Assembly: GCA_963733915.1 (NCBI GenBank) | Contig: CAVTEP010000001.1 | Coordinates: 671,710-735,709, forward strand | DNA from: Candidatus Sulfomarinibacteraceae bacterium | Lineage (GTDB): Bacteria; Acidobacteriota; Thermoanaerobaculia; Thermoanaerobaculales; Sulfomarinibacteraceae | Length of the DNA: 64,000 nt | Direction: 5' to 3' | Shown: in pieces, positions 1 through 64,000 of the stretch | How the letters are laid out: each line of letters begins with the position of its first letter | How positions within the stretch are numbered: position 1 is the first letter of the stretch | The notes under the pieces: model-generated | What the model was told of the DNA's origin: nothing | Database searches by the model: none | The model's input: only the letters and a program-made list of their open reading frames with translations | Position numbers and translations under genes: made by a program

Positions 1-169
1 AGTCCTGGAGCTTCGTTTTGGTCTGAGTGATGACCAGCCGAAGACATTGCGGGAAATCGGCGAAACAATGGACCTGTCGAGGGAGAGGGTGCGGCAGATT
101 GAAAGCCGAGCGCTCAACAAGCTCAGACGTTCGCACAAGAAGCACTCGTTGAAGGGATTCCTACGTTAA
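1..169 (+). CDS. Sigma-70 family RNA polymerase sigma factor, C-terminal fragment (region 4.2); 5' part outside the window
   Basis: Reading from nt 2: [55 protein letters not shown], stop TAA 167-169. This is the canonical region 4.2 HTH pattern of RpoD/RpoS-type sigmas. Confidence 0.85.
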
Positions 170-207
170 CAAATCGTTAGAACGTTTGAACGTTCAAACG
201 TTTGAAC
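164..207. repeat. E1: AACGTT-unit palindromic repeat between convergent sigma and RDD genes
   Basis: cgttaacaaatcgttagaacgtttgaacgttcaaacgtttgaac. Positions 181-202 (aacgtttgaacgttcaaacgtt) are a perfect palindrome. The element contains both flanking stop codons (167-169 and 194-196). Confidence 0.85.
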
Positions 208-739
208 CTTCGTCATCAGTGTCGGGTTCCGGCTCGATCGGAGATCCGCGTCGAGTCCGACGCACCACCCGCGTGCCGGCCAGGATATCGTGAAGAGCCC
301 TGCGGTCGACCCGTAGGAGGACCAGCAGATGACCCCACTCGAGGGTCACAGAGCTGACACAGTAAGCGGCCAAACGAAGCATCCCTCGAGCCGGACCTAT
401 CGGACATCGTTGACGGTAGTCCGTGATCCGGATACCCATGGCCCATTTACCGGGCGTCGCTCCGAGCAGGCCCCACCCAACCACGAAGTAACACCACCAG
501 AGTGCGATCCAAAGGCCGAGGATGCCGCTGGCGTGGGCCAGCCAGAGGGGTTCAGATGCCGCGCTGGCGAGCTTATCGATGCCGCCCCACGCGGCGCTCC
601 AGTCGAAACGCCGCCAGACCGGCATCGCCATCAGCGCACACAGGCTGCAGTACATCGCCATGTCGAGGAGGGTCGCAACCAGCCGCGATGAGGCGCCGGC
701 CGGTCGCCAACCGTCGGCAAAGTCAAGACGGCGCGGCAC
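194..739 (-). CDS. RDD family membrane protein
   Basis: ORF track 194..781. Motifs RLVATLLDMAM, GATPGKWAMGIRI and RRALHDILAGTRVV plus hydrophobic segments fit the RDD family. I prefer the in-frame GTG at 739-737, which overlaps the upstream TAG (TAGTG), over the GTG at 781. The C-terminal EGSNV* is encoded inside repeat E1. Confidence 0.7.
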   Translation of the reverse strand: MPRRLDFADGWRPAGASSRLVATLLDMAMYCSLCALMAMPVWRRFDWSAAWGGIDKLASAASEPLWLAHASGILGLWIALWWCYFVVGWGLLGATPGKWAMGIRITDYRQRCPIGPARGMLRLAAYCVSSVTLEWGHLLVLLRVDRRALHDILAGTRVVRRTRRGSPIEPEPDTDDEGSNV

Positions 740-2376
740 TACAGCGGGGTGAGCCCGCCACTCTGCTGGTGGGCGAGCCACAGGCCTGAGTACGAGTGGA
801 GAAATCGAAAACGCGACCGATAGACGTGTTCGAGCTGATTGGTGTCACCGCGGAAAACCATGTCATCGATGAACCACTGAAAACGGCGATCGGTGTCCCT
901 GGCCCTGTCGAGGCTGCCGGCGGAGTGCTCGAGAACCTCATACAAACGGTCGGCGTTGTCAGCGTTTTCAAGACGCGTGATCTCCCGTGTTTCATCCTCC
1001 ATCTTGACCCGCAAGGCAGCGCTCATGAGAAAGAATCGGTCCAACTCCCATTCGGCGCTACCCTTCTCGACCTTGCCCTCGGCGAGCTTTCGGTAAACCG
1101 CGATTTCCTTCGCTTCGAGTTTCAGGTTGCGGATCTCCGGCGCGTTCGTGATCTGGGTTGGCAAACGGTCCCACACGACCATCTCGAGCGCAAACATGAT
1201 CTTGTGCAGGGTCTCATTGAGGAGTGGATCGGGCGGAAGAAGATCGGTGAGAGAAGCGGTTTCGCGAGACTCCCTGGTCCCGTTTTCCGCCGCCGAGGTC
1301 TCCGGATTCAAAGCGGTGTCGGAGATCTTGTGGGACGCGGTGGGCGCACGGTCCGAGACCGCGGCCGGGTCCTTGGTCGATCCCAGAGGCCGTTTGGAGG
1401 TTGGATCGAACTGGTTGAGCACTGCGTGCATCGCGCGCGTCATTTCGGCGATATCGTCCCGCTTGACGTTGTCCTTTCGCACCCTCGCCTCGTAGCGCAC
1501 CCGAATCGTACGGAACTCCTCGATCTGTCGCCTGAGCTCGTCGGTTGCGAGTTCCGGGTGGCGGTCGAGGTAACGTTCGATATCGAAGATCCGATTGGTG
1601 TTTTCGATGACCTTGTTCTCTTCGGCTTCGAACAATTCCTTGAACCGGTTCTTGGCGACGATATTGGTCGTCGTGATTTCCACCAACATCGAAGCGTGGA
1701 GGGCGGTTTTTCCGAGTCGCTGTTTGAGCCGGCGGTATCTCTCGTAGACTTTCGACTCGACGAGGGTCTTGTAGTCCACGATGGACTCGAGTTCCCGCCT
1801 GATGGCCCTCACCGCCTCGAGGAGGGCCGTTTCCTCGGCGGAAGGCAGAAGCGGCAAGTCAGTAAGCTCGCTCAGACGCTTGAAATTCGAGGCGAGATCG
1901 GCCTGGTCGCGGGGGGAGATTCGCTCGTCTTCTGACGGTGCCTCGGCGAGACGCGTAAAGAGTATGTCGAGCTTGTCGAGGGTATCCTGCTCGAAATGGT
2001 TCGAGAGCAGATAAAACTTGAGGAGCGCGGAAAGGACCTTTTCGTCTTGCCGTTTGATGTGATCGAAAAACTTTCGCATCACCGACGGAGGGAATTGGCA
2101 CTCGATCTTATCGAGCTCGCGGTGAATCCGGTCCAACTCCCGTTCGATCTGGTCCAGGTCCGGGGTCGCGTCGACCGTGGATTCGACCCCAATTTTGTGG
2201 ACCAACTCCTTGAGCCGGCGATGCAGCGAATGGAAGTCGTAGCTGTACGGCATGGGGCCTTCGTCCAGATGCTTGAGAACGCCTCCGAGGAACTGGTAGA
2301 AGGTCCACTGAGACCTGAAGCGATCGGACAATGTGGTATACCGAGCGCTCGAGGACTGCACCTTATGAGTCTCCAT
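739..2376 (-). CDS. Hypothetical protein, 545 aa, apparently helical/coiled-coil with a central low-complexity linker; no family recognised
   Basis: Long ORF with GC3-rich codon usage and ATG start. The + strand ORF 796..1935 is a shadow frame. Co-directional with, and abutting, the RDD gene. Confidence 0.6.
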   Translation of the reverse strand: METHKVQSSSARYTTLSDRFRSQWTFYQFLGGVLKHLDEGPMPYSYDFHSLHRRLKELVHKIGVESTVDATPDLDQIERELDRIHRELDKIECQFPPSVMRKFFDHIKRQDEKVLSALLKFYLLSNHFEQDTLDKLDILFTRLAEAPSEDERISPRDQADLASNFKRLSELTDLPLLPSAEETALLEAVRAIRRELESIVDYKTLVESKVYERYRRLKQRLGKTALHASMLVEITTTNIVAKNRFKELFEAEENKVIENTNRIFDIERYLDRHPELATDELRRQIEEFRTIRVRYEARVRKDNVKRDDIAEMTRAMHAVLNQFDPTSKRPLGSTKDPAAVSDRAPTASHKISDTALNPETSAAENGTRESRETASLTDLLPPDPLLNETLHKIMFALEMVVWDRLPTQITNAPEIRNLKLEAKEIAVYRKLAEGKVEKGSAEWELDRFFLMSAALRVKMEDETREITRLENADNADRLYEVLEHSAGSLDRARDTDRRFQWFIDDMVFRGDTNQLEHVYRSRFRFLHSYSGLWLAHQQSGGLTPL

Positions 2377-2422
2377 ATCACCTTAGGATACACCGACTTG
2401 CAATGACCGACAACGTGGGAGT

Positions 2423-2992
2423 ATGACAATGCTTGGAGAAATCGTGGTGAGCCGTGACCAGATCCGAGCGATGGTCAAGCGCCTGGCGGGCGAGCTCGAG
2501 GCAGATATCGAGGGGAAATCGCCGGTGTTCATCGGGGTGCTCAAAGGATGCGTGTTCTTTTTTACTGATCTCACGCGCACCATACGAAGATCAATCGAGA
2601 TGGACTTCATCCAGGTCTCCAGTTACGGCGCCAGCACGACGTCGTCGGGCTCGGTGGTGTTGGTCAAAGACATCACGGTCGACGTCCGCGACCGTGATGT
2701 TTATCTCGTTGAGGATATCGTCGACACCGGAACCACCCTCACCGACGTCATCCATCTCATCGAAGCCCGGCACCCGCGGTCAATTCAGGTTGTGTCGCTG
2801 TTGTCGAAACCATCCCGCCGAAAGGTGGATGTCGAAGTCGCGTTCCTGGGAACTGAAATCGAGGACCTGTTCGTGGTCGGCTACGGACTCGATTTTGCAG
2901 AGCGATACCGAAACGTGCCCGACATTCACGTTCTTCATGATTACGAGTCTGAAATGAAAGTCGGCGTAGACCTGGCGAAAGGCGCAGGCTAG
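2423..2992 (+). CDS. hpt: Hypoxanthine(-guanine) phosphoribosyltransferase
   Basis: 189 aa. PRPP-binding motif VYLVEDIVDTGTTL, plus FIGVLKGCVFFFTDL and VVGYGLDFAERYRNVP, typical of HPRT. Confidence 0.9.
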   Translation: MTMLGEIVVSRDQIRAMVKRLAGELEADIEGKSPVFIGVLKGCVFFFTDLTRTIRRSIEMDFIQVSSYGASTTSSGSVVLVKDITVDVRDRDVYLVEDIVDTGTTLTDVIHLIEARHPRSIQVVSLLSKPSRRKVDVEVAFLGTEIEDLFVVGYGLDFAERYRNVPDIHVLHDYESEMKVGVDLAKGAG

Positions 2993-3042
2993 AATGTGCC
3001 AACACAGGCCAGCCCGGGACCTAGGCCGTTGACGGGGGACGG

Positions 3043-5025
3043 ATGAAGCCCAGCGACTACCGCTTGCTGATTCGAGGCGCCGGCGAACTCGCGTCGGCGA
3101 CGGCCCTGCATCTCTATGTACAGGGGTTCCAGCATATCCTCATGCTCGAGCGAAGGTATCCGAAAGCGGTGCGGCGTCAGGTCTGTTTCTCGGAGGCGAT
3201 TCTCGACGGAACCATGACCGTGCAGGGGGTGCGTGGTCGTTATGTTCGCAATGTCGACGAGGTCGACGAAGCGAACCAGGCAGGAGAAATCGCGGTCGCG
3301 GCGCTCGACCTCGAGGATGTCCTCCACAGCTGGCAACCACAGATCTTCATCGAGGCGGCGATGCTGAGGAAGAATTGGGGCTTGAAGAGAGAGATCGCAC
3401 CGGTCGTCATCGCCCTCGGACCGGGGTACGTCGCCCGCAAGGACTGCGATGCGGTCGTCGATACCGTTCGCGGGCCACAGGTTGGCGCGGTTCTCGAGGA
3501 TACCGGTGATCGCCTCAGCGACGCACCGCCGGCCCAGATCATGGGGTACGCCGCGGAGCGCGCGGTGAAGGCAGTTCGTGATGGGATCTTTTTTACCCAG
3601 CACACGATCGGCGGCCAGGTTGAGCGCGGCGAGCGGATCGGCACCGTGGTGTCGGTCTACGGTGTCGAGGATTTTCGGCGTGGGGTGCCGGTTGATGCGT
3701 CCTATCCGGTGACCGCGAGGATTTCGGGTGTCCTGCGGGGGCTCTTGAGAGACGGCGTGCCGGTCAAGCAGGGCGACCGGATTGCCGACATCGATCCGCG
3801 CGGCCGCACCGACGACCTCGACCACATCTCGGACAAATCTCGCCGGGTGGCGGAAGGAGTCCATGAGGCGCTCCTCGGTTTGATTGCCGAGATGGAGCAG
3901 CGGCGGCGGTCGACCGCTCGCAAAAAGCCCGGCGCCGCTGCCGCGAAGTCCCGTGTGAAGGCGTCGCCGAAAGCCGTAGGCAAGCAGGGCGCGAAGAAGA
4001 CGGCCGACGTCAAGAAAACCGCTGCGAAAGAAAAAGTCGTCCCCGAGAAAAACCTTGAAACCGGCCGCGAAAGGCGTTGGGAAGAAATCGACGACGGGCA
4101 GGAAACGCTCGACAAAGCCCTGAGTCGGCGGCGACGGAGTATCGTGGCAAAGATGAGGCGGAGGTTTTGGCGGGCAGTCTGGCGGCTGCGGCCGCCGGTC
4201 CTGGCCTTGGGTGGCGGCGGAGCGCGCGGTTTTGCCCATCTCGGTGTACTTCAGGCTCTCGACGAAGCGGGCCTTGGCGTGCGCGCCATCGTTGGTACGA
4301 GCATGGGAGCGGTTGCCGGCGGGATGTATCTTGCGCACGGTTCCGCCGCCCGCGCCATCGAATTGTGGCGGGAGGCGCTTGACAAGAACCTGATCCCGTC
4401 GGTGCGGCCGATCGGCCGGGTCCCATATGCGGACTCCAAGGAGCACCCGCTGATCCAGGTTGCGCGACGCATACGCAACCGGGTGGTGATCTCTTTCGCC
4501 ATGAACCGCAGCACGATTCTCGATGAGCGGGATCTGGTCGGCGCCCTGCGGTATTTGATCCCAGATGTCGGATTTTCCGATCTTCCAAAACCTCTCGTGG
4601 TCGTGGCAACGAATCTCGAGACCGGGGGCGAGGAGCGATTGCACAGCGGTCGGTTGAGGCCGGCGATGATCGCGACCAGCGCCATCCCGGGTATGGTGCC
4701 GGCGGTCGACGTGGATGGCCGACTTCTGGTGGACGGCGGGGTCGTCGCGGAGGTCCCCGCGGTCGCCGCCTCGGATGTGGGCTGGCCGGTCGTGGCGGTC
4801 GACGTGTCCCTGGACGTCCCGCCGATCGGCAAGAACGACCTGGTTCTCGACACCATGATGCGGACCCAGATGATGACGGCTCGTCTCTTGCGCCAACAAC
4901 AGATGCGGGCGGCGACCCACGTCATCCGGCCGCAGGTCGGCGAGGCCCGGTGGGCCGAATGGCACCGCTTCGACGAGTTCATCGCCGCCGGCCGCGAGGC
5001 GACCCTCGAGTTCCTCGGCCTATAG
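3043..5025 (+). CDS. Fusion protein: N-terminal YqeB/TIGR03309-like domain, Lys/Ala-rich linker, C-terminal patatin-like phospholipase
   Basis: N-terminal part: LLIRGAGELASATALHLYVQGF...RRQVCFSEAILDG...IADIDPRGRTDDLDHISDKSRRVAEGVHEAL resembles the EF2563/YqeB family. Linker: KKPGAAAAKSRVKASPKAVGKQGAKKTADVKKTAAKEK. C-terminal part: GGGGARG oxyanion motif (nt ~4201-4240), GTSMG nucleophile elbow (~4291-4311) and DGG (~4729-4743). Confidence 0.75.
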   Translation: MKPSDYRLLIRGAGELASATALHLYVQGFQHILMLERRYPKAVRRQVCFSEAILDGTMTVQGVRGRYVRNVDEVDEANQAGEIAVAALDLEDVLHSWQPQIFIEAAMLRKNWGLKREIAPVVIALGPGYVARKDCDAVVDTVRGPQVGAVLEDTGDRLSDAPPAQIMGYAAERAVKAVRDGIFFTQHTIGGQVERGERIGTVVSVYGVEDFRRGVPVDASYPVTARISGVLRGLLRDGVPVKQGDRIADIDPRGRTDDLDHISDKSRRVAEGVHEALLGLIAEMEQRRRSTARKKPGAAAAKSRVKASPKAVGKQGAKKTADVKKTAAKEKVVPEKNLETGRERRWEEIDDGQETLDKALSRRRRSIVAKMRRRFWRAVWRLRPPVLALGGGGARGFAHLGVLQALDEAGLGVRAIVGTSMGAVAGGMYLAHGSAARAIELWREALDKNLIPSVRPIGRVPYADSKEHPLIQVARRIRNRVVISFAMNRSTILDERDLVGALRYLIPDVGFSDLPKPLVVVATNLETGGEERLHSGRLRPAMIATSAIPGMVPAVDVDGRLLVDGGVVAEVPAVAASDVGWPVVAVDVSLDVPPIGKNDLVLDTMMRTQMMTARLLRQQQMRAATHVIRPQVGEARWAEWHRFDEFIAAGREATLEFLGL

Positions 5026-5045
5026 GCTGACCAACCGGCCGACGA

Positions 5046-5106
5046 CACCCACCCAACCGAAGAAACGCAAAGTCGCAAAGGCGCAACGACGCAAAGACGC
5101 AAAGGG
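5046..5106. repeat. E2: half element - C-rich clamp (cacccacccaacc) followed by tandem CGCAAAG-type units
   Basis: cacccacccaacc (5046-5058), then aaacgcaaagtcgcaaaggcgcaacgacgcaaagacgcaaaggg (5063-5106). No clear G-rich or complementary partner was seen. Lies in a convergent gap. Confidence 0.6.
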
Positions 5107-5145
5107 CTCGTCGCCAAGACCAATCGAGAATGTTCCCAAGGTGCT

Positions 5146-6597
5146 TCAATTCCCGTGTGTGGCCTGTTGGCGTTCTTTTGCGCGCACCAGCCAGGGTCGC
5201 CAGGTCGGAGATGCCTCGAGGAGGTCGCTCATGGTGCTCACCTCGAGACCGCGTTTGTCGAGTGCTTCGAGGAAGATCGGCAGCTCCTGCCATGGCGGCT
5301 CCTGGCGCTCGGTGGCCATGTGCATCAGGATGATCCCTCCCTCGAGCGTGGGGAATCGCAACAGACGCTCCATGATGCGGGACGAGCTCTGATAGAGCGA
5401 GGAATGCTCGTCGGCAATCCAATCACGGGAGTCGAGAGAGGCCCCCTCCAGCGAGCTCCAGCGCACGTGGAGGTAACCCATCTCGAGCGCCCAACCGCGC
5501 AGGGTCCGGTTTTCCTCACCGAAGGGCGCCCGCCACAACGGCTGCAGTTTGCGTCCGGTGGCCGCGGCGAAGGCTACTTCGGTTCGGCGCAGCTCTTTCC
5601 GAAACCACTCCCGGGTAACTCCGGGTCGCAGGCTCTGGCGGCGATTCTGTTCGTAGGTGGTGAGGTGCGGGTGGGAGTAGGTGTGATTGCCGATCTCGTG
5701 GCCGGCGAGGACGGCGCGCCGGATAATTGCCGGATACCGTTCGATGAACTGGCCGGTGACGAACAGGGTGACGCGGAGGTCGTGCTGATGGAGAAGATCG
5801 AGGAGCTCTGCGGTGCGATTTGTCGAGGCATTGCCATCGAAAGTGATAGCGATTCTGGGGCCCGCGTCCGGGACCAGCTGAAGCTCCGGTGGCGCGATCA
5901 TCGGAGTCGGTCCGTTCTTCGGCATGGGGTCGCGACCGTCGGCGGCGGCCATCTGCGCCTGGCGAGCTCTCGCCACGGGGGTGGGGGCTATCGCCGGAGT
6001 TGCAGTCGATGCGGTTGCTCTGGTGATTGTCGGGGTCGGGAGTCGAGGCAGATCGAGGTCGATACCCGTGCGCGTCAGCGGCACGAGCCGAACCGGCCCG
6101 CCGTCGGGGTCGAGCTCGATATCCCCGGTCGTTCCTCGCCCTTCGGCATCGATCGCCAGGACGGCCACCGGTCTGCCGTTCCGGAGCACGATTACGTTTA
6201 TCCCCGGAGGACCCTCTGCCTCGATCCGAAGACGCCCGTCCTCGACAACGGCGCGGGCTTGAATCTCAATCTGATCGTCGGCATCGGCCCGCGATCCGCC
6301 AAGCTCGCGGCTGACCTCGACCAGCTCGCCGACCTTTGTGCCGACGGTTGTGAGCAGGAGCGCCGACACGCCGGCGACGACGGCAATGACCCAGGCTGGA
6401 TGCACCGGGCTCCGAAGGCGAGACACGGTTGTGGCGAAGCCGTCGCGCGTTGCCCCGACGGCCTGACATTTGCGTCCGCAGTAGACGCGGCCTCGGTATC
6501 GATTGAAACAGAGCTCGCAGAGCCATTTTTGGCAGCTGCAGCAACGCTGGCTGGCCTCCTTCGAGGGGTGATTGGTGCAGTGCGACGTGACCCGCAT
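5146..6597 (-). CDS. Polysaccharide deacetylase (NodB homology domain) with N-terminal B-box-like zinc finger, TM segment and Pro/Thr linker
   Basis: ORF track 5146..6723. C-terminal ITFDGNASTNRT...LFVTGQFIERYP...GHEIGNHTYSHPHLT is a NodB/CE4 signature. N-terminus CTNHPSKEASQRCCSCQKWLCELCFNRYRGRVYCGRKC is a Cys/His zinc finger. The ATG at 6597 (MRVTSHCTNHP) is preferred over 6723, but the start is uncertain. Confidence 0.75.
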   Translation of the reverse strand: MRVTSHCTNHPSKEASQRCCSCQKWLCELCFNRYRGRVYCGRKCQAVGATRDGFATTVSRLRSPVHPAWVIAVVAGVSALLLTTVGTKVGELVEVSRELGGSRADADDQIEIQARAVVEDGRLRIEAEGPPGINVIVLRNGRPVAVLAIDAEGRGTTGDIELDPDGGPVRLVPLTRTGIDLDLPRLPTPTITRATASTATPAIAPTPVARARQAQMAAADGRDPMPKNGPTPMIAPPELQLVPDAGPRIAITFDGNASTNRTAELLDLLHQHDLRVTLFVTGQFIERYPAIIRRAVLAGHEIGNHTYSHPHLTTYEQNRRQSLRPGVTREWFRKELRRTEVAFAAATGRKLQPLWRAPFGEENRTLRGWALEMGYLHVRWSSLEGASLDSRDWIADEHSSLYQSSSRIMERLLRFPTLEGGIILMHMATERQEPPWQELPIFLEALDKRGLEVSTMSDLLEASPTWRPWLVRAKERQQATHGN

Positions 6598-6734
6598 CTC
6601 AACCAGGGGCGCCGACGTGACGGTTGCGGCTTTCCCCGCTAGAATCAATGGACCCGGGCTGAGTTCTCGAAATCGTCCGGTGGCTGGGCGGCTGCCTCGA
6701 GAAGGGTGAAGCCCGGACCGCAAGGGGGCGGCAT

Positions 6735-7277
6735 ATGTGGAACATTCCCAATCTGTTGACCGTGTTTCGCATCTTTCTCGTGCCGCTCCTCGTGGTGGTG
6801 CTTCTGACCGAGGTGCCTGACAAGGAATATTGGGGACTGGGGATCTTTCTCCTGGCGGCCCTCACCGATGCCCTTGACGGAATTATAGCCCGCCGGACCA
6901 AGACCATCACGACTACGGGAGCGATGCTCGACCCGATTGCTGACAAGCTGCTGATGAGCGCCGCCTTCATCTCGCTCGTAGAGCTGCAGCAGGCGCCGGC
7001 CTGGATGGTGACCTTGATTGTCGGTCGTGAGTTTGCGGTCACCGCCCTGCGAATGATTGCACTTGAGCGTGGCATCGCCATCTCCGCGAACTGGCTCGGG
7101 AAAGCGAAGACGACGAGCCAGATCATCACGGTGTCGATCCTCATCTTCAGTCTCAACTCCGATCGCTGGCATATCATCGCCCTGATCGCGCTGTGGATCA
7201 CCGTCTCGCTGACGGTGGCATCGATGGCCGTCTATTTCTGGCAGAACCGCCGTGTGCTGGTCGAGGAGGCCGAGTGA
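6735..7277 (+). CDS. pgsA: CDP-diacylglycerol--glycerol-3-phosphate 3-phosphatidyltransferase
   Basis: 180 aa. N-terminal NIPNLLTVFRIFLVP and the CDP-alcohol phosphatidyltransferase motif DALDGIIARRTKTITTTGAMLDPIADKLL. Confidence 0.9.
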   Translation: MWNIPNLLTVFRIFLVPLLVVVLLTEVPDKEYWGLGIFLLAALTDALDGIIARRTKTITTTGAMLDPIADKLLMSAAFISLVELQQAPAWMVTLIVGREFAVTALRMIALERGIAISANWLGKAKTTSQIITVSILIFSLNSDRWHIIALIALWITVSLTVASMAVYFWQNRRVLVEEAE

Positions 7278-9784
7278 CACGTGGTTTGCTACCTCGACAG
7301 CTCCCGTTGTTTCTGGTCCGCATCGGCCGCCTCTATCCGCGGGCGGTTGCCGCCGGTGCAATCCTGGCCTGGATCGTGGCTGGTCTGCTTGCCTCGCGAG
7401 TCCACATCGAGACCGACATCCTCTCATTGGTGCCCCGTGACAACCCGGTGGTCGAGGGCTTCAAGACCACCGTCGAACGATTCGGTTCGGTGGACACGCT
7501 TCTTGTCGTGGTTCACCTCGAGCCCGAAAGGGCGCTCGAAAGCTCGATAGACTTTGCCGATCGGCTGACCGAAAACCTGCGCAGCTGGGAGGACATCGAC
7601 TGGGTCGAGTACCGGGTCGACACTTCCGCCGAGGCAGCTGTTCCGCTGCTCGACCGGGTAACACTGTTTCTCGAGCCGGAGGAGCTGGACGAGGTTCTGG
7701 CGGGATTTGACGACGACGGCCTCGAGGCGAATGCCGTCCGGCTGCGTTCTCAGCTGATGGCGCCCCAGAGCCTGGTCACCAAGGACGTGCTGCGACTCGA
7801 CCCGGCGGGTCTCCTGCCGCGGATCTTGGCAAAAATCCGGTTTGGAGGCGTCGGTGTCGGGGTTGATCCCGATACAGGCTGCCTCATCGACCCCGGGGGA
7901 AAGCTCCTGCTGCTGATGGCAAAACCCGCTCGCCCGGCCCAGGACCTCGAGTTCGACCGCCGGCTGGTGGCGGCCCTGAACGACCGGGTGGCTGCGGTGT
8001 CCGAGGCGTGGATGGAAGAAAACGGAGAGACGGCGGCGCCGGCTGTCGAGTTCACCGGTGGCTATGTGGTTGCGCTCGACGACGCCAAGCTCATCACGTC
8101 GGACATGTTGGTCGGGCTCGTGTCATCCTTGCTCGGGGTCATGGTTCTGTTTCTGCTCGCTTTCCGAAGCCGTGCAGCTCTGGTTTACGCGTTCTTCCCG
8201 CTGGTGACGGGCATCGCGCTCACATTCTCTTTCGGGGCGCTCGTTCTCGGACGGATCAACTCCCTGACCTCGGCCTTTGGCGGGCTTGTTATCGGTCTCG
8301 GCATCGACTTCGTGATCGTGCTCTATGCACGGTATATCGAGGAACGCCAATCGGGAGCGTCCCATGATGACGCGGTGGATGCCATGGGCCGCCACACAGG
8401 GGTCGGAGTGCTGCTTGGCGCGGTGACGACAGCCGCTACCTTCTACTCGTTTTTGATCACAGATTTCGCGGGTCTGTGGGAACTCGGGCTCCTGACCGGC
8501 TCCGGGATCCTCCTGCTGGTGGTAACCGTCTACCTCATGCTGCCGGCCCTTTTGACCCTCGTCCAGCAAAGAGTCCGGCGCGACCGCCCGTTGCACCTGC
8601 GATCGTTTGGCGCCGATCATCTGTGCCGCGCGAGCCTCCTGAAACCGCGCGCGACCATCGCCGTCGCCGCAGTGATCACGGTGGCCCTGGGTGTTGGTAT
8701 CCGCGGACTCCGCTGGGACGACGACTTCAGAAACATGCGGTCGGGAGACAACCGCGCTATCCAGCTCCGGCAAGAGGTGATGGACGCTTTTGGCCTCCGG
8801 TTTTCGCCGATGGTGCTTCGATTCGACGGCATCGACGAGGGAGATGCTCTGGCCAAATGCCGCACCATCCTGCCGGAGCTCGAACGACTTGTGGACGGCG
8901 AAAACCTGGTTGACGTTGACACGATCGCCGGCGTGATACCGACACCGGAAACCCAACGTACGCTCATCGCGCGCCTTGAAAAAGCGGCGCCGTCGCTCGA
9001 CGGACTTGCGGGACGCTTCGATGATGCACTCCGCGCCGAGGGTCTCAACCCGGCAGCTTTTCGCGAGGGCATCGACCATTTGACGGTAGCGCTCGAACGG
9101 CGCCAACCGCTATCGCTCGCTGACCTCGATGGAACCCCGCTGGCACGGGTGGTCGACCGTTACGTGGCGGTGGCTGACAACGAGGTGTCTGCGGCCATCT
9201 ACTGCTATCCGCCGGTCGGTGAATGGCGTCGCGGCGCCTCACCCGCGCTCGCTGAGGTCCTGGCGAGGTATCCGGATGCGGTCCTCTCGGGGCCGAACAT
9301 CATCTCGGCGGAGCTCCGTGAGATCGTCTGGGACGATGCTATCGCCGCTGCGGTGCTCGGCATCGTGGTTGTTTTCATTCTGATGTGGGCCGACCTCGGT
9401 TCTCCATTGCGCGCGTTGCTCGCGCTCTTACCGCTGTTTGTCGGCATGGTGTGGATGCTCGGCGCGATGGCTATTCTCGGTCTCCGGCTCAACTTCTTCA
9501 ACATCTTCGTGGTGACGATGATTATCGGCATCGGCGTCGACTACGGGGTGCATTTTCTACACCGATGGTATGAGTCAGGAGGCGATCAGGCGGCGGTGGC
9601 CGCGACCGCAAAAGCGATCGCAGTTGCCGCCCTGACAACCATGGTCGGCTTCGGGTCGCTCGTGATCTCGCATTATCCGGGCTTGCGATCGGTTGGCGGC
9701 GCTGCGATTCTCGGGGCGTTGTCGACAGCCGTGCTTGGTATCACCCTGCTTCCGGCGCTGCTTTCAAGGAAGGACGTTTCATGA
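7274..9784 (+). CDS. MMPL/RND-superfamily membrane transporter (HpnN-like)
   Basis: ORF track 7193..9784. The in-frame GTG at 7274 overlaps the pgsA stop (GTGA). Two 6-TM bundles carry GLGIDFVIVLYARYIEE and GIGVDYGVHFLHRWYE motifs, separated by large periplasmic domains. Confidence 0.8.
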   Translation: MTRGLLPRQLPLFLVRIGRLYPRAVAAGAILAWIVAGLLASRVHIETDILSLVPRDNPVVEGFKTTVERFGSVDTLLVVVHLEPERALESSIDFADRLTENLRSWEDIDWVEYRVDTSAEAAVPLLDRVTLFLEPEELDEVLAGFDDDGLEANAVRLRSQLMAPQSLVTKDVLRLDPAGLLPRILAKIRFGGVGVGVDPDTGCLIDPGGKLLLLMAKPARPAQDLEFDRRLVAALNDRVAAVSEAWMEENGETAAPAVEFTGGYVVALDDAKLITSDMLVGLVSSLLGVMVLFLLAFRSRAALVYAFFPLVTGIALTFSFGALVLGRINSLTSAFGGLVIGLGIDFVIVLYARYIEERQSGASHDDAVDAMGRHTGVGVLLGAVTTAATFYSFLITDFAGLWELGLLTGSGILLLVVTVYLMLPALLTLVQQRVRRDRPLHLRSFGADHLCRASLLKPRATIAVAAVITVALGVGIRGLRWDDDFRNMRSGDNRAIQLRQEVMDAFGLRFSPMVLRFDGIDEGDALAKCRTILPELERLVDGENLVDVDTIAGVIPTPETQRTLIARLEKAAPSLDGLAGRFDDALRAEGLNPAAFREGIDHLTVALERRQPLSLADLDGTPLARVVDRYVAVADNEVSAAIYCYPPVGEWRRGASPALAEVLARYPDAVLSGPNIISAELREIVWDDAIAAAVLGIVVVFILMWADLGSPLRALLALLPLFVGMVWMLGAMAILGLRLNFFNIFVVTMIIGIGVDYGVHFLHRWYESGGDQAAVAATAKAIAVAALTTMVGFGSLVISHYPGLRSVGGAAILGALSTAVLGITLLPALLSRKDVS

Positions 9785-12209
9785 TCCGCGAATTAAAGCC
9801 GAGAGACCTGGCATGGCGGTGCCCGACAAGCTGGTTGCCCAAGAAGGACTCGACGACCGTCAAACCGGCATCGACGATCGTCGCCCAGGACCGTGCAGTC
9901 GAGGCGATTGCATTCGGCCTCGCGGTGGGCGGTATCGGGTTCAACGTTTTCGTCACCGGCATGTCGGGCACCGGACGGCTGACGACCATCAAGAGCTTTG
10001 TCGAACGCTTGGCCGAGTCAAAGAAGAAGCCGGACGACATCTGCTTTGTCTTCAATTTCCACAAGCCCGAAGAACCCTGCGCGATCTTTCTGGCGGCCGG
10101 GGCCGGAGGCCGCCTGCGGAATGGCATGGACGATCTCATCGAGGAGTTGTCCGAAAACCTGCCGGCAATTCTCAACGATCGCGATTTTCGTTCGCGTATC
10201 GAACGCGTGGTCGAACCCTTGCAGCGGCAGGAGCGCGAGATCATCGCGGCCTTCGAAAAGCAGGTCAGCGATGCCGGCTTCGTGCTGGTCCAGGTCCAGG
10301 CCGGGATGGTCACGCGACCTGAAATCCTGCCCGTCGTCGGCGAGCAGCCGGTGGCGCTCGAGAAACTCGGCGAACTGGTGGAGGCGTCCGCGATCAGCAC
10401 CGATCGCGCGGACGAGCTTCGCCAGGCCCACGCCAGTCTCACCGAGAGGTTTCGCGATGTATTCCAGGAGGTGGCGGAGATCCGTCGCACGGTCCAACAA
10501 CGAGTCGAAGACGTTCGGCGAAAGCTCCTGCAGCCCGCCTTCGATGCGGCGGTGAACAGGATCCGCAAGTCGGTCGGAGACCCCCGGGCAAAGCTCTATC
10601 TCGATGAGGTGGCATCTGACCTCGGCCAGAACCTGGAACTGTTCATGATCACTGACGAGGTCGCGCCGGCGGATGGCGACCGGTTCCTGCGCTGGCGGGT
10701 CAACCTCGTGGTCGACAATTCTGACACCGGCGGACGTCCGGTGGTGATGGAGACCGAGCCCAGCTACACCAATCTCTTTGGCACGATCGAACGCACGCTG
10801 ACGCAGTCGGGAGAGGCGGCCACTTCGTTCCTGCGGATTCGTGCCGGGTCGCTGATGCGGGCCAACGGTGGTTTCCTGGTTCTCAACGCCGATGACGTGC
10901 TGATGGAGCCGCGGGTATGGCCCGGTCTCAAGCGCGCCCTCAAGTTCCGGCGGGTCCAGATTCAATCGCTTGAGAGCCTGGTCTTGGGCGCTGCGCTCCT
11001 CAAGCCGGAACCGGTGCCGATCGACGTCAAGGTTGTGATCATCGGAAGCCGAGAGATCTACGATCTGCTTTTCAGGTACGACCCGGATTTTTCAAAAATA
11101 TTCAAGGTCCTGGCTGACTTCGACAATCGTCCTCGACACAACGAGAGGACATGCCCGCGACGTGCTGTCGGTGCTGCGCAAGGTCACCTTGGAAGAGGGC
11201 CTGCGCGAGCTCGATCGCAGCGGAATGGCGGCGATGCTCGAGGAAGCGGTGCGTTTCGGTGGCTGGCGACGGCAGTTCTCGAGCCGGTTTTCTGATATCG
11301 CGGATCTGCTCCACGAGGCCTCGTACCAGGCGGAGCGTGGCGGTGCGAACCGCATTTCCGGCAAGCACGTGGTCGCCGCTCGCGCCGCTCGCCGGCGGCG
11401 CCACTCGCTGACCGAGGATCGCTCACACGACCTTATCGAACAGGGAGTCATCCGGGTCGAAACGACAGGGGTTGCAGTAGGGCAGGTGAACGGGTTGGCG
11501 GTCTACGACCTCGGACACCACAGCTTCGGAAAACCGTCGCGAATCACCGCCCGGGTGGGGCTCGGACGCGAAGGTGTGGTCAATGTCGAGCGCCAGGCAG
11601 GGCTGTCCGGTCCGAGCTACGACAAGGGCGTGAGCATCCTTACCGGCTTCATCCGCGGCACCTTCGCCCGCCGCTCTCCGCTGGCCATGTCGTGCTCGGT
11701 GACCTTCGAGCAGTCGTACGGCGGCGTCGACGGTGACTCGGCTTCGTCAACCGAGGTCTACGCGATCCTCTCGGCCATTGCCGGTATTCCCCTGCGTCAG
11801 GATGTCGGCGGTCACCGGCTCGGTGGATCAGTACGGTCGAGTTCAGGCGATCGGCGGGGTCAACGAGAAGATCGAGGGCTTCTTCCGCGTGTGCTGCACC
11901 GGCGAGCTCACCGGCAGCCAGGGCGTATTGATTCCGGCGGCAAACGTCGCTGATCTCCAGCTGTCGAGCGAGGTGGTGGAAGCCGTCGGGGCGGGTTCCT
12001 TCCACATCTGGGCGGTGGATTCGATCGAGGATGGCATCGAGCTGTTGTCGGGAACGGTGGCAGGGGTCTGGAAGGAGGGTTTCGGGTGGCGTCCGAAAGC
12101 CAGTGTTTTCGGCGCCTGCCAGGACCGTCTCGACGAAATGGTGAGCCTGATGCGGCTGGCGGCCAAGGGCGTGGGCGAGACTTCTGAGCCGGAAATCGTT
12201 GATGGATAG
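9781..12209 (+). pseudogene. Lon-like ATP-dependent protease (N-terminal AAA-like ATPase plus C-terminal S16 Lon protease domain), split over three frames by two +1 shifts as sequenced
   Basis: ORFs 9781..11295, 11162..11953 and 11733..12209 join into one ~809-aa protein. It has a Walker-A-like VTGMSGTGRLTT, catalytic Ser in GVDGDSASSTEVYAILSAI and catalytic Lys in AIGGVNEKIEGFF. First break is between ~11120 and 11165; the second is at ~11806-11812 (gatgtcGgcggtcacc, expected QDVAVTGSVDQ). The ATG overlaps the MMPL stop (ATGA). Confidence 0.8.
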
Positions 12210-12227
12210 GGACCTCGCCGGTACAAT

Positions 12228-12285
12228 GGAATTTTGAGATTGTGATTTCGGTCACTTTGATTTGACACCCTGGAAAGTGGGTGGG
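12228..12285. repeat. E3: degenerate element (AT-rich TTGA-periodic arm plus caccc/gggtg mini-clamp)
   Basis: ggaattttgagattgtgatttcggtcactttgatttga, then caccctggaaagtgggtggg. Weak periodicity and only one arm. Confidence 0.35.
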
Positions 12286-12347
12286 ACAATCATGCGGGCT
12301 CAGCCGCAGAGCACGATACGGTTCAGGCTTGTTGAAGGAGGGGGGGC

Positions 12348-13229
12348 ATGCCGAGACGTCTGAATACGATCATCATCGTGCCCCACAGCAAGGCACGATT
12401 CTTCAAATTTTCCTTTTCCACAAGGGCGCTATTGATAGCCGCAGGTGTTGCAGCAGTGGCTCTGGTGTTTTCGATCATCGCGATCGCCTTCACCGGCAGC
12501 GCTGTCAATCGCCGCCTCGAAGTGCAGCGGTTGAAGGGCGAAAATTCGGAGCTGACCCAGGTCAATCAGGGGCTCGAACGCACCATAGCTGAGGTCCAGG
12601 GTCGTCTCGACGAGTTCGAAGAACGGACCGCTCGACTGGCCCTGGCCGCTGGGATGGAGTCCGCAGCGGTGGGTTTTTCCGATGGCGGCGGTAACGGCAC
12701 CAGGGTCGGCAGCGGCGGTCCTTACGACCGGCTTCCCGAATCGCCCGAAGCACTGACCGCCCAGGGGCGGTGGGTCGAGACTCAGCTCGATTTGGTTGAG
12801 GGCCGGCTGGCGGAACAGGGACGTGTGCTTGCTTCCACCCCGACGATCGCCCCGGTCCTCGGTCTGATAACGGACGGCTACGGACGCCGCAAGGACCCGT
12901 TCACCGGTCGTCTGGCATTTCACCGCGGGCTCGATATCTCGGCACGGCGCGGCACGCCGATCAACGCGCCGGCTGACGGAATCGTGGTGTTTGCAGGTCG
13001 TAACGGCGGTCTCGGCCGTACCGTCCGGATTTCGCATGATTTTGGATTTACAACCGTTTACGGACACCTCGACAAGATCAGTGTCGAACCGGGCGACCTC
13101 GTCCACCGCGGACAGGAGATCGGTCTGCTCGGCAACTCCGGGCGCTCGACCGGTCCCCACCTGCACTACGAGGTGCACGAGGACGGAGTCTCGAAAAATC
13201 CGCTGTACTACGTCCTCGACGCGTTCTGA
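12348..13229 (+). CDS. M23 family metallopeptidase (LytM domain) with N-terminal TM and coiled coil (EnvC-like architecture)
   Basis: HRGLDISARRGTPINAPADG...GRSTGPHLHYEVHEDG are M23 zinc-binding motifs. SD GGAGGGGGGG lies upstream of the ATG. Confidence 0.88.
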   Translation: MPRRLNTIIIVPHSKARFFKFSFSTRALLIAAGVAAVALVFSIIAIAFTGSAVNRRLEVQRLKGENSELTQVNQGLERTIAEVQGRLDEFEERTARLALAAGMESAAVGFSDGGGNGTRVGSGGPYDRLPESPEALTAQGRWVETQLDLVEGRLAEQGRVLASTPTIAPVLGLITDGYGRRKDPFTGRLAFHRGLDISARRGTPINAPADGIVVFAGRNGGLGRTVRISHDFGFTTVYGHLDKISVEPGDLVHRGQEIGLLGNSGRSTGPHLHYEVHEDGVSKNPLYYVLDAF

Positions 13230-13295
13230 TTCTGGCTCCGCCGACCCGATCAACGTGCCCATCGGGGCGCGTTTTGCGCCCGTGGAACTGCGATC

Positions 13296-13413
13296 GAGTT
13301 GTAGAGTTTTGGGTTTTGAGTTATGAGTTCCTCCCGCCCGACCCCGAAGGACTCCCTATTCGGGGGGAGGGTTGGGTGGCAACTCAAAACTCAAAACTAT
13401 GAACTCAAAACTC
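13296..13413. repeat. E4: STR-armed GC-clamped hairpin, GAGTTTT-type arms
   Basis: Left arm gagttgtagagttttgggttttgagttatgagtt (13296-13329). Core cctcccgcccgacccc..loop..ggggggagggttgggtgg (13330-13379). Right arm aactcaaaactcaaaactatgaactcaaaactc (13381-13413). Confidence 0.85.
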
Positions 13414-13545
13414 TGCAGCGTTGCAATCCTCGGCCGGGTGCTCTAGCCTGACGGGGACCGGTGGCGGCGTCGTTGCCGTAATCCGGGAGCGGGCCGATGC
13501 GCCGGGGGTCGCCCCGGCATTTTGTCATCCGGCAAGGTGGAGTGA

Positions 13546-16335
<2,790 letters not shown>

Positions 16336-16338
16336 GAG

Positions 16339-17808
16339 ATGAGCCAGGGAATTCCGATCGGTCTGACCTTTGACGACGTGCTGCTGGTGCCGGCGCGATC
16401 GGAGGCGCATCCCAACGAGGTTGACGTAGCGACCCGATTGACCAGGGGCGGGATGCGCCTCAACCTTCCGATCGTATCGGCGGCGATGGACACCGTGACC
16501 GAGGCCAACATGGCGATCGCGATGGCCCAGTACGGTGGCCTCGGCGTTGTTCACAAGAATATGTCGATCGAGCGCCAGGCCGAGGAAGTTGATCGCGTCA
16601 AGCGCTCGGAGTCGGGCATGATCGTCGACCCGGTGACCGTTCAGCCTCAACAATCGGTGACCGAAGCGCTCGATGTCATGGCGAGGTATCGAATCTCGGG
16701 TCTGCCGGTGATCGATGCCCAGGGCCAACTCAAAGGCATCCTCACCAATCGCGACCTCCGCTTCTGCACCGAGTTCGACCGGCCGATCGAAGACTTGATG
16801 ACCAAGGAAAACCTGATCACGGCGAATGTCGGAACGACTCTCGATGAGGCCAAGACCCTGCTCCACCGGAACCGAATCGAGAAGCTCCTGATCGTCGACG
16901 GCGACGGCAACCTCAAGGGACTGATTACCGTCAAGGACATCAAGAAAGCCCACGACTATCCCGATGCCTGCAAGGACGAGCTCGGCCGGCTGCGGGTAGG
17001 GGCGGGGGTCGGGGTCACGGCCGATGTTCTCGAACGCTGTGCCGCGCTGATCGAACGCCAGGTCGATGTGTTGTGCCTCGACAGCTCGCACGCCCACTCG
17101 CGCGGAGTCATGGAAACTGCAGAGCGAATCAAGGACCGTTTCCCCGAAACCCCGCTCATCGTCGGCAATATCGCCACTGAAGAGGCGGCGCGAGACCTCA
17201 TCGAAATCGGCGCCGACGCACTCAAGGTCGGAATCGGACCGGGCTCGATTTGCACCACGCGGGTGGTGACGGGATCCGGCATGCCGCAGATCACCGCCGT
17301 CATGGCCTGCGCCACGGTGGCGCGCGAGCACGGCGTGCCGGTGATCGCCGACGGTGGCGTTCGGTACTCCGGTGACATCGCAAAAGCGCTCGCGGCGGGC
17401 GCCGACGCGGTCATGATCGGTTCCCTCTTTGCAGGCGCCGAAGAGTCGCCGGGCGAGCAGATCCTGTACCAGGGCCGCACCTTCAAGGCCTACCGGGGAA
17501 TGGGCTCGATCGGGGCGATGAAAGACGCAGAAGGTTCCAGCGATCGATACTTTCAGGAAGGGGGCGCCATCGCGAAGCTGGTTCCGGAAGGCATCGAGGG
17601 CATGGTTCCCTTCAAGGGGCCGCTGGCCGATCAGCTGACTCAGCTGGTCGGCGGACTTCGAGCCGGGATGGGCCTGGCGGGTTGCGCATCCATCGGCGAT
17701 CTTCACACTCGGTCGCGGTTTGTCCGGGTCACCGGTGCCGGCCTCAAAGAGGGCCACGCCCACGACGTCGTCGTCACCAAGGAAGCCCCGAACTACCGCA
17801 TCGACTAG
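16339..17808 (+). CDS. guaB: IMP dehydrogenase
   Basis: 489 aa. [14 protein letters not shown], a CBS pair, the catalytic loop [20 protein letters not shown], and [17 protein letters not shown]. Confidence 0.96.
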
Positions 17809-17811
17809 GTC

Positions 17812-17917
17812 GAATTCTCAGGTCTCAATTCTCAATTTTGAATTCCCTCCTCTCTTCGACTTCTGGGGGTGGGTCGGGGCAATTGAAAATTGAGAACTCA
17901 AAATTAAGAATTGAAAG
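17812..17917. repeat. E5: STR-armed GC-clamped hairpin, GAATTCT/CAATTCT-type arms
   Basis: Left arm gaattctcaggtctcaattctcaattttgaatt (17812-17844). Core ccctcctctc..ttcgacttct..gggggtgggtcgggg. Right arm caattgaaaattgagaactcaaaattaagaattgaaag (17880-17917). Confidence 0.88.
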
Positions 17918-17946
17918 GCCTTAGCCCCTCTGCTATCCTCCGCCCC

Positions 17947-18990
17947 ATGAAAAAAGCCCTGATCACCGGCATTACCGGCCAGGACGGCTCGTATCTCGCG
18001 GAGTTGCTGCTCGCCAAGGAATACGAGGTCCACGGTCTGGTCCGGCGCTCCTCGACCTTCAACCGCAGCCGCATCGACCACCTGAGGAAGGCGTCTCTCG
18101 GAGACCGCCACGTACGTCTCCACTATGGCGATCTCGGCGACGCCGAGTCGCTGACGACCGTGCTGCGACTGGTGAGCCCGGACGAGATTTACAACCTCGC
18201 CGCCCAGTCCCACGTCGGCATCTCGTTTTCGATGCCCACCTATACCGGCGACGTTTCCGGTCTCGGAGCCGTGCGACTGCTCGAGGCTGTGCGACAGGTC
18301 GCACCCGAGGCACGGTTTTACCAGGCGTCGTCGTCCGAGCTCTTTGGCAAAGCGAAAGAGGTGCCGCAGAACGAGTCGACGTCCTTCCACCCGCGCTCAC
18401 CGTATGCGGTGGCCAAACTCTACAGCTTCTGGGCTGCCGTCAACTACCGAGAGGCCCACGGGTTGTTTGCAGCCAACGGGATCCTTTTCAACCACGAGTC
18501 GCCTCGGCGTGGAGAAAATTTCGTGACCCGCAAGATCACCCGCGCGGTGGCTGAGATCGCGGGCGGTCAGCGAGACCGGGTGTCCCTCGGAAATCTCGAC
18601 GCCCGCCGCGACTGGGGTTTTGCCGGCGACTTCGTTGATGCGATGTGGCGAATCGTGCAGACGGACGAACCGGACGACTGGGTCGTCGGTACAGGCGAGG
18701 AACACTCGGTACGCGAATTCTGCGAGCACGCCTTCGCCCACGTCGGCATTGAATTGGAGTGGGCAGGTAGCGGGATCGACGAGGTGGGCCGGGACCGTTC
18801 GACCGGCGCCACGCGGGTGGTGGTGAACTCGCGGTACTTCCGGCCGGCAGAGGTCGATCGATTGCTGTCGGATGCCGCAAAGGCGCGCCGCGAGCTTGGT
18901 TGGGAGCCGAAGGTCGGATTTGAGGAGCTGGTACGGATGATGGTTGACGCCGACCTCGAAGCGGTCGGCGCGACCACGCTAGAACGTTAG
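17947..18990 (+). CDS. gmd: GDP-mannose 4,6-dehydratase
   Basis: ORF track 17911..18990; ATG at 17947 gives [22 protein letters not shown]. Also SSELFGK, YAVAKLY and [17 protein letters not shown]. The last residues TTLER* are encoded in the left arm of E6. Confidence 0.93.
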
Positions 18991-19106
18991 AACGTTGGAA
19001 CGTCACACGTTAGAACGATTTCAAGTTGGACGGCCGGGTCTCCGCCGGACGTGCTCCGGTTGGGTTGGCCGAACGTGTTAACGTTTTAGCGTTGAACGTT
19101 TTAACG
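18979..19106. repeat. E6: STR-armed hairpin, AACGTT-type arms
   Basis: Left arm ctagaacgttagaacgttggaacgtcacacgttagaacg (18979-19017). The GC-rich core includes ggttgggttgg. Right arm gaacgtgttaacgttttagcgttgaacgttttaacg (19071-19106). The gmd stop lies in the left arm. Confidence 0.8.
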
Positions 19107-19160
19107 ACGCTTGTTTTGGCCGTGAGGTCGTCATAGCATTGCGAAGCGTGGAGGCAGCGG

Positions 19161-20804
19161 ATGAAGATCGTCGAGTGCGTGCCGAATATCTCCGAAGGGC
19201 GGCGTCCCGAGGTTTACAACGAGGTAGCGGAAGCAGCGGCGTCGGTCGCGGGTGTCAAGCTGCTCGACGTGGATCCCGGCTTCGAGACCAACCGCACCGT
19301 GATCACCTTCGTCGGCGAGCCCGAGGCGGTGCTTGAAGCGAGCTTCCAACTCGTGGTGGTTGCCCGCAGGCTGATCGACATGCGAAACCACCACGGTGCC
19401 CACGGACGGATGGGCGCGGTCGATGTCTGCCCGTTCGTACCGGTCGCAGACGTCACTATGGACGACTGCGTAGAGCTTGCGAATCGGCTCGGTAAGAGGG
19501 TGGGCGAGGAGCTGTCGCTACCCGTTTATCTCTACGAATTCGCCGCCACCCGCCCCGAACGGCAGTCGCTGGCAGCTATCCGCAAGGGCGAATACGAGGC
19601 GCTGCCGGAAAAACTGAAAGACCCGGGCTTCACTCCTGATTACGGTCCCTCCGAGTTCGTGCCCGAGTTCGGCGCCATGGTGACCGGTGCGCGCAAGTTC
19701 CTGGTCGCTTACAACGTCAACCTGAACGTCAACGACAAGCGATGGGCCAATCGGGTCGCCTTCGACGTTCGCGAGACCGGACGGACCGTGACCGCGCCGG
19801 ACGGTCGCGAGGTCGTGCAGCCCGGTATGCTCAAGGCCGTTCGAGGCGTGGGTTGGTACATTCCCGAGTACGGGTGCGCCCAGGTTTCAATGAACCTGAT
19901 CGATCTCGACGTGACGCCGGTGCACGTCGCCTTTGACGCCTGCGAGGAGAGCGCGCGGGAACGGGGCATGCGGGCCACCGGGTCGGAGCTCGTCGGCCTG
20001 ATTCCCAAAAGCGCCATCCTCGCTGCGGGCCGCCACTACCTTTCGCGCATGGGCCGGTCGCGCGGGGTGCCGGAGGCCGACCTCGTTCACACGGCGGCGC
20101 AGTCTTTGGGTTTGAACGAGGTGTCCGACTTCAATCCGAAGGAAAAGATCATCGAGGACATCCTGGCCCCGGTGCGGCCGTTGGCGTCGATGAACCTGCA
20201 AGAGTTTTCCGATGAGACCTCGCGCGACTCGGCTGCGCCGGGTGGCGGATCGGTGGCCGCGCTGGCCGGCGCATTGGGCGCTGCTTTGGCGGCCATGGTC
20301 GCAAATCTACCCCATCCGAAATCGGAGTACGAGGCGGTTCGCGACCGGCTCGAGGGTACCGCGGTGCGGGCGCAGGAGATCAAACAGCAGTTGCTCGACG
20401 CCATTGACGCCGACACCTGGGCCTTCCAGGCGCTGATGGACGCATCCCGTTCCAAGGGGCCCGGCCGTGTCGCCGCGGTACGGGAGGCGACCCTGGGGGC
20501 GGCACGAGTGCCCCTTGCAGTCGTCGAGGCGTGTCCCGAGATCGTCGAGCTGTGCGCGCGGGCGCGGGAGATGGGTCTCGAGGCCTCGGCATCCGACGCG
20601 GGCGTGGGCGCTGCGATGGCGCGCGCCGCGGCCCTCGGTGCGGCAATGAATGTGCGTATCAATCTCCAGCGGATGGACGACGATGCCGAGGCGGCCGAAC
20701 TGTTGGCCCGCGCCGATGCCGCCCTCCGGACGACGGAAGCGCTCGCATCCGAGGTCGAGGCGGGTGTGTGGGCATCGCTTGGTGGCGACGTCAGCAATCT
20801 GTAA
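19161..20804 (+). CDS. ftcD: Bifunctional glutamate formimidoyltransferase / formimidoyltetrahydrofolate cyclodeaminase (FTCD-like)
   Basis: 547 aa. MKIVECVPNISEGRR...NRTVITFVG is the formiminotransferase N-terminus. The C-terminal Ala-rich helical region fits a cyclodeaminase domain. Confidence 0.85.
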   Translation: MKIVECVPNISEGRRPEVYNEVAEAAASVAGVKLLDVDPGFETNRTVITFVGEPEAVLEASFQLVVVARRLIDMRNHHGAHGRMGAVDVCPFVPVADVTMDDCVELANRLGKRVGEELSLPVYLYEFAATRPERQSLAAIRKGEYEALPEKLKDPGFTPDYGPSEFVPEFGAMVTGARKFLVAYNVNLNVNDKRWANRVAFDVRETGRTVTAPDGREVVQPGMLKAVRGVGWYIPEYGCAQVSMNLIDLDVTPVHVAFDACEESARERGMRATGSELVGLIPKSAILAAGRHYLSRMGRSRGVPEADLVHTAAQSLGLNEVSDFNPKEKIIEDILAPVRPLASMNLQEFSDETSRDSAAPGGGSVAALAGALGAALAAMVANLPHPKSEYEAVRDRLEGTAVRAQEIKQQLLDAIDADTWAFQALMDASRSKGPGRVAAVREATLGAARVPLAVVEACPEIVELCARAREMGLEASASDAGVGAAMARAAALGAAMNVRINLQRMDDDAEAAELLARADAALRTTEALASEVEAGVWASLGGDVSNL

Positions 20805-20869
20805 AAAGTGCATTTGCCACCTCGTCGGACCATGAGTACTACGTTACAAACGGATGCAGGGGAGTGGAT

Positions 20870-20983
20870 GAGATATGAGTTTCGAGTTTTGAGTTTTGAG
20901 TTTTGAGTTGCGCGTTGCTCGACCCAACAGGATTGGGTTGGGTGAGGGATAACTAAAAACTCAAAACTAAGAACTCAAAACTG
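20870..20983. repeat. E7: STR-armed GC-clamped hairpin, GAGTTTT-type arms
   Basis: Left arm gagatatgagtttcgagttttgagttttgagttttgagtt (20870-20909). Core gacccaac..aggat..tgggttgggtgaggg. Right arm ataactaaaaactcaaaactaagaactcaaaactg (20949-20983). Confidence 0.88.
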
Positions 20984-20996
20984 ATGCTGATTACGT

Positions 20997-22004
20997 GTGG
21001 GGCACCGGAGGAATTCAATCGTGGCTGTTACAACGGGTTTCCAGAAGACGACGAAGGGTGCGGCGGGAAACATTGCCGTGGTGGTGGCCAGAGTCGTTGT
21101 GCCTGCATGGTTAGCCGCTGGCGCGATCCTGAAGCTCGTCGATCTCAGCCCGACCCACCTCCCTGCGGCGCTCATCAAGTGGTGCGGCGGTCTCGGCATC
21201 GACCTCATGTTCATGCTCCGGTTCTCCATTGCCGCCGAACTGATTGTCGCGGTGGTCATGATCTTGGTGCCGCCGCTGGCCCGGTGGACGGGCCTTCTCA
21301 CGCTGGGCGCCTTCGCGCCCGTCCTGATCGGTGATCTGGCGCTCGGTGCGTCGAGCTGCGGTTGTTTCGGGGCGCTCGAGGTCAGCCCCTGGGTCACTCT
21401 TGTGACGGACGTCACGTTTTTTCTCGTTTTGGCGGTTCTTGGCGGGCGGGAACCGCGGCTGGCGTTGACCGCCCATCTCCCGACCACCAGGGTCGTGGCG
21501 GCCGGTGCATTGAGCCTGCTGAGCGTCGTCCTCGCCTTTGGCCAGCCTGCCTCGGGCTCCGGCGCCGACGATCCGGCAGAAACGGGCGGGATAACCGCGC
21601 TGCCACACGACGGCTACTATCTGCCGGACTACGAGAGTTGGCTCGGCCACCCCTTCCGAGACCTCGAAATCGCCTCGTGGATTGTCGGTCTGAGCGCGGA
21701 TCTCGAAACGGGTCAACAATATGTGCTGTTTTTCCGCAAGGACTGCGAACACTGCCACGAGCTGCTCGAGGTCTATTTCCAGGGCGCCCTCCAAGTGCCG
21801 ACGACGGCGGTCGCCGTTCCCGAACGTAACGGTTGGCCGACCGAGAACCTGCAGCCCTTCCCGTGCAGCGAGTGCCGGCTCGCCGAGCTGCCGGCGGGGA
21901 TCGACTGGTTTCTTCAGACCCCGGTCTTGGTGCGCCTCGCAGACGGCCTCGTCGAGTGTGCCGCGGAGGTCGACTCCGGGGCGCCAGACTGCCTTTTGCA
22001 GTAG
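20997..22004 (+). CDS. Membrane protein with MauE/DoxX-like N-terminal domain and C-terminal thioredoxin-like CxxC domain
   Basis: Four TM segments with the CGCFG motif (SSCGCFGALE). The C-terminal part has FFRKDCEHCHELL (CxxC). Start codon uncertain (alternative starts). Confidence 0.6.
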   Translation: MGHRRNSIVAVTTGFQKTTKGAAGNIAVVVARVVVPAWLAAGAILKLVDLSPTHLPAALIKWCGGLGIDLMFMLRFSIAAELIVAVVMILVPPLARWTGLLTLGAFAPVLIGDLALGASSCGCFGALEVSPWVTLVTDVTFFLVLAVLGGREPRLALTAHLPTTRVVAAGALSLLSVVLAFGQPASGSGADDPAETGGITALPHDGYYLPDYESWLGHPFRDLEIASWIVGLSADLETGQQYVLFFRKDCEHCHELLEVYFQGALQVPTTAVAVPERNGWPTENLQPFPCSECRLAELPAGIDWFLQTPVLVRLADGLVECAAEVDSGAPDCLLQ

Positions 22005-22100
22005 GAATTCCCGGGAAACGCTTGATTGCGGGATTGTGTTATAGTATCGCGGTGTTTCGATGGGTTGTCCAAACAAGAGAATTATCGATTTAGGAGGTGA

Positions 22101-22745
22101 ATGATGCGAAAGGTTCTTTCCCCGGCGTTGGTGGTGCTTCTCGTGGCGACGGTCGGCTTGTCCGGCTGCGCAACCAAGAAGTGGGTAAACGAGCAGGTGT
22201 CCGAATTCGGCCAGGTCACCAACACCAAGATTCATGAGGTCCAGGACGCGACCGAGGCCAACCAGAAGGCGATCTCGGAGCTGACGGCGAATCAGGCCGC
22301 GCTTGCGGCGGATCTCGAAGAGATCTCGGAGCTCGCAGCCGACGCGATGGCGCGTGCCGACGCGGCCGGCGTGCTCGCCATGGGTCAATTCCTCTATGAG
22401 GTCACAATTACCGACAACGATACGACCTTCGGATTCGACAAGTACGAGCTGTCCGACACGGCGAAGGCTCAGCTCGATGAGTTCGCGGCTATCGTGTTGG
22501 CAGTCGAGGGTCACGCCTACATCGAGATCCAGGGCCACACCGACAACATCGGCAGCGAGGGTTACAACCTCGAGCTTGGCTACAAGCGAGCCGAAGCCGC
22601 CATGCGCTACCTCAACATGGAGCAGGGCATCCCGCTGTTCCGGATGAATGTGATCTCCTACGGCGAGTACAAGCCGATCGCCGACAACTCGACCAAAGCA
22701 GGTCGCGCCGAGAATCGTCGCGTGACCCTGGTCGCGATGCAGTAA
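22101..22745 (+). CDS. OmpA-family lipoprotein with coiled-coil linker
   Basis: Signal/lipobox VGLSGC. OmpA-C motif: IEIQGHTDNIGSEGYNLELGYKRAEAAMRYL...NRRVTLV. SD TAGGAGG upstream. Confidence 0.88.
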   Translation: MMRKVLSPALVVLLVATVGLSGCATKKWVNEQVSEFGQVTNTKIHEVQDATEANQKAISELTANQAALAADLEEISELAADAMARADAAGVLAMGQFLYEVTITDNDTTFGFDKYELSDTAKAQLDEFAAIVLAVEGHAYIEIQGHTDNIGSEGYNLELGYKRAEAAMRYLNMEQGIPLFRMNVISYGEYKPIADNSTKAGRAENRRVTLVAMQ

Positions 22746-22768
22746 TACTGTTTCCAGAAAAAATTCGA

Positions 22769-22793
22769 GCCCGGGCTTCGGCCCGGGCTTTTT
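22769..22793 (+). terminator. Canonical rho-independent terminator downstream of the OmpA-family gene
   Basis: gcccgggc (22769-22776), loop ttcg, gcccgggc (22781-22788), then ttttt (22789-22793). It lies 24 nt after the stop codon. Confidence 0.8.
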
Positions 22794-22796
22794 CGT

Positions 22797-22912
22797 CGTT
22801 AGAACGTTTGGACGTTAGAACGTTAGAACGTTCCCGACCTCGCCAGTCATTGAAGATCTCGGGGTGGATGGGTGGGAAACGTTCTAACGTTCCAACGTGT
22901 AACGTTCGAACG
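22797..22912. repeat. E8: STR-armed GC-clamped hairpin, AACGTT-type arms, immediately after a canonical terminator
   Basis: Left arm cgttagaacgtttggacgttagaacgttagaacgtt (22797-22832). Core cccgacctcgcc..loop..ggggtggatgggtggg (22861-22876). Right arm aaacgttctaacgttccaacgtgtaacgttcgaacg (22877-22912). Confidence 0.88.
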
Positions 22913-22954
22913 ATTCACTCCCTGGCGACCCTGTATGCTTCCGCGGGAGGTATC

Positions 22955-23473
22955 ATGACCGATCGCGTCGGACCGGGTAACCTGCCGATTCTGGCCGTGC
23001 TGGGGCCATCCGATGCGTCGCCAAATGAATACGCGGTCGCGGAACGGGTCGGAGCGGCGGCTGCTCGTTCAGGATGGGTGGTACTTACCGGCGGAGGGTC
23101 GGGCGTCATGGAGGCCGCGAGCTGCGGCGCCGTCGAGGCGGGTGGCCTCACGGTGGGGATTCTCCCGACCGCGGTCTCCGGCAACGGCTACCCGAACCCC
23201 TGGGTGAGAATTCCGATCTACACGGGCGCCGGTAGTGCCCGAAATGCGTTCAACGTGCTGTCGGCATGCCTGTGCATCGCTATCGGCGGCGGCCCCGGCA
23301 CCTTGTCCGAGATCGCGCTGGCCCTCAAACACGGCATCCCCGTGTGGTGCTGGCAAAGCTGGGCTCTCACGCCGCCCCTCGGCTCCGACCGTCCTCTCCC
23401 CAGAAACTTCGGCACCGCAGACGAGCTTCTCGCTGCTCTGGAGATCGAGTTGCAGAAACGTTTGAACGTTTGA
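22955..23473 (+). CDS. TIGR00725/LOG-like (lysine decarboxylase-like fold) family protein
   Basis: ORF track 22808..23473. The ATG at 22955 is preceded by GGGAGG. Motifs: VVLTGGGSGVMEAASCGAVEAGG, GILP, IAIGGGPGTLSEIALAL. The upstream part of the ORF runs through repeat E8, and the C-terminal QKRLNV* lies in E9. Confidence 0.72.
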   Translation: MTDRVGPGNLPILAVLGPSDASPNEYAVAERVGAAAARSGWVVLTGGGSGVMEAASCGAVEAGGLTVGILPTAVSGNGYPNPWVRIPIYTGAGSARNAFNVLSACLCIAIGGGPGTLSEIALALKHGIPVWCWQSWALTPPLGSDRPLPRNFGTADELLAALEIELQKRLNV

Positions 23474-23493
23474 ACGTTCAACGTTTTAACGTT
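23456..23493. repeat. E9: AACGTT-unit quasi-palindromic repeat without GC clamp, in a convergent gap
   Basis: aaacgtttgaacgtttgaacgttcaacgttttaacgtt. It contains the stop codon of the TIGR00725-like gene. Confidence 0.8.
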
Positions 23494-23507
23494 GGGATAA
23501 TCGGTGC

Positions 23508-25592
23508 CTACTTGTCGCCTGCTTCCTCATCAAGCTGCCACCGGGCGCCCTTTCTGGCCAGGAAATAACAGGACGCGACAAGCGCCGCCAGACCGAGGAC
23601 GCTGACCAGCTGCCCGCCAAGCCCCTCGTACCACTCGGCGAAGGCCATCGCACCCTGTTCCGAGCGATGGAGCACGTCGACCAGGAGCATCGACTCTCCC
23701 AACTGTGGCAGCAGCAGGATGGCGCCGATGGTACCGATGATGGCCGCGCCGGCCATCAGGCCCGAAGCGATGAGGGTGCCCTGTTCCTTGCGCGCTTCCC
23801 GCTCGACCTCGGTGCGCCCGCTCTTCGAAATGAAATGACCGACGGCAGCGCCGAAGAAGACCGCCATGTTGATCTCGATGGGGAGGTACATCCCGAGCCC
23901 GAACGCGAGAGCCGGCACCTTGGCCATCTCCAACATGATCGCGACGATGCCGCCGAGCAGGAAGAGAATCAGCGCCTGCTGTTCACCGCCCATGACCGAG
24001 GAAACGATGGTTGCCATCAGGTTGCCCTGCGGCGCCGGGAGATCGGGGTTGGCGACCATCTGCCCGGTGCCGTCGTCGACCATGAACCCGTAGGAAGTGG
24101 CGAGCACCCAGAGCACGGCGCCGACGCAGAGCGCGGCCACCAATATGCCGAGAAACTTCCAACGCTCCTGTTGGAAGGGGCTGGCGCCGAGCCAGTAGCC
24201 GACCTTGAGGTCGGTGATAAACGCCCCTGAGGTCGAAAGAGCGGTGCATACGGCGCAGCCCACGACGAGCGCCACCGACATGCCGAGGGCGTCGCCGCTG
24301 AGACCGGTGGCAACCAGGGCCAGGCAGGCGATGATCAGGGTCAACATCGTCATCCCCGACACCGGGTTGACACCGACGATGGCGATCGCCCGCGCCGCCA
24401 CCGGGGTGAAGAGGAAGGCGAGAATGAAAGTGATCACCGTGCCGACCAGCGCAGTAGAGACCTTGCCGCTGATGAACCAGAAGAGCGCGAACATGCCGAC
24501 AACCGATGCGGCCTGGATCAGGAAAGTGTTGCGCGGGGCCAAATCTCGATCGGTGCGAAGGTCGTCCGCCCCGTCTCCGCCGCTCACCAGCCCCTTGAAG
24601 GCCAGCGTTATCGACGAAACGATGATCTTGCCCATCTTGAGGATGCCGATGATGCCGGCAAACGCGATGCAGCCGATTCCCATCGGGCGGACGTAGTTGC
24701 CGAAGATCTGGGCGGAATCCATATCGGCGACCAGGGCTGCCACCGCGGGTGGCGTCAAGGGCACGGTCAGGCCGTGGGCCGCAAAGTAGATCAACGGCAC
24801 CAGCACCAACACCGACAGCACCGATCCGGCGGCGATGATGCCGGCGTAGCGCACTCCGATGATGTAGCCGAGGCCAAAGTAGACCGCGGTGGCATTGAGC
24901 CGGACCTCGAACCGTAGATCGGCCAGGCGTTGCCCGAAGGATCCGAACAGGATTTTCGAGTTGAGGTGGTGGTTCCACAAGTGGAGAAACTCGACGATGA
25001 GGTCGTAGAAGAACCCCAGCCCGAAGGCCATCAACAGCACCTTGCCGGCGGATCCCTTCGACTTCTCGCCGGTCGCCAAAACATTCGCGATCGCCGTGCC
25101 CTCGGGGAACGGCAGCTGGCCGTGAAGGTCCTTGACGAAATACCGCCGGAGCGGGATCAGCAGAACCACTCCGAGGTACCCCCCGACCAGGCACGAGAGG
25201 AAAATCTGCAGGAATGACGGTTTGAGATCGAGGATGTAAAGCGCCGGAATCGTAAAGATGGCCCCCGCCACGACGACGCCCGCGGCCTGGCCGATGGACT
25301 GGATGATGACGTTTTCGAGCAGGGTGTTGCGGCGTGCGAAGAGGGTCCCGAGAAACACCGCGAGGATCGCGATCGGAATCGAGGTTTCGATCACATTGCC
25401 GGTCTTGAGCCCGATGTAGGCTGCCGCGAAGGTGAAGATCACGACCATGATGACGCCGATGGTCACCGACCGCGCCGATACCTCCGGGCGGCTGTCGTCG
25501 GCCGGAACTACCGGAACGTAGGTTTCACCCGATTCAAGTTCGCGAAACGCATTCGGCGGCAGCACCTTGGTTGACTTGGACGAGGATTCCAT
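23508..25592 (-). CDS. OPT family oligopeptide transporter
   Basis: 694 aa with about 16 TM segments. The N-terminus ELESGETYVPVVPADDSRPEVSARSVTIGVIMVVIFTFAAAYIGLKTG is typical of bacterial OPT proteins. Confidence 0.85.
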   Translation of the reverse strand: MESSSKSTKVLPPNAFRELESGETYVPVVPADDSRPEVSARSVTIGVIMVVIFTFAAAYIGLKTGNVIETSIPIAILAVFLGTLFARRNTLLENVIIQSIGQAAGVVVAGAIFTIPALYILDLKPSFLQIFLSCLVGGYLGVVLLIPLRRYFVKDLHGQLPFPEGTAIANVLATGEKSKGSAGKVLLMAFGLGFFYDLIVEFLHLWNHHLNSKILFGSFGQRLADLRFEVRLNATAVYFGLGYIIGVRYAGIIAAGSVLSVLVLVPLIYFAAHGLTVPLTPPAVAALVADMDSAQIFGNYVRPMGIGCIAFAGIIGILKMGKIIVSSITLAFKGLVSGGDGADDLRTDRDLAPRNTFLIQAASVVGMFALFWFISGKVSTALVGTVITFILAFLFTPVAARAIAIVGVNPVSGMTMLTLIIACLALVATGLSGDALGMSVALVVGCAVCTALSTSGAFITDLKVGYWLGASPFQQERWKFLGILVAALCVGAVLWVLATSYGFMVDDGTGQMVANPDLPAPQGNLMATIVSSVMGGEQQALILFLLGGIVAIMLEMAKVPALAFGLGMYLPIEINMAVFFGAAVGHFISKSGRTEVEREARKEQGTLIASGLMAGAAIIGTIGAILLLPQLGESMLLVDVLHRSEQGAMAFAEWYEGLGGQLVSVLGLAALVASCYFLARKGARWQLDEEAGDK

Positions 25593-25642
25593 CGATACCC
25601 CCCTCGCGTTGAGATCTGACGCCGGGAGTGTAGCAATTCCTT

Positions 25643-26005
25643 CGTTAGAACGTTAAAACGTTAGAACGTTAAAACGTTCGGCTCATCTGGAGATTCGTGG
25701 GATCGAGGCGTGAAGGTTTCGGTCGGCAAGGGCAGCGACAGGAGCGGCGACAGAATGCAAAGGCAGGGTCGGTCAGCAGCGGCCGGAGCAGCGACCATGG
25801 ATCGTGACGACGGTCGCTGTGGACTGCCCCTGACGCGGTCTCCAACCGCTGCCGCCGCCACTGGCGCCGTACCGTTCCAACGGACGCGACCAATAGCTTC
25901 TTTTGAGGGGGGTTGGGCGATCCCCTTTTCTCCTTTTCTCCTTTTCCGCTCTGCCTCTTGAGGGTGGGCGGAACGTTCTAACGTTCCAACGTTTTAACGT
26001 TCCAA
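25643..26005 (+). repeat. E10: composite nested element (~363 bp): AACGTT arm, GC-rich inner module, GGAGAAAA-type (as cttttcc) arm, GGGTGGGCGG clamp, inverted AACGTT arm
   Basis: Left arm cgttagaacgttaaaacgttagaacgttaaaacgttcg (25643-25680). Module ~25731-25859. ccttttctccttttctccttttcc (25923-25946). gagggtgggcgg (25959-25970). Right arm gaacgttctaacgttccaacgttttaacgttcc (25971-26003). Colinear homologue of E14. Confidence 0.85.
25731..25859 (+). repeat. GC-rich inner module, copy A (candidate structured RNA or MITE core)
   Basis: ggcagcgaca..aaggcagggtcggtcagcagcggccgg..gtcgctgtggactgcccctgacgcggtctccaaccgctgcc. It shares the blocks GGCAGGGTC(N4)AGCAGCGGCCG and CTGTGGACTGCCCCTGACGCGGYCTCCA with copies B-D. 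Confidence 0.75.
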
Positions 26006-26007
26006 TG

Positions 26008-26709
26008 TCAGTTCAGTGTGATGACCGCGTCGCCGACACCGACCGAGACCTCGACGCGGTGGGTGCCGTCGCCGGACCACGAGGCCGCATGGCTCACGAA
26101 ACCGCCGCTCGAGATCAACTCGCCGAGGACCGTGAGGCGGGCGTCGCCGACGCCACCGGCCGCCTCGGCCGACCTGTAGGCCGAGGCCGCGCCGAGGACC
26201 ACCGCCGTGCCGACGCCAAGGTCGACCACGACGTCACCATCGGCGGCGTCCACCTCGATATCGCCGACTCCAGAGTCGATTTCCACCCCTGCCGTGATAC
26301 CCCGGATTGCGATGTCCCCGACACCGTGGTCGAGCGTGAGGGCGATCTGCGGCGGCATGCCGATCGTCCATCGTTCCTCAAAACGCCGATCATCGTCCGC
26401 GGACGGGTGGATGCCGAGTACCAGGCGACCACCTTTGATGGAAGTCTCGAGGGACGCGGCTTCGACCTCCCGCTCGGCCTGCCGCTTGGACGAGAAGAAT
26501 CCGCCCCGTCTTGGTGTCAGAACCACCTCGATGGAGATCTCTTGAGCGCCCTCGACCGCGACGATGCTGACGTCACCGATGCCGCTATCGAGGTCGACGG
26601 AATCGATTCCGGCGAGCGGAAGGGTCTCGGACAAGGTGCGCGGACCGCCCGCGTCTGCGGGTAGGGCGAGAAGCAAGAGAACAGACAAAACGAGGACGGT
26701 TCTTTTCAT
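26008..26709 (-). CDS. Secreted DUF4097-like beta-strand repeat protein
   Basis: Signal peptide MKRTVLVLSVLLLLALPADA. Repeated G(V/I)GD(I/V)xI/V motifs: DSGIGDVSIV, HGVGDIAIRG, DSGVGDIEVD, VGVGDAVITL. Confidence 0.65.
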   Translation of the reverse strand: MKRTVLVLSVLLLLALPADAGGPRTLSETLPLAGIDSVDLDSGIGDVSIVAVEGAQEISIEVVLTPRRGGFFSSKRQAEREVEAASLETSIKGGRLVLGIHPSADDDRRFEERWTIGMPPQIALTLDHGVGDIAIRGITAGVEIDSGVGDIEVDAADGDVVVDLGVGTAVVLGAASAYRSAEAAGGVGDARLTVLGELISSGGFVSHAASWSGDGTHRVEVSVGVGDAVITLN

Positions 26710-26804
26710 TATCGACTCCTTCGCGCCGCCGTGAGCGGCTCACGAATTGAAACGAAAATCGTCGTCAAAAGTTCCCGATGTGTTCGATTATCGAGTTGAC
26801 CCGC

Positions 26805-27764
26805 TCAATTCCATACCTCACCGATGGTGAGCTGAATCTCACCCGATGCGGTCTCGACGTCGAACACGGGACCGTTGCCACTGAGCTTGAGGGCGGTGCC
26901 GTCCTCGACGATCTCGCCGGGAAGCTGGCTGTGAATCGAGCCGGTCGTGGTCGTCAGCGTTCCCTGCGGCTGCACGCCGTCGGGGACAATGATCTGGACG
27001 CGCCCGGAAGAGCTACGAATGCGCACTGTTTCGCCGGCCTCGAGGCGGTCCCAGCTGAGGGTGATCTTGCCGGTGGAGGTGCTGGCATCAATGCTTCCCG
27101 AAAGATCCTGCAGCCAGATCCGTCCCGAAGCAGTGTCGACCCGCGCACTGCGGGTGCCGCCGACCAGGCTGACATCACCGGCGGATGTCCGGGCGACAAA
27201 GGACTGAAGTGGCCGCAAGACCTCGATCTGGACGTCTCCCTCAGCCGTACTGATATCAATCGAGGTCGCGGCGCCGGTCATCACGAGGTCTCCGGTTGAA
27301 CTCCGCAGTCGCAGGGGATCGGAGTTGGGGAAATCGCCGCGAAGCTCGATCCTACCGCTGGTGGTTGTGAGGTCCGGGATGACCTCGCCGGGCACGATCA
27401 GACCGAGGTGTGCACGGGCGGAAAGGCTCCCAAAACCGAGAAAACCGGTTTTGCCGGGCTCGACGACGATATCGAGCACGCCCTCCGAATCGCTAAAGGT
27501 CGGGGTGTGATTATCGATCCAGCGTTGCGCCTTTTCACCACCGGTGCCACCGATGTGCAGCTGGACCTCGGCCTCGATCGAGTCGATATCGGCCGTTCGC
27601 ACCGAAACGTCAAGGTCCGCACCGTCGACCCGGACCACCTTCGCCGGCGCCGAAGGGTATTTTTCGAGAGTGTTGAGGTCCTTTTTGGCGGCCGACGCCA
27701 TGCCGGCGGTGGCGGCCGCGAGAAACCCGAGGACCAATGATTTGTGGAGCATGCTCCAAGCCAT
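26805..27764 (-). CDS. DUF4097 family beta-strand repeat protein (putative adhesin fold), secreted
   Basis: ORF track 26805..27872; ATG at 27764 gives the signal-like MAWSMLHKSLVLGFLAAATAGMASA. Repeats: TTSGRIELRG, SSTGDLVMTG, TSAGDVSLVG, TASGRIWLQD, TSTGKITLSW, SSSGRVQIIV, TASGEIQLTI. Confidence 0.75.
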   Translation of the reverse strand: MAWSMLHKSLVLGFLAAATAGMASAAKKDLNTLEKYPSAPAKVVRVDGADLDVSVRTADIDSIEAEVQLHIGGTGGEKAQRWIDNHTPTFSDSEGVLDIVVEPGKTGFLGFGSLSARAHLGLIVPGEVIPDLTTTSGRIELRGDFPNSDPLRLRSSTGDLVMTGAATSIDISTAEGDVQIEVLRPLQSFVARTSAGDVSLVGGTRSARVDTASGRIWLQDLSGSIDASTSTGKITLSWDRLEAGETVRIRSSSGRVQIIVPDGVQPQGTLTTTTGSIHSQLPGEIVEDGTALKLSGNGPVFDVETASGEIQLTIGEVWN

Positions 27765-27777
27765 GGTGTGTTGTCTC

Positions 27778-36463: not shown

Positions 36464-37120
36464 TGGCGCGTCTTTGCCGACGCGACGTGTGCCGGTCTTT
36501 CGGTCCTGGTCCCGCTGCCGCTAGTGGACCTGGTCTTCGAGACGATCTTTCGCCGGCGGATTCCGGGCACCATCTCCCGGCTCCACCGCCGTCCGATCGA
36601 GCCGGCGGTGCGGCGAGGACTCGGGCGTTCGCTCTCCGGAACTCTGTCCGTCTCCAGCTGCCTGACGGTTCCGTTCGCGATCGGCCGCTACGTTCTCCGC
36701 CGCGTGTGGCGCAAGATCATCTACGTCTACGCGGTGAAGGATTCGACCACCGCACTCACCGAGTACTGGCACAGGGCGTTTCTGATCGACCACATGGTGC
36801 GCGCCGGGCACCTCGAGGCCGGAGTCGACACCGATCTCGCCGTGCGGACCTTCGAGCGGACCCTGCGCGAATTGGATCCCAGTCCGCTCATGGGTCTTGC
36901 CCGGCTGACGGTGGCCAATGTCGGGCACGTGTTCCGCCTCCTGGTCCGCGCCCGTCGATTGGGAGCCGCCGAGGTGACCCGGTCACTCGGCGAGTTGCTC
37001 GCGTCACACCGGCTCGCCGCGGAGGGCTCGATGCGGGGCGCAGCGAGCCGATACAATGAGCTTTACCTGCTGAGCCTGGAAGCGCGTCACGCCGGCGCAC
37101 CATCGATCCCCGGGACCTGA
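36422..37120 (+). CDS. Hypothetical protein (no family recognised); true start probably downstream of 36422
   Basis: ORF with GC3-rich codon usage from ~36480 onward. The first ~14 codons are simply the AAATCCG-type repeat arm of E15, so the annotated start is doubtful. Confidence 0.45.
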   Translation: MVIPNSDFRNPNFDWRVFADATCAGLSVLVPLPLVDLVFETIFRRRIPGTISRLHRRPIEPAVRRGLGRSLSGTLSVSSCLTVPFAIGRYVLRRVWRKIIYVYAVKDSTTALTEYWHRAFLIDHMVRAGHLEAGVDTDLAVRTFERTLRELDPSPLMGLARLTVANVGHVFRLLVRARRLGAAEVTRSLGELLASHRLAAEGSMRGAASRYNELYLLSLEARHAGAPSIPGT

Positions 37121-37221
37121 CCGCCGCCTTCGAACGGCGTCACGCTCCCGGCGGGCCCGTTGCGAAAGAGTGTTTGAAGGGCCTGGCGTGCGTATCACCA
37201 GGTGTCTACTGCGGTCGCCGC

Positions 37222-38793
37222 TCAACTGGAGGGTGCGGCCGGTTTCCCCGGTTCCGCGTTCTCGAGAGGTCGTACCCGTCGATAGATGCGGAGGATCTCC
37301 AGACCTCCCGGCAGGGCGAATCGACGGACCTTGACGTAGTTTTCTTTAAACCACGGCGTCCTGAATACCCGGTCCATGATGCCCACCCGGTTGTGGTGGA
37401 TTAGGTAGTCGGCGGGATGCTCCAACACCGCCCCGACGCCGTCGCCCGCGACCACCCGATCGAGACTTCCGGGCGACGTCAGGGCGAGGTAGTCGCGGAT
37501 GGGCCGCTTGCTCCAGTAGGCGATCGTGCCCACCTCGACGTAGCCGATCTCGGCATCGGGCTCGGTGTGTTTTTCGAGCCAGATTCCAGCCTTGCTGTAG
37601 AGCAGGTGCCGCAGTGAATACACCTTGGAATGCCCGTAAAAACGCACCGACTGCGGCACGATCGTGGTGGCGACCGGATACAGGAGTGCGGCGGTCACGA
37701 ACAGGGTCGTGGCCGCCCGCAGCGATGCGTTGCCGATCTTGAGGCCGGCGAACCTGCCGATACCGACCGCCAGAAACACCACGCCATAGAGGATCACGAT
37801 CACCACCGGAATGACGTACCACGAGTAGTAGGCCACACCAAGCAACGGGTACGAAATGAGCAGACCGATGCCGTAGAAGACGAGGAGCCGGAGGGGCCGA
37901 CTCTCGACTCTGAGGGTGAGAATCAGACCCGCAAACCCGGCGGCGACCAGCGGTGTGGTGATCGGTTCGGCGTAAAACGTGCCGAAGTGCGCCTTTGCCA
38001 CGACCCAGAAGTCGAGACCGCTGCTCCAGGCCCTGAAGGCGGACTCGGCCTGCGCCTGTTTTGCCGCCAGGGTTACCGGCAGGATGCTCCCAAACCACCA
38101 CCAGGCCGTCGCCGCGCCCGTACCGACCACCGCCCCGGCTGACACTCCGAATCGCCACGGGAGCCGTTTCTTCTCGATCCAGACGAGTGCGGCAAGGATC
38201 GCGATCGCCAATAGACTCTCCGGGCGGAACCAGACCGCCATTCCGGCGCAGAATCCCGCTGTGAGCGGCCACCTGACGACAATCAGCGCGGCAAGGGCGA
38301 GCAATGACAGTGCGACAGGAATCTCGCTGCCGTGAAACAGCCACAGATAGCTGCAGCAGATCATCCAGGTGCCGCCCAACGCCGCTTCGATCGTCCGGCC
38401 TCGGCGATGGCAGTCGAAGAGCAGAATCAACGCCAGCAGGACCAGCGCGACACCGGTGGTCGCGGTTCCGAGAACGTGAATCGGCACCCGCGTAACGATG
38501 TGCAGCAGGGCCAGCAGCAAGCCGTGGCCGGCGGCCGTGGTCGCAAACAAACGCTCTCCGGGGTTGAACACGAAGCCGTTGCCGAGGGTCAGGTTCTGCG
38601 CGTATCTGTAGGTAATGAAGATGTCGTCGATGCTGCGGCCGTCAAGTCTCAGGACGAGGACGGTCGCGACCGTGGCCCATGCGGCGACCACCAGCGCAAA
38701 CAACGCCACCGTCCATCCGTTGGAGGCGAACGATGATTGACGAGACTCTTCTACTTCTGCGCTGTCGCCGCCGGTGTCGGTTTCTGTGCTCAT
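37222..38793 (-). CDS. Polytopic membrane protein, probable GT-C fold glycosyltransferase (ArnT/PMT-like)
   Basis: 523 aa with more than 10 TM segments. N-terminal loop DDIFITYRYAQNLTLGNGFVFNPGE and a soluble C-terminal domain. Family assignment rests on architecture only. Confidence 0.5.
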   Translation of the reverse strand: MSTETDTGGDSAEVEESRQSSFASNGWTVALFALVVAAWATVATVLVLRLDGRSIDDIFITYRYAQNLTLGNGFVFNPGERLFATTAAGHGLLLALLHIVTRVPIHVLGTATTGVALVLLALILLFDCHRRGRTIEAALGGTWMICCSYLWLFHGSEIPVALSLLALAALIVVRWPLTAGFCAGMAVWFRPESLLAIAILAALVWIEKKRLPWRFGVSAGAVVGTGAATAWWWFGSILPVTLAAKQAQAESAFRAWSSGLDFWVVAKAHFGTFYAEPITTPLVAAGFAGLILTLRVESRPLRLLVFYGIGLLISYPLLGVAYYSWYVIPVVIVILYGVVFLAVGIGRFAGLKIGNASLRAATTLFVTAALLYPVATTIVPQSVRFYGHSKVYSLRHLLYSKAGIWLEKHTEPDAEIGYVEVGTIAYWSKRPIRDYLALTSPGSLDRVVAGDGVGAVLEHPADYLIHHNRVGIMDRVFRTPWFKENYVKVRRFALPGGLEILRIYRRVRPLENAEPGKPAAPSS

Positions 38794-38921
38794 CAGGGTG
38801 AGGCCTCCGCTCGTTCGATTGCGTGGGAGCTGTCGGAACTGTGACGGTGTTCATGCGGGTCATTCACCCACAATCCCTTTCCGTTTTGGGAATCCTGTCG
38901 AGCGTGATGGTATAAGGACTC

Positions 38922-40629
38922 ATGCTTCGCCGGAGAGGGAATTCGTGCGGTCCGATCCTACCATGGCTGCTCGGTCTGGTTCTGGTCGGGTGCGGGCCGC
39001 CGAGCGGAGACGACCCGGGGATGGCAACGCGACCGGCGCCGAATATCGTGCTTGTGGTTGTCGACACCGTGCGCTCGGATCATCTGAGTTGTTACGGCTA
39101 TCAGCGACCCACCAGTCCCAACCTCGATCAGCTGGCGTCGCAGAGCCTCGTGTTCGTGAATTCCTTTGCCACTTCGACCTGGACGCTGCCTTCCGTGGCG
39201 ACCCTCCTGACCGGCCTGCTCCCCGATCAGCACGGACTGAAGACGACCGATGACAGGCTGTCGGAAGAGATTGAGACGGTTGCCGAGCGCCTGCAGGATG
39301 CCGGCTATCAAACGGCGGCGTTCACCGACGGTGGCTTCCTCGATCCACTCTGGGGCTTCGCACAGGGATTCAATCGTTACGACAGCACCGCCGGAGAAGC
39401 CTGGGACCCGAAAGACGTGTCGGTTATCGAGGCGCAGGCTTCCGCGTGGTTGCGCGAAAACCGCCTCGAGCCGTTCTTTCTGCTCGTCCACACCTACGAA
39501 GCCCACCAACCGTACCGCTTTCAACCCGGGTTCTCCGAGAGGTTTCTGGGCAACGAAGAAATAGAAACCGAGTCCGAGGAGATCCTCGCCTGGGACCTCT
39601 ATCGCAATCGCGGCGACAACGACTTTCTACGCAGGGGCGTGGCGCTCTACGACGGAGAGATCGCCAGGGCCGATCACTACATCGGACGATTGATCCAGAC
39701 CCTTCGCGAGACCGGCGGCTTCGACGACACGGCGATCATCGTGACCTCGGATCACGGCGAGGAGTTCCTCGAGCACGGAGGGGTCGAGCACGGGACTGGC
39801 AAGGTGTTCGACGAAAACATCCGGGTTCCATTGATCGTCAAGCTCCCGGGTGTCACCGAGGGGATGCGGATCGAGACCCCTGTGTCTGGCGTCGACCTTG
39901 CCCCCACGGTTCTCGGCATCGCCGGCCTCGATGTTCCGAGAAGTTTCGCCGGTCACTCCGTGCTGGCACGAGCAGTTTCCGAGGTCCCGAATCGACGGGT
40001 GTTCGCGCACGGGCTGAACTCGTTCCCGGAGATCGACGAGGAGCGTTATCGGCTCGACGCCGATCGATGGTCGCTGGTCTTCGATGCGGTCCAGGACCAG
40101 GTATCGGTCTTTCGACCTCGAGAGCGACGCCCAGATGCGGACGGCACTGCCATCGATGGCTCCCTTTGGCGATGAGGATCTGATCGCCCACCTCCAGTAC
40201 ATTCTCGCCTGGTGCTCCGGCCAGACGCGTCACGTTATGCGTCTGCCCGCCGGGTCGACCGAGCTGTTGTTGCCTCGTCATTCGTCGGTGAGGTCGGCGG
40301 TGCTGTGGGAGGGTTTGAAGAGCAAGTCCCTCGAGGTTGGGGTGAAACGACGGTTGTCGCCAGAGTTCACATATACCCTCGCATTCGATCTCGAGCCATC
40401 TGCTGATGCTCTGCGATTCAGACTTGCGCGCGCGGCGTCGCCACGCCGGGAGTCCCTCAGAGTCCGAATCGCAGCCGCGTCGCAACCCACCGCCGATCCG
40501 CTGCCCGTTCATGGACCCCTCCCGCCACCGCTGGTCATCCTGATGGCAAGTCGGATTTACCAGCCCCTAGAGGTTCAGATCGATTCCGAGGCGGCAGAGG
40601 AGTTGCGGGCACTCGGATACCTGCAGTAG
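38922..40629 (+). pseudogene. Sulfatase-like (alkaline phosphatase superfamily) lipoprotein, interrupted by one +1 shift as sequenced
   Basis: ORFs 38922..40175 and 40084..40629 join at ~40110 (gtctTtcgacctcgag; removing one T gives VSVFDLESDAQ). Motifs: lipobox LVLVGCG, VVVDTVRSDHLSCYGY and SDHGEEFLEHG. The nucleophile motif reads STWTLPSVATLLTG (Thr in place of Cys/Ser, Val in place of Arg). The C-terminal EELRALGYLQ* is a typical family ending. Confidence 0.75.
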
Positions 40630-40750
40630 GTAGGGGAGAATCGCCCGTCCAGATCGCGGCCAAGGCGCAGACCTCAACACTTCGATCCAATTGACGATCA
40701 CCTGTCCGCTGTTATCATTGGCCGGTGACGACAAATCCAGGGAGAGGGCG

Positions 40751-41623
40751 ATGGCGAAACCCGGTGCGAGCTTCGCGGTTTCGATCACGGTTGTGCTTGT
40801 TTGCGGGATGATGGCTTGCAACATGGAACCGGCGGCGGTGGACGGTTCTGCAGATATGACCGCGAGTCTGCCGCAGGAGGCTGGTGGGTGGTTGGCGGTC
40901 GATGACGGCGAGGTCTACGACTCCGAGTCGATCTTCAGCTACATCGACGGGCACGCCGAGGTCTATCTGGCCTACGGCATGACGCGCTGTCTGGCACGCC
41001 GTTACGCTGGACCCGCCGGTGAGCCCGACATCGTGCTCGACCTCTACGAGCTGGCGTCGCCGGCCGACGCCTTTGGCGTCTTCACCCATGACCGCGACGG
41101 CGACGAGGTGGATATCGGCCAGGGTGGGTTGTTCCGCCACGGCTGGCTCTCGTTCTGGAAGGGCCATTGGTTCGGGTCGGTCTATGCCGAGGGGGAAAGC
41201 GAGGCCTCGGCAGATGCGGTGCTGGTCATAGGTCGCGCGGCGGCAGCCGCGATTGCCGAGGTCGGAGAGATTCCTGCCCTGGTGGCCGAATTGCCGACCG
41301 CCGGTCTCGACCACCGCTCGGTGCGATTCTTCCACACCCAGGAGATCTTCAACGGGGTGATCTACCTGGGTTACGACAACCCGCTCCTCTTGGGGTCCGA
41401 TGTGGACGCCGTCATCGGCCGGTACGAGCTGCCGGAGGGCCGCGCTTGGCTGCTCCTGGCCGACTACCCCGACGAGGCGGCGGCGGGCCGGGCCGAATCT
41501 GGGGCGACCGAAGCCGGGCTGGCGGTGCGCCGGCGCGGCTCGCGGTTGGCGGCGGTGCTGGCGCCGGAGCCGGCGGCGGTCGCTGATTCCCTGCTCGGCG
41601 TTGGGATTGGAGATGAATCATGA
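40751..41623 (+). CDS. Hypothetical lipoprotein (conserved unknown), translationally coupled to the DUF362 gene
   Basis: ORF track 40691..41623. The ATG at 40751 follows GGAGAG. Lipobox VCGMMAC. The stop overlaps the next start (ATGA at 41620-41623). Confidence 0.55.
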   Translation: MAKPGASFAVSITVVLVCGMMACNMEPAAVDGSADMTASLPQEAGGWLAVDDGEVYDSESIFSYIDGHAEVYLAYGMTRCLARRYAGPAGEPDIVLDLYELASPADAFGVFTHDRDGDEVDIGQGGLFRHGWLSFWKGHWFGSVYAEGESEASADAVLVIGRAAAAAIAEVGEIPALVAELPTAGLDHRSVRFFHTQEIFNGVIYLGYDNPLLLGSDVDAVIGRYELPEGRAWLLLADYPDEAAAGRAESGATEAGLAVRRRGSRLAAVLAPEPAAVADSLLGVGIGDES

Positions 41624-42513
41624 GCGGAGCGAAGCTGAATCGACGGGATTTCCTGGCCCTTGGTTCGGGGGCGGTCACCGCGGGTCTGGTGGGCGTTGAA
41701 ACGGGACACACGGACCAGGCGCCATCGCAGCCGCAGAGCCGGGTGGTGCTCGTCCGGGACCCGAAAGTCCTCGACGGGGACGGGAAGGCCGATCCGAAGA
41801 TCCTCCACCGCCTGCTCAACGAGGGTGTGGCGGAACTGTTCGGAACGAAGGATGCGGCTGCTGCGTGGCGGGATCTGGTCTCACCGTCGGACGTGGTCGG
41901 CATCAAGAGCAACGTCTGGCGCTATCTGCCGACGCCGCCCGCGCTCGAGGAGGCGATTCGATTCGAGGTTGAGCGGGCCGGCGTTCCGCCGGCGGACATC
42001 GCAGTCGACGATCGCGGCGTGCTTTCAAACCCGGTCTTCCAGCGTGCCACCGCGATCATCAACACGCGACCCATGCGGACTCACCACTGGTCGGGGCTCG
42101 GGACCTCGATCAAGAACCTCATCATGTTCGTGCCGCGGCCGCAGGACTACCACGGCGATGCCTGCTCGCCGCTCGGCGCCATCTGGAATTTGCCGGAGCT
42201 CGAGGGCAAGGTGCGGCTTAACGTGCTCGTCATGCTGACGCCGCAGTTCCACAGCGTCGGTGCGCACAGCTTTTCGCGCGAGTTTGTGTGGAACTACGGG
42301 GGCCTGATTATCGGTGTCGATCCGGTGGCGGTGGACGCGACCGGCGCCCGAATCATCGAGGCCAAGCGAAAGCTCTACTTTGGCGACGGTCGGCCGATCT
42401 CACCGCCGCCGCACCACATCGAGGTCGCCGGCGAGCGTTACGGGCTCGGCGTCAGTGACCCGGCGCGCATCGACCTGGTTCGCCTCGGCTGGCAGGAGAA
42501 CGCACTCATCTGA
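41620..42513 (+). CDS. DUF362 domain protein with twin-arginine signal
   Basis: TAT motif NRRDFLALGSGAV. The body (VVLVRDPKVLDGDGK...VVGIKSNVW...INTRPMRTHHWSGLG...GADPVAVDATGARII) resembles DUF362. Confidence 0.65.
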   Translation: MSGAKLNRRDFLALGSGAVTAGLVGVETGHTDQAPSQPQSRVVLVRDPKVLDGDGKADPKILHRLLNEGVAELFGTKDAAAAWRDLVSPSDVVGIKSNVWRYLPTPPALEEAIRFEVERAGVPPADIAVDDRGVLSNPVFQRATAIINTRPMRTHHWSGLGTSIKNLIMFVPRPQDYHGDACSPLGAIWNLPELEGKVRLNVLVMLTPQFHSVGAHSFSREFVWNYGGLIIGVDPVAVDATGARIIEAKRKLYFGDGRPISPPPHHIEVAGERYGLGVSDPARIDLVRLGWQENALI

Positions 42514-42563
42514 CAACGTTCAAACGTTCAAACGTTCAAACGTTAAGACGTTATAACGTTAAA
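42514..42563. repeat. E16: tandem AACGTT-unit array (6 hexamers), direct-repeat form
   Basis: caacgttcaaacgttcaaacgttcaaacgttaagacgttataacgttaaa. It starts 1 nt after the DUF362 gene stop. Confidence 0.8.
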
Positions 42564-42591
42564 TATTGTGCTGCTGGCTCGGCTATGATTC

Positions 42592-44118
42592 GTGGCGTTC
42601 ATCGAGGAGGTCGCGTTGCCGGAGCCTGGTCTCAAGATTCTGATGGTCACCAGCGAGGTGGTCCCTTTCGCCAAGGCCGGCGGCCTCGGCGACATGGTGG
42701 CGGCGCTGTCCTCGGAGCTCCGTCGTCAGGGGCACGACGTACGGGTGGTTCTGCCGCGCTACTACTCGATCGATGTCGGGAGGCTGCAACGAACGGGCGG
42801 TCCGCTCGGTGTGCCGCTCGGTGTCGAGGAGGAGTGGTGCGCGGTTTATCAGAGCCGGCTGTCGGACGCCGATGTGCCGGTCTACTTTCTCGGCCACGAC
42901 GAACTCTACGGCCGCGATGGGATCTATGGGACCAAGACCGAGCCCAGCTTCGCCGACAACCTTCGGCGCTTCGCTTTGCTCAGCCGCGGCGCATTCCAGC
43001 TCTGCCGGGCGCTCGGCTGGATTCCCGACGTGATGCACGCCCACGACTGGCCCGCGGCAGTCGTCCCGGTCTGCCTCTACGGGCGGGAGCACGAGGGGGA
43101 GTTCGCCGGAACCGGCTCGGTGCTCACTATCCACAACCTCGGCCACCAGGGGATCTTCCCACGCGAAGAATTCGTGCACCTGCCGTTGGCGCCCGAGCTC
43201 TACTCGAGTGCGGGTTTCGAGTCCAGGAGCGGCATCAACCTCCTCCAGGCCGGAATCCAAAACGCCGACATCCTGACCACTGTGTCGCCCACCTACGCGG
43301 CGGAGATCCAGACAGCGGAGTTCGGCTGCGGGCTCGACGGGCTGCTCCGCCGGCGGCGAACCGATCTGTCCGGAGTGCTCAACGGCATGGACTACGAGAT
43401 CTGGAACCCGGAGACCGACCTCGAGATCCCGGCCAACTTTTCAGACGAGAAGCTCGATGGCAAGGCGGTCAACAAGGCGGCGTTGCAGGAAGCGATGGGC
43501 CTCGAGAAGAACCGCAAGGTGCCGGTGGTCGCGATGATCAGCCGGCTGGTGGATCAGAAGGGCTTCGGCGCGCTCTGCGGCCCGACCCACGGAAGCCTGT
43601 ACTCGATCTGCGATGAGCTCGACCTCCAGTTCGTCATCCTCGGCTCCGGCGATGCGTGGTGCGAGGAAGAGCTTACAACCCTCGCCGCCAAGCTGCCCAA
43701 CCTCGCGGTCGCGCTCGAGTTCAACGATCCTCTCGCCCACCTCATCACCGCGGGTGCCGACTTCTTTCTGATGCCGAGCGCCTACGAGCCGTGCGGGTTG
43801 AGTCAGATGTACGCGTTGCGATACGGCACTCTACCCATCGTTCGCCATACCGGCGGACTTGCCGATACAGTCGAGAACTTCGACGAGAAGACCGGCGAGG
43901 GCACCGGATTCGTTTTCCAAGACCTCACCCCAAAGGCCATCGCCAACACGGTCGGGTGGGCGGTGTGGGCCTGGTACAACCGGCCCAAAGACATCACCGC
44001 GATGCGCCGGCGGGCCATGCGGCGGCGCTATTCGTGGCAGGCCTCGGCGGCGCGATACGGAGAGCTCTACGAGGAATCCCTCGACCGCCGTTTCGGCCGC
44101 ACGCCGCGCACCTGGTGA
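42592..44118 (+). CDS. glgA: Glycogen synthase (ADP-glucose type)
   Basis: KILMVTSEVVPFAKAGGLGDMVAALSSEL, HAHDWPAA and PSAYEPCGLSQMYALRYGTLPIVRHTGGLADTV. An alternative TTG start at 42616 is preceded by GAGGAGG. Confidence 0.93.
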   Translation: MAFIEEVALPEPGLKILMVTSEVVPFAKAGGLGDMVAALSSELRRQGHDVRVVLPRYYSIDVGRLQRTGGPLGVPLGVEEEWCAVYQSRLSDADVPVYFLGHDELYGRDGIYGTKTEPSFADNLRRFALLSRGAFQLCRALGWIPDVMHAHDWPAAVVPVCLYGREHEGEFAGTGSVLTIHNLGHQGIFPREEFVHLPLAPELYSSAGFESRSGINLLQAGIQNADILTTVSPTYAAEIQTAEFGCGLDGLLRRRRTDLSGVLNGMDYEIWNPETDLEIPANFSDEKLDGKAVNKAALQEAMGLEKNRKVPVVAMISRLVDQKGFGALCGPTHGSLYSICDELDLQFVILGSGDAWCEEELTTLAAKLPNLAVALEFNDPLAHLITAGADFFLMPSAYEPCGLSQMYALRYGTLPIVRHTGGLADTVENFDEKTGEGTGFVFQDLTPKAIANTVGWAVWAWYNRPKDITAMRRRAMRRRYSWQASAARYGELYEESLDRRFGRTPRTW

Positions 44119-44121
44119 GCC

Positions 44122-44243
44122 CCATCCACCCACCCTTCCGCGAAAAGGAGAAAAGGAGAAAAGGAGAAAAGGAGAGGGGGAGAGGGAGCAGAGGCTGGGA
44201 AAGGGGAGGGTGGGTGGTCTCCTCTTCGCCTTTTCCCCTTTTC
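44122..44243. repeat. E17: element with interleaved order: C clamp, (GAAAAGGA)x4 arm, G clamp, complementary ccttttcc arm
   Basis: ccatccacccaccc (44122-44135). gaaaaggagaaaaggagaaaaggagaaaaggaga (44142-44175). ggggagggtgggtgg (44203-44217). tctcctcttcgccttttccccttttc (44218-44243). Confidence 0.8.
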
Positions 44244-44294
44244 ATTTATGCGATTCGAACATCCAAATCCAAACGCTTGCGCTACACTCGGCCG

Positions 44295-44789
44295 GTGACA
44301 TCCAAGAGAATCGTGCAGGTTGGGCTTCTGATTGCGGTCATCGTGGTCGTGCTTGCGGTGCGCCATTATTTTTCGCCGGGAGAGGTCGTGAGGCGGCAGC
44401 TCGTTGCCACCATCAACGCATTCGAAGACGAACGGATGCTGGCCGTGATGTCGGCGATCTCCCGCTCCTACTCTGACCCCTGGGGTCTGGATTACGAAAC
44501 CCTGGCCGGTGTTCTGCACGAGCTGATGGATACCTATGACGATCTCCAGGTGGACCTCGTTTTCGACAAGCCCGAGGTTGGGGAGGACGGGGTTCGGATC
44601 GGTTTCCAGTTTGTCCTCTGGGGCAGTGACCAGGGAACTCGGGGCTACATTGTCGGGAGCCTGTCAGCGCCGTGCACTGCGGTTCTCGTGTGGCGCAAGG
44701 AACAGCCCGGTTGGCGGCTGGCGTCGACCGCCGAGCTCGATATCCCCGAGCTTCGCAATGAGCTTGAGGCGATGCGCAATCACCATTAG
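44295..44789 (+). CDS. Hypothetical signal-anchored protein (~164 aa)
   Basis: This is the 3' part of ORF 43656..44789. The upstream part overlaps glgA and repeat E17 and is rejected. The GTG at 44295 gives MTSKRIVQVGLLIAVIVVVLAV (charged n-region plus TM). The stop TAG is at the edge of E18. Confidence 0.5.
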   Translation: MTSKRIVQVGLLIAVIVVVLAVRHYFSPGEVVRRQLVATINAFEDERMLAVMSAISRSYSDPWGLDYETLAGVLHELMDTYDDLQVDLVFDKPEVGEDGVRIGFQFVLWGSDQGTRGYIVGSLSAPCTAVLVWRKEQPGWRLASTAELDIPELRNELEAMRNHH

Positions 44790-45194
44790 AACGTGTGAAC
44801 GTTCAAACGTTAGTACGTTCCACCCGCCCACCCTCAGGAGGCAGAGGGGAAAAGTGGAAAAGGGGAAAAGGGGAAAAGGAGCCATCGCAGATTTCAATTT
44901 CGGATTTTCCGCCCAAATCTCCCCGAAGCTGTGGGACCCGTCCGATAAACCGTCGATCAGGGGCAGCGGCACGAACAGCGACAGCGGCTGGAGACCGCGT
45001 CAGGGGCAGTCCACAGCGACAACATTTTGAAAGACCGATTCGAACTGCACCGGTCGCTGCCGCGGTCGTTGCTCTCTAGCCCCGCCTCTGCGGTCTGTCG
45101 CTGTCCCTGACCGCCGTTGCAACGAATGGCACCAACGACTTTATGGGGGGAGGGTGGCCCCCTTTTCTCCTTTTCCCCTTTTCTCCTTTTCTCC
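44785..45194 (-). repeat. E18: composite element (~410 bp) in inverted orientation relative to E10/E14, with GGAAAAG / CTTTTCC arms flanking the inner module
   Basis: attagaacgtgtgaacgttcaaacgttagtacgtt (44785-44819). ccacccgcccaccc (44820-44833). (ggaaaag)n at 44848-44880. Module ~44960-45115. ggggggagggtgg (45145-45157). cccccttttctccttttccccttttctccttttctcc (45158-45194). Confidence 0.85.
44960..45115 (-). repeat. GC-rich inner module, copy D (reverse orientation)
   Basis: On the + strand: ggggcagcggc..ggctggagaccgcgtcaggggcagtccacagcgac..gctctctagccccgcctctgcggtctgtcgctgtccctgaccgcc. This is the reverse complement of the blocks conserved in copies A-C. Confidence 0.75.
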
Positions 45195-46238
45195 TCAGGC
45201 ACGCATGCTCTTCGCCGTGATCTCGATCGCTCGCGCGATGTCCTCATCGCTAATGTGATAGTGCGTCACCATCCGGATGCTGTCGCCCCCGAGGGGGTGA
45301 CAGAGCACGCCGTCGCCGGCGAGGCGTGAGGCAAGCGCTGCGGCGTCCAAATCTGAGCTTGGTGCCAGCGAAAAGAAGACGATGTTGGTTTCGACCGTGT
45401 CCGGGTCGAGGACCACGCCGGGGATCTCGGCCAGCCCGACGGCGAGCTCGTGCGCACGACGATTGTCCTCACCGAGCAGGGGCAGCACCTCCTCGAGCGC
45501 CACCAACCCGGCGGCGGCGATGACCCCGACCTGGCGCATGCCGCCACCGAACATCTTGCGGATGCGGCGCGCCTCGATGATGGCGTCGGCGTCGCCGACG
45601 AGGAGTGAACCGACCGGTGCGCCGAGCCCCTTGGAAAGACAGAACATGATTGTGTCGCAGCCGGCGCCGAGCTCGGCCGCCGAGACGCCGAGCGCCGCCG
45701 CCGCGTTGTGGATTCGGGCCCCGTCGAGGTGAACCGGAAGGTGGTGACGACGGGCAACGCCGATAAGCTCGTTCATCCGAGCCGGCGGTGTGACGTGACC
45801 GCCGGCGAGGTTGTGGCTGTTTTCGAGGACCACCAGCGAAGTCGGCGTCCGGTATCCGGTCCGAGGCTGAATCGCTCTCTCCAACTGCTCCGGGCTGATG
45901 ATTCCGTCGTCGGTCGGGATCGGACGTGGGAGAGCCCCGGAAAGGGCCGCCATCGCGCCCATCTCGAAGTTGAACACGTGGGCGCCCGCCTCTCCGACCA
46001 CCTCTGATCCGGGGTGGGTGTGGAGGTGGATGGCGATTTGATTGCCCATCGTGCCGGTCGGTACGAAGACTGCCGCCTCTCGCCCCATGAGCTCCGCAGC
46101 CCGCTCCTCAAGGCGGTTGACGGTCGGATCCTCGCCGTAGACATCGTCACCGACCTCGGCCCTCGACATGGCCCGGCGCATGCTGTCCGTGGGATGTGTT
46201 ACCGTGTCGGATCGCAAGTCGATCAGGGGTTTGTTCAT
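45195..46238 (-). CDS. ltaE: Low-specificity L-threonine aldolase (PLP-dependent)
   Basis: [19 protein letters not shown]...[16 protein letters not shown]...[13 protein letters not shown]...[12 protein letters not shown]. Confidence 0.9.
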
Positions 46239-46301
46239 GCCGATATTCTACCCGTTCGTTCGACTTGACTTCTCGCGAGAGCAAAGTTAGGATTCGTTCT
46301 C

Positions 46302-46970
46302 ATGAATGAAGACAAGTCCAATGATATCTTCATTTTCCCAAAATGGACCTGGATACTGCGACCCGCTGTGGCGGTCGGTGCGGTGGGTGGTCTGTTGTAT
46401 GCGACGGTGGTCGTGGCCTTCGGGTTTTCGCCGCTGGCGACGGATGTCGGCTATGCCCCCGTCCAGCCGGTTCCCTACAGTCACGCCCTCCACGTAGGGC
46501 AGCTGGGCATGGACTGCCGGTATTGCCACGACACCGTCGAGCACACCGCCCGCGCGTCTGTCCCTCCCACTCAGACCTGTATGAACTGCCACAAGACGGT
46601 GCGCGCCAACTCGGAGAAGCTGATTCCCGTCTTTGAGAGCTATTCGACCGGTATGCCGGTCGAATGGATCCGGGTCCACGATCTGCCCGACTACGTCTAC
46701 TTCAACCACTCGGCGCACGTGAGCCGCGGCGTCGGCTGCGTCTCGTGCCACGGCCGCATCGACACGATGGAGGTCGTGACCCAGGTCAAGCCGCTCAGCA
46801 TGGGTTGGTGCCTCGACTGCCACCGCAATCCCGAGCGCCACCTGAGGCCGGTCGACTCTGTATTCCAGCTCGATTGGGTACCGGAGGAGGACCAGCTCGC
46901 CCTGGGTACGAGGCTCCGGAAGACCAACGACATCAATCCATCGCAGGACTGCAACACATGCCATCGATGA
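46302..46970 (+). CDS. actA: Alternative complex III subunit ActA (pentaheme cytochrome c)
   Basis: Five CxxCH motifs (CRYCH, CMNCH, CVSCH, CLDCH, CNTCH) and an N-terminal TM. First gene of the actABCDEF cluster. Confidence 0.88.
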   Translation: MNEDKSNDIFIFPKWTWILRPAVAVGAVGGLLYATVVVAFGFSPLATDVGYAPVQPVPYSHALHVGQLGMDCRYCHDTVEHTARASVPPTQTCMNCHKTVRANSEKLIPVFESYSTGMPVEWIRVHDLPDYVYFNHSAHVSRGVGCVSCHGRIDTMEVVTQVKPLSMGWCLDCHRNPERHLRPVDSVFQLDWVPEEDQLALGTRLRKTNDINPSQDCNTCHR

Positions 46971-49900
46971 TGAATCCAAACTCGAACGGAGTGAAGTATT
47001 GGCGGAGTCTCGACGAGCTTGCGCAGACCCCCGAGTTTCGGCAGGCCGTGCAGCGAGAGTTTCCCGGTGATGATTGGGACCGGCTGCCCCCGGCGACGCG
47101 CCGCCAGTTCCTCAAGGTCATGGGCGCCTCGATGGCGATGGCCGGGTTGACGGCCTGTCGCTGGCCGGCGGAGGAGATCGTCCCCTTTGCACACCGCCCC
47201 GAGGGACGGACGCCGGGCGTGCCCGAGCACTACGCGACCTCCATCGAGCTCGCTGGCGTCGCGCTCGGAATGCTCGTGACCTCATTCGACGGCCGCCCGA
47301 TCAAGGCCGAGGGCAATCCGATGCATCCGGACAGCCTCGGAGCGCTGTCCGCGATCGCTCAGGCCAATGTCCTCCAGCTCTATGACCCGGATCGCAGCCG
47401 GCGGCTCCTGCTGCGCGAGAACGGCCAGCAGTTCGTCAAGGAGTGGGTCGACTTCGAGGCCGCCGCCGCCGAGCTCTTCGCGGGAAACGGCGCGGGTGTC
47501 GCGGTGCTGGCGCAGGCTTCGTCATCTCCGACCCGGGCGCGAATTCGCGACCGGTTTTTGAGCAGCAATCCGGAGGCTCGCTGGTACGAGTACGAAGCGG
47601 TGTCGAGGGACAACGAGCGGGAAGGCATGCGCATGACCTTCGGTTCGGCAATGCGGGTGAACCCTCACCTGGAGAAGGCGGGTGTCGTCGCCTGCTTCGA
47701 TGCCGACCCGCTCTTCGACCACCCTTCGTCGCTGCGGCTGGCGCGCGAGCTTGCGGCGGCACGCAACCCCGAATCGGGCAGCGGAGCGCGCCTCTACGTC
47801 GCCGAAAACAGCTTCAGCCTGACCGGCGTTCGCGCCGACCACCGGGTGGCGGTGGCGGCGGCGCGGGTCCCGGCCGTGCTGGCCCTGGTGACCCACCTGC
47901 TCGTCGCCGAACACGGTCTCGATCTGCCGGCCGCGGCGGCCGGGTACGCCGGTGCGAGCTCTCAGACGGCCTCCGATGCCGAACAACGGTTTGCCGAGCG
48001 CGTCGCCGAAGACCTCGTCTCTGGGCGGGGTTCGGGATTGATCCTGGTCGGCCCGCGTCAGGCGCCGGCCGTCCACGCCCTCGCGGCGGTGCTCAACGAG
48101 GCGCTCGGGGCGTCCGGTTCCACCGTGACCTACACCGTCGCGCCCGATCCCGACAGGCCGACCCATATGGAGGCCATCACCGCCCTCGGGTCCTCGCTCC
48201 GCGCCGGATCGGTCCAGACCTTGCTGATGCTGGGCGGCAACCCGGCCTATGACGCGCCTGCCGAGATCGAGTTTGGCGAGCTCCTGGCCCGGGTGCCGGT
48301 GTCGATCCACCTCAGCCTGTACGACGACGAGACCTCGCAGCTTTGCACCTGGCATCTGCCGCAGACGCACGGCCTCGAAGCGTGGGGCGATGGCGCCGGC
48401 TGGGACGGCACTCTGACCATGAGGCAGCCGCTCATCCAGCCGCTCTACGGCGGTCGCTCTCAAATCGAGGTGTTGGCGCTCGCGGCCGGTCTGAGCTCGT
48501 CCTCCGGTTACGAGCTGGTGCGCGAGAACTTGCGCGCCGAAGTGTCTGACGGCGATTTCGAGAATTCGTGGCGGCAGGCAATCCACGACGGCGTCGTCGT
48601 CGGCAGTGCCCCGGCACCGGCGGCCCCCAGGCTCGAGCCGGGCCGTCTCGCAGTGGCGGTGAGCGCACTTCGGTCGCTACTCGACGAAGACTCTCCCGGG
48701 ATCGATCGCCCCGAGCTCGTGCTGACCGCCGATTCGCGGGTCTGGGACGGACGATTCGCCAACAACGGTTGGCTGCAGGAGCTCCCGGACGCCCTGAGCA
48801 AGATCACCTGGGACAACGCGCTCCTGATTTCTCCGGCCACGGCGCGCGAGATCGGCATCGATGACGGCGAGGTGGTGGAGGTCGAGGCCAACGGGCGGGC
48901 GATCGAGTTGCCGGCCTACGTTCTTCCCGGCCAGGCACACGCCAGCGTGACGGTCGCCCTCGGGTACGGTCGAACGGCCGCCGGGCAGGTCGGCAACGGC
49001 GTCGGCGTGAACGCGTACCCGCTGCGGACGGCAAACGACCCGTCCATCCAGTCCGGAGTGAGGCTTCGCGGAACCGGCCGCACCTACAAACTGGCAACAA
49101 CCCAGGATCACTTCGCGATCGATACCCTGGGCTTCCAGGAACGAAACCGCCGGGTCGGGGATCTCGTCCGTGAGGCCTCGTTGGACGCCTACCTGGCAAA
49201 CCCCGGTGTTTTCCACGAGCACGATCACCACCCCCCTCTCGCGTCATTGTGGAAGGACCACGAGTACGAGGGCGAGCAGTGGGGCATGGCCATCGACCTC
49301 AACACCTGCATCGGCTGCAACGCCTGTGTCGTCGCCTGTCAGGCGGAGAATAACATCCCGATCGTGGGCCGCGAGCAGGTCCTCAACCAACGCGAAATGC
49401 AGTGGATCCGGATCGACCGGTACTTCAAAACCAGACCGGACGTCGCGGCTGACGAGGTGGACGGGGCCGAGGTGGCCTTCCAGCCGATGACCTGCGTCCA
49501 TTGCGAAAACGCGCCGTGTGAGCAGGTGTGCCCGGTGGCAGCCACCCAACACACCGTCGACGGCCTCAACGCCATGGTCTACAACCGTTGCGTCGGCACC
49601 CGGTACTGCTCCAACAACTGTCCGTTCAAGGTCAGACGTTTCAACTTCTTCAACTACCACAAGAAGCTCGAAGACACCACCAAGATGCAGTTCAATCCGG
49701 AGGTCACGGTACGGTCGCGCGGCGTGATGGAAAAGTGCACTTTCTGCGTGCAACGGATCCAGGCGGTTCGGATTGCGGCCGGCAACGAGCGCCGGCCGAT
49801 TGCCGACGGCGAAATCGTGCCCGCCTGCGCGCAGACCTGTCCGACCCGCGCAATAACCTTCGGGAACCTCAACGACTCCTCGAGCGAGGTCTCGAGGTCG

Positions 49901-50059
49901 CGTGAGGAGCCGCGCTCCTACGCCAGCCTGGCCGAGCTCAACATCAGGCCCCGCACCCACTATCTCGGACGGTTGCGCAATCGGGCCGACGGCGATGGTC
50001 CGTCGGGTCATGGCCGGCCGGACGCCGCCGCCGACGCCCACGGGAAGGAGTCGGCCTGA
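46958..50059 (+). CDS. actB: Alternative complex III subunit ActB (molybdopterin-oxidoreductase-like domain fused to 4Fe-4S ferredoxin domain), TAT signal
   Basis: ORF track 46664..50059. The ATG at 46958 (or 46967, ATGA overlap) gives [21 protein letters not shown]...[19 protein letters not shown]. The C-terminal part has four Cys clusters: [42 protein letters not shown]...CAQTCP. Confidence 0.9.
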
Positions 50060-50060
50060 A

Positions 50061-51518
50061 ATGAGCACGACCGCCATCGACTCTATGCGCTATCTCGACA
50101 ACACCGGCGACGACCCCGCGATTCGGGCGCGGCTTGTGGTCGGTGACAATGACTTCCACTCGGTCACCGAAAAAGTGTGCGGCATCGTCGAGCTGAAAAA
50201 GACTCCGAAGCTGTGGTGGATTGCTTTTGCAATCTCCTCGAGTCTGACCCTCGTCCTCTTCGCGATGATCGGATACCTGATCACGACCGGCATCGGAGTC
50301 TGGGGCCTGAACATCCCGGTCGGTTGGGGTTACGCGATCGTCAACTTCGTGTTCTGGGTCGGCATCGGTCACGCAGGAACCCTGATTTCGGCCATCCTCT
50401 TCCTGCTTCGCCAACGCTGGCGCACCAGCATCAACCGGTTTGCCGAGGCGATGACCATCTTCGCGGTCATCTGCGCCGGGATCTTCCCGGGCATCCACGT
50501 CGGCCGGGTCTGGCTCGCCTACTGGCTCTTCCCGATTCCCAATCAGATGTCGATGTGGCCGAACTTCCGCTCGCCGCTGTTGTGGGACGTGTTCGCGGTT
50601 GGCACCTACGCCACGGTCTCGCTGCTCTTCTGGTACATGGGCATGATCCCCGACCTCGCGACTATCCGCGATCGCGCGAAGACCAGGCTGCGATTCTATA
50701 TCTACGGATTCTTGAGTCTCGGCTGGCGGTCATCGAACCGGCACTGGCACCGTTTCGAGTTCGCCTACCTGCTTCTCGCCTCACTCGCCACCCCGCTCGT
50801 GCTGTCCGTGCACTCGGTCGTGAGCTTTGATTTCGCTGTCTCCATCATGCCCGGGTGGCACACGACCATCTTCCCGCCGTACTTTGTCGCGGGCGCCATC
50901 TTCTCCGGCTTTGCGATGGTGGTGACCCTCATCATCCCGACCCGCAAGGCCTTTGGTCTCGAGGAGATCATCACCGCGCGCCACCTCGAGAACATGGCCA
51001 AGATCATGCTCGCTACCGGCATGATGGTCGGCTTCGCGTACTCGACCGAGTTCTTTATCGCGTGGTACTCGGGAAACACCTATGAGGCCTTCACCTTCTT
51101 GAACCGGGCCTTCGGTCCGTACGCGTGGGCTTACTGGACCATGGTCACATGCAACGTGATCGTGCCGCAGATCTTCTGGTTCAGGAAGCTGCGCAACAAG
51201 ACGGTCGTTCTCTGGGTCGCCTCGGTGCTGATCAACGTCGGGATGTGGTTCGAACGCTTCGTGATCGTCGTCAGCTCGCTGAGCCGTGACTACCTGCCCT
51301 CGAGTTGGGGCTACTACCGGCCGACTGCAGTCGACGTTTTGACCTTTGTCGGCAGCTTCGGCCTCTTCTTTACGCTCTTCCTGCTCTTTGTCCGATTCCT
51401 GCCGATGATCGGTATGGCGGAGGTCAAGGGAGTGATGCCGCAGGCCCATCTCGACCGGCCCGGCCATCGCGGCCACGGCGACTACCACGGTGACATCGCC
51501 GGTGTGGAGGTGGTGTGA
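50061..51518 (+). CDS. actC: Alternative complex III subunit ActC (NrfD/PsrC-like quinol-binding membrane subunit)
   Basis: The ATG at 50061 follows GGAAGGAG. About 10 TM segments. [35 protein letters not shown] is typical of the NrfD family. Confidence 0.88.
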
Positions 51519-52084
51519 TGAGCGGCCAGAAGATGAACTCCGGGGCTGGGCCGGGCCTCTACGCCTACCTGGTGACCTTCGACAAGGTGGACGAACTGCT
51601 TGTTGCTGCCGCCAGGGTTCGCGATGCGGGATATACGCGTTGGGATGCCCACACACCATTCGTTATTCACGGACTCGACGCCGCGATGGGGATCAAGAAA
51701 ACCGTTCTGCCGTACATCGTGTTTGCAGCCGGTCTGACCGGCACTGCGGCCGGGATCCTCCTGCAGTGGTGGACCAACGCTGTCGACTACCCATTCCTGA
51801 TCAGCGGCAAGCCGCTCTTCAGCCTGCCAGCCAATATCCCGGTCGCCTTCGAGACGACCATTCTTTTCGCCGCCCTCAGCGCGTTGATCGGCATGCTCGC
51901 GTTGAATGGGTTGCCGCAGCTCTCGCATCCACTGTTCCAGAACAGATCGTTCAAACACGCCACCGATGATCGGTTTCTCATCTCCATCGAAGCCGCGGAC
52001 CCGCTGTTTGACCGGGTCGAGACGCGCGAGCTCTTGGAGGCATTGTCGGGTGGGGCGGTTGAAGAAGTCGAGGTGCTGCCGTGA
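51515..52084 (+). CDS. actD: Alternative complex III subunit ActD (DUF3341)
   Basis: [45 protein letters not shown] followed by two TM segments. The start overlaps the actC stop. Confidence 0.82.
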
Positions 52085-52729
52085 GGGTCCCGCGCTGGAT
52101 CCTGTTCACCGTGGCCGTCCTGGTGGTCCTTTCGTGGGTCCCTCTGGCGTTGATCATGCGCGCGCGGGTCACGACCTCGCCGACGCCCCGAATCCACGTC
52201 ATCCCCGACATGGACAATCAACCGAAATTCCGAACACAGGCGCGCAATCCGATGTTCGCCGACCGCCGTGCGATGCGGCCGCCGGTGGAGGGTACGGTTC
52301 CACGCGGCGGAGTTTTTGGGAGCGCCGGAACTGACGACCGGAAGGGTTGGTGAGTCGTGGGTCGATGCGATCCCGGTCGGGGTCGACGGCGCGTTCGTCA
52401 GACGGGGTCGCGAGCGCTACGACATCTATTGCTCGCCGTGCCACGGTCTGGCCGGGTTCGGCGACGGCATGGTGGCCAAGAGGGCGGATGAGTTGCTCGA
52501 GGGGACGTGGACCCCTCCGAGCTCATTGCACACGGATCTCATCCGCGGACGGCCCGCGGGGCATATCTTCAACACCATTTCGAACGGTATCCGCAACATG
52601 CCGGCCTATGGTCCCCAGATCCCGGTCGAGGACCGGTGGGCGATCGTCGCCTACGTGAGGGCGCTGCAGCGGAGCCAGAACGCGACCGTCGACGACGTCC
52701 CGCCCGACATCCGGGCGCAACTGCGATAG
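52081..52729 (+). pseudogene. actE: Alternative complex III subunit ActE (monoheme cytochrome c), interrupted by one +1 shift as sequenced
   Basis: ORFs 52081..52353 (TM plus IHVIPDMDNQPKFRTQARNPMFADRRAMRPPVEGTVPRG) and 52268..52729 (RGRERYDIYCSPCHGLAGFGDG...NMPAYG) join at ~52306-52312 (cgcggcGgagttt). Joined length is ~216 aa with a single CxxCH. Confidence 0.8.
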
Positions 52730-52739
52730 CGAGGCTCAC

Positions 52740-53951
52740 ATGCAGGGCACCGTACTCGACATCACCACCGAAACGCGACACCTGGACGGAGTCGTACGTC
52801 CCGCGCTGATCATCTGCGCGGTTCTCGCGGTCGTCGGCATCGGCGGTTCTCTTCTGCTCGCCAACGGTACCGAGGGTGGGATGGACTACCTGCTCGAGAC
52901 CTACCTGGTGAGCTTCGCCTTCTTCCTCAGCATCTCCCTCGGGGCGCTCTTCTTCGTCCTCCTCCAGCACTGCACGCGGGCCGGCTGGAGCGTCGTCGTC
53001 CGGCGGGTGGCCGAGGCGATGGCGGCAAACGTCTGGCTGATGGCAATCCTCGCAATCCCGGTGGTTTTCGGAATGGACCATCTCTACCATTGGGCGGAGG
53101 CCGGGGCCGCAGCCCACGACCCGCTCTTGGCCGCCAAGGTGGGATTTCTCAACCCGACCTTCTTCCTGATCCGGCTCGTCATCTACTTCGCGATCTGGGG
53201 CGTGATGGCGAGCTTCCTGCACCGTACGTCGGTGGCTCAGGATGCCAGCGGCGACCCCTCGCTGACCTTGCGCATGGAACGCCTGAGCGCGCCGGGAATG
53301 GTGCTCTTCGCCCTCAGCCTCAATTTCGCCGCCTTCGATCTCTTGATGTCGCTCGACCCACACTGGTTTTCGACCATTTTCGGGGTCTACTACTTCGCCT
53401 CCTCGGTGGTGGTCTTTCTGGCGGTGATGCCGAAAATTCTGTATGCGCTGCAGGCCCGCGGAGTCCTCAAGAACGCGGTGACCGTCGAGCACTATCACGA
53501 TGTGGGCAAGCTGCTCTTCGGCTTCATCGTCTTCTGGGCGTACATCGCCTTCTCCCAGTACATGCTCATCTGGTACGGGAATATCCCGGAAGAGACCGAG
53601 TGGTTCCTCAAACGGCAGACCGGCGGCTGGACGACGGTGGGCCTGATCCTGATTTTCGGGCACTTCCTGGTCCCGTTTCTGCTCCTCGTCTCGCGGAAGA
53701 TCAAACGCCGCCCGCTCCTGCTCGCCGTTACCGGTGGCTACGTGGCGGTGATGTGCTGGATCGACATCTACTGGCTGGTGATCCCCGAGTTCAGCCCAGG
53801 CGTCGCCCGCTTCGGTCTCCTCGACGTGCTCTGCCTTTTGGGCATGAACGGCGTCTATTCGGCGGCCGTCATCCTCCGTCTCAGAAAACACTCGGTGGTC
53901 GCGGAAAAAGACCCACGGCTCGAAGAGTCGCTGGTATTCGAGAACGCCTGA
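52740..53951 (+). CDS. actF: Alternative complex III subunit ActF (second NrfD-like membrane subunit)
   Basis: 403 aa with about 10 TM segments, in the conserved position after actE. LIWYGNIPEETEWF motif. Confidence 0.82.
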   Translation: MQGTVLDITTETRHLDGVVRPALIICAVLAVVGIGGSLLLANGTEGGMDYLLETYLVSFAFFLSISLGALFFVLLQHCTRAGWSVVVRRVAEAMAANVWLMAILAIPVVFGMDHLYHWAEAGAAAHDPLLAAKVGFLNPTFFLIRLVIYFAIWGVMASFLHRTSVAQDASGDPSLTLRMERLSAPGMVLFALSLNFAAFDLLMSLDPHWFSTIFGVYYFASSVVVFLAVMPKILYALQARGVLKNAVTVEHYHDVGKLLFGFIVFWAYIAFSQYMLIWYGNIPEETEWFLKRQTGGWTTVGLILIFGHFLVPFLLLVSRKIKRRPLLLAVTGGYVAVMCWIDIYWLVIPEFSPGVARFGLLDVLCLLGMNGVYSAAVILRLRKHSVVAEKDPRLEESLVFENA

Positions 53952-53954
53952 AAT

Positions 53955-54059
53955 GAATTCTCAATTCTCAATTCTCAATTTTGAATTACCCATTCTCACC
54001 GGAAAAATCGGGGAGGATGGAAGGGAATTGAGAACTGAGAATTCAAAACTGAGAACTGG
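53955..54059. repeat. E19: STR-armed GC-clamped hairpin, GAATTCT/CAATTCT-type arms, directly after actF
   Basis: Left arm gaattctcaattctcaattctcaattttgaatt (53955-53987). Core acccattctcacc..ggaaaaatc..ggggaggatggaaggg. Right arm aattgagaactgagaattcaaaactgagaactgg (54026-54059). Confidence 0.88.
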
Positions 54060-54067
54060 AGTTTCCG

Positions 54068-54349
54068 TTGCGTTATGACGATCCAAACGTCGCTGCCTCG
54101 GCCGTGGTCGGCATTATTTCGGCAATCCTCCTGTTCGTGATCATCGTCGTCCTCCAGGCTTATTTCTATGAGGCGGAGCAGAACGAGCTCGAAAAAAAGG
54201 TCTACACCCAGCCATATCAGGCCCTGCAGCAGCTCGACGCCAACCAGATCGAGCTTCTCAACAGTTATGGCTGGGTGAGCGAGGCGGACGGCGTTGTCCA
54301 CGTGCCGATCGAACGCGCGATGGAGCTTATCGCGGCCGAACAGAGATGA
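54068..54349 (+). CDS. Small single-TM membrane protein (hypothetical; occupies an ActG-like position after actF)
   Basis: TTG start, 93 aa. TM segment AASAVVGIISAILLFVIIVVLQAYF, then a soluble tail ...LLNSYGWVSEADGVVHVPIERAMELI. It is bracketed by repeat elements E19 and E20. The ActG-like label rests on position only. Confidence 0.45.
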   Translation: MRYDDPNVAASAVVGIISAILLFVIIVVLQAYFYEAEQNELEKKVYTQPYQALQQLDANQIELLNSYGWVSEADGVVHVPIERAMELIAAEQR

Positions 54350-54382
54350 TTTGCCGATATCAAAGGCGATGGGTTCGGCCGC

Positions 54383-54532
54383 GAATTCTGAATTAGGAAT
54401 TGGGAACTCCCATCCGCCCCCCCAGTGAAATCGTCCTGTTCAGGGGGTGGGAGGGCGGCATTCCTAATTCCTCATTCCTAATTCCTAACTCCTGACTCCT
54501 CTTTGCTCATTCTTCCCCCTAATTCCTCATCC
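54383..54532. repeat. E20: STR-armed GC-clamped hairpin, GAATTAGG-type arms (right arm longer than left)
   Basis: Left arm gaattctgaattaggaattgggaact (54383-54408). Core cccatccgccccccc..loop..gggggtgggagggcgg (54443-54458). Right arm cattcctaattcctcattcctaattcctaactcctgactcc (54459-54499), plus ctaattcctcatcc (54519-54532). Confidence 0.85.
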
Positions 54533-54795
54533 TTGAGATTCTTCTCAGGTCGGTACGTCTGTTCCAGAACGGGATGGCTTGAACCAGCGCCGGCGACGTC
54601 CTACCTCGATGAATATTGGTATCGATCTTGCGTCTACCAATGCGGGGGCGGCTGCTCACCCGGGAACGGGCGGGAGGGGAGACCGGGTATCGAGCAAAAC
54701 CAGCCAGCCCACCACGGATCGGAAACGGAGGGTCGATCGTGACTGGCAGGGGCGGAAACACCACCGGCATCGGGCCTTCGAGAACGGAGTGAGCC

Positions 54796-56043
54796 ATGGC
54801 GCTCGTCGGCCGTCTCGAAGATTTGCCGCTCGCCGAGATCTTCCAGGTGCTGTCGTTGTTCCGGAAGTCGGGCAAGCTGACCCTCAGCCGAGGTGAAACC
54901 ACCGGTGTGTTCCTGTTCAACGCCGGCAAGGTTTTTCATGCCAGCAATGGGTTTTCGGCGCCTTCGGTCGGAGAGTTTCTGGTCAGCAGGAAGCTGATCA
55001 CCGAGGAGACCCTCAACGCGGCCCTCGCCACCCAACGGCTGTCGGACGAGCGCAAAAAGCTCGGTGCGATCCTCGTCGAGATGGGCGCCATCTCGCACGA
55101 TGCGCTGCAGAAGGTGCTGCGCGACCAGATGCAGGACATCGCCTTCGAGTTCTTGCGCTGGGATTCCGGGTTTTTCAACTTCAAGGCCATTGAGGGCCAC
55201 GTTGACCCGGACAAGATATTCGAAGACGACGATGCGAAGCTCACCGAGGTGGTCAATGTCGATCCGTTTGTCCTCGACCTCCTGACCAAGGTGGACGAGG
55301 TGGGCGGCACCGGAACGGTGCGGCCGGTGCCGCGAAAGGGGGCGGACGGCCCCTTCGACGACGCCACCGTGAGCACGATCCGTGAGCTCCTCGATTACAT
55401 CGTGGAGCCGGGAAACAGCGTGTACCGGAGTGATCCAGCCGATGTCGTGACCGAATGGCCGTCAGACCTCGCCGAGTTGAGAAAGCTGATGACCGAGATC
55501 CAGACTCGACCCAACGCCACGCTGGGCGAGATCGCACTCCTGATCCTACGTTACGCGACCCGGGTCGTGAATCGTGGAGCGCTGTTCGGTGTGTCGTCAG
55601 AGGGGATCTCGGGGATCGGTCAGTTCGGGATCGGCAGGGGCGACGATCTGGTGCCGAAGGTCGACAGGCGGGTTCGTCAGATTCATATTCCCACCACCGA
55701 GCCGTCGGTATTCACCAGTGTCATCGAACGGAAGACCACCTACCACGGACGTCTCGACAGGTGTCCCTGGAACAACTACCTGGTCGATCAGCTCGGTGGA
55801 ACGGTGCCGCCGGAGGTCGTCGTAACGCCGATCGTCGTCAAGGGTGCGGTCTCGGCGGTGTTCTACGGCGACAACCTGCCCGGAGGTCATCCGATCACGT
55901 CGATCCATGGCCTCGAGCTGCTGATGATCGAGGCCGGGCTGGCGATCGAGCGAAACGTGCTTGCAGAAAAACTGAGTTGGCTTCAACAGACGCTGGCGGC
56001 GATCACCGGCGGCAGCGACGATGATCGGGGCGAGGGCGAATAA
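54796..56043 (+). CDS. DUF4388 domain-containing protein
   Basis: The N-terminus MALVGRLEDLPLAEIFQVLSLFRKSGKLTLSRGETTGVFLFNAGKVFHA is the DUF4388 signature. Confidence 0.75.
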   Translation: MALVGRLEDLPLAEIFQVLSLFRKSGKLTLSRGETTGVFLFNAGKVFHASNGFSAPSVGEFLVSRKLITEETLNAALATQRLSDERKKLGAILVEMGAISHDALQKVLRDQMQDIAFEFLRWDSGFFNFKAIEGHVDPDKIFEDDDAKLTEVVNVDPFVLDLLTKVDEVGGTGTVRPVPRKGADGPFDDATVSTIRELLDYIVEPGNSVYRSDPADVVTEWPSDLAELRKLMTEIQTRPNATLGEIALLILRYATRVVNRGALFGVSSEGISGIGQFGIGRGDDLVPKVDRRVRQIHIPTTEPSVFTSVIERKTTYHGRLDRCPWNNYLVDQLGGTVPPEVVVTPIVVKGAVSAVFYGDNLPGGHPITSIHGLELLMIEAGLAIERNVLAEKLSWLQQTLAAITGGSDDDRGEGE

Positions 56044-56069
56044 CCACGAGGCCGGTCATACCTGAGTGT

Positions 56070-56185
56070 CAATTAGGAATTAGGAATGAGGAATTAGGAA
56101 TGCCGCCCACCTCCCCTGGTTATCAACCGAGAGAGGGAGGTTGGAGGGGAATTCCTAATTCCTAATTCCTAATTCCTAAATTCTC
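56070..56185. repeat. E21: STR-armed GC-clamped hairpin, GAATTAGG-type arms; best-paired example
   Basis: Left arm caattaggaattaggaatgaggaattaggaatg (56070-56102). ccgcccacctcccc (56103-56116). Loop tggttatcaaccgagaga. gggaggttggagggg (56135-56149). Right arm aattcctaattcctaattcctaattcctaaattctc (56150-56185). The reverse complement of the left arm matches the right arm with 2-3 mismatches by eye. Confidence 0.9.
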
Positions 56186-56188
56186 GAT

Positions 56189-57403
56189 TTATTCGTGCCG
56201 GAGTGCGTCGATCGGATCGAGAGCTGCGGCCTTGGCGGCCGGATAGGTGCCGAAGAAGATTCCGACCAGCGCGGCGAAACCGAAACCGAGCGCGACCGCC
56301 CACAGGGGCACGTGGGCCGGCGGGAAGCCCGGGATCGCCTTGGCGCCGAGGATCCCGAGGCCCCAGCCGGCGAGGACTCCGAGCAGCCCGCCGAAGAGTG
56401 AAATCGTCACCGCCTCGATGAGGAATTGCACGAGGATGTCGGATCTTCGGGCGCCAACGGCCTTTCGGACCCCGATTTCGCGGGTCCGCTCGGTCACCGA
56501 TACCAGCATGATATTCATGATGCCGATACCGCCGACAAGCAGGGCGATGCTGACGACCCCGCCGACCACGCTGGTCAGGGTGCCGAGGATGGAGCCGGTG
56601 GTCGAGAGAATCTCCTCCTGCAGGATGACCCGGAAGTCGTCGCGCTTGCCTTCAGGGATTCGGTGTCTGACCCGCAAAACCTCGGTGATCTGGTCCTTTG
56701 CGAGATCGACCTGCTCGACGCTCTTGGCCTGGAAGTCGAGAATCAGCCTCTTGAACGACTCGATTCCGTAGAGATCGCGGGCGGTCGTGATCGGGATCAT
56801 GATGAGATCGTCCCGGCTCTGACCGAAAATCTCGCCCTTCTCCTCCATGACCCCGACTACCGTGAAGCTCGACTGACCGATGATCAGCTCGGTGCCGAGC
56901 GGCTCGTCACCAAGCTCGAGCTCGGTGACGATGTCACGGCCGATGATGCAGACCCGGGTACGCCGGTCGAGGTCGAGGGGAGAAAAAAACCGCCCGCGGT
57001 CGACCCAGTGGTTGTTGACCTCCTGGTGCCATGAGCCGACCCCGAGGAGGGTCGTCGAGTGGTTGCGGTCACGGTATTTCAGCCGTTCGCCGCGGAAGAA
57101 GATCGGGTTGAAGTACTCGATGGCCGTCGCCGCCTCGACGACGGCGAGGCCGTCGTCGTAGCTGAGGCTGATCTCTCGGCCGGCAAGGTCGGGGTCGTTG
57201 GGGTCCTCGCGCCACTGGACCCGGATGTAGGTGGCGCCGACGCCCTCGAGCTGGGTGGCGATCACGTAATCGAGCCCCTGCACGATCGACACCACCGCGA
57301 TCACCGCGCCGACGCCGATGATGATGCCGAGCATCGTCAGCAGCGATCGCATCTTGTTCGCGCGGATGGCCTGGAGGGCGATCAGGAGGTTGTCCCAGAT
57401 CAC
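56189..57403 (-). CDS. macB: ABC transporter permease, MacB/FtsX family
   Basis: [39 protein letters not shown], a large periplasmic domain, and C-terminal FtsX TM segments ([19 protein letters not shown]). Confidence 0.85.
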
Positions 57404-58101
57404 GATGATGCTCCGGTGGCGGATGTCCTCTCGTCGACCACGATCTTGCCGTCGAGCAGACGGACGACCCGCCTCGCGTGGGCCGCGATGTCCTCCTCGT
57501 GGGTCACCACGACGAGGGTGTTGCCGGCGGCGTTGAGCTCGTTGAAGAGCTCCATGATTTCTTGCGAGGTCTTCGAATCGAGGTTTCCGGTGGGTTCGTC
57601 GGCGAGCAGGATCGAGGGGTTGTTGACGAGGGCGCGGGCCACCGCCACCCGCTGGCGTTGACCGCCCGAAAGCTCATTGGGCTGGTGCTTTGCGCGGTCG
57701 CCCAGACCCACCTTGTCCAGCGCCTCGCGCGCCCGCCGGTGGCGTTCCCTGGCCGGGACGCGCCCGTAAATGAGGGGCAGCTCGACGTTTGCCAGCGCGG
57801 TCGCGCGGGACAGAAGGTTGAAGGTCTGGAAGACAAAGCCGATTTCGTGATTCCGAATGTCGGCAAGCTCGGCATCGTCGAGTTCCGACACCTGCTGGCC
57901 GTTGAGCACATACTCGCCGGAGGTCGGCGTATCGAGACAGCCGATCAGGTTCATGAGCGTCGATTTGCCCGAGCCGGAGGGACCCATGATCGCGAGGTAC
58001 TCACCGGCCTCGACCTCGAGATTGACTCCGTCGAGTGCGCGCACTTCGACCAGACCCATGTGGTAGATCTTGCGCAGGTCTTTGATCGTGATCAGCATCA
58101 C
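57400..58101 (-). CDS. ABC transporter ATP-binding protein (MacB/LolD-type)
   Basis: Walker [10 protein letters not shown], signature [15 protein letters not shown], Walker [13 protein letters not shown]. 4-nt overlaps with both neighbours. Confidence 0.92.
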
Positions 58102-59357
58102 TCGTCGGCCGCTTCGTCGTTGTCGTCCTCCTCCTCGTCGTCCTCGTCGCTGCTTTTTGCCTCCTTTTCGTGGACCGCATCTCCGGCTTGCAGTTTCTTG
58201 AGGGTCCGGTAGGGTCCGATGACCACTTCGTCACCCACCTCGAGACCCTCGCTGATCTGCACGAAGAGCTCGTCCGAGATGCCGGTCACGACCTTGCGAG
58301 GCTGCGCCTTTGCGTCGTCGATCATGTAGACGACATCGACGTCGTCGCGGCCCTTGGCCGCGCTGCCTTGGACCTCGTCGCCGTCATCGTCGAAGCGACG
58401 CTTGACAACCGCCTGGATCGGAACCGTGAGCGCGTCCTCGCTGGTGGCGGTGAGGATGGCGACCTTTGCGGTCATGGCAGGACGCAGGGCCGGGCTCGGG
58501 TCGTCGATCTCGACCTTGACCGCGAAGCGAATCGTTCCCTGGCTCGGGTCCTTGCGGCCCGAGGTCGCGATCTCGACGACGCGGCCTTTTTCGGGTTCGG
58601 ACCCGAGGGCGTCGACGCTGATCTCGGCCGCCTGACCGAGGGCGACGCTGACGACATCGACCTCGCTCACCTCGACCTCGGCGAGGAGAACCGACATGTC
58701 AGCCACCGTCATGATGACCGAACCCGGGAGGTTGGTGGAGCCCGGAACCACGGTTTCACCCTGCTCGGCGTTGAGCTGGATGATCGTGCCGTCCATTGGC
58801 GACCTGATGGTCGTGCGGGCGAGGTCGTCGTCGGCGCGGGCGAGGGCCGACCGGTACTGGTCGACGGTATGCTGCTGGGCCTCGAGCTCGACCACCGCAG
58901 TGTCGACCGCGAGCTGGGCCGCGTCGAGCGCCTCTTGGCTGACGAGCCCGTCGGAAATGAGCTGTCGTGTCCGGGTCAAATTGCGTTCGGCGTCAACCAG
59001 GTTGATCTCCTGGCGTCGCGCTGAGACCTCCGCCTGCCGGAGGGCGGCCCGCGCCTGGTTGCGGACCGCCACATAAAGATCGCGCTCGATTTCGAGCAGG
59101 AGCTGGCCGGCCCGGACCTCCTGTCCTTCGACCACCGGAAGATCAATGATTTCGCCGACGACTTTTGCCGAGATTTCGACCCGCTTTTCGGGGGTGATTT
59201 CGCCGGTCGCCTTGACTCGAGACGAGATGGTCCGGTGCTCGGCTGCCTGCAGCTCGACCTCGGTGCCACGTGGAGCCGCCTCGCGAAGGCTGGCCCAGAT
59301 GACCAGAGCAAGCACCAGGAGCACACCGATCACTATCAGGGTTTTCTTCATTTTCAC
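58098..59357 (-). CDS. macA: Efflux periplasmic adaptor (HlyD/MacA family) with acidic C-terminal tail
   Basis: N-terminal TM, a coiled-coil hairpin, beta-barrel motifs and a tail [18 protein letters not shown]. Confidence 0.82.
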
Positions 59358-59415
59358 CTTCTGTCTCTCGAGGCCGAAGCCTCCCCGTCCTGGTCGTCGC
59401 GTCGCTGAATCGTGG

Positions 59416-60183
59416 CTACGAGAAAACGGCCGTCAGGCCGGCCTTGGCGACCACCCACACAATCCACGGCACCAGGACCACCGCCGCTGCCTTGCCGCGG
59501 GAGAGCTTGCCGACGGCCGCGAATCCGATGATCAGGAGGATGACGGCCCAGATGTTGAAAACGCTGAGGGTGCCGGCGGCGGCCGACAGCCAGGCCGGCG
59601 CATCGGACGATAGAAATGCGCCGAGGTTTGCCTTGACGACGTGGGCAAGATCGTCCTGTGGCACCTTCCCGACCCTCTGCACCAGAACGGCCGTCAACGC
59701 CAGCTGGACGAGGGTTGGCGGCCAGTAACCGTGGAGGGTTGTCGACATCGCTCGCGGATAGTCGGCGTCCGAGCTCACCAGCTTGAGCATCAGAAAGAAC
59801 ACGGCGCCCATGATGACCCAGGCGATGGGCCCCACCACGAATGTGATGACCGGACCGAACTTGCTGAACTTCTCGGCCTGCTCGACCGCGTTTTCCATCT
59901 GGGCTTCGCTCAAATCTCGTCCTCTGGCCTCGAGACGGGCGCGGAGGGTGGCCTCGGTGTCGACATGGGGCATGATCACGACTTGCGCAGCGACCATCAA
60001 GATCACCATCACAGCCATGACGAGAAGCCAGGTCGGTTTGACCCCGATGTCCGAAAAAACCTCCCCGGGCGAGGTGAACATCATCCACAACCGCTGGACC
60101 GCCGAGTACTTCGGTTGCAGTGACGGCGTCGGCGGTTGCGCCAACTCGGGTTCGTATGACGGACGATCCGTGGCCTCATCCAT
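59416..60183 (-). CDS. Yip1-domain membrane protein
   Basis: 255 aa with 5 TM segments. The N-terminal QRLWMMFTSPGEVFSDIGVKPTWLLVMAVMVIL pattern is typical of the Yip1/DUF1282 family. Confidence 0.6.
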   Translation of the reverse strand: MDEATDRPSYEPELAQPPTPSLQPKYSAVQRLWMMFTSPGEVFSDIGVKPTWLLVMAVMVILMVAAQVVIMPHVDTEATLRARLEARGRDLSEAQMENAVEQAEKFSKFGPVITFVVGPIAWVIMGAVFFLMLKLVSSDADYPRAMSTTLHGYWPPTLVQLALTAVLVQRVGKVPQDDLAHVVKANLGAFLSSDAPAWLSAAAGTLSVFNIWAVILLIIGFAAVGKLSRGKAAAVVLVPWIVWVVAKAGLTAVFS

Positions 60184-60230
60184 GGTTTACCCCCTCGTTC
60201 GTATTTGTACTTCGCTGCGGGGATTATATT

Positions 60231-60279
60231 CCGGAAATCCGCATCCGAATCCGGAATCGGATTCGGATACGGATTTCGG
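60231..60279. repeat. E22: near-perfect hairpin of AAATCCG/CCGAATC-type units in a divergent promoter gap
   Basis: ccggaaatccgcatccgaatccg (60231-60253), loop gaat, cggattcggatacggatttcgg (60258-60279). One mismatch by eye. Confidence 0.85.
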
Positions 60280-60301
60280 GATTTGCTACCCTGCATCCCG
60301 C

Positions 60302-61768
60302 ATGAACGAGGGGGGATTCTTTTCGCGCATCGTCGCGGGCATCCTGGTGGTGGTCGCGGGAAGTGGTCTTGCGCCTGCCGGAGACGACGAGTCGGTTGCG
60401 GAGCTGGTCACCAGGGTGGGTCGGGCGCGGTGGACTCACGACAACTCGGTGAGGTTGTTGGTCAACCCGGTCGAGGCGTGGCAGGCGCGGGTCGAGCTGG
60501 CGAACAACGCCCGCCATCACATCCTGATCTCGTTGTTCTCGTGGCACAACGACGAGTATGGCAAGGATTACCGCCGCATTCTGATCGGCGCCCTCGAGCG
60601 ACAAAAGGCCGCGGGCGGAGATCTCACGCTCAGGGTGTTGGCGGACGCTTCGGCGTTGTTCCAGTTCAGTAGGGCATTTTCGACGCTGGAGCGACAGGGC
60701 GCGAAGGTGCGTGGATTCAACCGCAGCTCGTGGGGTCTGACCCCCGTGTATGACGGGCGGATGCACGACAAGATGTTCATCGCCGACGGCCGATCCGCCA
60801 TCGTCAGCGGGCGCAATATCGCCGACGATTACTTCAACCCCAGGAGGTGGTGGCTGGATCTCGGCGTCAGGCTCGAGGGCCCTGCGGTCGACGACCTCCA
60901 GATGATCTTCCTCAAATCCTGGGAGTTCACCGAGTTCAACCGCAAGGCGGGCCGCTTTCTCATGCCGCAGGAGGAGCTCGTCAAGGAGCTCCGGGTATTC
61001 TGGCAGACCGGTCGTTTTCCGAACGGCAAGAGCCCGCTCGAGCGGTTCGTGACCCCTGAGTACTTCCCGGTCCGGACGGAGCCGGCCGGTACGATACCGG
61101 TGGCGATTCTCTACGACAACCCGTTTATCAGGCGGCGTGCGGCGACGACCGATCTGGTGATCGCGCTGGCCGGAAAGGCGAGCGATCGAATCGACATTAT
61201 GACGCCGTTCCCCAACTTCGACCCAACGCTCACCGATGCATTGGCCGCCGCGGCCGGCCGCGGCGTCGCGGTGCGGCTGTTCGTGAACGACCGTGAGGCG
61301 GCGATCCGCGCCGGCCCTTTCCTGCTTGCCGGCTACCCAACCCTGATACGCCTCATCGAGGCGGGGGCGGAGGTCTGGGCGTGGCGTGCCAACGACGCCT
61401 CGCTGCGACAGATGGAGGAGGGCGGTTGCGCGCCGGAAATCATGCCGCCGATCGCCATCCACGGCAAGATGGTGCTGGTGGACGACGATCTGTCGATCAT
61501 CCACTCGTCGAACTTCAACATCCGGTCGACCTACTACAACACCGAGGCCGGGGTGGCGGTCCTCGACCGCGAATTGAACCGGGAGTTGACCGAGCTGCTT
61601 GCCGGTCTGATCGAATTTCGTGACGGACCGAAGCAATGCGTTGGCGGTAGCGGTATCGAGGATATTCCGGACCTGATGCACCTTTTGGGGCCGGATGATC
61701 TGCCGCGGATGCGCGAAGAGCTGGGCGGTAAGCAGCCTTTCCTCGATGCCTGGGGCGTGACCTGGTGA
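60302..61768 (+). CDS. Phospholipase D family protein (two HKD motifs; cardiolipin synthase-like), secreted or anchored
   Basis: This is the 3' part of ORF 59783..61768; the ATG at 60302 gives MNEGGFFSRIVAGILVVVAGSGLA. HKD1: MHDKMFIADGRSAIVSGRNI. HKD2: IHGKMVLVDDDLSIIHSSNFNIRS. Confidence 0.82.
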   Translation: MNEGGFFSRIVAGILVVVAGSGLAPAGDDESVAELVTRVGRARWTHDNSVRLLVNPVEAWQARVELANNARHHILISLFSWHNDEYGKDYRRILIGALERQKAAGGDLTLRVLADASALFQFSRAFSTLERQGAKVRGFNRSSWGLTPVYDGRMHDKMFIADGRSAIVSGRNIADDYFNPRRWWLDLGVRLEGPAVDDLQMIFLKSWEFTEFNRKAGRFLMPQEELVKELRVFWQTGRFPNGKSPLERFVTPEYFPVRTEPAGTIPVAILYDNPFIRRRAATTDLVIALAGKASDRIDIMTPFPNFDPTLTDALAAAAGRGVAVRLFVNDREAAIRAGPFLLAGYPTLIRLIEAGAEVWAWRANDASLRQMEEGGCAPEIMPPIAIHGKMVLVDDDLSIIHSSNFNIRSTYYNTEAGVAVLDRELNRELTELLAGLIEFRDGPKQCVGGSGIEDIPDLMHLLGPDDLPRMREELGGKQPFLDAWGVTW

Positions 61769-62379
61769 TCGGCGGTTTTACCTGGCTGAAGGTCACGATC
61801 ATGGTGATGCTGATCATGGCGACCGTGACCGCGCGGGCTGATGACGGGATCGACCTCGATCGCTGGCACGACGAGCTGCGGGCTGCCATCGGCGAGGATC
61901 CGCAGGTAGACGAGGATCGCCGACCGTCCCTCGGGATTTACCCGAGCCTCGGTGTGGCGGCCGGGCCGCCGAACTGGGTGGCCGCCCAGGCCAACGCCTA
62001 CCTGTCGTTTTCCGACGGGCGGCGGTTCTCGCTTTATGCCGGCTATGGAGAGGAGTGGGGCCCGCAGGCCGACTCTCAAATCATCACCCTCGGGTGGGGA
62101 GGCGTGAGGCGGATCCCGGCCGCCTCGAAGCAGCTCGGGTTTCACGGCAAGTACCTCCGTTACCGGCGTTGGAACGAAGAAGACCACGGTGTCCACCACG
62201 GGCTTTCGTTCGGCACCGAGAGCGGGGTCGGGTGGGGAGGGCTGTCCTTCGAGGTAGGAGCGGCAAGGTCCGAGCAGAACCACTGGTTGATCACCCTCGA
62301 GATAGCCCTCAAGTTTGCCACACCGGTGCACATCCCTTTGAAGAAAATGCCAACCTCGCCAGCCGAACCCAATTCTTAG
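61765..62379 (+). CDS. Hypothetical secreted protein, possibly beta-rich or outer-membrane; translationally coupled to the PLD gene
   Basis: The GTG start overlaps the PLD stop (GTGA). Signal-like KVTIMVMLIMATVTARA. Gly/Trp-rich segments (ITLGWGGVRR, SGVGWGGLSFEVG). The stop TAG and the final residues PNS* lie in the left arm of E23. Confidence 0.5.
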   Translation: MIGGFTWLKVTIMVMLIMATVTARADDGIDLDRWHDELRAAIGEDPQVDEDRRPSLGIYPSLGVAAGPPNWVAAQANAYLSFSDGRRFSLYAGYGEEWGPQADSQIITLGWGGVRRIPAASKQLGFHGKYLRYRRWNEEDHGVHHGLSFGTESGVGWGGLSFEVGAARSEQNHWLITLEIALKFATPVHIPLKKMPTSPAEPNS

Positions 62380-62475
62380 TTCTCAGTTCTCAATTCTCAA
62401 TTCCCAACCACCTCCCCTATGTTTTTGTGGGAGGGTGGTGAATTAAAAATTAAGAATTGAAAATTGAGAATTCGG
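62371..62475. repeat. E23: STR-armed GC-clamped hairpin, CAATTCT-type arms
   Basis: Left arm aattcttagttctcagttctcaattctcaattc (62371-62403). ccaaccacctcccc. Loop tatgtttttgt. gggagggtggtg (62429-62440). Right arm aattaaaaattaagaattgaaaattgagaattcgg (62441-62475). Confidence 0.88.
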
Positions 62476-62512
62476 ACATCCATTCGCGCACCGAATTCTG
62501 TAGACTCACCCG

Positions 62513-62923
62513 GTGTTCCTCCGCCTCCTCCTGCTCTTCACCATCGTGCCGCTGGTGGAGCTCTTTCTTCTGGTCAAGCTGGGTTCGGTGATCGGGTTGG
62601 GCGCGACGATCCTGATCGTGATCTGTACCGGGGCCCTCGGGGCCTGGCTCGCGCGGCGCCAGGGGTTGGGAGTGCTCAAACGGATCAGCGAAGATTTTTC
62701 CGCCGGAAGGCTGCCGGCCGACGCGCTCGTCGACGGGCTGCTCATTCTCATCGCCGGAGCGGTGCTGCTGACGCCCGGCCTCATCACGGACGCGTTGGGT
62801 TTCCTGCTCCTGGTTCCCCGTGGACGGGCCGTGATTCGCAAAGCGGTCACGGAGCGGCTGGCGCGGCGCCTGGGCGACCGTCAACCGGCAGTCATCGACG
62901 CCCGCTGGCGGCGCGACGATTGA
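62513..62923 (+). CDS. fxsA: FxsA family membrane protein
   Basis: MFLRLLLLFTIVPLVELFLLVKLGSVIG...LLTPGLITDALGFLLLVPRGRAVIRK matches the FxsA pattern. Confidence 0.85.
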   Translation: MFLRLLLLFTIVPLVELFLLVKLGSVIGLGATILIVICTGALGAWLARRQGLGVLKRISEDFSAGRLPADALVDGLLILIAGAVLLTPGLITDALGFLLLVPRGRAVIRKAVTERLARRLGDRQPAVIDARWRRDD

Positions 62924-62967
62924 CCGGGCTTTGAGCCGACCGAGTCGAGGTACAATCGACGGCCAGG

Positions 62968-63972
62968 ATGAGAGACAAGGACTTGAATATCGAGGCCTAC
63001 GAGGTCATGGCTGAGATGCTTGTCACTGTCCGCAGAATCGTCCATCGCGGCCTCGAGAAGGCAACCGGGAAGACCTGGTACCTCGACGGTTGCCCGACCG
63101 GTGTCTACGAGCGGCTCGTCGATCGCAAGGAAAACGAGGTCGCCGTCGACCGATTCGACCGCGAGTACCAGGAGCTCATCAGCTTTGCGTCCCTCGACGA
63201 TCTGGCCGAGATCATCGAGTTCAACACGGATCTCGCGCAACTCCTCGAAGCCATCGCCCCCGAAGGTTCGACAGTGGCCGAACGGTTGCGCGAAATCGAG
63301 AGCCTTCGGCTCAAGCTCGCGGCAACGGTTCCGCTCGATGAAAGCGACGTCGAGAAACTGCTCTCGTTCCACGCCGACTTTCGTGAGTCACTGACCCGGA
63401 AGAAGAAGCCTGCAACCCCGCCAACCGGGGCCGCTCCTTCCGAAGCCGCCGAAGTCGGAGCCGGAGTGGAGGGGCCGAAGGCCGTTGAATTCGGGACCCG
63501 CGCCACCGACATCGAAGAGCTGGCGGCGGAGGACATCGTGACCGAGGTGGCGTCGGAGAAACCGGTAGCGGCGGTTGCTGACGCGACCCCTGCCGCAACC
63601 GACGAGCGGGTGGTCGGAGCGATGCCGGAGCTTGCCGTCGAGGCGGAACGGGCAATGGCGATCGAAGACGACCACGAGGTGTTGCAGATCCTTCGGCGAG
63701 AGGTCATGTCTCTGGCGGAAGACATGTTCAGGGCCAAGACCGATCGCGACCGCCCGGTTTGGCAGACCCTGCGCTCGAGCGGGTGGTACGACATCAAGAA
63801 GAGCGCTCTCGGGATCGAGGCGATCGAGAGATTCTATGCGGTGGCCGATCAGGCCAGGGAAAAGGCCGCCGCCGGCGGCGATGCCCAGGCCATCAGGGCG
63901 ATTCTCGACGAGGCCGGGTTCTCGAAGCTGCTGCTGTCGCTGCGCGAGATGTTTATGAAGCACGAGCTTTAG
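62968..63972 (+). CDS. Hypothetical protein; the N-terminal ~110 aa resemble a Swt1-like HEPN domain (tentative), followed by an acidic/Ala-rich linker and a helical C-terminal domain
   Basis: VRRIVHRGLEKATGKTWYLDGCPTGVYERLVDRKENE...LISFASLDDLAEIIEFN resembles the HEPN_Swt1 pattern (from memory, unverified). Confidence 0.45.
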   Translation: MRDKDLNIEAYEVMAEMLVTVRRIVHRGLEKATGKTWYLDGCPTGVYERLVDRKENEVAVDRFDREYQELISFASLDDLAEIIEFNTDLAQLLEAIAPEGSTVAERLREIESLRLKLAATVPLDESDVEKLLSFHADFRESLTRKKKPATPPTGAAPSEAAEVGAGVEGPKAVEFGTRATDIEELAAEDIVTEVASEKPVAAVADATPAATDERVVGAMPELAVEAERAMAIEDDHEVLQILRREVMSLAEDMFRAKTDRDRPVWQTLRSSGWYDIKKSALGIEAIERFYAVADQAREKAAAGGDAQAIRAILDEAGFSKLLLSLREMFMKHEL

Positions 63973-64000
63973 TTCAATTTCGGATTTCGAATTTCGGATT
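63970..64000. repeat. E24: start of another element (TTTCGGA/AAATCCG-type arm), truncated by the window end
   Basis: tagttcaatttcggatttcgaatttcggatt. It begins at the stop codon of the last gene and is the reverse complement of the AAATCCG unit used in E13 and E15. Confidence 0.6.

Follow-up and report, generated by a model that had tools for sequence, protein, structure and literature searches.

What are the AT-rich tandem arrays that lie between so many genes of this DNA from an uncultured soil-type acidobacterium, and what do they do there? In the window (the whole stretch of 64,000 nucleotides analysed here) TRF located the arrays and an inverted-repeat scan their reverse-complement partners. 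Tandem-repeat-armed hairpin elements thereby are confirmed to exist in the window: our own census gives 23 loci with a total of about 3.4 kb (5.3% of the sequence), which keeps the share of about 5% given in an earlier note on this DNA and revises its count of 24. At all seven coordinates that this note had called clean, arrays and reverse-complement partners were recovered, and more loci besides. The loci are built of AT-rich arrays of 7-8-nt units, most of which have a reverse-complement partner on the far side of a C-rich/G-rich inner stem, and the arms of the loci have a GC content of 25-38% vs 63% for the whole window. Selection for hairpin stability alone would not lead one to expect AT-rich arms in a genome of 63% GC.

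A clean element is about 110 bp long and consists of arm, C-block, loop, G-block and complementary arm, in the order correctly described before; an AT-rich repeat of about 34 nt forms the outer stem, whereas the inner clamp is C-rich on its 5′ and G-rich on its 3′ side. The basic module would be 5'-GGGTGGGTGG-[7-8-nt unit]n-3', two inverted copies of which would make up the element of about 110 bp; either strand of it would fold into a hairpin with a stem of roughly 34-48 bp (median about 45). The parts are enriched: GGGTGGGTGG (up to one mismatch) occurs 37 times vs 5.45 expected, and AACGTT 45 times vs 10.3 expected, 42 of the 45 being inside arrays. Non-self-complementary arrays of 6-9-nt units not more than 450 nt apart form 13 inverted and no direct pairs. 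Clean loci fold far better than shuffled controls both as RNA (z −2.3 to −9.8) and as DNA (z about −2.4 to −10.6), which bears out the predicted hairpin of about 100 nt, the predicted terminal loops being 3-11 nt rather than 8-18 nt. The single-arm loci at 5040-5110 and about 44119-44246 do not fold above the shuffle level (z +1.7 and +0.7).

The arms had been thought locus-specific, with no family consensus. Contrary to this view, they sort into unit families, about six in number, that recur and have an alignable consensus. The AATTCTC-type copies at about 17812, 53955 and 62370 can be aligned end to end and have GAATTC termini in common, paralogues are 72-79% identical (best 79%), and variant units follow one another in the same order at 17812 and 53955, which are not orthologous. 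All three were found by the inverted-repeat scan: 17810..17930 (AATTCTC/GAGAATT-type; also folding and strain comparison) fills the guaB-gmd gap, 53953..54060 (z −5.8) begins 1 nt past a stop codon, and 62368..62476 (z −6.3) overlaps the upstream gene's stop codon. Hairpins of the GAGTTTT type, from the same scan, lie at 13296..13417 (GAGTTTT/AAAACTC; RNA z −7.7, DNA z −7.6), 67 nt past the upstream gene's stop, and at 20868..20985 (RNA z −9.8), 3′ of the formiminotransferase-cyclodeaminase gene. The AATTAGG type is represented by 54383..54530 (AATTAGG/ATTCCTA; TRF and inverted-repeat scan; z −4.8), the 3′ array of which is extended, and by 56068..56186 (AATTAGG/CCTAATT; 94% complementary; RNA z −9.3, DNA z −10.6) in a convergent gap. 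AACGTT-type loci comprise a self-complementary 8-mer array at 164..215 (TRF, family D1; −12.5 kcal/mol, z −1.8) and another self-complementary array at 23450..23500 (TRF, repeat families, folding), both in convergent gaps; a short palindrome at a gene boundary (30715..30760; z −3.6); an array beginning at the upstream gene's stop codon (42510..42565; TRF, gap listing; z −3.1); an 8-mer hairpin at 18976..19108 (TRF; z −3.7), conserved in L084-L087, the 5′ arm of which overlaps the gmd stop codon; and a hairpin at 22795..22914 (inverted-repeat scan; z −7.7).

Among the remaining loci, an 8-mer hairpin of [ACAAAGNC] / [CTTCGTGG] at 28950..29050 (TRF; z −5.3 on the minus, −2.5 on the plus strand) lies between two minus-strand genes. 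At 5040..5110, in a convergent gap, a half element has [ACGCAAAG]x5 behind the C-block CACCCACCCAACC (TRF, gap listing); at 44119..44246 a C-block with [GAAAAGGA]x4, then a G-block with [CCTTTTCC], begins at the glycogen synthase stop codon (TRF); and an [ATTTCGG] array at 63965..64000 (TRF) is cut by the window end. The picture of a hairpin of about 100 nt has to be amended for four loci, which are composites of about 370-410 nt with a nested, conserved, GC-rich core of about 250 nt. On the plus strand, 25636..26008 (fold z −7.4 on the plus, −8.5 on the minus strand) contains AACGTT arms, the core (25679-25925), a G-block with a CCTTTTCT array and a G-block with a AACGTTCT arm; 32976..33348 (TRF; families D9, D10, D12, D13) contains a C-block, 12-mer repeats, a core copy (33040-33305) and a G-block with [AAATCCG]x4, which runs up to the next gene's start codon. 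The other two lie in convergent gaps, 34850..35230 (core 34884-35136) on the plus strand and 44787..45198, with its core at 44880-45160, on the minus strand.

The elements do favour gene 3′ ends. They are present in 20 of the 27 gaps that hold a gene 3′ end (so that 'almost every inter-operon gap' was somewhat overstated) vs 2 of 8 divergent gaps; by class, in 6/7 convergent, about 14/20 co-directional and 2/8 divergent gaps. The median distance is about 1-3 nt to the upstream stop codon and about 40 nt to the next start codon. As had been claimed, purely divergent gaps hold only two loci, at about 36210-36421 and, after gene re-calling, at about 60184-60300. The first is a long-spacer pair (36220..36458; TRF, gap listing; z −2.7) of [GAATTAG/GAATTGG] with C-block, then G-block with [ATTCCGA]; the second is an AATCCG/CGGATT hairpin (60225..60285; inverted-repeat scan; z −6.5) flanked by TATAAT on the minus strand and the extended −10 TGCTACCCT on the plus strand. 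Canonical terminators of stem and U-tract are not enriched (16 vs 14.3 and 19 vs 13.1 expected), and the terminator scan found no U-tract behind the stems of the elements, which therefore are not canonical intrinsic terminators. The element at 22795-22914 directly follows a good canonical terminator (22764-22792; conserved in L001, L085 and L087) and thus is not 'the' terminator at that site.

Could the elements act as DNA? Arrays and clamps might be bound by an oligomeric protein, either a transcription factor or a nucleoid-associated or gyrase/IHF-like protein of the kind that acts at BIMEs. Alternatively, the elements might serve as AT-rich UP-like elements or extrude as cruciforms under supercoiling, and in this way insulate domains or determine how strong a promoter is. 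This would fit with AT-rich arrays that stand out sharply from the genome, with the few unit sequences that keep recurring, with the good folding of the DNA strands and with the two elements in divergent promoter gaps. Several arrays end just upstream of an extended −10 of the form TGCTAYMCT (17925 and 60287; 25627 and 36218 in reverse complement). G:U vs A:C asymmetry, too, is without consistent sense-strand preference (about six loci each way), as expected of DNA-level action, and hence provides no direct signature of selection on a transcribed RNA. However, a promoter role predicts neither the strong 3′-end bias nor the overlap with stop codons, the GC-rich centre disfavours cruciform nucleation, and unrelated unit sequences replace one another at the same site, which argues against sequence-specific binding. 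We regard action at the DNA level as very unlikely. Two divergent-gap elements and several arrays adjoining −10 elements or start codons do speak against a hairpin role, as do the AT-rich arms.

The replacement of units is best seen directly 3′ of the guaB stop codon, where six related lineages each have a different long hairpin (z −2.3 to −6.8): AATTCTC arms in the window, GAGTTTT arms in L084 and L085, CAGGGAG arms in L001 and, built without repeats, a stem of about 14 bp (about 17 pairs with its extension) in L087 and a plain 22-bp GC hairpin in L002. That the site always carries a long hairpin, despite unrelated sequences and even where repeats are missing (L002, L087), indicates selection for structure rather than chance occupancy. 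We propose, with about even confidence, that the elements are a fast-evolving, clade-specific interspersed family of non-coding palindromic repeats acting as RNA hairpins at terminator positions.

Close relatives, too, have hairpins in these gaps, but with another unit family, another copy number or another core content. The L085 orthologue of 20868..20985 has other copy numbers, and the indels that separate L084 from L085 measure exactly 7 and 14 nt; all relatives come from metagenome assemblies, where the copy number of a repeat can be assembled wrongly. L087 and L089 are 99.8% identical across 15.7 kb, their sole two indels lie in arrays and about 6 of their 14 SNPs inside elements. The elements change about 10 times faster than their flanks, in support of the slippage hotspot considered in the earlier note. 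Assemblies are error-prone at short tandem repeats and palindromes, and L089 has a suspicious deletion beside an array; yet independent assemblies of different samples (L084, L085/L086, L087-L090) have the same elements at the same sites, and the families are internally consistent and placed precisely relative to stop codons. This in effect refutes an artefact of assembly or sequencing, to which we give practically no credence.

As a mutational by-product, with neither mobility nor a role of the repeats themselves, the elements would be ordinary terminator hairpins that replication slippage lengthened by 7-8-nt units and that intrastrand template switching made symmetric. Such an origin would account for whole-unit indels, polymorphic copy number and the high rate of change; heptamers are the commonest long class of simple-sequence repeats in many bacteria (summarised in PMC4679880), and many lineages have inverted heptamer arrays of unrelated units. 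In the guaB-gmd swap of the AATTCTC-type for the GAGTTTT-type element the differences hit the same three positions in each unit, and both elements have the innermost unit in common, again as such a process would have it. But slippage alone leaves unexplained why arms are about equally long when made of 7-mers (34.3 nt) or 8-mers (33.0 nt; sd about 6 nt), why the polarity 5'-CCACCC...GGGTGG-3' is invariant in 16 of 16 clade elements (mixed in 17 hairpins from other lineages), why 17812 and 53955 share their variant-unit order and how the nested core arose. Nor does it explain that between the window and L084 about 42% of the guaB-gmd element positions differ beside flanks that are 99-100% identical and a neighbouring orthologous element that is 94.5% identical. 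We consider this origin quite unlikely.

Uniform polarity, as a recognition site or common descent would give, a family consensus with common termini and so precise a cassette swap between near-identical strains would suit purely selfish MITE-like or REPIN-like DNA devoid of host function. An enzyme acting in trans and encoded elsewhere would spread the elements, recognising them by their repeat arms, by their CCACCC/GGGTGG stem-loop or by the two together; they would gather after genes only because insertions there are harmless. The core nested in loops is polymorphic: between the arms of 22795-22914, L085 has a core (about 400 nt) that is lacking between these arms in the window. At other loci compared here, inverted heptamer arrays border a small PF05635 gene on both sides like the ends of a mini-element. 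Against this stand the absence of target-site duplications at the elements, the absence of a PF05635 gene or transposase from the window and from about 150 kb of clade relatives, the lack of near-identical paralogues, and the guaB 3′ site with its ever-present hairpin. One swap and one presence/absence polymorphism of the core thus make up the case for mobility, and the mechanism of replacement or mobility is inferred; purely selfish DNA is in our opinion rather unlikely.

For the family of terminator-position hairpins, arms would lengthen, shorten and homogenise by slipped-strand events, whole units at a time, entire elements would be swapped or replaced at fixed sites, and the loop could take up a further GC-rich element, about 250 nt long. 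The elements would fill the slot from the upstream stop codon to the next promoter, or that between convergent genes. When transcribed, the long symmetric hairpin would most likely mark transcript 3′ ends in both directions, whether by blocking read-through like a terminator, by holding up 3′ exonucleases or by offering RNase III a processing site, each of which would insulate neighbouring operons. The comparative evidence favours such a role as terminator/insulator or 3′ stabiliser, a function at the RNA level that is inferred from sequence comparison.

An Rfam search matched the elements to no described RNA family and they lack the GTAG/CGTC head of REPs, in agreement with the earlier note; the lack of precedent that it implied does not hold. 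Heptamer-repeat hairpins have been described in cyanobacterial STRRs (PMC2670836), and the intervening sequence of Coxiella 23S rRNA has a stem of heptamers, variable in copy number, that is cut by RNase III (PMC4990558). The closest known kinds are the STRR hairpins of cyanobacteria and the 23S-rRNA IVS/S23p elements.

The window has a GC content of 63% and carries housekeeping genes, among them secA, guaB, gmd, ftcd (formiminotransferase-cyclodeaminase), an OPT transporter gene and a glycogen synthase gene; its SecA is 79% identical to SecA of uncultured Holophagae/Acidobacteriota MAGs, which makes the host an uncultured acidobacterium. It contains no tRNA or rRNA gene, and the number of Rfam matches at gathering score is zero. 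TRF detected 37 non-overlapping tandem arrays, 19 of period 7 and 18 of period 8, which without exception are intergenic or overlap stop codons. In the inverted-repeat scan most arrays have a reverse-complement partner at a distance of 30-60 nt, in four cases of 280-320 nt. Neighbouring arrays in the window that are at most 450 nt apart and whose units are not self-complementary are inverted in 13 cases and direct in none. The census gives 23 element loci, which together cover ~3.4 kb or 5.3% of the window. All seven elements described as clean in the earlier note were recovered by the inverted-repeat scan. Folding against shuffled sequences bore out the hairpin structure of these clean elements (z from −2.3 to −9.8 as RNA and from −2.4 to −10.5 as DNA) and failed to do so for loci with a single arm, which fold no better than the shuffles.

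The recurrent module has a G-block at its 5' end and an array behind it, 5'-GGGTGGGTGG-[unit]n-3' (reverse complement [unit']n-CCACCCACCC), and a hairpin is formed by two modules facing each other. The G-block GGGTGGGTGG occurs 37 times with at most one mismatch (5.45 expected) and the hexamer AACGTT 45 times (10.3 expected), 42 of the 45 being inside arrays. The units fall into about six recurring families, namely GAGTTTT/AAAACTC, AATTCTC/GAGAATT, AACGTTNN, AATTAGG/CCTAATT, AAATCCG/CGGATTT and GGAAAAGG/CCTTTTCC; therefore the arms are not specific to their locus, contrary to the earlier note. The three AATTCTC-type copies can be aligned end to end and have GAATTC at both termini. Whole-element identity among paralogues of the same family is 72-79%.

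Arms are ~34 nt long whether they are built from 7-nt units (4.9 copies, 34.3 nt) or from 8-nt units (4.2 copies, 33.0 nt), which indicates that the constraint acts on the length of the stem rather than on the number of units. Stems of folded elements have 34-48 pairs. The clamp has a fixed polarity: in the innermost 12 pairs the 5' side is C-rich and the 3' side G-rich in 16 of the 16 folded hairpins of the window clade. (Counting the order of C-block and G-block with a composition filter was too unspecific for this purpose.) Among 17 tandem-armed hairpins of other lineages the polarity is not uniform. Because a palindrome is identical on both strands, the polarity says nothing about the strand that is used; it is nevertheless a real asymmetry, which requires either common descent or recognition of the stem-loop.

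Most unit families carry TGA, TAG or TAA every 7 or 8 nt (e.g., at 13304-13329, 17881-17916, 22797-22832 and 56071-56101), so that three units suffice to close all three frames; this does not apply to the GGAAAAGG and AAATCCG families. Arrays of GAAAAGGA can also be read as repeated Shine-Dalgarno-like AAGGAG.

Gaps were classified from a GC3-based gene map, co-directional gaps being counted if longer than 40 nt. Elements occupy 6 of 7 convergent, about 14 of 20 co-directional and 2 of 8 divergent gaps. Where the flanking genes are co-directional, the element abuts or overlaps the upstream stop codon (median distance 1-3 nt) and leaves ~40 nt to the next start, a stretch at the beginning of which an extended −10-like motif is often found. 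The elements are a family of interspersed palindromes with tandem-unit arms, a constrained length, a fixed clamp and a strong preference for the slot in which a terminator is expected. We propose, with confidence about evenly divided for and against, that a transcribed, symmetric hairpin of ~45 bp marks transcript 3' ends from either side, whether as a block to read-through or to 3' exonucleases or as a site for RNase III. The outcome would be that adjacent operons are insulated from each other, and slippage would create and resize the arrays; complementarity of the arms would be maintained because it is the hairpin that counts.

Several findings speak against such a 3'-end marker. The stems are not followed by U-tracts, the arms are AT-rich, one element lies behind a true terminator, and two lie in divergent gaps. 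In 30 elements of known transcriptional context, a comparison of G:U versus A:C pairs and of the minimum free energies of the two strands gave no consistent G:U bias towards the sense strand, about six loci pointing each way. Protein binding at the DNA level or modulation of promoters we regard as a very unlikely explanation.

Terminators of the canonical type are scarce. A consensus scan for GC-rich stem-loops with a U-tract within 0-2 nt found no excess over shuffled sequence (16 versus 14.3 expected and 19 versus 13.1), and it missed the elements, save for partial matches inside CCTTTTCT arms (25905 and 45145). The only convincing canonical terminator among the 40 kb scanned is CCCGGGCTTCGGCCCGGG with flanking A- and T-tracts at 22764-22792, after the OmpA-family gene, a textbook bidirectional intrinsic terminator (A-tract, CCCGGGC-TTCG-GCCCGGG, T-tract) that is conserved in the fetched loci L001, L085 and L087 and directly followed by an element. 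That the elements are a slippage by-product of ordinary terminators we consider quite unlikely.

A GC hairpin with a T-tract (GCCGGGG...CCCCGGC ATTTTG) ~20 nt upstream of the secA start is kept in three lineages (window 13501-13527, L002 9965-9990, L087 5543-5570) and is possibly a leader or attenuator of secA. The motif TGCTAYMCT, which resembles an extended −10, recurs directly after arrays at 7-35 nt from start codons: at 17925-17933 and 60287-60295, as reverse complement at 25627-25636 and 36218-36227, and at about 17540 in L087. This suggests very short leaders or leaderless mRNAs, e.g., for gmd with its ATG at 17947; the last repeat unit may provide the −35/UP region. ORF finders and public gene calls run coding regions into the arrays and thereby inflate protein lengths, start codons being placed inside 3' arms and C-termini being read through stop-free heptamers. 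Examples are 17911-18990 in the window, protein P0006 (378 aa) versus P0001 (347 aa), and matches of 139-158 aa to the family PF05635. The plus-strand ORF 59783-61768 is really two divergent genes, one for a Yip1-domain protein (59416-60183, minus strand) and one for a PLD-domain protein (60302-61768, plus strand, ATG at 60302), with the hairpin 60225-60285 between their −10 elements.

Four elements are composites of 370-410 nt, in which a GC-rich core of ~250 nt, itself a long imperfect hairpin, is placed between the arms. The four copies per 64 kb are at 25679-25925, 33040-33305 and 34884-35136 on the plus strand and at 44880-45160 on the minus strand. An invariant box, CTGYGGACTGCCCCTGRMGCG, and defined ends, GGCTCRTCYGGA ... 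TTYGTGGAGGGGTGGGTGG, characterise the core, which is always found inside the loop of a repeat-armed element. It has neither an Rfam match nor a coding signal, and the only matches to the box CTGYGGACTGCCCCTGRMGCG in a metagenome scan were three chance ones in coding regions.

The fetched relatives comprise a syntenic one with ~75% amino-acid identity (L001), a strain whose gmd is 99% identical (L084), two loci with 94% identical gmd (L085 and L086) and four population variants of one relative with 86% identical gmd (L087-L090). Gaps that hold an element in the window also do so in the relatives; their contents differ. Between guaB and gmd the window has AATTCTC arms, L084 and L085 have GAGTTTT arms, L001 has arms of the GC-rich heptamer CAGGGAG, L087 has a non-repeat stem of ~14 bp extended to ~17 pairs, and L002 has a plain GC hairpin of 22 bp. 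Each of these hairpins begins immediately behind the stop codon and has a significant fold (z from −2.3 to −6.8): the structure is conserved, the sequence is not. The window and L084 are 99-100% identical in the nucleotide sequence flanking this element and differ at ~42% of the positions within it, and the neighbouring element, at a distance of 1 kb, has 94.5% identity; the difference is a replacement limited to the element. L084 and L085 differ by gaps of exactly 7 and 14 nt.

Other gaps differ in content as well. The short AACGTT hairpin that follows the OmpA-family gene in the window has a counterpart in L085 whose loop, between the same arms, contains a core of ~400 nt (about 8150-8520). 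In front of the OPT gene there is an AACGTT-plus-core composite in the window; the corresponding gap has a short GAGTTTT hairpin in L085 and twelve copies of CAGAGGGG in L087. The CAGAGGGG array has 12 copies in L087 and L088 (L087 17554-17649) and ~7 in L089 (12165-12225). L089 also lacks the adjacent 29 nt containing the −10-like motif, so that the difference is either promoter-proximal repeat variation or a misassembly.

Across 15.7 kb L087 and L089 are 99.8% identical; the only two indels are both in arrays, and about 6 of the 14 SNPs are within elements. L090 differs from L087 by a ~12%-divergent tract in the formiminotransferase gene (L087 11218-12114), preceded by 9 kb with only 5 differences. 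Since the tract starts inside the 3' arm of the gmd-ftcd hairpin, the recombination breakpoint coincides with the element. Alignment of the orthologous gmd-ftcd elements for covariation was confounded by register slippage and changes in copy number. Turnover is thus very fast, by units and by cassettes, and what is positionally conserved across lineages is a long hairpin. The elements recur in independent assemblies, by which an assembly artefact, a practically negligible explanation, is ruled out; copy numbers taken from metagenome assemblies nevertheless call for caution. Purely selfish DNA of the MITE or REPIN kind would be consistent with an interspersed family whose cassettes change at fixed sites; the best identity in a search for recent paralogous copies within the sampled DNA was 79%, and therefore there is no sign of recent transposition in it. 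We consider this explanation unlikely.

In 80 loci (1.54 Mb) around secA of other Acidobacteriota, Nitrospirota, Desulfuromonadota and Dormibacterota, neighbouring arrays of 6-9-nt units are inverted in 21 cases and direct in one; none of these units is related to the units found in the window. A much larger palindrome of the same design is present in a Pyrinomonadaceae locus (L041, 19594-19771), where [AGTGATG]x9 faces [TCACTCA]x15 with 11 nt between the arms.

The family PF05635 (23S_rRNA_IVP) comprises the four-helix-bundle protein, related to bAvd, of 23S rRNA intervening sequences. In three loci inverted heptamer arrays flank a small PF05635 gene that lies outside rRNA and is squeezed between housekeeping genes (L061 15723-16157, L037 4302-4705, L071 6340-6790 on the minus strand), and PF05635 genes with arrays are likewise found in L092-L108. 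The flanking arrays are CGAGTGG/CCACTCG, CGTAAGG/CCTCACG and AGTGGCT/CACTAGC. The three genes are the only ones of this family in 1.7 Mb, and phmmer, run against every six-frame ORF from the window and from 91 loci, gave matches only in L061, L037 and L071. At the same site between a hexapeptide gene and hisS, two further lineages have PF05635 with the same arrays, and every PF05635 gene found among the fetched loci is flanked in this way. The GC-rich core of the composites shows no sign of being a decayed PF05635 gene: an HMM search of its six-frame translations revealed no similarity.

Conceivably, the hairpins belong to a cross-phylum class resembling the 23S rRNA intervening sequences (IVSs), in which the heptamer arms would be recognition or processing arrays for pentameric PF05635/bAvd-like proteins. 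The copies with an ORF (23S rRNA IVSs, the insertion at the hexapeptide gene and hisS) would be autonomous, and copies without one would have multiplied in the window clade and taken over the role of terminators or insulators. This is a speculation to which we attach little credence. If true, it would provide a function both for the PF05635 family and for bacterial heptamer repeats, and the co-occurrence of inverted heptamer arrays with PF05635 is a concrete, testable lead on this family.

Short tandemly repeated repetitive sequences (STRRs) or long SSRs and the 23S rRNA IVSs became known more than 30 years ago, and no function or origin has been accepted for them since; the PF05635 link is a lead on two old puzzles. 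In the acidobacterial clade such repeats are unusually dense and orderly: they make up ~5% of the DNA, have a definite place after stop codons, keep arm length and clamp polarity constant, and turn over visibly between near-identical strains; this density, the regularities and the strain-level dynamics are notable. If the hairpins are the main transcript-end signals of the lineage, they would show how operons are delimited in a GC-rich bacterium with few canonical terminators, they would be portable bidirectional insulator parts, and gene callers and terminator predictors would need to model them.

REP/BIME elements (REPINs) of enterobacteria and pseudomonads are also interspersed extragenic palindromes located after genes or between convergent genes, mosaic and variable between strains, with proposed roles in mRNA 3' stabilisation, termination and DNA topology. 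The head of REPs has a conserved GTAG or CGTC tetranucleotide (PMC3733652). In the window only 2 of 10 elements have GTAG or CGTC near the head and 1 of 10 has a symmetric tail motif, and for want of this head the elements are not REPs. Their arms consist of tandem 7-8-nt units rather than of a single imperfect palindrome of 20-40 bp, and their stems are much longer and AT-rich. None of 20 window proteins scanned has a transposase-like domain, and we know of no RAYT gene in the host organism.

Bacterial MITEs (Correia/NEMIS, ERIC, RUP) can supply terminators, promoters and RNase III sites. Like them the elements are short, non-coding, palindromic and interspersed, have a family consensus and are polymorphic in presence or type at fixed sites. 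However, near-identical copies are absent, and the whole element is a tandem-unit hairpin, not a unique sequence bounded by short terminal inverted repeats. No direct repeat of at least 4 nt was found at the borders of 10 elements (3-nt chance matches at 3 of 10), and to our knowledge there is no cognate IS; lacking target-site duplications and recent copies, the elements are not classical MITEs. Intrinsic bidirectional terminators share with them the location after stop codons or between convergent genes, the central GC-rich stem-loop and a symmetry that makes action in both directions possible, and in L002 an ordinary GC hairpin is in the slot that a window element holds. The elements differ from canonical terminators, to which they do not belong, in having no U-tract after the stem, in stems of ~45 bp that are several times longer, and in that one of them sits behind the true terminator at 22764-22792. 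Rfam at E ≤ 1 yielded only generic long-hairpin models (plant and animal miRNA precursors) and terminator-like sRNAs, far below threshold. In the open-access literature we found no description of such elements in Acidobacteria, although one may exist.

The STRRs of cyanobacteria are intergenic tandem repeats, usually of 7 bp, with several unit families per genome (PMC2670836; for background see PMC4679880), and heptamer repeats are a frequent class of long bacterial SSRs (PMC4679880). In filamentous cyanobacteria STRRs are reported to form hairpins between genes, e.g., in the hupS-hupL and hoxW upstream regions, and roles in transcript stability, termination or translational coupling have been proposed (PMC2670836). 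The window elements, too, include intergenic heptanucleotide arrays of several families; their host, however, is an acidobacterium rather than a heterocystous cyanobacterium, and 8-mers are as common as 7-mers. Their units (GAGTTTT, AATTCTC, AACGTTCT, AATTAGG, AAATCCG and GGAAAAGG) are presumably not STRR1-3 consensus units. They also differ in their very high density (5% of the DNA, ~74% of those gaps that include a gene 3' end) and in their nested cores and cassette replacement. The window arrays are almost always paired as inverted arms of ~34 nt enclosing a conserved CCACCC/GGGTGG clamp of fixed polarity.

In Coxiella the 23S rRNA IVS with its S23p/PF05635-type ORF has a terminal stem with tandem GACAGAT heptamers, the number of which varies between strains, and RNase III cuts within this stem (PMC4990558). 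The window elements likewise have terminal inverted repeats that form a long stem with tandem heptamers. But IVSs are inserted in helix 25 or 45 of 23S rRNA with a PF05635 ORF in the loop, whereas the window elements all lie between protein-coding genes, have no such ORF or detectable remnant of one, are far more numerous and bear a clade-specific GC clamp; without rRNA context and PF05635 ORF they are not IVSs. They are a kind of interspersed intergenic palindromic/short-tandem-repeat elements, which as a class are known. By analogy, their build resembles STRR hairpins and IVS stems, and their working may be likened to that of REP/BIME elements or bidirectional terminators.

Follow-up and report, generated by a model that had tools for sequence, protein, structure and literature searches.

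Repeats of the REP, BIME, MITE, BOX and heptamer-array types are common in bacteria, and their origin and spread are mostly unexplained. REP and REPIN hairpins are mobilised in trans by RAYT tyrosine transposases. Examples of bacterial MITEs are Correia/CREE in Neisseria, RUP in the pneumococcus and Nezha in cyanobacteria, and the cyanobacterial STRR are heptamer repeats. A conserved imperfect palindrome of 20–40 nt with a GTAG or CGTC head characterizes REP (PMC3733652); in Proteobacteria, REP doublets form hairpins and BIMEs are mosaics of REP types (PMC3116915, PMC3733652). A minisatellite-bearing MITE is found in Porphyromonas gingivalis (PMC4596501). Intergenic heptamer arrays consist of GGGAATC in Xanthomonas and GGGGAYT in Nostoc (Rehm et al. 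2015, PMC4692102), and 70–75 of the Xanthomonas cases are convergent inverted pairs able to form stem-loops (PMC4692102). TAACTGA arrays are found in Beggiatoaceae, Cyanobacteria and Bacteroidetes (MacGregor 2015, PMC4679880). The BOX elements of Streptococcus pneumoniae have the order boxA-boxB(n)-boxC (PMC3049150).

Two composite elements, E10 and E14, are described here from a 64-kb stretch of DNA (the window) of an uncultured Acidobacteriota, Thermoanaerobaculales-like, where they lie in non-coding DNA amid housekeeping genes. E10 is situated at positions 25643–26005 (363 bp), exactly as in the preliminary description, and E14 at 34854–35226 (373 bp), a few nt from the 34857–35228 given there; both are on the plus strand. 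E10 and E14 very probably represent a paralogous non-coding repeat with real presence/absence polymorphism. Judged from sequence comparison, the repeat appears to be closer to mosaic hairpin repeats of the REPIN/BIME type than to a MITE of the classical cut-and-paste kind.

The likeness to REP, REPIN and BIME sequences extends to several properties. E10 and E14 are extragenic, found mostly next to gene 3′ ends and where neighbouring genes are convergent or co-directional, and form long imperfect hairpins from two inverted halves, with few motif types combined as a mosaic. No target-site duplication is demonstrable, coding capacity is lacking, any enzyme involved would be encoded elsewhere, and copies are gained or lost between related genomes. 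However, the arms consist of tandem 7–8-mer arrays, with many unit families per genome, and not of one 20–40-nt palindrome. The GTAG/CGTC head motif is absent from the arms, which are tandem 8-mers with an AACGTT core, and no RAYT gene, flanked by the same repeats or otherwise, is found within the 64 kb. The sole nearby GTAG (GTGTAGCA, 25626–25633) resembles the −10 region of the OPT gene promoter and recurs at the empty sites of the related loci L027 and L013. Compared with a REPIN, the composite is 3–4 times longer and nests a second GC-rich hairpin.

The preliminary description regarded the elements as MITE-like. This holds for the size of a few hundred bp, under the ~600 bp that bounds MITEs, the inverted ends, the non-coding, multi-copy and intergenic character and the filled and empty sites, and internal tandem repeats can occur in MITEs as well. 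The arms do not bear it out in this form, as they seem not to be private to the element: the "terminal" repeats partly pre-exist as resident arrays at empty sites and elsewhere, a target-site duplication is not demonstrable, the interior is found with three arm kinds, and there is no known parent IS.

Only the arms, and not the 250-nt interior, have the properties of intergenic heptamer/octamer arrays. The unit is 7 nt (6–9 nt for the class as a whole) in the described arrays and 7–8 nt in those of the window, about four units are preferred (median 4.4 in the window), and both are strongly intergenic, near stop codons and rare between divergent genes. The window genome differs in displaying many AT-rich unit families, not one G-rich unit. 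Its arrays each adjoin a CCCACCC/GGGTGGG box and are the outer arms of nested composites with a 250-nt paralogous interior, for which filled/empty pairs are documented. BOX elements are likewise modular intergenic repeats with a tandem internal module and a predicted stable structure, but are unrelated in sequence and host; their modules are in fixed order with one tandem module and no nesting in resident arrays.

Organization of E10 and E14

E10 and E14 align colinearly over the full length, with all six parts in the same order and a mean column identity of 80% (MAFFT), in keeping with the earlier view of two diverged copies of one composite. Identical positions are 27/30 in the left AACGTTNN array, 12/14 in the YGGCTCATCTGGA block, 153/186 (82%) in the GC-rich module, 24/27 in the CCTTTTCY array, 8/9 in G-box 2 and 22/22 in the right array. 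With the arrays removed, the interiors share 76% identity with a score of 67.5, compared with 4.4 ± 2.3 in dinucleotide shuffles (z = 28), and blastn gives an E-value = 8e-15. Thus, with a complex interior that is 76–82% identical, the similarity is not limited to the low-complexity arms, a possibility that the preliminary description had raised. The alignment gaps are 6, 22, 4, 12, 4 and 7 nt long and therefore no reading frame is conserved. Open reading frames listed in the elements overlap genuine genes on the opposite strand, and the elements themselves are without coding capacity.

The left outer arm of E10 (25643–25678, plus strand, as for all features of E10 and E14) has 4.5 tandem 8-mer units CGTTNNAA with an AACGTT core. 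TRF gives a period of 8 with 4.5 copies and a period of 16 at 100% match. The arm lies directly against the OPT gene promoter region, on its −35 side, and a short array of this type is already present in the L027 empty site. The left terminus of the copied interior, CGGCTCATCTGGAG (25679–25692), which is 12/14 identical to E14 34884–34897, pairs with the right-end CTCTTGAGGGTGGGC in the minimum-free-energy fold, partly via G-U. The GC-rich interior module (25693–25904) is a long imperfect hairpin with the invariant core GGACTGCCCCTGACGCGGTCTCCA; its halves consist of degenerate CAGCGRC/CAGGGNC runs and the complement of these, and it is antisense to both neighbouring genes. G-box 1, GAGGGGGGTTGGGCG, is followed by three units of the CCTTTTCY array (25905–25949; TRF period 8). 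This array has no partner arm, and G-box 1 and the array together have the shape of a small stem-loop with a T-rich tail, of which 25905–25928 scored terminator-like. The same pair of parts is also found in E14, in E18 (see below) and at 44200–44243. The linker CTCTGCCTCTTGA and G-box 2, GGGTGGGCGG (25950–25971), form the right terminus of the interior. The right outer arm (25972–26005) contains ~4 AACGTTNN units (TRF) and ends 2 nt short of the stop codon of the minus-strand gene 26008–26709. Its first 14 nt, AACGTTCTAACGTT, are identical in E14 and nearly identical in E18, and the larger block of CCTTTTCC array, CTCTGCC..TGA, GGGTGGGCGG and AACGTT is common to E10, E14 and inverted E18 with 83–90% identity.

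In E14, the left outer arm (34854–34883) has 3.75 AACGTTNN units (TRF) and holds the TGA stop and last three codons of the amidotransferase gene 33389–34861. An independent JGI protein with 99.4% identity, P0370, has the same arm-encoded C-terminus, ..IASQR, and the orthologous short array is retained in the empty site of the related locus L031. The E14 interior (34884–35204) is colinear with that of E10 and absent from L031. It consists of the left block TGGCTCATCTGGAA (34884–34897), the GC-rich module (34898–35115), G-box 1 (35116–35133), a degenerate CCTTTTCY array (35134–35181), the linker CTCTGCCACTCGA and G-box 2 (35191–35204). The right outer arm (35205–35226), 2.75 AACGTTCT units at 100% match in TRF, supplies the minus-strand TAG stop (35211–35213) and last five residues of the inositol-monophosphatase-family gene 35211–36209. 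In L031 this arm is missing and the protein stops earlier (..ELGS*). An ATGAGCC at the L031 empty site has GGCTCAT, the left terminus of E14, as its reverse complement, a possible hint of origin that may be chance.

The outer AACGTT arms had been predicted to pair across about 300 nt. In E10, 25643–25678 matches the reverse complement of 25972–26005 at 31/34 positions, an inverted-repeat listing giving arms of 41 nt at 88%, 279 nt apart, and in E14 the arms pair at 21/22. Both E10 arms show a 16-nt super-period and mirror each other's unit variants.

Other copies of the module and empty sites in relatives

The interior module is found at two further loci. E13 (33041–33322, plus strand) reads CAGCTCGTCCGGA, module, TTCGTGGATCGGTGGGTGG; its left block CAGCTCGTCCGGA corresponds to CGGCTCATCTGGAG of E10, it has no AACGTT arms, and an AAATCCG x4 array follows at 33316–33346. 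E18 (44790–45195, minus strand) is an inverted composite. Read along the minus strand it begins with a GGAGAAAAGG x4 arm, C-box, module and G-box with an AAATCCG-type array, and continues with a CCTTTTCC x4 arm, CTCTGCC..TGA, GGGTGGGCGGGTGG and an AACGTT array. The GAAAAGG arm of E18 pairs with the CCTTTTCC arm, the AACGTT arm has no partner, and both ends of E18 touch the stop codons of convergent genes.

Pairwise alignment of E10, E14 and reverse-complemented E18, which the preliminary description had proposed, shows the interior module in all of them. The four module copies in the window share 70–76% pairwise identity (z = 28–40), and the multi-copy nature suggested earlier is upheld. About 250 nt of interior are thus common, at 70–82% identity, to four loci no more than 19 kb apart with unrelated flanking genes at each. 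The other parts are distributed differently among the copies: the left block is common to E10, E14 and E13, the right block to E10, E14 and E18, and the G-box with AAATCCG to E13 and E18. The interior occurs with quite different arms in E13 and E18, so that three arm kinds are found in all. The copies are 24–30% diverged and therefore show no sign of very recent activity. The copied unit extends over ~300–350 nt from YGGCTCATCTGGA through GAGGGYGGGYGG and probably includes AACGTTCTAACGTT.

The presence/absence polymorphism that the preliminary description had called for is found in the closest retrievable relatives, L027 and L028 for the E10 site and L031 for the E14 site. The E10 site, 415 nt long in the window, has a length of 76 nt in both L027 and L028, relatives obtained from two samples; the flanks align to 25672 and from 25982 with 83–85% identity. 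At the E14 site, 349 nt in the window correspond in L031 to a run of about three AACGTT units; the flanks are 88–91% identical. Flanking genes are 85–91% identical where the interiors of E10 (L027, L028) and E14 (L031) are absent. L029 and L030 were left out for the E14 site, where synteny is broken and a sulfatase gene directly follows the amidotransferase gene. The E13 module is missing in L027, L029, L030 and L031, with a ~50-nt mini-hairpin between the same flanks in the first three and a different palindrome in L031. The interior module was not matched at E ≤ 1 in ~29 kb of the close relatives L027–L031. Since the closest relatives lack the repeat at the corresponding sites, it appears to be a small mobile or unstable element of unusual build and not a conserved regulatory region. 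From the sequences, each polymorphism would be either a gain in the window lineage or a loss in the relatives. At the E13 site, L027 may still carry a vestige of the module.

Identity at four-fold sites is 0.79 between the window and L031 and 0.67–0.69 between the window and L027/L029, compared with 0.70–0.76 among the paralogues. These values fit a proliferation of copies that would have occurred around or after the splits of the window from L031 and from L027/L029. In the distant relative L013, a related GC-rich hairpin is found between AACGTT arms at the E14 site. It was rejected as an E14 orthologue because its similarity is the same to each of the four copies in the window, whichever orientation is compared, and thus indicates family membership only.

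The arrays themselves are far more widespread than the interior. The window contains 16 AACGTT sites or clusters, mostly without interior. Arrays with units of 7/8 nt are found in 20/34 intergenic regions of the window, namely 6/7 convergent, 13/21 tandem and 1/6 divergent, and 36 of 37 period-7/8 arrays lie outside coding sequence, 13 touching a stop codon. Nine sequences yielded 91 arrays (median, 4.4 units), and different genomes have unit families in common. Hairpins of this lineage have arms of about four tandem 7–8-mers beside CCCACCC/GGGTGGG boxes. E10 and E14 are part of a population of intergenic hairpin repeats that extends across the lineage and turns over quickly. Between relatives, one and the same site can hold hairpins of different families, while the canonical terminator beside one such site stays conserved.

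Empty-site breakpoints of E10 and E14 fall within AACGTT arrays, and mini-palindromes occupy the empty sites. Thus the outer "terminal inverted repeats" are partly resident 8-mer arrays on stop codons. The earlier assignment of these repeats to the element itself appears doubtful in part, as AACGTT arrays are present at the empty sites and at at least 8 window loci without the interior.

No transposase was seen by eye in the preliminary description, and a Pfam search of the ~50 window proteins likewise showed no transposase, RAYT or reverse-transcriptase domains, including the RAYT/IS200 Y1 transposase family. Nor is a transposase present in the gene lists of the five syntenic 6–22-kb loci L013–L017. 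Plasmid and phage collections gave no match beyond one 36-nt low-complexity hit. An exact scan for the invariant core GGACTGCCCCTGNNGCGNNCTCCA in 185,579 GTDB species genomes and in JGI metagenomes gave 12 and 9 loci, none of which are further copies; these are chance matches confined to the 24-nt pattern in high-GC genomes.

Explanations for the repeat

On balance, E10 and E14 are best explained as a non-autonomous mosaic hairpin repeat present in paralogous copies with hairpin- or array-guided turnover. The unit would carry, in order, YGGCTCATCTGGA, the GC-rich long-hairpin module, the G-box with the CCTTTTCY array, the CTCTGCC linker, GAGGGYGGGYGG and its own AACGTTCTAACGTT, and each copy resides within or beside a short resident AACGTTNN 8-mer array at a gene end. 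Because the outer arms are made up of the resident array plus the AACGTT stretch that belongs to the element, the region is predicted to fold into one very long nested hairpin. A spread guided by hairpins or arrays without target duplication is a tentative suggestion, in which copies would be gained and lost via hairpin and/or array homology and not by staggered transposase cuts. One candidate route for gain would be transposition of the single-stranded hairpin, catalysed in trans by a REP-type (RAYT / IS200-IS605-like) enzyme whose gene lies elsewhere, and another would be array-guided template switching or gene conversion among dispersed AACGTT arrays. Loss could occur through slipped deletion between direct AACGTT repeats at the hairpin base. 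Copies would persist only where neither gene nor promoter is broken, and cellular effects, such as a stable mRNA 3′ stem-loop or a terminator-like G-box + CCTTTTC unit, are presumed secondary.

A classical MITE would be a deletion derivative of an IS, moved by a DDE transposase that targets AACGTT (or TA/TTA in it) and duplicates its target. In agreement with this, the elements are small and non-coding, have inverted ends, occur in several copies and show filled and empty sites, and since in both E10 and E14 the interior is bordered left and right by AACGTT, a 6-bp AACGTT duplication may be a true target-site duplication. However, AACGTT recurs at 8-nt intervals on both sides and is multi-copy already in the empty sites, therefore a duplication cannot be demonstrated. 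No direct repeat outside the arrays defines one at E10 or E14, and the TTCC/ATCC motifs on both E10 flanks are both already in the 76-nt empty site; inspection of flanks against empty sites thus agrees with the preliminary description, where none was seen by eye. The interior ends are weakly inverted (GGCTCATCT and AGGGTGGGC) and paired in the E10 fold, with G-U/G-T help only. AACGTT is lacking around the E13 module and borders that of E18 on one side only, parts are shared reticulately among the copies, and neither the window nor the L013–L017 gene lists contain a transposase, which together make a classical MITE unlikely. A purely local origin, in which each composite formed where it now lies through slippage and inverted duplication (template switching) and nothing moved from one locus to another, would account for arms that mirror unit variants with a 16-nt super-period in E10, for unit numbers that vary between relatives (5 in the window array 23457–23493 against 3 in L027) and for mini-palindromes in the empty sites. 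Such an origin may apply to the arrays alone. For the interior it is contradicted, as ~250 nt of complex sequence without a repetitive look at four loci with 70–82% identity cannot arise independently, and as an account of the whole element it is very improbable.

The non-autonomous mosaic repeat was also weighed against a conserved functional RNA, i.e. a structured 3′-UTR element, small RNA or bidirectional terminator that was duplicated and kept by selection. Single-strand folds are very stable in E10 (−180 kcal/mol, z = −7.0), E14 (z = −3.4) and E18 (−189 kcal/mol, z = −4.6), the elements lie at gene 3′ ends, the G-box + CCTTTTCY part scores terminator-like and such arrays are rare between divergent genes (1/6). 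The similarly distributed Xanthomonas heptamer repeats are reported to be mostly transcribed (PMC4692102). Such a role appears quite improbable, as the composite is absent at the orthologous sites of the closest relatives where a nearby canonical terminator is conserved in all, and the E10 module is antisense to both flanking genes. The consensus hairpin of the four module copies has 53 pairs but a weak covariation term of −0.06 kcal/mol, and Rfam showed no matches at gathering thresholds in the whole window, E-value mode giving chance miRNA-like hairpins only. The plus-strand fold is more stable in 12/15 hairpins whatever the gene direction. The asymmetry between strands in energies and G-U counts was rejected as evidence of RNA function, since it tracks positive GC skew and thus reflects mutational bias and not transcription. 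An assembly artefact from fold-back or chimeric reads in a long-read metagenome is hinted at by a Lon-like gene (9781–12209) split into three overlapping open reading frames, which suggests indel errors, and by the many frameshifts in L014 of a related assembly. It is scarcely credible, because hairpins of the same type are found in independent short-read assemblies (L015, on a k141_-named contig, the JGI contigs L027–L030, and L031), and the independent JGI protein P0370 carries the C-terminus encoded by the E14-site arm.

A more far-reaching reading, rather unlikely at present, is that the 7–8-mer arrays on stop codons with their CCCACCC/GGGTGGG boxes are dedicated att-like landing pads of a hitherto undescribed system that moves hairpin cassettes into and out of intergenic regions. 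The agent would be a new hairpin-specific DNA enzyme or enzyme-free array-guided template switching. If true, landing pads would explain the different hairpin families at the same site in sister genomes, as well as the seamless junctions and the appearance of a 300-nt interior inside a resident AACGTT array, and would assign a role in the mechanism to the heptamer repeats of bacteria (STRR, GGGAATC, TAACTGA), which have long lacked an explanation. The array-guided mechanism of the mosaic repeat, if true, would join simple-sequence arrays and mobile palindromic repeats, usually treated apart, and provide a testable model of the creation and erasure of intergenic hairpins.

E10 and E14 offer clean filled/empty pairs, seamless junctions inside tandem 8-mer arrays and nested hairpins, together with the exchange, at a single site, of one hairpin family for another in the manner of a cassette. 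The lineage, an uncultured one within the Acidobacteriota, has received little study. The arrays also affect annotation. They supply the stop codons and last few residues of many proteins and provoke spurious gene calls, e.g. a 184-aa "gene" in the E14-type site of L013.

Copies of the composite element and their shared parts

The two composite hairpin elements E10 (25643–26005) and E14 (34854–35226) lie where the preliminary description placed them and align colinearly end to end with a mean column identity of 80%. Both show the order of parts already proposed, with a GGGTGGG-type box (G-box 1) ahead of the CCTTTTCY array: left AACGTT arm, block, GC-rich module, CCTTTTCY array, linker, G-box 2 and right AACGTT arm. 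Identities between E10 and E14 are 27/30 in the left AACGTTNN array, 12/14 in the YGGCTCATCTGGA block, 153/186 in the GC-rich module, 24/27 in the CCTTTTCY array, 8/9 in G-box 2 and 22/22 in the right array. The interiors, i.e. everything between the outer arms, remain 76% identical when stripped of arrays (z = 28 against dinucleotide shuffles, blastn E-value = 8e-15). Thus the likeness is not a low-complexity effect and is not confined to the arms. The outer AACGTT arms do pair as suggested, at 31/34 positions in E10 and 21/22 in E14. E10 folds as a single nested hairpin of ~180 bp (−180 kcal/mol, z = −7); the E14 fold is less clean (z = −3.4).

The interior module is present in four copies in the 64 kb, those of E10 and E14, one in E13 (33041–33322) and an inverted one in E18 (within 44790–45195), with pairwise identities of 70–76% and z = 28–40. 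Two collection scans for further copies, made with an over-specific pattern, gave chance matches only, and the known copies are these four. The module is a long imperfect hairpin whose halves consist of degenerate CAGCGRC/CAGGGNC runs and their complement. The consensus fold has 53 pairs, with a covariation signal that is nearly nil in only four sequences. Parts of the element are distributed among the copies in a reticulate pattern. A block consisting of the CCTTTTCC array, CTCTGCC..TGA, GGGTGGGCGG and AACGTTCTAACGTT is common to E10, E14 and E18, a G-box plus AAATCCG array 3′ of the module is common to E13 and E18, and the left block is common to E10, E14 and E13. The pairing arms of E18 are four GGAGAAAAGG and four CCTTTTCC units, and its AACGTT arm has no partner.

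Filled and empty sites in related genomes

Syntenic loci (L numbers) were obtained from related genomes via homologues of the flanking proteins. Their identity to the window at four-fold sites is 0.79 for L031, 0.67–0.69 for L027/L029, 0.62 for L015 and 0.46 for L013. At the E10 site the window has 415 nt, whereas L027 and L028, from separate samples, have only 76 nt. Flank alignment reaches 25672 and resumes at 25982, and what is left at the site in L027/L028 is a short CGTT-period array, CGTTAAATCGTTCTATCGTTTCAACGTCAATCC, in which a single left-type unit precedes right-type ones. The window's E14 site spans 349 nt; its L031 counterpart comes down to ~3 AACGTT units, within which the two convergent genes overlap by 6 nt, and the segment specific to the window consists of the interior and the right arm. 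At the E13 site, L027, L029 and L030 have orthologous sequence on both sides, the one with the CCCACCC-type box (C-box) and the one with the G-box plus AAATCCG array, and a ~50-nt mini-hairpin, which may be a remnant of the module, takes the module's place. L031 displays an unrelated perfect palindrome there. In more distant relatives the same sites are occupied by other hairpin families.

A canonical intrinsic terminator (GCCCGGGCTTCGGCCCGGGC plus T run, 22764–22790) lies 3′ of an OmpA-family gene and is kept in L015 and L027. The adjoining AACGTT hairpin is missing from L015, and L027 has an AAGAGTT/AACTCTT hairpin in its place. Since E10 is missing from L027/L028 and E14 from L031, and hairpins are replaced site by site among relatives, these are not ancient syntenic regions lacking presence/absence polymorphism.

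The interior at the E14 site of L013 was considered as a specific E14 orthologue and rejected, as it belongs only to the same broad GC-rich hairpin family. Genomes of the L027-type lineage have a sulfatase (731 aa; L029 2663–4858, L030 5395–5727) directly after the amidotransferase, with no spacer, a position held by an inositol-phosphatase gene in the window and in L013/L016/L017. This swap is a local rearrangement exactly at the E14 site. The left terminus of the E14 interior, GGCTCATCTG (34884–34893), is near the reverse complement, GGCTCATAGA, of L031 2588–2597, which is 3′ of the array in the empty site and forms the end of the inositol-phosphatase gene; the likeness may be accidental or may reflect how the element came about at this site.

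Nature of the element and its spread

The description that best fits E10 and E14 is a non-autonomous mosaic hairpin repeat, REPIN/BIME/MITE-like, that sits within AACGTT arrays. The composite is similar to REPINs and BIMEs (PMC3116915, PMC3733652), but lacks the head motif of REP elements. It is also similar to MITEs. The earlier MITE-like reading is partly supported: it agrees with the filled and empty sites in relatives, but no MITE-type target duplication can be shown. The breakpoints of E10 and E14 fall within resident arrays, and no target-site duplication can be defined; at E10 the short TTCC/ATCC motifs on both flanks are already present in the empty site. Because AACGTTCTAACGTT, the first 14 nt of the right arm, is conserved in E10, E14 and E18, it is taken as part of the copied unit, and the left arm is taken as resident array. 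No transposase, RAYT (REP-type transposase) or reverse transcriptase is encoded within the 64-kb window. The elements have no match in Rfam, and searches of plasmid and phage collections gave none. Spread might proceed by single-strand hairpin transposition with an enzyme encoded elsewhere, or by array-guided template switching or gene conversion. Loss could result from slippage that deletes the sequence between the direct AACGTT repeats at the base of the hairpin.

An alternative is that the composite is a conserved functional RNA. The G-box plus CCTTTTCY part is shaped like a small intrinsic terminator, and at mRNA 3′ ends the hairpins would be highly stable. However, sister genomes lack the elements, the E10 module is antisense to both neighbor genes, and the strand asymmetry in fold stability tracks GC skew and not gene direction. 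In 12 of 15 hairpins the plus-strand RNA fold is the stronger one, with an advantage of up to 15 kcal/mol and a larger number of G-U pairs, independent of neighbor gene direction. The window has a GC skew of +0.027, and the plus strand encodes most of its genes. The asymmetry suggests a replication-strand C-to-T bias.

Arrays at gene ends and the host region

The repeat belongs to a lineage-wide set of array hairpins that share one build. Nearly all window intergenic regions holding a gene 3′ end contain arrays of ~4 tandem 7–8-mers, with units that include AACGTTNN, AATTAGG, AATTCTC, AAAACTC, CCTTTTCY and AAATCCG. The usual arrangement is an inverted array pair enclosing a C-box, a short loop and a G-box. 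Simple hairpins of this kind (13304–13413, 17812–17912, 18976–19106, 20875–20985, 22797–22912, 36233–36458, 53955–54060, 54383–54500, 56071–56180 and 62370–62473) comprise several unit families with 75–86% identity within a family. At 44119–44246 the order is C-box, arm, G-box, arm, and one nested hairpin is impossible. Such arms are like the intergenic heptamer arrays of Xanthomonas and Nostoc, with ~4 units, proximity to stop codons and inverted pairs (PMC4692102), and like the TAACTGA arrays of Beggiatoaceae (PMC4679880).

Arrays are present in 20 of the 34 window intergenic regions (convergent 6/7, co-directional 13/21, divergent 1/6). All but one of 37 lie outside coding sequence, and 13 include or adjoin a stop codon. 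When eight related sequences are added to the window, the total is 91 arrays (median 4.4 units), and unit families are common to several genomes. At least six genes have the stop codon and last 2–5 codons inside tandem arrays (stops at 18988–18990, 23471–23473, 34859–34861, 35211–35213, 44787–44789 and 62377–62379), and their proteins have different C-termini in relatives. The amidotransferase ends in VLPPIASQR in the window, in VLPPQ in its homologue P0369 and in GTFERQNVETL, an AACGTT array read through, in homologue P0373. A 184-residue "gene" with no Pfam match is called inside an E14-type hairpin region at L013 1373–1927; E14-type repeats produce spurious ORF calls in high-GC MAGs.

The window, part of a 934-kb contig, is chromosomal DNA of 63% GC with housekeeping genes for SecA, IMPDH, an OPT transporter, class II amidotransferase, GlgA and alternative complex III. 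The closest named homologues of SecA and the amidotransferase (72–87% identical) are from Acidobacteriota (Thermoanaerobaculales, 'Ca. Sulfomarinibacteraceae') and put the organism in this phylum. The alternative complex III cluster (46302–53951; cytochrome c7-like, 4Fe-4S, NrfD-like, ActD and cbb3-type cytochrome c) has no intergenic hairpins up to its end, the first being at 53955. A 515-nt intergenic region (40176–40690) is unusual for the window in showing neither tandem arrays nor a Pfam-annotated ORF. A Lon-like protease with LonB/LonC domains (9781–12209) is broken into three overlapping ORFs (9781–11295, 11162–11953 and 11733–12209), from either pseudogene formation or assembly indel errors.

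A conserved TGCTACACT / TATAGTGTG motif is found 9–45 nt upstream of start codons, at 25624–25634 (minus strand, TGCTACACTCC), 36218–36228, 44283–44293 and 33362–33372 (CTATAGTGTG). It is probably a −10 promoter region, and the genes at 35211–36209 and starting near 44299 would be leaderless. The motif is kept in L013, L016 and L027–L031, while the sequence beyond it is all replaced.

Follow-up and report, generated by a model that had tools for sequence, protein, structure and literature searches.

E17 and E18, two intergenic elements on either side of a small gene in the 64 kb stretch of DNA that we analysed (the window), probably belong, at a rough probability of two in three, to an abundant and lineage-specific family of nested-hairpin repeats with interchangeable modules, in which the crossed order of complementary segments is a by-product and not a conserved pseudoknot. 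The modules of this family would be AT-rich arms of four to five tandem 7–8-nt units, generic C and G clamps, mini-arms and a GC-rich hairpin module. In the GGAAAAG subfamily, these would be assembled as outer arm–C1–spacer–R arm–[X]–Y arm–[G1]–outer arm′, such that the hairpin formed by the purine (R) and pyrimidine (Y) arms lies within an ordinary element's loop and carries in its own loop a motif, X, that reads as a C clamp (C2) or a G clamp (G2) according to its orientation. E17 would then be a stripped C1–R–G2–Y copy with no outer arms, C2 or G1, the other strand of which reads R–C2–Y–G1 without C1, and E18 would be a copy of the C2 plus G2 type, like that at the related locus L125, with C2 and G2 separated by the inserted GC-rich module. 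The right outer arm of E18 would be missing because the aldolase gene ends there, and its G clamp would pair, nested, with a degenerate inner C2. The crossed look of E17 could arise because one consensus serves every clamp, making two leftover non-cognate clamps complementary by chance, and the order would recur wherever a clamp lacks its partner or the inner hairpin has been inverted.

Approximately 25 element loci were found in the 64 kb, all of them between predicted genes and in convergent, co-directional and divergent spacers alike; nearly every intergenic spacer in this GC-rich, sulfatase-rich lineage has such an element. The arm pattern matched 15 times against an expectation of 0.03 and the clamp pattern 14 times against 1.96, and the arrays detected in the window by TRF have a period of 7–8 and 3–8 copies. 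A vocabulary of arm units (AACGTT, GGAAAAG, AATTCTC, GAGTTTT, AATTAGG, AAATCCG and GATACTG) is reused across loci and relatives, and most arrays face a complementary array on the far side of a clamp or loop, lone arms such as that at 42515–42560, upstream of glgA, being a minority. All clamps share one consensus, CCCACCC(T)CCC or GGG(A)GGGTGGG, so that every C clamp is complementary to every G clamp; the complementarity is therefore generic rather than specific, and covariation between clamps is not measurable. The polarity of the clamp hairpins is absolute, C being 5′ and G 3′ identically on both strands, and clamp–arm adjacencies in the window and relatives comprised 37 normal and 13 ‘anomalous’ cases.

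E18 is also homologous over approximately 370 nt to composites at 25643–26005 and 34854–35226. The three have in common the series [AACGTT arm][C1][TCARGAGGCAGAG][R arm][C2][module] and differ at the far end alone, which is a G clamp plus Y arm in E18 and an AACGTT arm in the other two; as the copies are on average approximately 74% identical, they give no sign of recent bursts. A fourth copy of the GC-rich module, with other arms, lies at 32975–33350. Searches of the whole window against Rfam (Rfam 15) at the gathering threshold gave no matches, and a permissive scan of 44050–45300 returned sub-threshold miRNA-hairpin look-alikes only, around E17. In the literature searched we found no description of this repeat family, a paper on TAACTGA repeats (PMC4679880) being the only relevant one. 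With no Rfam or literature match, the family seems to be undescribed. A scan of a genome collection for (GAAAAGGN)3 gave at least 112 loci in many unrelated phyla, with a C clamp upstream of the array in 0 of 120 among the matches listed, and the module core CGCGTCAGGGGCAGTCCACAG had no matches in a metagenome scan.

E17 (44122–44243, + strand) is ordered C clamp, (GAAAAGGA)4, G clamp, CTTTTCC arm. Its outer C clamp (C1) is CCATCCACCCACCC at 44122–44135, extending to 44139 with TTCC, and starts 4 nt past the glgA stop codon (44116–44118). The R arm, a tandem-unit array at 44142–44202, opens with four perfect GAAAAGGA units (44142–44175; TRF, ×4.2) and continues with degenerate G-rich units including GCAGAGG; GCAGAGG/CCTCTGC are variant arm units at related loci. 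The G clamp (G2; GGGGAGGGTGGGTGG, 44203–44217) lies inside the R/Y hairpin loop and is followed by the Y arm (TCTCCTCTTCGCCTTTTCCCCTTTTC, 44218–44243), recognized by its inverted-repeat pairing. The arms pair over 26 nt at 88% and the clamps over 14 nt at 93%, with 11 contiguous base pairs, or 14 including one wobble. The order is C, R, G, Y, and the clamp and arm pairings do cross, as the initial annotation had described; every module that it named, in E17 and in E18, was found at the coordinates given.

The same crossed order of outer C clamp, R arm, G clamp and Y arm, proposed by the initial annotation for E18, was likewise found in place within E18 (44790–45195, + strand), the full order of which is AACGTT arm, C clamp, (GGAAAAG)4, 265 nt with the GC-rich module, G clamp and (CTTTTCY)4. 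The outer AACGTT-type arm (44790–44819) is an orphan, present on one side only as first noted, and folds on itself because its unit is palindromic. It is followed by C1 (CCACCCGCCCACCC, 44820–44833), identified by the clamp pattern, which together with a conserved spacer (TCAGGAGGCAG) takes up 44820–44844 and forms a junction that is repeated at 25947–25971 and 35177–35204, both on the − strand, and in approximately 20 metagenomic loci. The R arm, (GGAAAAGN)×4.4 by TRF and of the (GGAAAAG)n type, occupies 44845–44879. The 265 nt between it and the G clamp (44880–45144) contain a mini-arm nested in the loop (ATTTCAATTTCGGATTTT, 44891–44908; ATTTCGGATTTCGGATTTT in L113), with analogues in L136, L164, L205 and L208, and the GC-rich module (44925–45144), itself a long imperfect hairpin, which is inverted with respect to the copies at 25680–25900, 34890–35115 and 33060–33295. 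The reversed orientation claimed for the module is therefore correct, being opposite to that in the composites at 25643–26005 and 34854–35226. The G clamp (G2; GGGGGGAGGGTGG, 45145–45157) and the Y arm, CCCC(CTTTTCY)×4 (45158–45195, the repeat itself from 45161), complete the element, the Y arm abutting and overlapping the stop codon of a convergent threonine-aldolase-like gene (45195–46238, − strand). The two arms are complementary over 36 nt at 89%. The suggestion that E18 resembles E17 plus an inserted module is upheld by a collinear alignment of E17 with E18 minus the module, with 67% identity over 123 positions that are mostly low-complexity. In addition, E18 has a second, degenerate C clamp (C2; CCGCCCAAATCTCCCC, 44909–44924), missed previously, which is the nested partner of the G clamp and is intact in its L114 counterpart (CCGCCCACCGCTCCCC); given its presence, the crossed pairing is not required in E18.

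Fold energies were computed with nested energy models only, and crossing was assessed by setting isolated-helix energies against the nested MFE. E18 has an MFE of −188.1 kcal/mol (z −6.26), which none of 100 shuffles equalled, and its MFE fold is a fully nested rod with a 36-bp R:Y stem and with G2 paired with C2 and flanking bases. The clamp duplexes are equal in energy, −24.6 kcal/mol for the outer C:G and −23.9 kcal/mol for the inner C:G, and RNAalifold on five aligned copies picks C2:G2. The module helices are kept in 5/5 aligned copies, and 8 of the 107 pairs predicted over the whole alignment have double changes, several of them in module helices. E17 has an MFE of −46.2 on the + strand (z +0.70) and −43.5 on the − strand (z +0.17), no better than shuffles, and its + strand MFE fold consists of two adjacent nested hairpins with an MFE frequency of 0.03.

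These values bear on the idea, which we consider quite improbable, that E17-type elements are functional RNA switches or pseudoknots in which C1:G2 and R:Y form together, or are bistable, and so govern the glgA transcript at its 3′ end or read-through into the small ORF. The crossed order on which the idea is founded is real, and the two E17 helices taken alone, as isolated hairpins, are nearly isoenergetic at −27.9 and −29.0 kcal/mol. An energy model that ignores sterics would even favour both helices together, since their sum (approx. −28 and −29) exceeds the nested MFE of −46. However, the linker between G2 and Y is 0 nt and that between C1 and R 2–10 nt, against stacked stems of 14 and 23–26 bp, so that, judged by standard H-type pseudoknot geometry, both full helices at once are geometrically implausible, and a partial contact between loop and flank is what might still form; the shuffle comparison for E17 and the Rfam searches also speak against a functional fold.

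The sites in close relatives weigh further against a functional pseudoknot. A C clamp directly follows the glgA stop codon also in L113, L115, L116, L120 and L122, but the layout of E17 is not conserved even at 98% protein identity. In L113 (98% amino acid identity) a 32-nt gap lies next to the G clamp, which is degenerate (GGAGAGTGGCTGG) with two positions changed and no compensating change in C1, and the clamp duplex falls from −31.7 to −18.1. L114 (88%) has C–R–G with the Y arm absent, L119 (79%) has the Y arm alone, C1, R and G2 being absent, and L115 has the C clamp with a different arm (GATACTG). At the E18 site, L119 carries a 115-nt R–loop–Y hairpin without the module, AACGTT arm, C1 or G2, and L115 has a 12-nt spacer from which E18 is absent. 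Unit number also varies: the E18 R arm has three units in L113, four in the window and approximately nine in L114, and the left arm two versus four in L122 and L123. L113 and L114 carry the E18 Y arm unchanged and L119 also has it, and a complete nested C1–armA–C2–loop–G2–armA′–G1 element was found in L120 (5985–6150).

The wider comparison set comprised approximately 30 related copies, and the tally of X was drawn from approximately 19 independent metagenomic C1→R loci, which were classed by eye on printed sequences because automatic classification took C2 for part of the Y arm and miscalled G-rich arm units as G2. The grammar of these loci is outer arm–C1–R–[X]–Y–[G1]–outer arm′. X is C-rich in ten, G-rich (E17-like) in five to six, both in one and neither in two, and the orientation that is unable to pair with C1 is thus approximately twice as common as the one that pairs, which is a further point against a selected pseudoknot. 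X is a single motif in either orientation, CCACCCTCCCC and GGGGAGGGTGG being mutual reverse complements, and in L186 the strand chosen decides the type, one strand giving G2 and its complement C2. Complete nested multi-tier examples are L120, L125, L148, L186 and L196, of which L125, with no module, has a nested C2:G2 pair homologous to that of E18. E17-like interleaved loci are L128, L159, L169, L186 and L208, with perfect C1:G2 complementarity (13/13) in L169, and an arm–C–arm′–G arrangement was found in L116 (7544–7740).

The interleaved order therefore recurs, at five to six independent E17-like loci and in L116. The initial annotation had counted a lack of such recurrence towards refuting its idea, and on that count the idea is not refuted. 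Its view of the elements as mosaics of a few recombining modules is also borne out, by E18 homologues with another far end, by orthologous sites with different subsets of modules and by metagenomic copies in every combination. Its reading of the crossing as a pseudoknot or a pair of mutually exclusive folds was not supported, given the nesting of E18 through C2, the shuffle-like z of E17, the unconserved layout, the excess of non-pairing X and the generic clamps. The two orientations of X suggest another reading, which we regard as highly doubtful, namely that the E17-type order is one state of a flip/flop in which X is turned round when the R and Y arms, as inverted repeats, recombine. If so, the G orientation would pair with the upstream C1 and the C orientation could not, the locus would switch between two DNA or RNA architectures, giving a heritable and reversible change at a gene 3′ end, and the approx. 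2:1 mix of orientations among related loci would be a snapshot of that switching.

It is somewhat more plausible, while still unlikely, that the elements would act as DNA in non-B form (cruciform, H-DNA triplex or G-quadruplex) and affect supercoiling, replication or recombination. Purine/pyrimidine segregation is extreme in E17 and E18, E17 being a polypurine tract of approximately 77 nt between polypyrimidine tracts and holding at 44197–44214 one of only seven canonical G4 motifs in the window; the absolute clamp polarity on both strands and the indifference of the elements to spacer orientation would also fit a role as DNA. Against this, the seven G4 motifs are all on the + strand of the 64 kb, with none on the − strand, and most clamps have no canonical motif, for which reason the G-quadruplex was rejected as a general clamp property. 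Moreover, (GAAAAGGA)n reads as a near mirror repeat that is imperfect, whereas H-DNA needs a perfect one, and the long spacers (42–280 nt) disfavour cruciform extrusion.

A role for the arms as binding-site arrays appears improbable to a similar extent. Each 7–8-nt unit would then hold one protein, either an OB-fold or Csp-like single-strand binder or a dedicated reader, with the clamps as motifs and the module order as site layout. Proteins of the S1, Csp or CsrA type have been suggested to bind heptamer direct repeats, and each CspB molecule binds a single heptamer (PMC4679880), a precedent in favour of such arrays. The reuse of a small unit vocabulary at many loci and across relatives is consistent with this, as are the many partnerless clamps, a cognate nested pair being present in only four of the approx. 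19 R/Y loci, and the existence of lone arms. Yet a complementary partner arm is almost always present, the elements fold far better than shuffles (z −6.3 for E18 and −3.1 for the L113 counterpart of E17), unit number is free between three and nine, and no candidate protein was identified.

The gene between E17 and E18 is a small membrane-anchored ORF of 164 amino acids (44295–44789, + strand) that lies outside the repeats, has 180 homologues and is syntenic between glgA and the aldolase gene in all relatives. Just upstream of its start (approx. 44295) is a GCTACACTC box (44281–44289, + strand), a sequence that occurs three times in the window, each time 13–41 nt upstream of a gene start; it is likely to be a −10-type promoter box, which would put E17 upstream of the small-ORF transcription unit. 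A scan for terminator and promoter consensus sequences gave no intrinsic terminator at E17 and, at E18, a weak terminator-like match of 5–6 bp inside the G clamp/Y arm junction; neither element has the GC-rich hairpin with a loop of 3–8 nt and a following U tract of an intrinsic terminator. A textbook terminator at 22761–22796 adjoins another element. Ten window proteins scanned against NCBIfam had housekeeping functions only, e.g. SecA, an HpnN-like RND transporter and a sulfatase, and the protein of the convergent aldolase gene had no exact match on record.

In this gene context we also weighed whether the R and Y arms mimic Shine–Dalgarno and anti-Shine–Dalgarno sequences and tune ribosome loading on the small ORF, possibly through pairing of the 5′ and 3′ UTRs by way of the E17 Y arm and the E18 R arm, which we hold to be very improbable indeed. 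The R arm (GAAAAGGA)n amounts to four tandem AAGGAG motifs and the Y arm has CUCCUU; across the ORF, the E17 Y arm is 92–100% complementary to the E18 R arm and the E17 R arm 97% complementary to the E18 Y arm, both values exceeding those within the elements, and (GAAAAGGN)n arrays occur in many phyla. However, the likely promoter box is 3′ of E17, so that E17 is probably outside the small-ORF mRNA, the start codon is 50–150 nt away from the arms, the A-variant/G-variant pattern does not hold in L114, and the arm units of relatives at the same sites are entirely different. The better arm complementarity across the ORF had also suggested a transposon-like unit made of E17, the ORF and E18; this was rejected because the ORF is syntenic also in relatives without E18 or with other arm types.

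Returning to the nested modular repeats that we favour, module content and order, homology between copies, turnover between relatives and nested folds are all matters of direct observation. The modules may change by replication slippage, as the changes in unit number and the 32-nt deletion between AAAGG microhomologies suggest, and perhaps also by recombination or by insertion into existing hairpin loops; these routes of turnover we infer, since neither a mobilizing enzyme nor target-site duplications were identified. Any role would probably be that of plain long hairpins at gene ends, in the manner of REP/BIME, and not of a pseudoknot. In repeat families with one generic consensus for their GC-rich modules, crossed complementarity arises automatically, and a pseudoknot should therefore not be read from it without evidence of conservation. 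The wider family merits a description of its own: it combines tandem-unit and clamp hairpins, absolute polarity, nesting up to three tiers and rapid module turnover between close relatives. The origin of complementary tandem arrays flanking a clamp could bear on how palindromes are maintained, on the tendency of metagenome assemblies of these organisms to break up at gene ends, and on whether hairpins of this kind are a general 3′-end signal in bacteria without canonical terminators.

Among known systems, H-type pseudoknots and bistable riboswitch platforms share with E17 the segment order a, b, a′, b′. E17 differs from them in that its helices, 14 and 26 bp long and joined by linkers of 0 and 2–10 nt, fall outside known pseudoknot geometry, and in having neither conservation or covariation nor a ligand-binding or regulatory context. 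MITEs and nested small mobile repeats, such as the small dispersed repeats of Nostoc reportedly described by Elhai et al. in 2008, resemble the present elements in their presence or absence at orthologous sites (L115 has no E18 and L119 a minimal one), in the placing of one element inside another (module in loop, mini-arm in loop) and in the several diverged composite copies of approximately 370 nt within 64 kb. In the present elements we found no fixed terminal inverted repeats, no recognizable target-site duplications and no cognate transposase, and the arms are low-complexity.

The cyanobacterial STRR sequences, reportedly described by Mazel et al. in 1990, are said to be tandem heptamer intergenic repeats. 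Repeats of the heptamer TAACTGA occur in Beggiatoaceae, cyanobacteria and Bacteroidetes, and in the BOGUAY Beggiatoaceae genome most heptamer arrays are just 5′ of start codons (PMC4679880). Like the family described here, the STRR/TAACTGA repeats form intergenic arrays, in which a 7-nt unit is present 2–40 times; a genome has several types of unit, some arrays are mixed, copy number varies between close relatives and assemblies break at the arrays. They are mainly direct repeats, however, whereas here 7- or 8-nt units form complementary pairs around GC clamps and hence long hairpins, in a host from a different, GC-rich lineage.

Hairpins built from modules are also known in Streptococcus pneumoniae, where BOX elements consist of A–B(n)–C modules with a variable number of tandem subunits and complementary ends that form a stem–loop. 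Module combinations differ among loci in both cases, but BOX has three fixed modules, and the present family has an open arm vocabulary, generic clamps and hairpins within hairpins, with no sequence similarity to BOX. The REP/BIME elements of enterobacteria and pseudomonads are likewise abundant, strictly intergenic and mostly at gene 3′ ends, and like the elements here consist of imperfect palindromes and short motifs in mosaics that differ by locus and strain. The roles proposed for them, as mRNA 3′-end stabilizers, terminator-like barriers or protein-binding sites, can be proposed here too. REP/BIME have a GTAG/CGTC head, and no such head is common beside the arms or clamps; a GTAG before 13304 is single, and those in the three GCTACACTC boxes are likewise no general feature. 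No RAYT (Y1 transposase) or transposase-like gene was noticed among the ten scanned window proteins and the Pfam labels of related loci. REP are unique palindromes of 20–40 bp, whereas the stems here are of 30–45 bp and made of tandem 7–8-nt AT-rich units plus a GC clamp, and the present family is further set apart from REP/BIME by its multi-tier nesting and by the absolute polarity of its clamps, C 5′ and G 3′.

E17 (44122-44243) and E18 (44790-45195), two elements described in the initial annotation as having clamps and arms in crossed order, flank a small conserved ORF (180 homologues, approx. 164 amino acids): E17 separates the glgA stop codon (44118) from this ORF, and E18 separates the stop of the small ORF (44789) from that of a convergent threonine-aldolase-like gene (45195). 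All of the named modules were found in place and the order C, R, G, Y is truly crossed. E17 consists of a C clamp (44122-44135, CCATCCACCCACCC), a purine GGAAAAG-type arm, R (44142-44175, (GAAAAGGA)x4.2 by Tandem Repeats Finder), a G clamp (44203-44217, GGGGAGGGTGGGTGG) and the complementary pyrimidine CTTTTCC-type arm, Y (44218-44243, TCTCCTCTTCGCCTTTTCCCCTTTTC). E18 comprises an AACGTT arm (44790-44819), an outer C clamp, C1 (44820-44833, CCACCCGCCCACCC), an R arm (44845-44879, (GGAAAAG)n), a stretch of 265 nt (44880-45144), a G clamp (45145-45157, GGGGGGAGGGTGG) and a Y arm (45161-45195, (CTTTTCY)n). By the repeat finder, the arms are 88% complementary over 26 nt in E17 and 89% over 36 nt in E18, and the E17 clamps 93% over 14 nt; the arm and clamp motifs have 15 and 14 matches, against 0.03 and 1.96 expected respectively. 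The GC-rich module of E18, a long imperfect hairpin, is reversed with respect to its copies in the composites 25643-26005 and 34854-35226. A fourth, more diverged copy is present at 32975-33350 (stop codon, C clamp, (GATGCTG) arm, C clamp, module, G clamp, (AAATCCG)x4), where neither arm is complementary to the other. Across the small ORF, the arms of E17 and E18 pair better than within either element (88-89%), with 97% complementarity over 31 nt between 44142-44172 and 45161-45191, and 92% over 25 nt, including a perfect 15-mer, between 44219-44243 and 44857-44881. The GAAAAGGA variant occupies the outer arms of the pair and the GAAAAGGG variant the inner arms, a pattern absent from the related contig L114.

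It had been proposed that the crossed order would permit pseudoknotted or mutually exclusive folds. The minimum-energy fold of the E17 + strand is a pair of adjacent nested hairpins (-46.2 kcal/mol), one formed by the C clamp and the degenerate G-rich arm units at approx. 44171-44190, the other by the Y arm and the G-clamp region; the - strand folds into the arm hairpin (-43.5). Neither outperforms dinucleotide-shuffled sequence (z = +0.70 and +0.17 for the + and - strands respectively), and the + strand ensemble is diffuse, with an MFE frequency of 0.03. In isolation the clamp and arm helices reach -27.9 and -29.0 kcal/mol, and therefore a model blind to sterics would favour both together. 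The G clamp meets the Y arm with a 0-nt linker and the C1-R linker is 2-10 nt; this geometry would speak against coexistence of the helices, as 2-10 nt would have to span the far ends of 14 and 26 stacked base pairs. A short loop-flank contact is possible. The G-rich tract at 44197-44214 is one of seven canonical G-quadruplex motifs on the + strand of the window, with none on the - strand.

For E18, crossed pairing is not needed, as a nested fold is available through an inner C clamp of its own, C2 (44909-44924, CCGCCCAAATCTCCCC), which is degenerate in the window and reads CCGCCCACCGCTCCCC in L114 (88% identical). Alignment showed that E18, the two window composites and two orthologues share a block of AACGTT arm, C1, TCARGAGGCAGAG, R arm, C2 and GC-rich module. 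In the two other composites an AACGTT arm forms the far end, with nested outer arms and an orphaned R arm; in E18 the far end is made up of the G clamp plus Y arm, with the R arm paired and the AACGTT arm orphaned. RNAfold predicts a fully nested rod for E18 (-188.1 kcal/mol, z = -6.26; 0 of 100 shuffles as good), with an R:Y stem of 36 bp, the G clamp paired with C2 and neighbouring bases, C1 essentially single-stranded and the module as an extended hairpin. The G clamp forms equal duplexes with the outer (-24.6) and inner (-23.9) C clamps, and RNAalifold on the five copies picks the inner pairing; the module helices are kept in all five, several with compensatory changes (double changes in 8 of 107 predicted pairs). 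A module-less metagenome locus, L125, has the same architecture and an intact nested clamp pair: A-C1-spacer-R-C2(CCCACCGCCCTCCCC)-loop-G2(GGGGAGGTTGGGTGG)-Y-A', where A and A' are outer arms and G2 the inner G clamp.

A C clamp leads into an R arm at all four GGAAAAG-type loci of the window (E17, E18, 25924-25971(-) and 35134-35204(-)), and across the window and five relatives 37 clamp-arm adjacencies are normal (arm to C, G to arm) and 13 ‘anomalous’ (C to arm, arm to G). Among the matches listed for other phyla, 0 of 120 (GAAAAGGN)3 arrays had a C clamp upstream. Such (GAAAAGGN)n arrays, whose unit contains the Shine-Dalgarno consensus AAGGAG, occur among these matches in many unrelated phyla, often paired with (CCTTTTC)n as a simple hairpin; the groups include Acidobacteriota, Chthonomonadaceae, delta-proteobacteria and Prevotella (examples from the genome collection, L001-L112: L005 4389-4560, L031 1992-2080, L052, L066 598-745 and L090).

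A metagenome scan with CCCACCC-N(2-16)-GAAAAGGNGAAAAGG returned 91 loci, approx. 22 of them true relatives (G+C 0.59-0.65, AACGTT arms flanking most) with the grammar A-C1-spacer(..GCAGAGG)-R-[X]-Y-[G1]-A', where X is the segment between R and Y, and G1 the outer G clamp. A further 43 belong to an unrelated dispersed soil repeat of approx. 130 nt on contigs of approx. 54% G+C (...TTTAAAAGTCGTCTTCTTCCCCTCCCCACCCCTGGAAAAGGGGAAAAGGTGGGGA...CCCCGCCAAGGGGC..GCCCCTTGGATCCCTGCTTTGCTCAACTTTTAAATAGCCCTG; L124, L135, L137, L140-L142, L144, L145 and approx. 35 more). As assigned by reading the printed sequences, X is C-rich in ten relatives (L131, L139, L143, L151, L164, L165, L177, L192, L194 and L196), G-rich, i.e. 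in E17 order, in five or six (L128, L159, L169, L186, L208 and, weakly, L136), both in one (L125) and neither in two (L148 and L170/L176); G1 follows Y in L148, L186 and L196. The C-rich (CCACCCTCCCC) and G-rich (GGGGAGGGTGG) forms are reverse complements, and in L186, where C1 and G1 are both present, the two strands read differently, one as G type and the other as C type. X more often has the orientation that cannot pair with C1. The interleaved order thus recurs, in five or six related metagenomic loci, as one among the several states that a nested architecture takes.

Orthologous sites were taken from contigs encoding small-ORF homologues. At the E17 site, L113 (98% protein identity) has the same C clamp and arms and lacks 32 nt, with AAAGG microhomology at the deletion bounds; its G clamp, GGAGAGTGGCTGG, carries two changes, none compensated in C1, weakening the clamp duplex from -31.7 to -18.1 kcal/mol, and its simple R/Y hairpin has a z of -3.1. 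L114 (88%) has a C clamp, three R units and a G-rich segment without a Y arm, L119 (79%) nothing but a Y arm downstream of the glgA stop, L115 (80%) a C clamp and a different arm (GATACTG), and L116, L120 and L122 (60-64%) a glgA stop, a C clamp and other arm types. A complete two-tier nested element, C1-armA-C2-loop-G2-armA'-G1-armB, is found at L120 5985-6150, and C-arm-C-arm-C-loop-arm'-G at L116 7544-7740. At the E18 site, L119 has a 115 nt R-loop-Y hairpin without module, AACGTT arm, C1 or G2; in L115 the genes are only 12 nt apart; in L116 and L120-L123 the site is occupied by ordinary nested elements whose arms are of GAGTTTT type, and L117 and L118 have AAATCCG/AATTCCG arms. The number of units in the E18 R arm is three in L113, four in the window and approx. 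nine in L114, the Y arm being constant. Two independent metagenome contigs, L114 and L115, both have their first position exactly inside or beside the E17 site, consistent with short-read assemblies breaking at these repeats.

Tandem Repeats Finder detected many short arrays of AT-rich units (7-8 nt, 3-8 copies) throughout the window, which has approx. 63% G+C. Read from sequence, the typical element is one long hairpin of tandem-unit arm, C-rich clamp, loop, G-rich clamp and complementary arm (13304-13413, 17813-17916, 20869-20982, 22797-22912, 53956-54058, 56071-56179 and 62370-62472). On a rough gene map from third-position GC, all elements are intergenic, in co-directional, convergent and divergent spacers alike; gene content in the window and related contigs includes many sulfatases, alternative complex III, PatA_N, a hopanoid-transporter-like RND protein and SecA. 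Some arms stand alone, unpaired, beside gene starts or ends (42515-42560, 175-207, 23457-23493 and 5045-5104); one, (AACGTTCA)x5.8, immediately precedes glgA, and in another case (ACGCAAAG)x5 follows a C clamp. In genuine clamp hairpins the C-rich strand is always 5' and the G-rich strand 3' (13329-13379, 17845-17879, 54409-54458, 56103-56149 and 62403-62440; also L114, L116, L117, L120 and L122): 16 cases are C..G against four G..C, the latter being juxtaposed separate modules, not hairpins. As C-then-G order is unchanged by reverse complementation, the polarity is the same whichever strand is read and represents a real constraint.

Intact elements fold far better than shuffles. The + strand RNA folds better than the - strand in 12 of 15 elements, by 13-17 kcal/mol in seven (asymmetric elements include 13298-13420, 18970-19112, 20865-20988, 25638-26010, 34848-35232 and 36228-36464), because a mismatch that is G.U in the + strand RNA becomes C.A in the - strand RNA. 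Selection on sense transcripts at the RNA level, or strand-biased C>T mutation, could account for this advantage. The + strand is also favoured by most window genes and by GC skew.

We propose that the R/Y hairpin constitutes an inner module, housed in the loop of an ordinary element, with a loop motif of its own that can face either way. E17 would then be C1-R-G2-Y minus C2, G1 and the outer arms or, on the other strand, the common R-C2-Y-G1 minus C1, its two leftover clamps being complementary though not cognate because all clamps follow one consensus. E18 would belong to the C2+G2 type, its loop having received the GC-rich module, and would lack a right outer arm because the aldolase gene adjoins there. 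Turnover probably proceeds by slippage (changes in unit number, deletion between microhomologies) and by recombination or insertion into loops; no mobilizing enzyme or target-site duplication was found. The view of these elements as mosaics of recombining modules is supported by module sets that differ between loci and orthologous sites, whereas the pseudoknot or switch reading is unsupported and unlikely, being contradicted by non-conservation, shuffle-level energetics, the nested E18 alternative and the lack of orientation bias.

A consensus scan found no terminator at E17. A textbook bidirectional intrinsic terminator (AAAAAATTCGAGCCCGGGCTTCGGCCCGGGCTTTTT, 22761-22796) lies immediately upstream of element 22797-22912, which suggests that the elements themselves are probably not primary terminators; our working view is that they may act at gene ends as long hairpins of the REP/BIME kind. 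Three copies of the 9-mer GCTACACTC are present in the window (44281-44289 (+), 36217-36225 (-) and 25626-25634 (-)) against approx. 0.5 expected; each adjoins a repeat arm and precedes a gene start by 13-41 nt, and TGCTACACT resembles an extended -10 promoter.

No Rfam family matched, and a literature search found no description of such elements. Cyanobacterial STRR tandem heptamer repeats and pneumococcal BOX elements are among the nearest known kinds. REP/BIME mosaics and tandem heptamer intergenic repeats of the TAACTGA type (PMC4679880) also rank among the nearest. Compared with REP/BIME, heptamer repeats and BOX, the window family is set apart by complementary tandem arrays across generic GC clamps and by absolute C-5'/G-3' clamp polarity, and it differs in multi-tier nesting and host lineage.

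Follow-up and report, generated by a model that had tools for sequence, protein, structure and literature searches.

The focal element lies between two convergent genes of an acidobacterial genome, within a 64-kb stretch of DNA that was analysed as a whole and is here called the window. On one side is the gene of a DUF4388 protein and, facing it, that of a MacB/FtsX-type ABC permease; between their stop codons an array (AATTAGG)x4.4, a GC-rich core and an array (AATTCCT)x4.3 follow one another at 56071-56184, as delimited from the sequence and with TRF (Table 1). This convergent gene pair has a single orthologue among the related loci (L095); a genome scan with the DUF4388 protein as the query found no relative, and a plasmid blastn search gave no match. 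An inverted-repeat search aligns arms of 32 nt (56073-56104 and 56148-56179; gap 43 nt) that are 94% complementary with two mismatches, bearing out the two to three mismatches over 33 nt counted by eye in an earlier, sequence-only reading, and the core at 56102-56149 is itself a C-rich/G-rich hairpin. The predicted folds of 56060-56195 reach -67.2 kcal/mol for RNA of the plus strand (z = -7.2), -63.4 kcal/mol for RNA of the minus strand (z = -7.2) and -40.3 kcal/mol for DNA (z = -8.4), with 0 of 200 shuffles as good in each case. What comes after the GC-rich stem is AATTCCTAATTCC, which is not a U-tract (at least five T in 8 nt), and an intrinsic-terminator consensus scan gave no match at the focal element. 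Against Rfam 15 the whole window had no match at gathering thresholds, and at permissive thresholds 53800-56400 returned only weak matches, to generic hairpins of microRNA precursors (E = 0.08-0.9).

Table 1. Focal element, its neighbouring genes, and related elements and arrays in the window.
Feature	Positions	Strand	Description
Upstream gene, DUF4388 protein	54796..56043	+	Pfam PF14332, E = 1e-23; stop codon 28 nt before left arm
Focal left arm	56071..56101	+	(AATTAGG)x4.4; one variant unit AATGAGG, inner AATG; TRF period 7, 91% matches
Core stem, C-rich 5' half (CCGCCCACCTCCCC)	56103..56116	+	pairs with 56135-56149 in minimum-energy folds
Core, small inner stem and loop	56117..56134	+	predicted fold
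Core stem, G-rich 3' half (GGGAGGTTGGAGGGG), the G-box	56135..56149	+	from the sequence
Focal right arm	56150..56184	+	(AATTCCT)x4.3 (56150-56179), then AAATTC; TRF period 7, 100% matches
Convergent gene, MacB/FtsX-type ABC permease	56189..57403	-	Pfam PF12704 and PF02687; stop codon 5 nt past right arm
Site 1, AATTCTC / GAGAAYT arms	53956..54058	+	between ACIII-operon gene 52740-53951 and 93-aa membrane-protein gene 54068-54349
41-codon ORF spanning entire site-1 hairpin	53953..54078	+	starts 1 nt after upstream stop; TGA overlaps next gene's start
Site 2, GAATTAGG-type / ATTCCTA arms	54383..54530	+	3' of 93-aa gene, 5' of sigma-54-like promoter
Paired element GAGTTTT / AACTCAA	13300..13417		between M23 peptidase gene and secA; 0.89 complementary
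Paired element AATTCTC / AATTGAA	17813..17916		begins 5 nt past IMPDH stop codon; 0.87 complementary
Paired 8-mer element ACGTTAGA / AACGTTTT	18976..19106		overlaps GDP-mannose dehydratase stop codon; 0.86 complementary
Paired element TGAGTTT / AACTAAA	20869..20985		3' of formiminotransferase-cyclodeaminase gene; 0.88 complementary
Paired 8-mer element CGTTAGAA / AACGTTCT	22797..22912		3' of OmpA-family gene; 0.85 complementary
Long composite element	25643..26005		AACGTT-type arms, ~290-nt core with two G-boxes and a CCTTTTCT array inside it
Composite element	32976..33346		C-box and GATGCTG-type array, long core (same family), G-box and (AAATCCG)x4.3
Paralogue of 25643-26005	34854..35226		80% column identity to 25630-26015
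(GAATTAG)x7.7 / (ATTCCGA)x4.4, 141-nt core	36233..36458		divergent spacer; 0.81 complementary, one base per unit mismatched
C-box, (GAAAAGGA)x4.2, G-box, CCTTTTCC array	44120..44243		3' of glycogen synthase gene; 0.87 complementary
Composite element	44792..45195		AACGT-type array, C-box, (AGGGGAAA)x4.4, reversed long core, G-box, (CCTTTTCT)x4.4; terminates at stop codon of minus-strand aldolase gene
Coreless palindrome, AAATCCG-type units	60230..60281		24-nt arms, 92% complementary, 4-nt gap
Paired element CAATTCT / GAATTAA	62370..62472		0.79 complementary
Unpaired array (AACGTTCA)x5.8	42515..42560	+	fills co-directional spacer
Further unpaired arrays	175-211, 5065-5104, 23457-23493, 28958-28993, 63977-64000		
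AATTAGG arrays	36233, 54383/54460, 56071		
AATTCTC arrays	17813, 53956, 62370		
GAGTTTT arrays	13304, 20876		
AACGTTNN arrays	175, 18976, 22797, 23457, 25643/25972, 34854/35205, 42515		
AAATCCG arrays	33317, 60230		
ACGCAAAG/CACAAAG arrays	5065, 28958		

The focal copy, a 115-bp sequence, is one of many hairpin-forming repeats of a family found just 3' of stop codons: the window has about 16 similar loci, and relatives (Thermoanaerobaculia, Sulfomarinibacteraceae-like) have dozens more. Their anatomy is that of inverted arrays of four to five AT-rich heptamers, sometimes octamers, around a C-rich-then-G-rich stem (GGGTGGGTGG-like). The building block is a module of one box and one array, and modules also occur singly or chained, as at 4230-4470 of L075; the long cores constitute a dispersed family with four diverged copies in the window at 66-75% identity (80% for the closest pair), one of them reversed. 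A period of 7 dominates in the acidobacterial loci (307 of about 495 arrays, as against 49, 40 and 55 with periods of 6, 8 and 9), and the related loci use 74 canonical units of 7-8 nt, the commonest of which are nearly all AT-rich. The preferred set differs genome by genome, and many different units coexist within one genome, some of them lacking AATT (CCTTTTC, ACGCAAAG, GATACTC, CACCAAG). All the units listed in the sequence-only reading are present in the window, though the array it gave as GAATTAGG is really built of the heptamer AATTAGG, the additional G being the one next to it. Its view of the units as unrelated holds for AACGTTNN, GAAAAGGA and ACGCAAAG but not for the A(A/G/T)TT-type heptamers, which are one to three substitutions apart; intermediates such as AATTTTG, AATTCGG, AATTATG and AATTCAG occur in relatives. 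Single arrays also adjoin promoter-like sequences (25643, 33317, 36233). Unpaired arrays are common both here and in Planctomycetota loci, in three of which (L043, L061, L076) TAACTGA-type arrays lie directly upstream of start codons. GGA motifs (CsrA-type) were seen on inspection in only some of the units.

The same reading took the right arm of each locus to be the reverse complement of the left. This is the case for 10 of 12 adjacent pairs (79-97%), but single arrays and unlike-armed loci exist as well, for example CCTTTTCT adjoining AACGTTCT at 25924-26002 and 35140-35226 (0.41-0.45 complementary). Median complementarity of the array pairs in the window is 0.86 within a locus versus 0.48 when re-paired across loci (p = 6e-5), and for 132 distinct pairs from the window and 160 related loci the values are 0.83 versus 0.63 (p = 3e-23). 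An arm complementarity that is non-random and maintained while the unit changes is supported. Two mechanisms had been offered for it, selection on base pairing itself and intra-element templating. Under either of them particular nested partners should agree, which was not observed; neither proposal is supported. When the order of units was shuffled in one arm, complementarity was not lowered (mean z = 0.00 over 67 informative elements): the arms match no better than would two random arrays of the same unit. Variant units are mirrored between the arms at p <= 0.05 in 3 of the 67 elements, which is the chance rate; in one element that does have mirrored variants, L105, they are exactly those that hold a reading frame open. 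With the partner arm slid by a whole unit (+/-7 columns), pairing stayed the same (88.4, 86.2 and 86.0%), as did the covariation score (0.261, 0.239 and 0.230), the nested register being no better than a shift of one unit, and the register picked by RNAalifold was displaced by two units. The types of mismatch show strand symmetry, G.T and A.C having similar frequencies. In two counts for the transcribed strand (27 versus 36 and 41 versus 32) there is no excess of G.U over A.C, unlike in an RNA helix whose pairs are individually tuned; an RNA-specific wobble reading was rejected, the similar frequencies lending no support to pair-level RNA selection. The two arms correspond as entire arrays; the match is one of repeat units, not of individual base pairs. 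Together with the one-arm switches, the unequal copy numbers and the unlike-armed or element-free close relatives described below, this speaks against templating of one arm on the other, and against a purifying selection that would strictly maintain pairing at all loci.

Orthologues of the site-1 element were traced through about 60 genomes. Across lineages five fully matched unit types occupy this site (AATTCTC, AATTTTG, AGTTTTG, AATTCGG, AATTAGG) with mostly complementary arms, and the frame of five units is retained among lineages that differ by about 50% at four-fold sites. In an alignment of 25 sequences the arm helix carries 59 double-sided changes versus 26.8 +/- 4.6 after shuffling, with none of 500 shuffles reaching 59. 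The covariation is register-independent. The T positions of A(A/G)TT are invariant across the 25 orthologues, and arms of the same allele class show a divergence of 0.02-0.06, compared with 0.19-0.32 at four-fold sites of the neighbouring gene. Outgroups have a spacer of only 11-23 nt, from which we infer that the element was gained at this site. Further, an element-free allele inside the clade (L084), a remnant (L099) and unlike-armed alleles (L008, L090, L108, L115) indicate that the hairpin is dispensable at least here. Site 1 is inside a conserved operon, directly 5' of the ribosome-binding site of the next gene, and is usually translatable; the ORF through it has 41-43 codons, and the part of the peptide encoded by the core is not conserved. 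This context would suit a relay or an attenuator better than a plain terminator. Counting of independent AATT/AGTT switches on the gene tree was abandoned because recombination decouples the class of element from the phylogeny of the flanking genes.

Near-identical strains differ by swaps of the whole spacer or of half an element. L083, L086 and L090 combine a common right arm with three different left-arm-plus-core modules. In L007 and L113 the coding flanks are identical and the spacer is different, the same unit position differing in all 5+5 units (AGTT/AACT versus AATT/AATT); core, stop codon and start codon differ as well, as they would after replacement of the allele rather than repair. 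Some array-wide switches are confined to one arm (right AAAT x5 in L101; left ATTT x5 in L002 and L083; right AACT x4 in L010), and near-identical relatives have arms with unequal numbers of units and also differ from one another in unit number (2 units in L006 versus 4 in L114; 2, 3 and 4 in L086, L089 and L090). Avoidance of AATT (restriction) sites as the cause of the AATT-to-AGTT switch was rejected, AATT arrays being kept at site 2 of L005. Also discarded were DGR-like adenine mutagenesis, as inspection of the sequences finds one A per unit altered, and to G only, and insertion of a hairpin into an older direct array, as neighbouring arrays compared in the same orientation resemble each other little (median similarity 0.62; just 2% reach 0.85 or more).

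The copies begin a few bases past stop codons, in co-directional and convergent spacers. Paired elements occupy 51 of 227 plus-plus, 20 of 131 convergent, 1 of 53 minus-minus and 2 of 103 divergent spacers (74 elements, 514 spacers), and the distance from stop codon to arm has a median of 4 nt and is at most 10 nt in 67%, figures that come from crude gene calls (ORF length and GC3) and are inflated by many orthologues of two sites. Four consecutive unrelated housekeeping genes (IMPDH, GDP-mannose dehydratase, FTCD and OmpA-like) each have an element at their 3' end. Given their place just past stop codons, the elements would be transcribed at mRNA 3' ends. The C-rich half of the core comes first in 43 of 45 scorable elements and the G-rich half in two (p = 6e-11), or 15 versus 2 once the two orthologous sites are left out; this polarity is identical on both strands by construction, and the C-rich-then-G-rich order also occurs in many classical terminator stems. 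The G-boxes contain three or four G-runs. Among the stem-plus-T-run hits listed by the consensus scan, only one falls at an annotated gene end in 44-64 kb, and it consists of a G-box with the CCTTTTC array that belongs to it. A sigma-54-type promoter lies downstream of site 2. Most loci, including the focal one, have stop codons in all three frames of both strands; such stops were rejected as the general purpose of the arrays, in that AATTCTC, AATTCGG, AAATCCG, GAAAAGGA and ACGCAAAG contain no stop codon.

Among known systems, the closest parallel comes from the GC-rich genomes of Xanthomonas, whose inverted GGGAATC heptamer repeats have mostly about four units and are about 90% intergenic (Rehm et al. 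2015, PLoS One, PMC4692102). Their mean distance from the upstream ORF is 28 nt, few of them separate divergent genes, and at 70-75 of about 185 sites they form convergent inverted pairs capable of a stem-loop; sister species have them between the same genes with varying length and sequence. An over-representation of heptamers in bacterial spacers has been noted since 2007 (PMC4692102). The elements described here likewise belong to a GC-rich host genome and have a tandem 7-nt unit in about four copies (4.4 and 4.3 in the focal one), an intergenic position near the end of the upstream ORF, with 2 of 74 paired elements in divergent spacers, and convergent arrays able to form a stem-loop. Unlike the single G-rich unit of Xanthomonas, whose own G-runs give G4 potential, they use many AT-rich units as well as octamers, with the G-runs in a separate box, and the Xanthomonas study describes no joint switching of both arms at orthologous sites, no exchange of modules and no translated copy. 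Among the cyanobacterial STRR heptamer repeats, which are arranged in tandem in spacers, one genome reportedly has several types of unit. The TAACTGA repeats lie 5' of genes (MacGregor 2015, PMC4679880). Both share with our elements the tandem heptanucleotides in spacers near the ends or starts of ORFs, but they are for the most part direct arrays that lack a GC-rich hairpin at the core, and they belong to other phyla. The feature is best read as a variant of the inverted heptamer repeats of Xanthomonas and cyanobacteria.

Other palindromic elements offer partial parallels. REP/BIME sequences and REPINs are said to be abundant extragenic palindromes at gene ends whose 3' hairpins can stabilise the upstream mRNA; REPs have a conserved sequence of 20-40 nt (GTAG or CGTC tag) and depend on the RAYT (IS200/IS605-like) transposase. 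Abundance at gene ends, inverted pairs, compound forms and dispersed families recur here, but tandem repeats make up the arms, and both the arms and the short cores vary from locus to locus, with only the C-rich/G-rich composition in common; no RAYT was found among the ORFs of the window scanned with Pfam. MITEs have terminal inverted repeats, a target-site duplication and near-identical copies. Inverted arms are present here; at site 1, comparison with the element-free outgroups and with L084 brought no such duplication to light, and paralogy (66-80%) is seen only in the long-core family. Intrinsic terminators, including bidirectional ones, share the GC-rich C-then-G stem, the AT-rich flanks and the location after stop codons and between convergent genes, whereas our elements have no U-tract, lengthen the stem to about 45-50 bp through tandem-array flanks of 30 nt, and in some copies sit inside operons. 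Integron attC sites have R''/R' core sites (RYYYAAC / GTTRRRY) and extrahelical bases, and go with gene cassettes and an integrase. Site-specific sequence with complementary halves at gene 3' ends is common to both, but no GTTRRRY/RYYYAAC pair is found at the ends of our elements, no intI was seen, and the flanks are syntenic housekeeping genes. The Rickettsia palindromic elements are reported to lie inside real protein genes with a conserved sequence and an open frame that is kept; the site-1 palindrome is similarly read through, but its ORF is brief and merely links two genes, and the peptide is unconserved where the core encodes it.

Taken together, we tentatively favor, with somewhat less than even confidence, a family of intergenic palindromic repeats of Thermoanaerobaculia (Acidobacteriota) acting as transcript-end hairpins, exchanged as modules, with slippage-homogenised arrays. 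The hairpin of 45-50 bp, with its GC-rich top and AU-rich base, would most likely be a transcript-end structure, which might be a factor-assisted terminator that needs no U-tract, might block 3' exonucleases, or might do both. The whole palindromic module would be the unit of origin and of exchange between strains, replication slippage would homogenise each array internally, and combinations unable to zip up would be lost over time; the match between the arms would then derive neither from compensation of individual base pairs nor from copying of one arm off the other. This proposal has to accommodate a 3' arm that is AAUUCCU-like, or A-rich elsewhere, and lacks a U-tract, such that canonical intrinsic termination is not expected, as well as the lack of G.U excess, the dispensable hairpin and relay- or attenuator-like intra-operon setting of site 1, and the single arrays beside promoter-like sequences. 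An unlikely relative of it posits gene-end cassettes, box-plus-heptamer-array modules swapped between near-identical strains with boundaries exactly at stop and start codons, which, with array-wide concerted unit change on both arms and translatability at coupled gene junctions, would amount to a terminator or relay element that renews itself and has no recognisable transposase. Rather unlikely, though the stronger of these two contenders, are selfish, non-autonomous mobile or recombining DNAs (MITE- or REPIN-like) that have no host function, with a hairpin needed by the machinery that moves them and a position after stop codons reflecting tolerance or targeting of insertion. The dispersed long-core family with its reversed copy, the replacement of spacers and half-elements, the presence/absence polymorphism (L084, L099) and gain at site 1, the compound and chained modules, and the genome-specific unit sets all speak for such DNA; yet the ORFs scanned with Pfam hold no transposase, RAYT or integrase domain, site 1 compared with the element-free outgroups and L084 has no recognised target-site duplication, the short cores of same-armed elements are not alignable and so are not recent copies, and both the persistence of the five-unit frame and the slower evolution of the arms relative to four-fold sites count against it.

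The complementarity might instead be a property of DNA, with the elements serving as cruciforms, G-quadruplexes or binding arrays for an AT-preferring nucleoid protein. The strand-symmetric mismatches and core polarity, the predicted DNA hairpin of -40 kcal/mol, the G-runs of the G-boxes (the Xanthomonas heptamer repeats form G4 in vitro; PMC4692102) and the invariant T positions, a constraint beyond what pairing needs, agree with this; we nevertheless regard it as quite improbable, for the many units per genome, some without AATT, make a single sequence-specific binding protein unlikely, the close association with stop codons and the scarcity in divergent spacers speak for transcription or translation, and the conserved positions of site 1 can likewise be explained by its open reading frame. 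A neutral mutational by-product, in which slippage in AT-rich spacers, perhaps beside replication-stalling G-runs, yields arrays and inverted duplications that decay, appears very unlikely. It would account for the common unpaired arrays, the variable copy number among close relatives and the heptamer over-representation in many bacteria, for which polymerase slippage has been proposed (cited in PMC4692102), but not for a copy number fixed at five units over deep divergence at site 1, arms that evolve several-fold more slowly than four-fold sites, the strong bias in position relative to stop codons, the consistent core polarity, or at least five distinct matched unit types at one site. Homogenisation of the arms against each other by hairpin-primed repair, strand switching or quasipalindrome correction is disfavored still more. 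While the co-switching of both arms at an orthologous site, the 5+5 changed units of L007/L113 and the mirrored variants of L105 are what it would produce, the L007/L113 pair fits allele replacement and the L105 variants are frame-preserving; moreover, the absence of overall mirroring, the register result, the one-arm switches and the unequal arm copy numbers contradict it.

The comparative material from this lineage is unusually rich: across dozens of genomes the unit, the core and even whole modules of a single spacer change, while the architecture, the five-unit length and, at one site, an ORF persist. The comparison separates pairing, the homogenisation of repeats and coding constraint, three things that are usually confounded. 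A caution for covariation-based calls of RNA structure is that arms built of tandem repeats can show seemingly compensatory covariation in the absence of any pair-specific signal. If the elements are the terminators of a phylum whose genomes seem to have few canonical U-tract terminators, their recognition would improve the annotation of operons and 3' ends in metagenome-assembled genomes of Acidobacteriota.

The arms of these elements are complementary within a locus well beyond the focal element (56071–56184), as the sequence-only reading had claimed. The window, with a GC content of 63%, holds 36 arrays with 7- or 8-nt units and ~16 elements, paired or composite; adjacent array pairs show 79–97% complementarity in 10 of 12 cases, against a median of 0.48 when left and right arms are re-paired between loci (p = 6e-5 versus within-locus). 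Across the window and 160 related loci (L-numbers below) from other genomes and metagenome contigs, the median over 132 distinct adjacent pairs is 0.83, as opposed to 0.63 upon re-pairing (p = 3e-23), with complementarity of at least 0.85 in 41% versus 9%. The repeat spectrum comprises 307 arrays of period 7, as against 49, 40 and 55 of periods 6, 8 and 9. That reading had further taken the units of different loci to be unrelated and each locus to be paired: the units do differ, but A(A/G/T)TT-type heptamers are only 1–3 substitutions apart, and single arrays and unlike-armed neighbors occur besides the paired loci. The ACIII ActB-like protein of the window shares 75–76% identity with those of Ca. 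Sulfomarinibacter and other Thermoanaerobaculia metagenome-assembled genomes.

The focal element takes up the spacer that separates two convergent genes; an inverted-repeat search gives arms of 32 nt with 94% complementarity, and the core runs through CCGCCCACCTCCCC, a small inner stem-loop and then GGGAGGTTGGAGGGG. On folding, the 136-nt region forms a single long hairpin (RNA, + strand, -67.2 kcal/mol; RNA, - strand, -63.4; DNA, -40.3), with z-scores of -7.2 to -8.4 and equally good folds in 0 of 200 shuffles. Its left arm has a variant unit, AATGAGG, that is not mirrored in the right arm, where all units are alike. More generally, the elements are built from a module in which an array comes after a G-rich box (GGGTGGGTGG-like); seen from the opposite strand, the array comes first and a C-rich box second. 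Two such modules face to face make the hairpin. The C-rich half of the core precedes the G-rich half in 43 elements, versus 2 with the reverse order (p = 6e-11); this holds on both strands, with 15 C-first versus 2 once the two orthologous sites (site 1, below, and site 2) are removed. Single modules, or chains with differing heptamers, are also found. A long-core family has four diverged window copies (~250–300 nt, 66–80% identity, one reversed) inside larger composites, each GC-rich core, with CAGCGACAG-type motifs and internal palindromes, lying between arrays and G/C-boxes; outside the window it has one weak match, in L010. A conserved motif, GGCTCATCYGGRAWT.CGTG.GAT, which has no match in Rfam, adjoins AACGTT-type arrays in several genomes. 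Elsewhere in the window, a C-box, GAAAAGGA array, G-box and CCTTTTC array stand in succession, an arrangement compatible with either a pair of mutually exclusive helices or a pseudoknot (box–box, array–array).

Coordinates of elements, arrays, genes and motifs (window positions unless a locus is named)
Feature	Position	Strand or remark
Focal left arm, (AATTAGG)x4.4	56071-56101	TRF
Focal right arm, (AATTCCT)x4.3	56150-56179	TRF
DUF4388 protein gene, flanking focal element	54796-56043	+
MacB-type ABC permease gene, convergent flank of focal element	56189-57403	-
Last large ACIII-operon gene, before site-1 spacer	52740-53951	
Conserved 93-aa membrane-protein gene, after site-1 spacer	54068-54349	
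41-43-codon ORF through entire site-1 hairpin	53953-54078	+; also orthologous spacers in L002-L117
Site 1, window element	53956-54058	
Site 2, window element	54383-54530	
AATTATG-only subclade	L020, L119, L124, L125, L127, L129, L132-L136, L143	site 1
L007/L113 compared regions	L007 17130-17830; L113 1-800	
Single or chained modules	L075 4230-4470; L012 5456-5598; 25900-26005, 35120-35226	
Long-core copies	25679-25971; 33057-33315; 34884-35204; 44957-45109	last reversed
GGCTCATCYGGRAWT.CGTG.GAT motif	25679-25700, 34884-34905; L005 ~8060, ~8400; L015 site 2	
C-box, array, G-box, array series	44120-44243	
Sigma-54 pattern, TGGTATCGATCTTGC	54617-54631	+
Second sigma-54 pattern match	30694-30708	-
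TGCTACACTCC	~25625-25636, 36218-36228	read on - strand
Planctomycetota arrays	L043 14776-14881, 16119-16233, 21432-21604; L061; L076; L049; L068	

Site 1 provided orthologous comparisons, its spacer being recovered from 24 genomes and ~60 metagenome contigs: it measures 11–23 nt in outgroups and carries the element in the ingroup. The unit varies by lineage (AATTCTC, AATTTTG, AGTTTTG, AATTCGG, AATTAGG or ATTTCGG), and in most lineages the two arms are reverse complements of each other. In the alignment of 25 distinct sequences the arms are nearly gap-free, with five units in all 25; the arm helix is 86.7% paired (80.5 ± 0.7 in shuffles), with 59 double-sided changes (26.8 ± 4.6) and a covariation score of 0.236 (0.146), none of which was reached in 500 shuffles, and the signal collapses when the partner is slid by 1–3 columns. 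Taken alone, these statistics look like classical compensatory evolution. However, when the partner is displaced by one full unit (±7 columns), pairing (88.4, 86.2 and 86.0%) and covariation (0.261, 0.239 and 0.230) stay the same; the RNAalifold consensus of the same alignment (A1) pairs the arms two units off the nested register. Shuffling unit order in one arm does not alter complementarity (mean z = 0.00, 67 informative elements), the three variable positions per unit are Watson–Crick paired in just 64% whatever the register, and the transcribed strand shows no G.U excess (27 or 41 G.U versus 36 or 32 A.C, in two counts). Further, whole arrays have switched in one arm only: the right arm in L101 (AAAT x5) and L010 (AACT x4), and the left in L002 and L083 (ATTT x5). 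Because of these slide, shuffle, mismatch and one-arm-switch results, we place the agreement of the arms at the level of arrays rather than nested partners, and therefore disfavor arm-to-arm templating and, in its pair-level form, selection on pairing, both raised by the sequence-only reading. Tandem-repeat arms thus yield a covariation-like signal in several registers, a pitfall for automated structure calls.

Site 1 also has an open reading frame, which opens with an ATG 1–3 nt past the upstream stop codon and closes with a TGA that overlaps the beginning of the 93-aa gene; in the focal element, by contrast, every frame of both strands is interrupted by stops. At site 1, no stop codon interrupts this frame in 25 of 35 distinct elements, compared with 2 of 70 cases for the two alternative frames. 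An open frame exists on the sense strand in 24 of 37 elements versus 9 of 37 on the antisense, with a baseline of ~30% at other loci. The units that depart from the pure repeat are precisely the ones that eliminate an in-frame stop, such as TTC or CTT for TTG at unit 2, or the mirrored AATGAGG/CATTCCT units in L105. This constraint accounts for the constant number of five units, the conservation of unit order and much of the slowness with which the arms evolve at site 1, and it suggests a relay of ribosomes through the element within the operon.

Over short divergences the elements change in several ways. Copy number in one arm differs between near-identical relatives (2 units in L006, 4 in L114; 2, 3 and 4 in L086, L089 and L090). 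L007 and L113 are identical over 150 nt of coding sequence upstream and have 2 differences in the 273-nt gene on the other side, and their spacers differ from the last codon through the start codon, with the stop and start codons as exact limits; the arms are homologous but differ in all 5+5 units (AGTT/AACT versus AATT/AATT), and the cores are unalignable. Among L083, L086/L089 and L090, at 2–3% divergence in the gene, a common right arm is joined to three different left-arm-plus-core modules, one of them (GGATGCT type) non-complementary. L084, inside the clade, is without the element, and L099 retains only a remnant. Element class is decoupled from the flanking-gene phylogeny, so alleles are being swapped as cassettes. 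The arms are highly stable among elements of a single allele class, with a divergence of 0.02–0.06 versus 0.19–0.32 at four-fold sites. One site-1 subclade carries only a left AATTATG-type array, followed by a different, well-conserved structured segment (GTGCCTGGCTCC...CGAACAAAG...GTGCCTGGCTCC), ~57 nt of which is present in L132 but missing in its close relative L131.

By crude gene calls (ORF/GC3) across all acidobacterial loci, and with figures inflated by orthologues of the two sites, 52 paired elements lie in co-directional and 20 in convergent spacers, with only 2 in the 103 divergent spacers; the median distance from stop codon to arm start is 4 nt. The window alone shows the same pattern, with an element after each of the IMPDH, GDP-mannose dehydratase, FTCD and OmpA-like genes. 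A consensus scan of gene ends across 44–64 kb found no canonical stem-plus-T-run terminator except a match of G-box plus CCTTTTC array, and the elements match no Rfam family in the window or the locus surroundings. As for promoters, TGGTATCGATCTTGC, ~165 nt upstream of the DUF4388 gene, fits the sigma-54 pattern TGGYAY-N5-TTGC; this motif is found at the same position in many related loci, preceded by a conserved GTnCC-N-GGGA-type stretch, and the window has a second match. The extended -10-like TGCTACACTCC adjoins repeat arrays directly upstream of two minus-strand start codons (OPT transporter and inositol monophosphatase), where the arrays may also serve as AT-rich promoter-upstream DNA.

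The nearest published parallel comes from Xanthomonas (PMC4692102), whose inverted GGGAATC heptamer repeats have ~4 units, lie 28 nt past the upstream ORF, form 70–75 convergent pairs and are seldom seen between divergent genes; no function is known for them. The cyanobacterial STRR and TAACTGA repeats (PMC4679880) are related phenomena, and TAACTGA-like arrays are also present in our Planctomycetota loci (Thermoguttaceae, Pirellulales). There, unpaired heptamer arrays occupy similar places: GATTAGR-type arrays after stop codons and before a small GC hairpin, and AAGGATG arrays, then TAACTGA/GAAAACT arrays, directly before start codons. The present elements differ in that a single genome has many unit types, the C/G-box core is separate and of fixed polarity, the arms of orthologous sites co-switch across whole arrays, cassettes are exchanged within ORF boundaries, and one copy is putatively translated.

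The most likely reading is that of a transcript-end hairpin, because anatomy, post-stop position, divergent depletion, C-then-G order and canonical-terminator scarcity agree. A simple RNA account is weakened by the lack of a U-tract, by alleles that are empty or have unlike arms, and by a mismatch spectrum that is symmetric. It is improbable that the elements act as a DNA-level structure or as an array bound by protein. A selfish MITE/REPIN-like element is a less probable candidate than the hairpin: the cassette exchange speaks for it, and against it the Pfam scan of window genes, all housekeeping, found no transposase or integrase domain. Slippage is a candidate source of the copy-number differences; that the elements are its neutral by-product is improbable, next to the fixed core polarity. 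Templated homogenization of arms is the hardest to credit, as variant units are unmirrored and arrays are switched in one arm only. As a transcript-end hairpin, the element would act as a U-tract-less terminator, probably dependent on a helper factor, and/or as an exonuclease barrier; its modules would arise and be exchanged as whole palindromes, with arrays individually homogenized by slippage and unlike arms slowly removed by selection for the stability of the stem as a whole.
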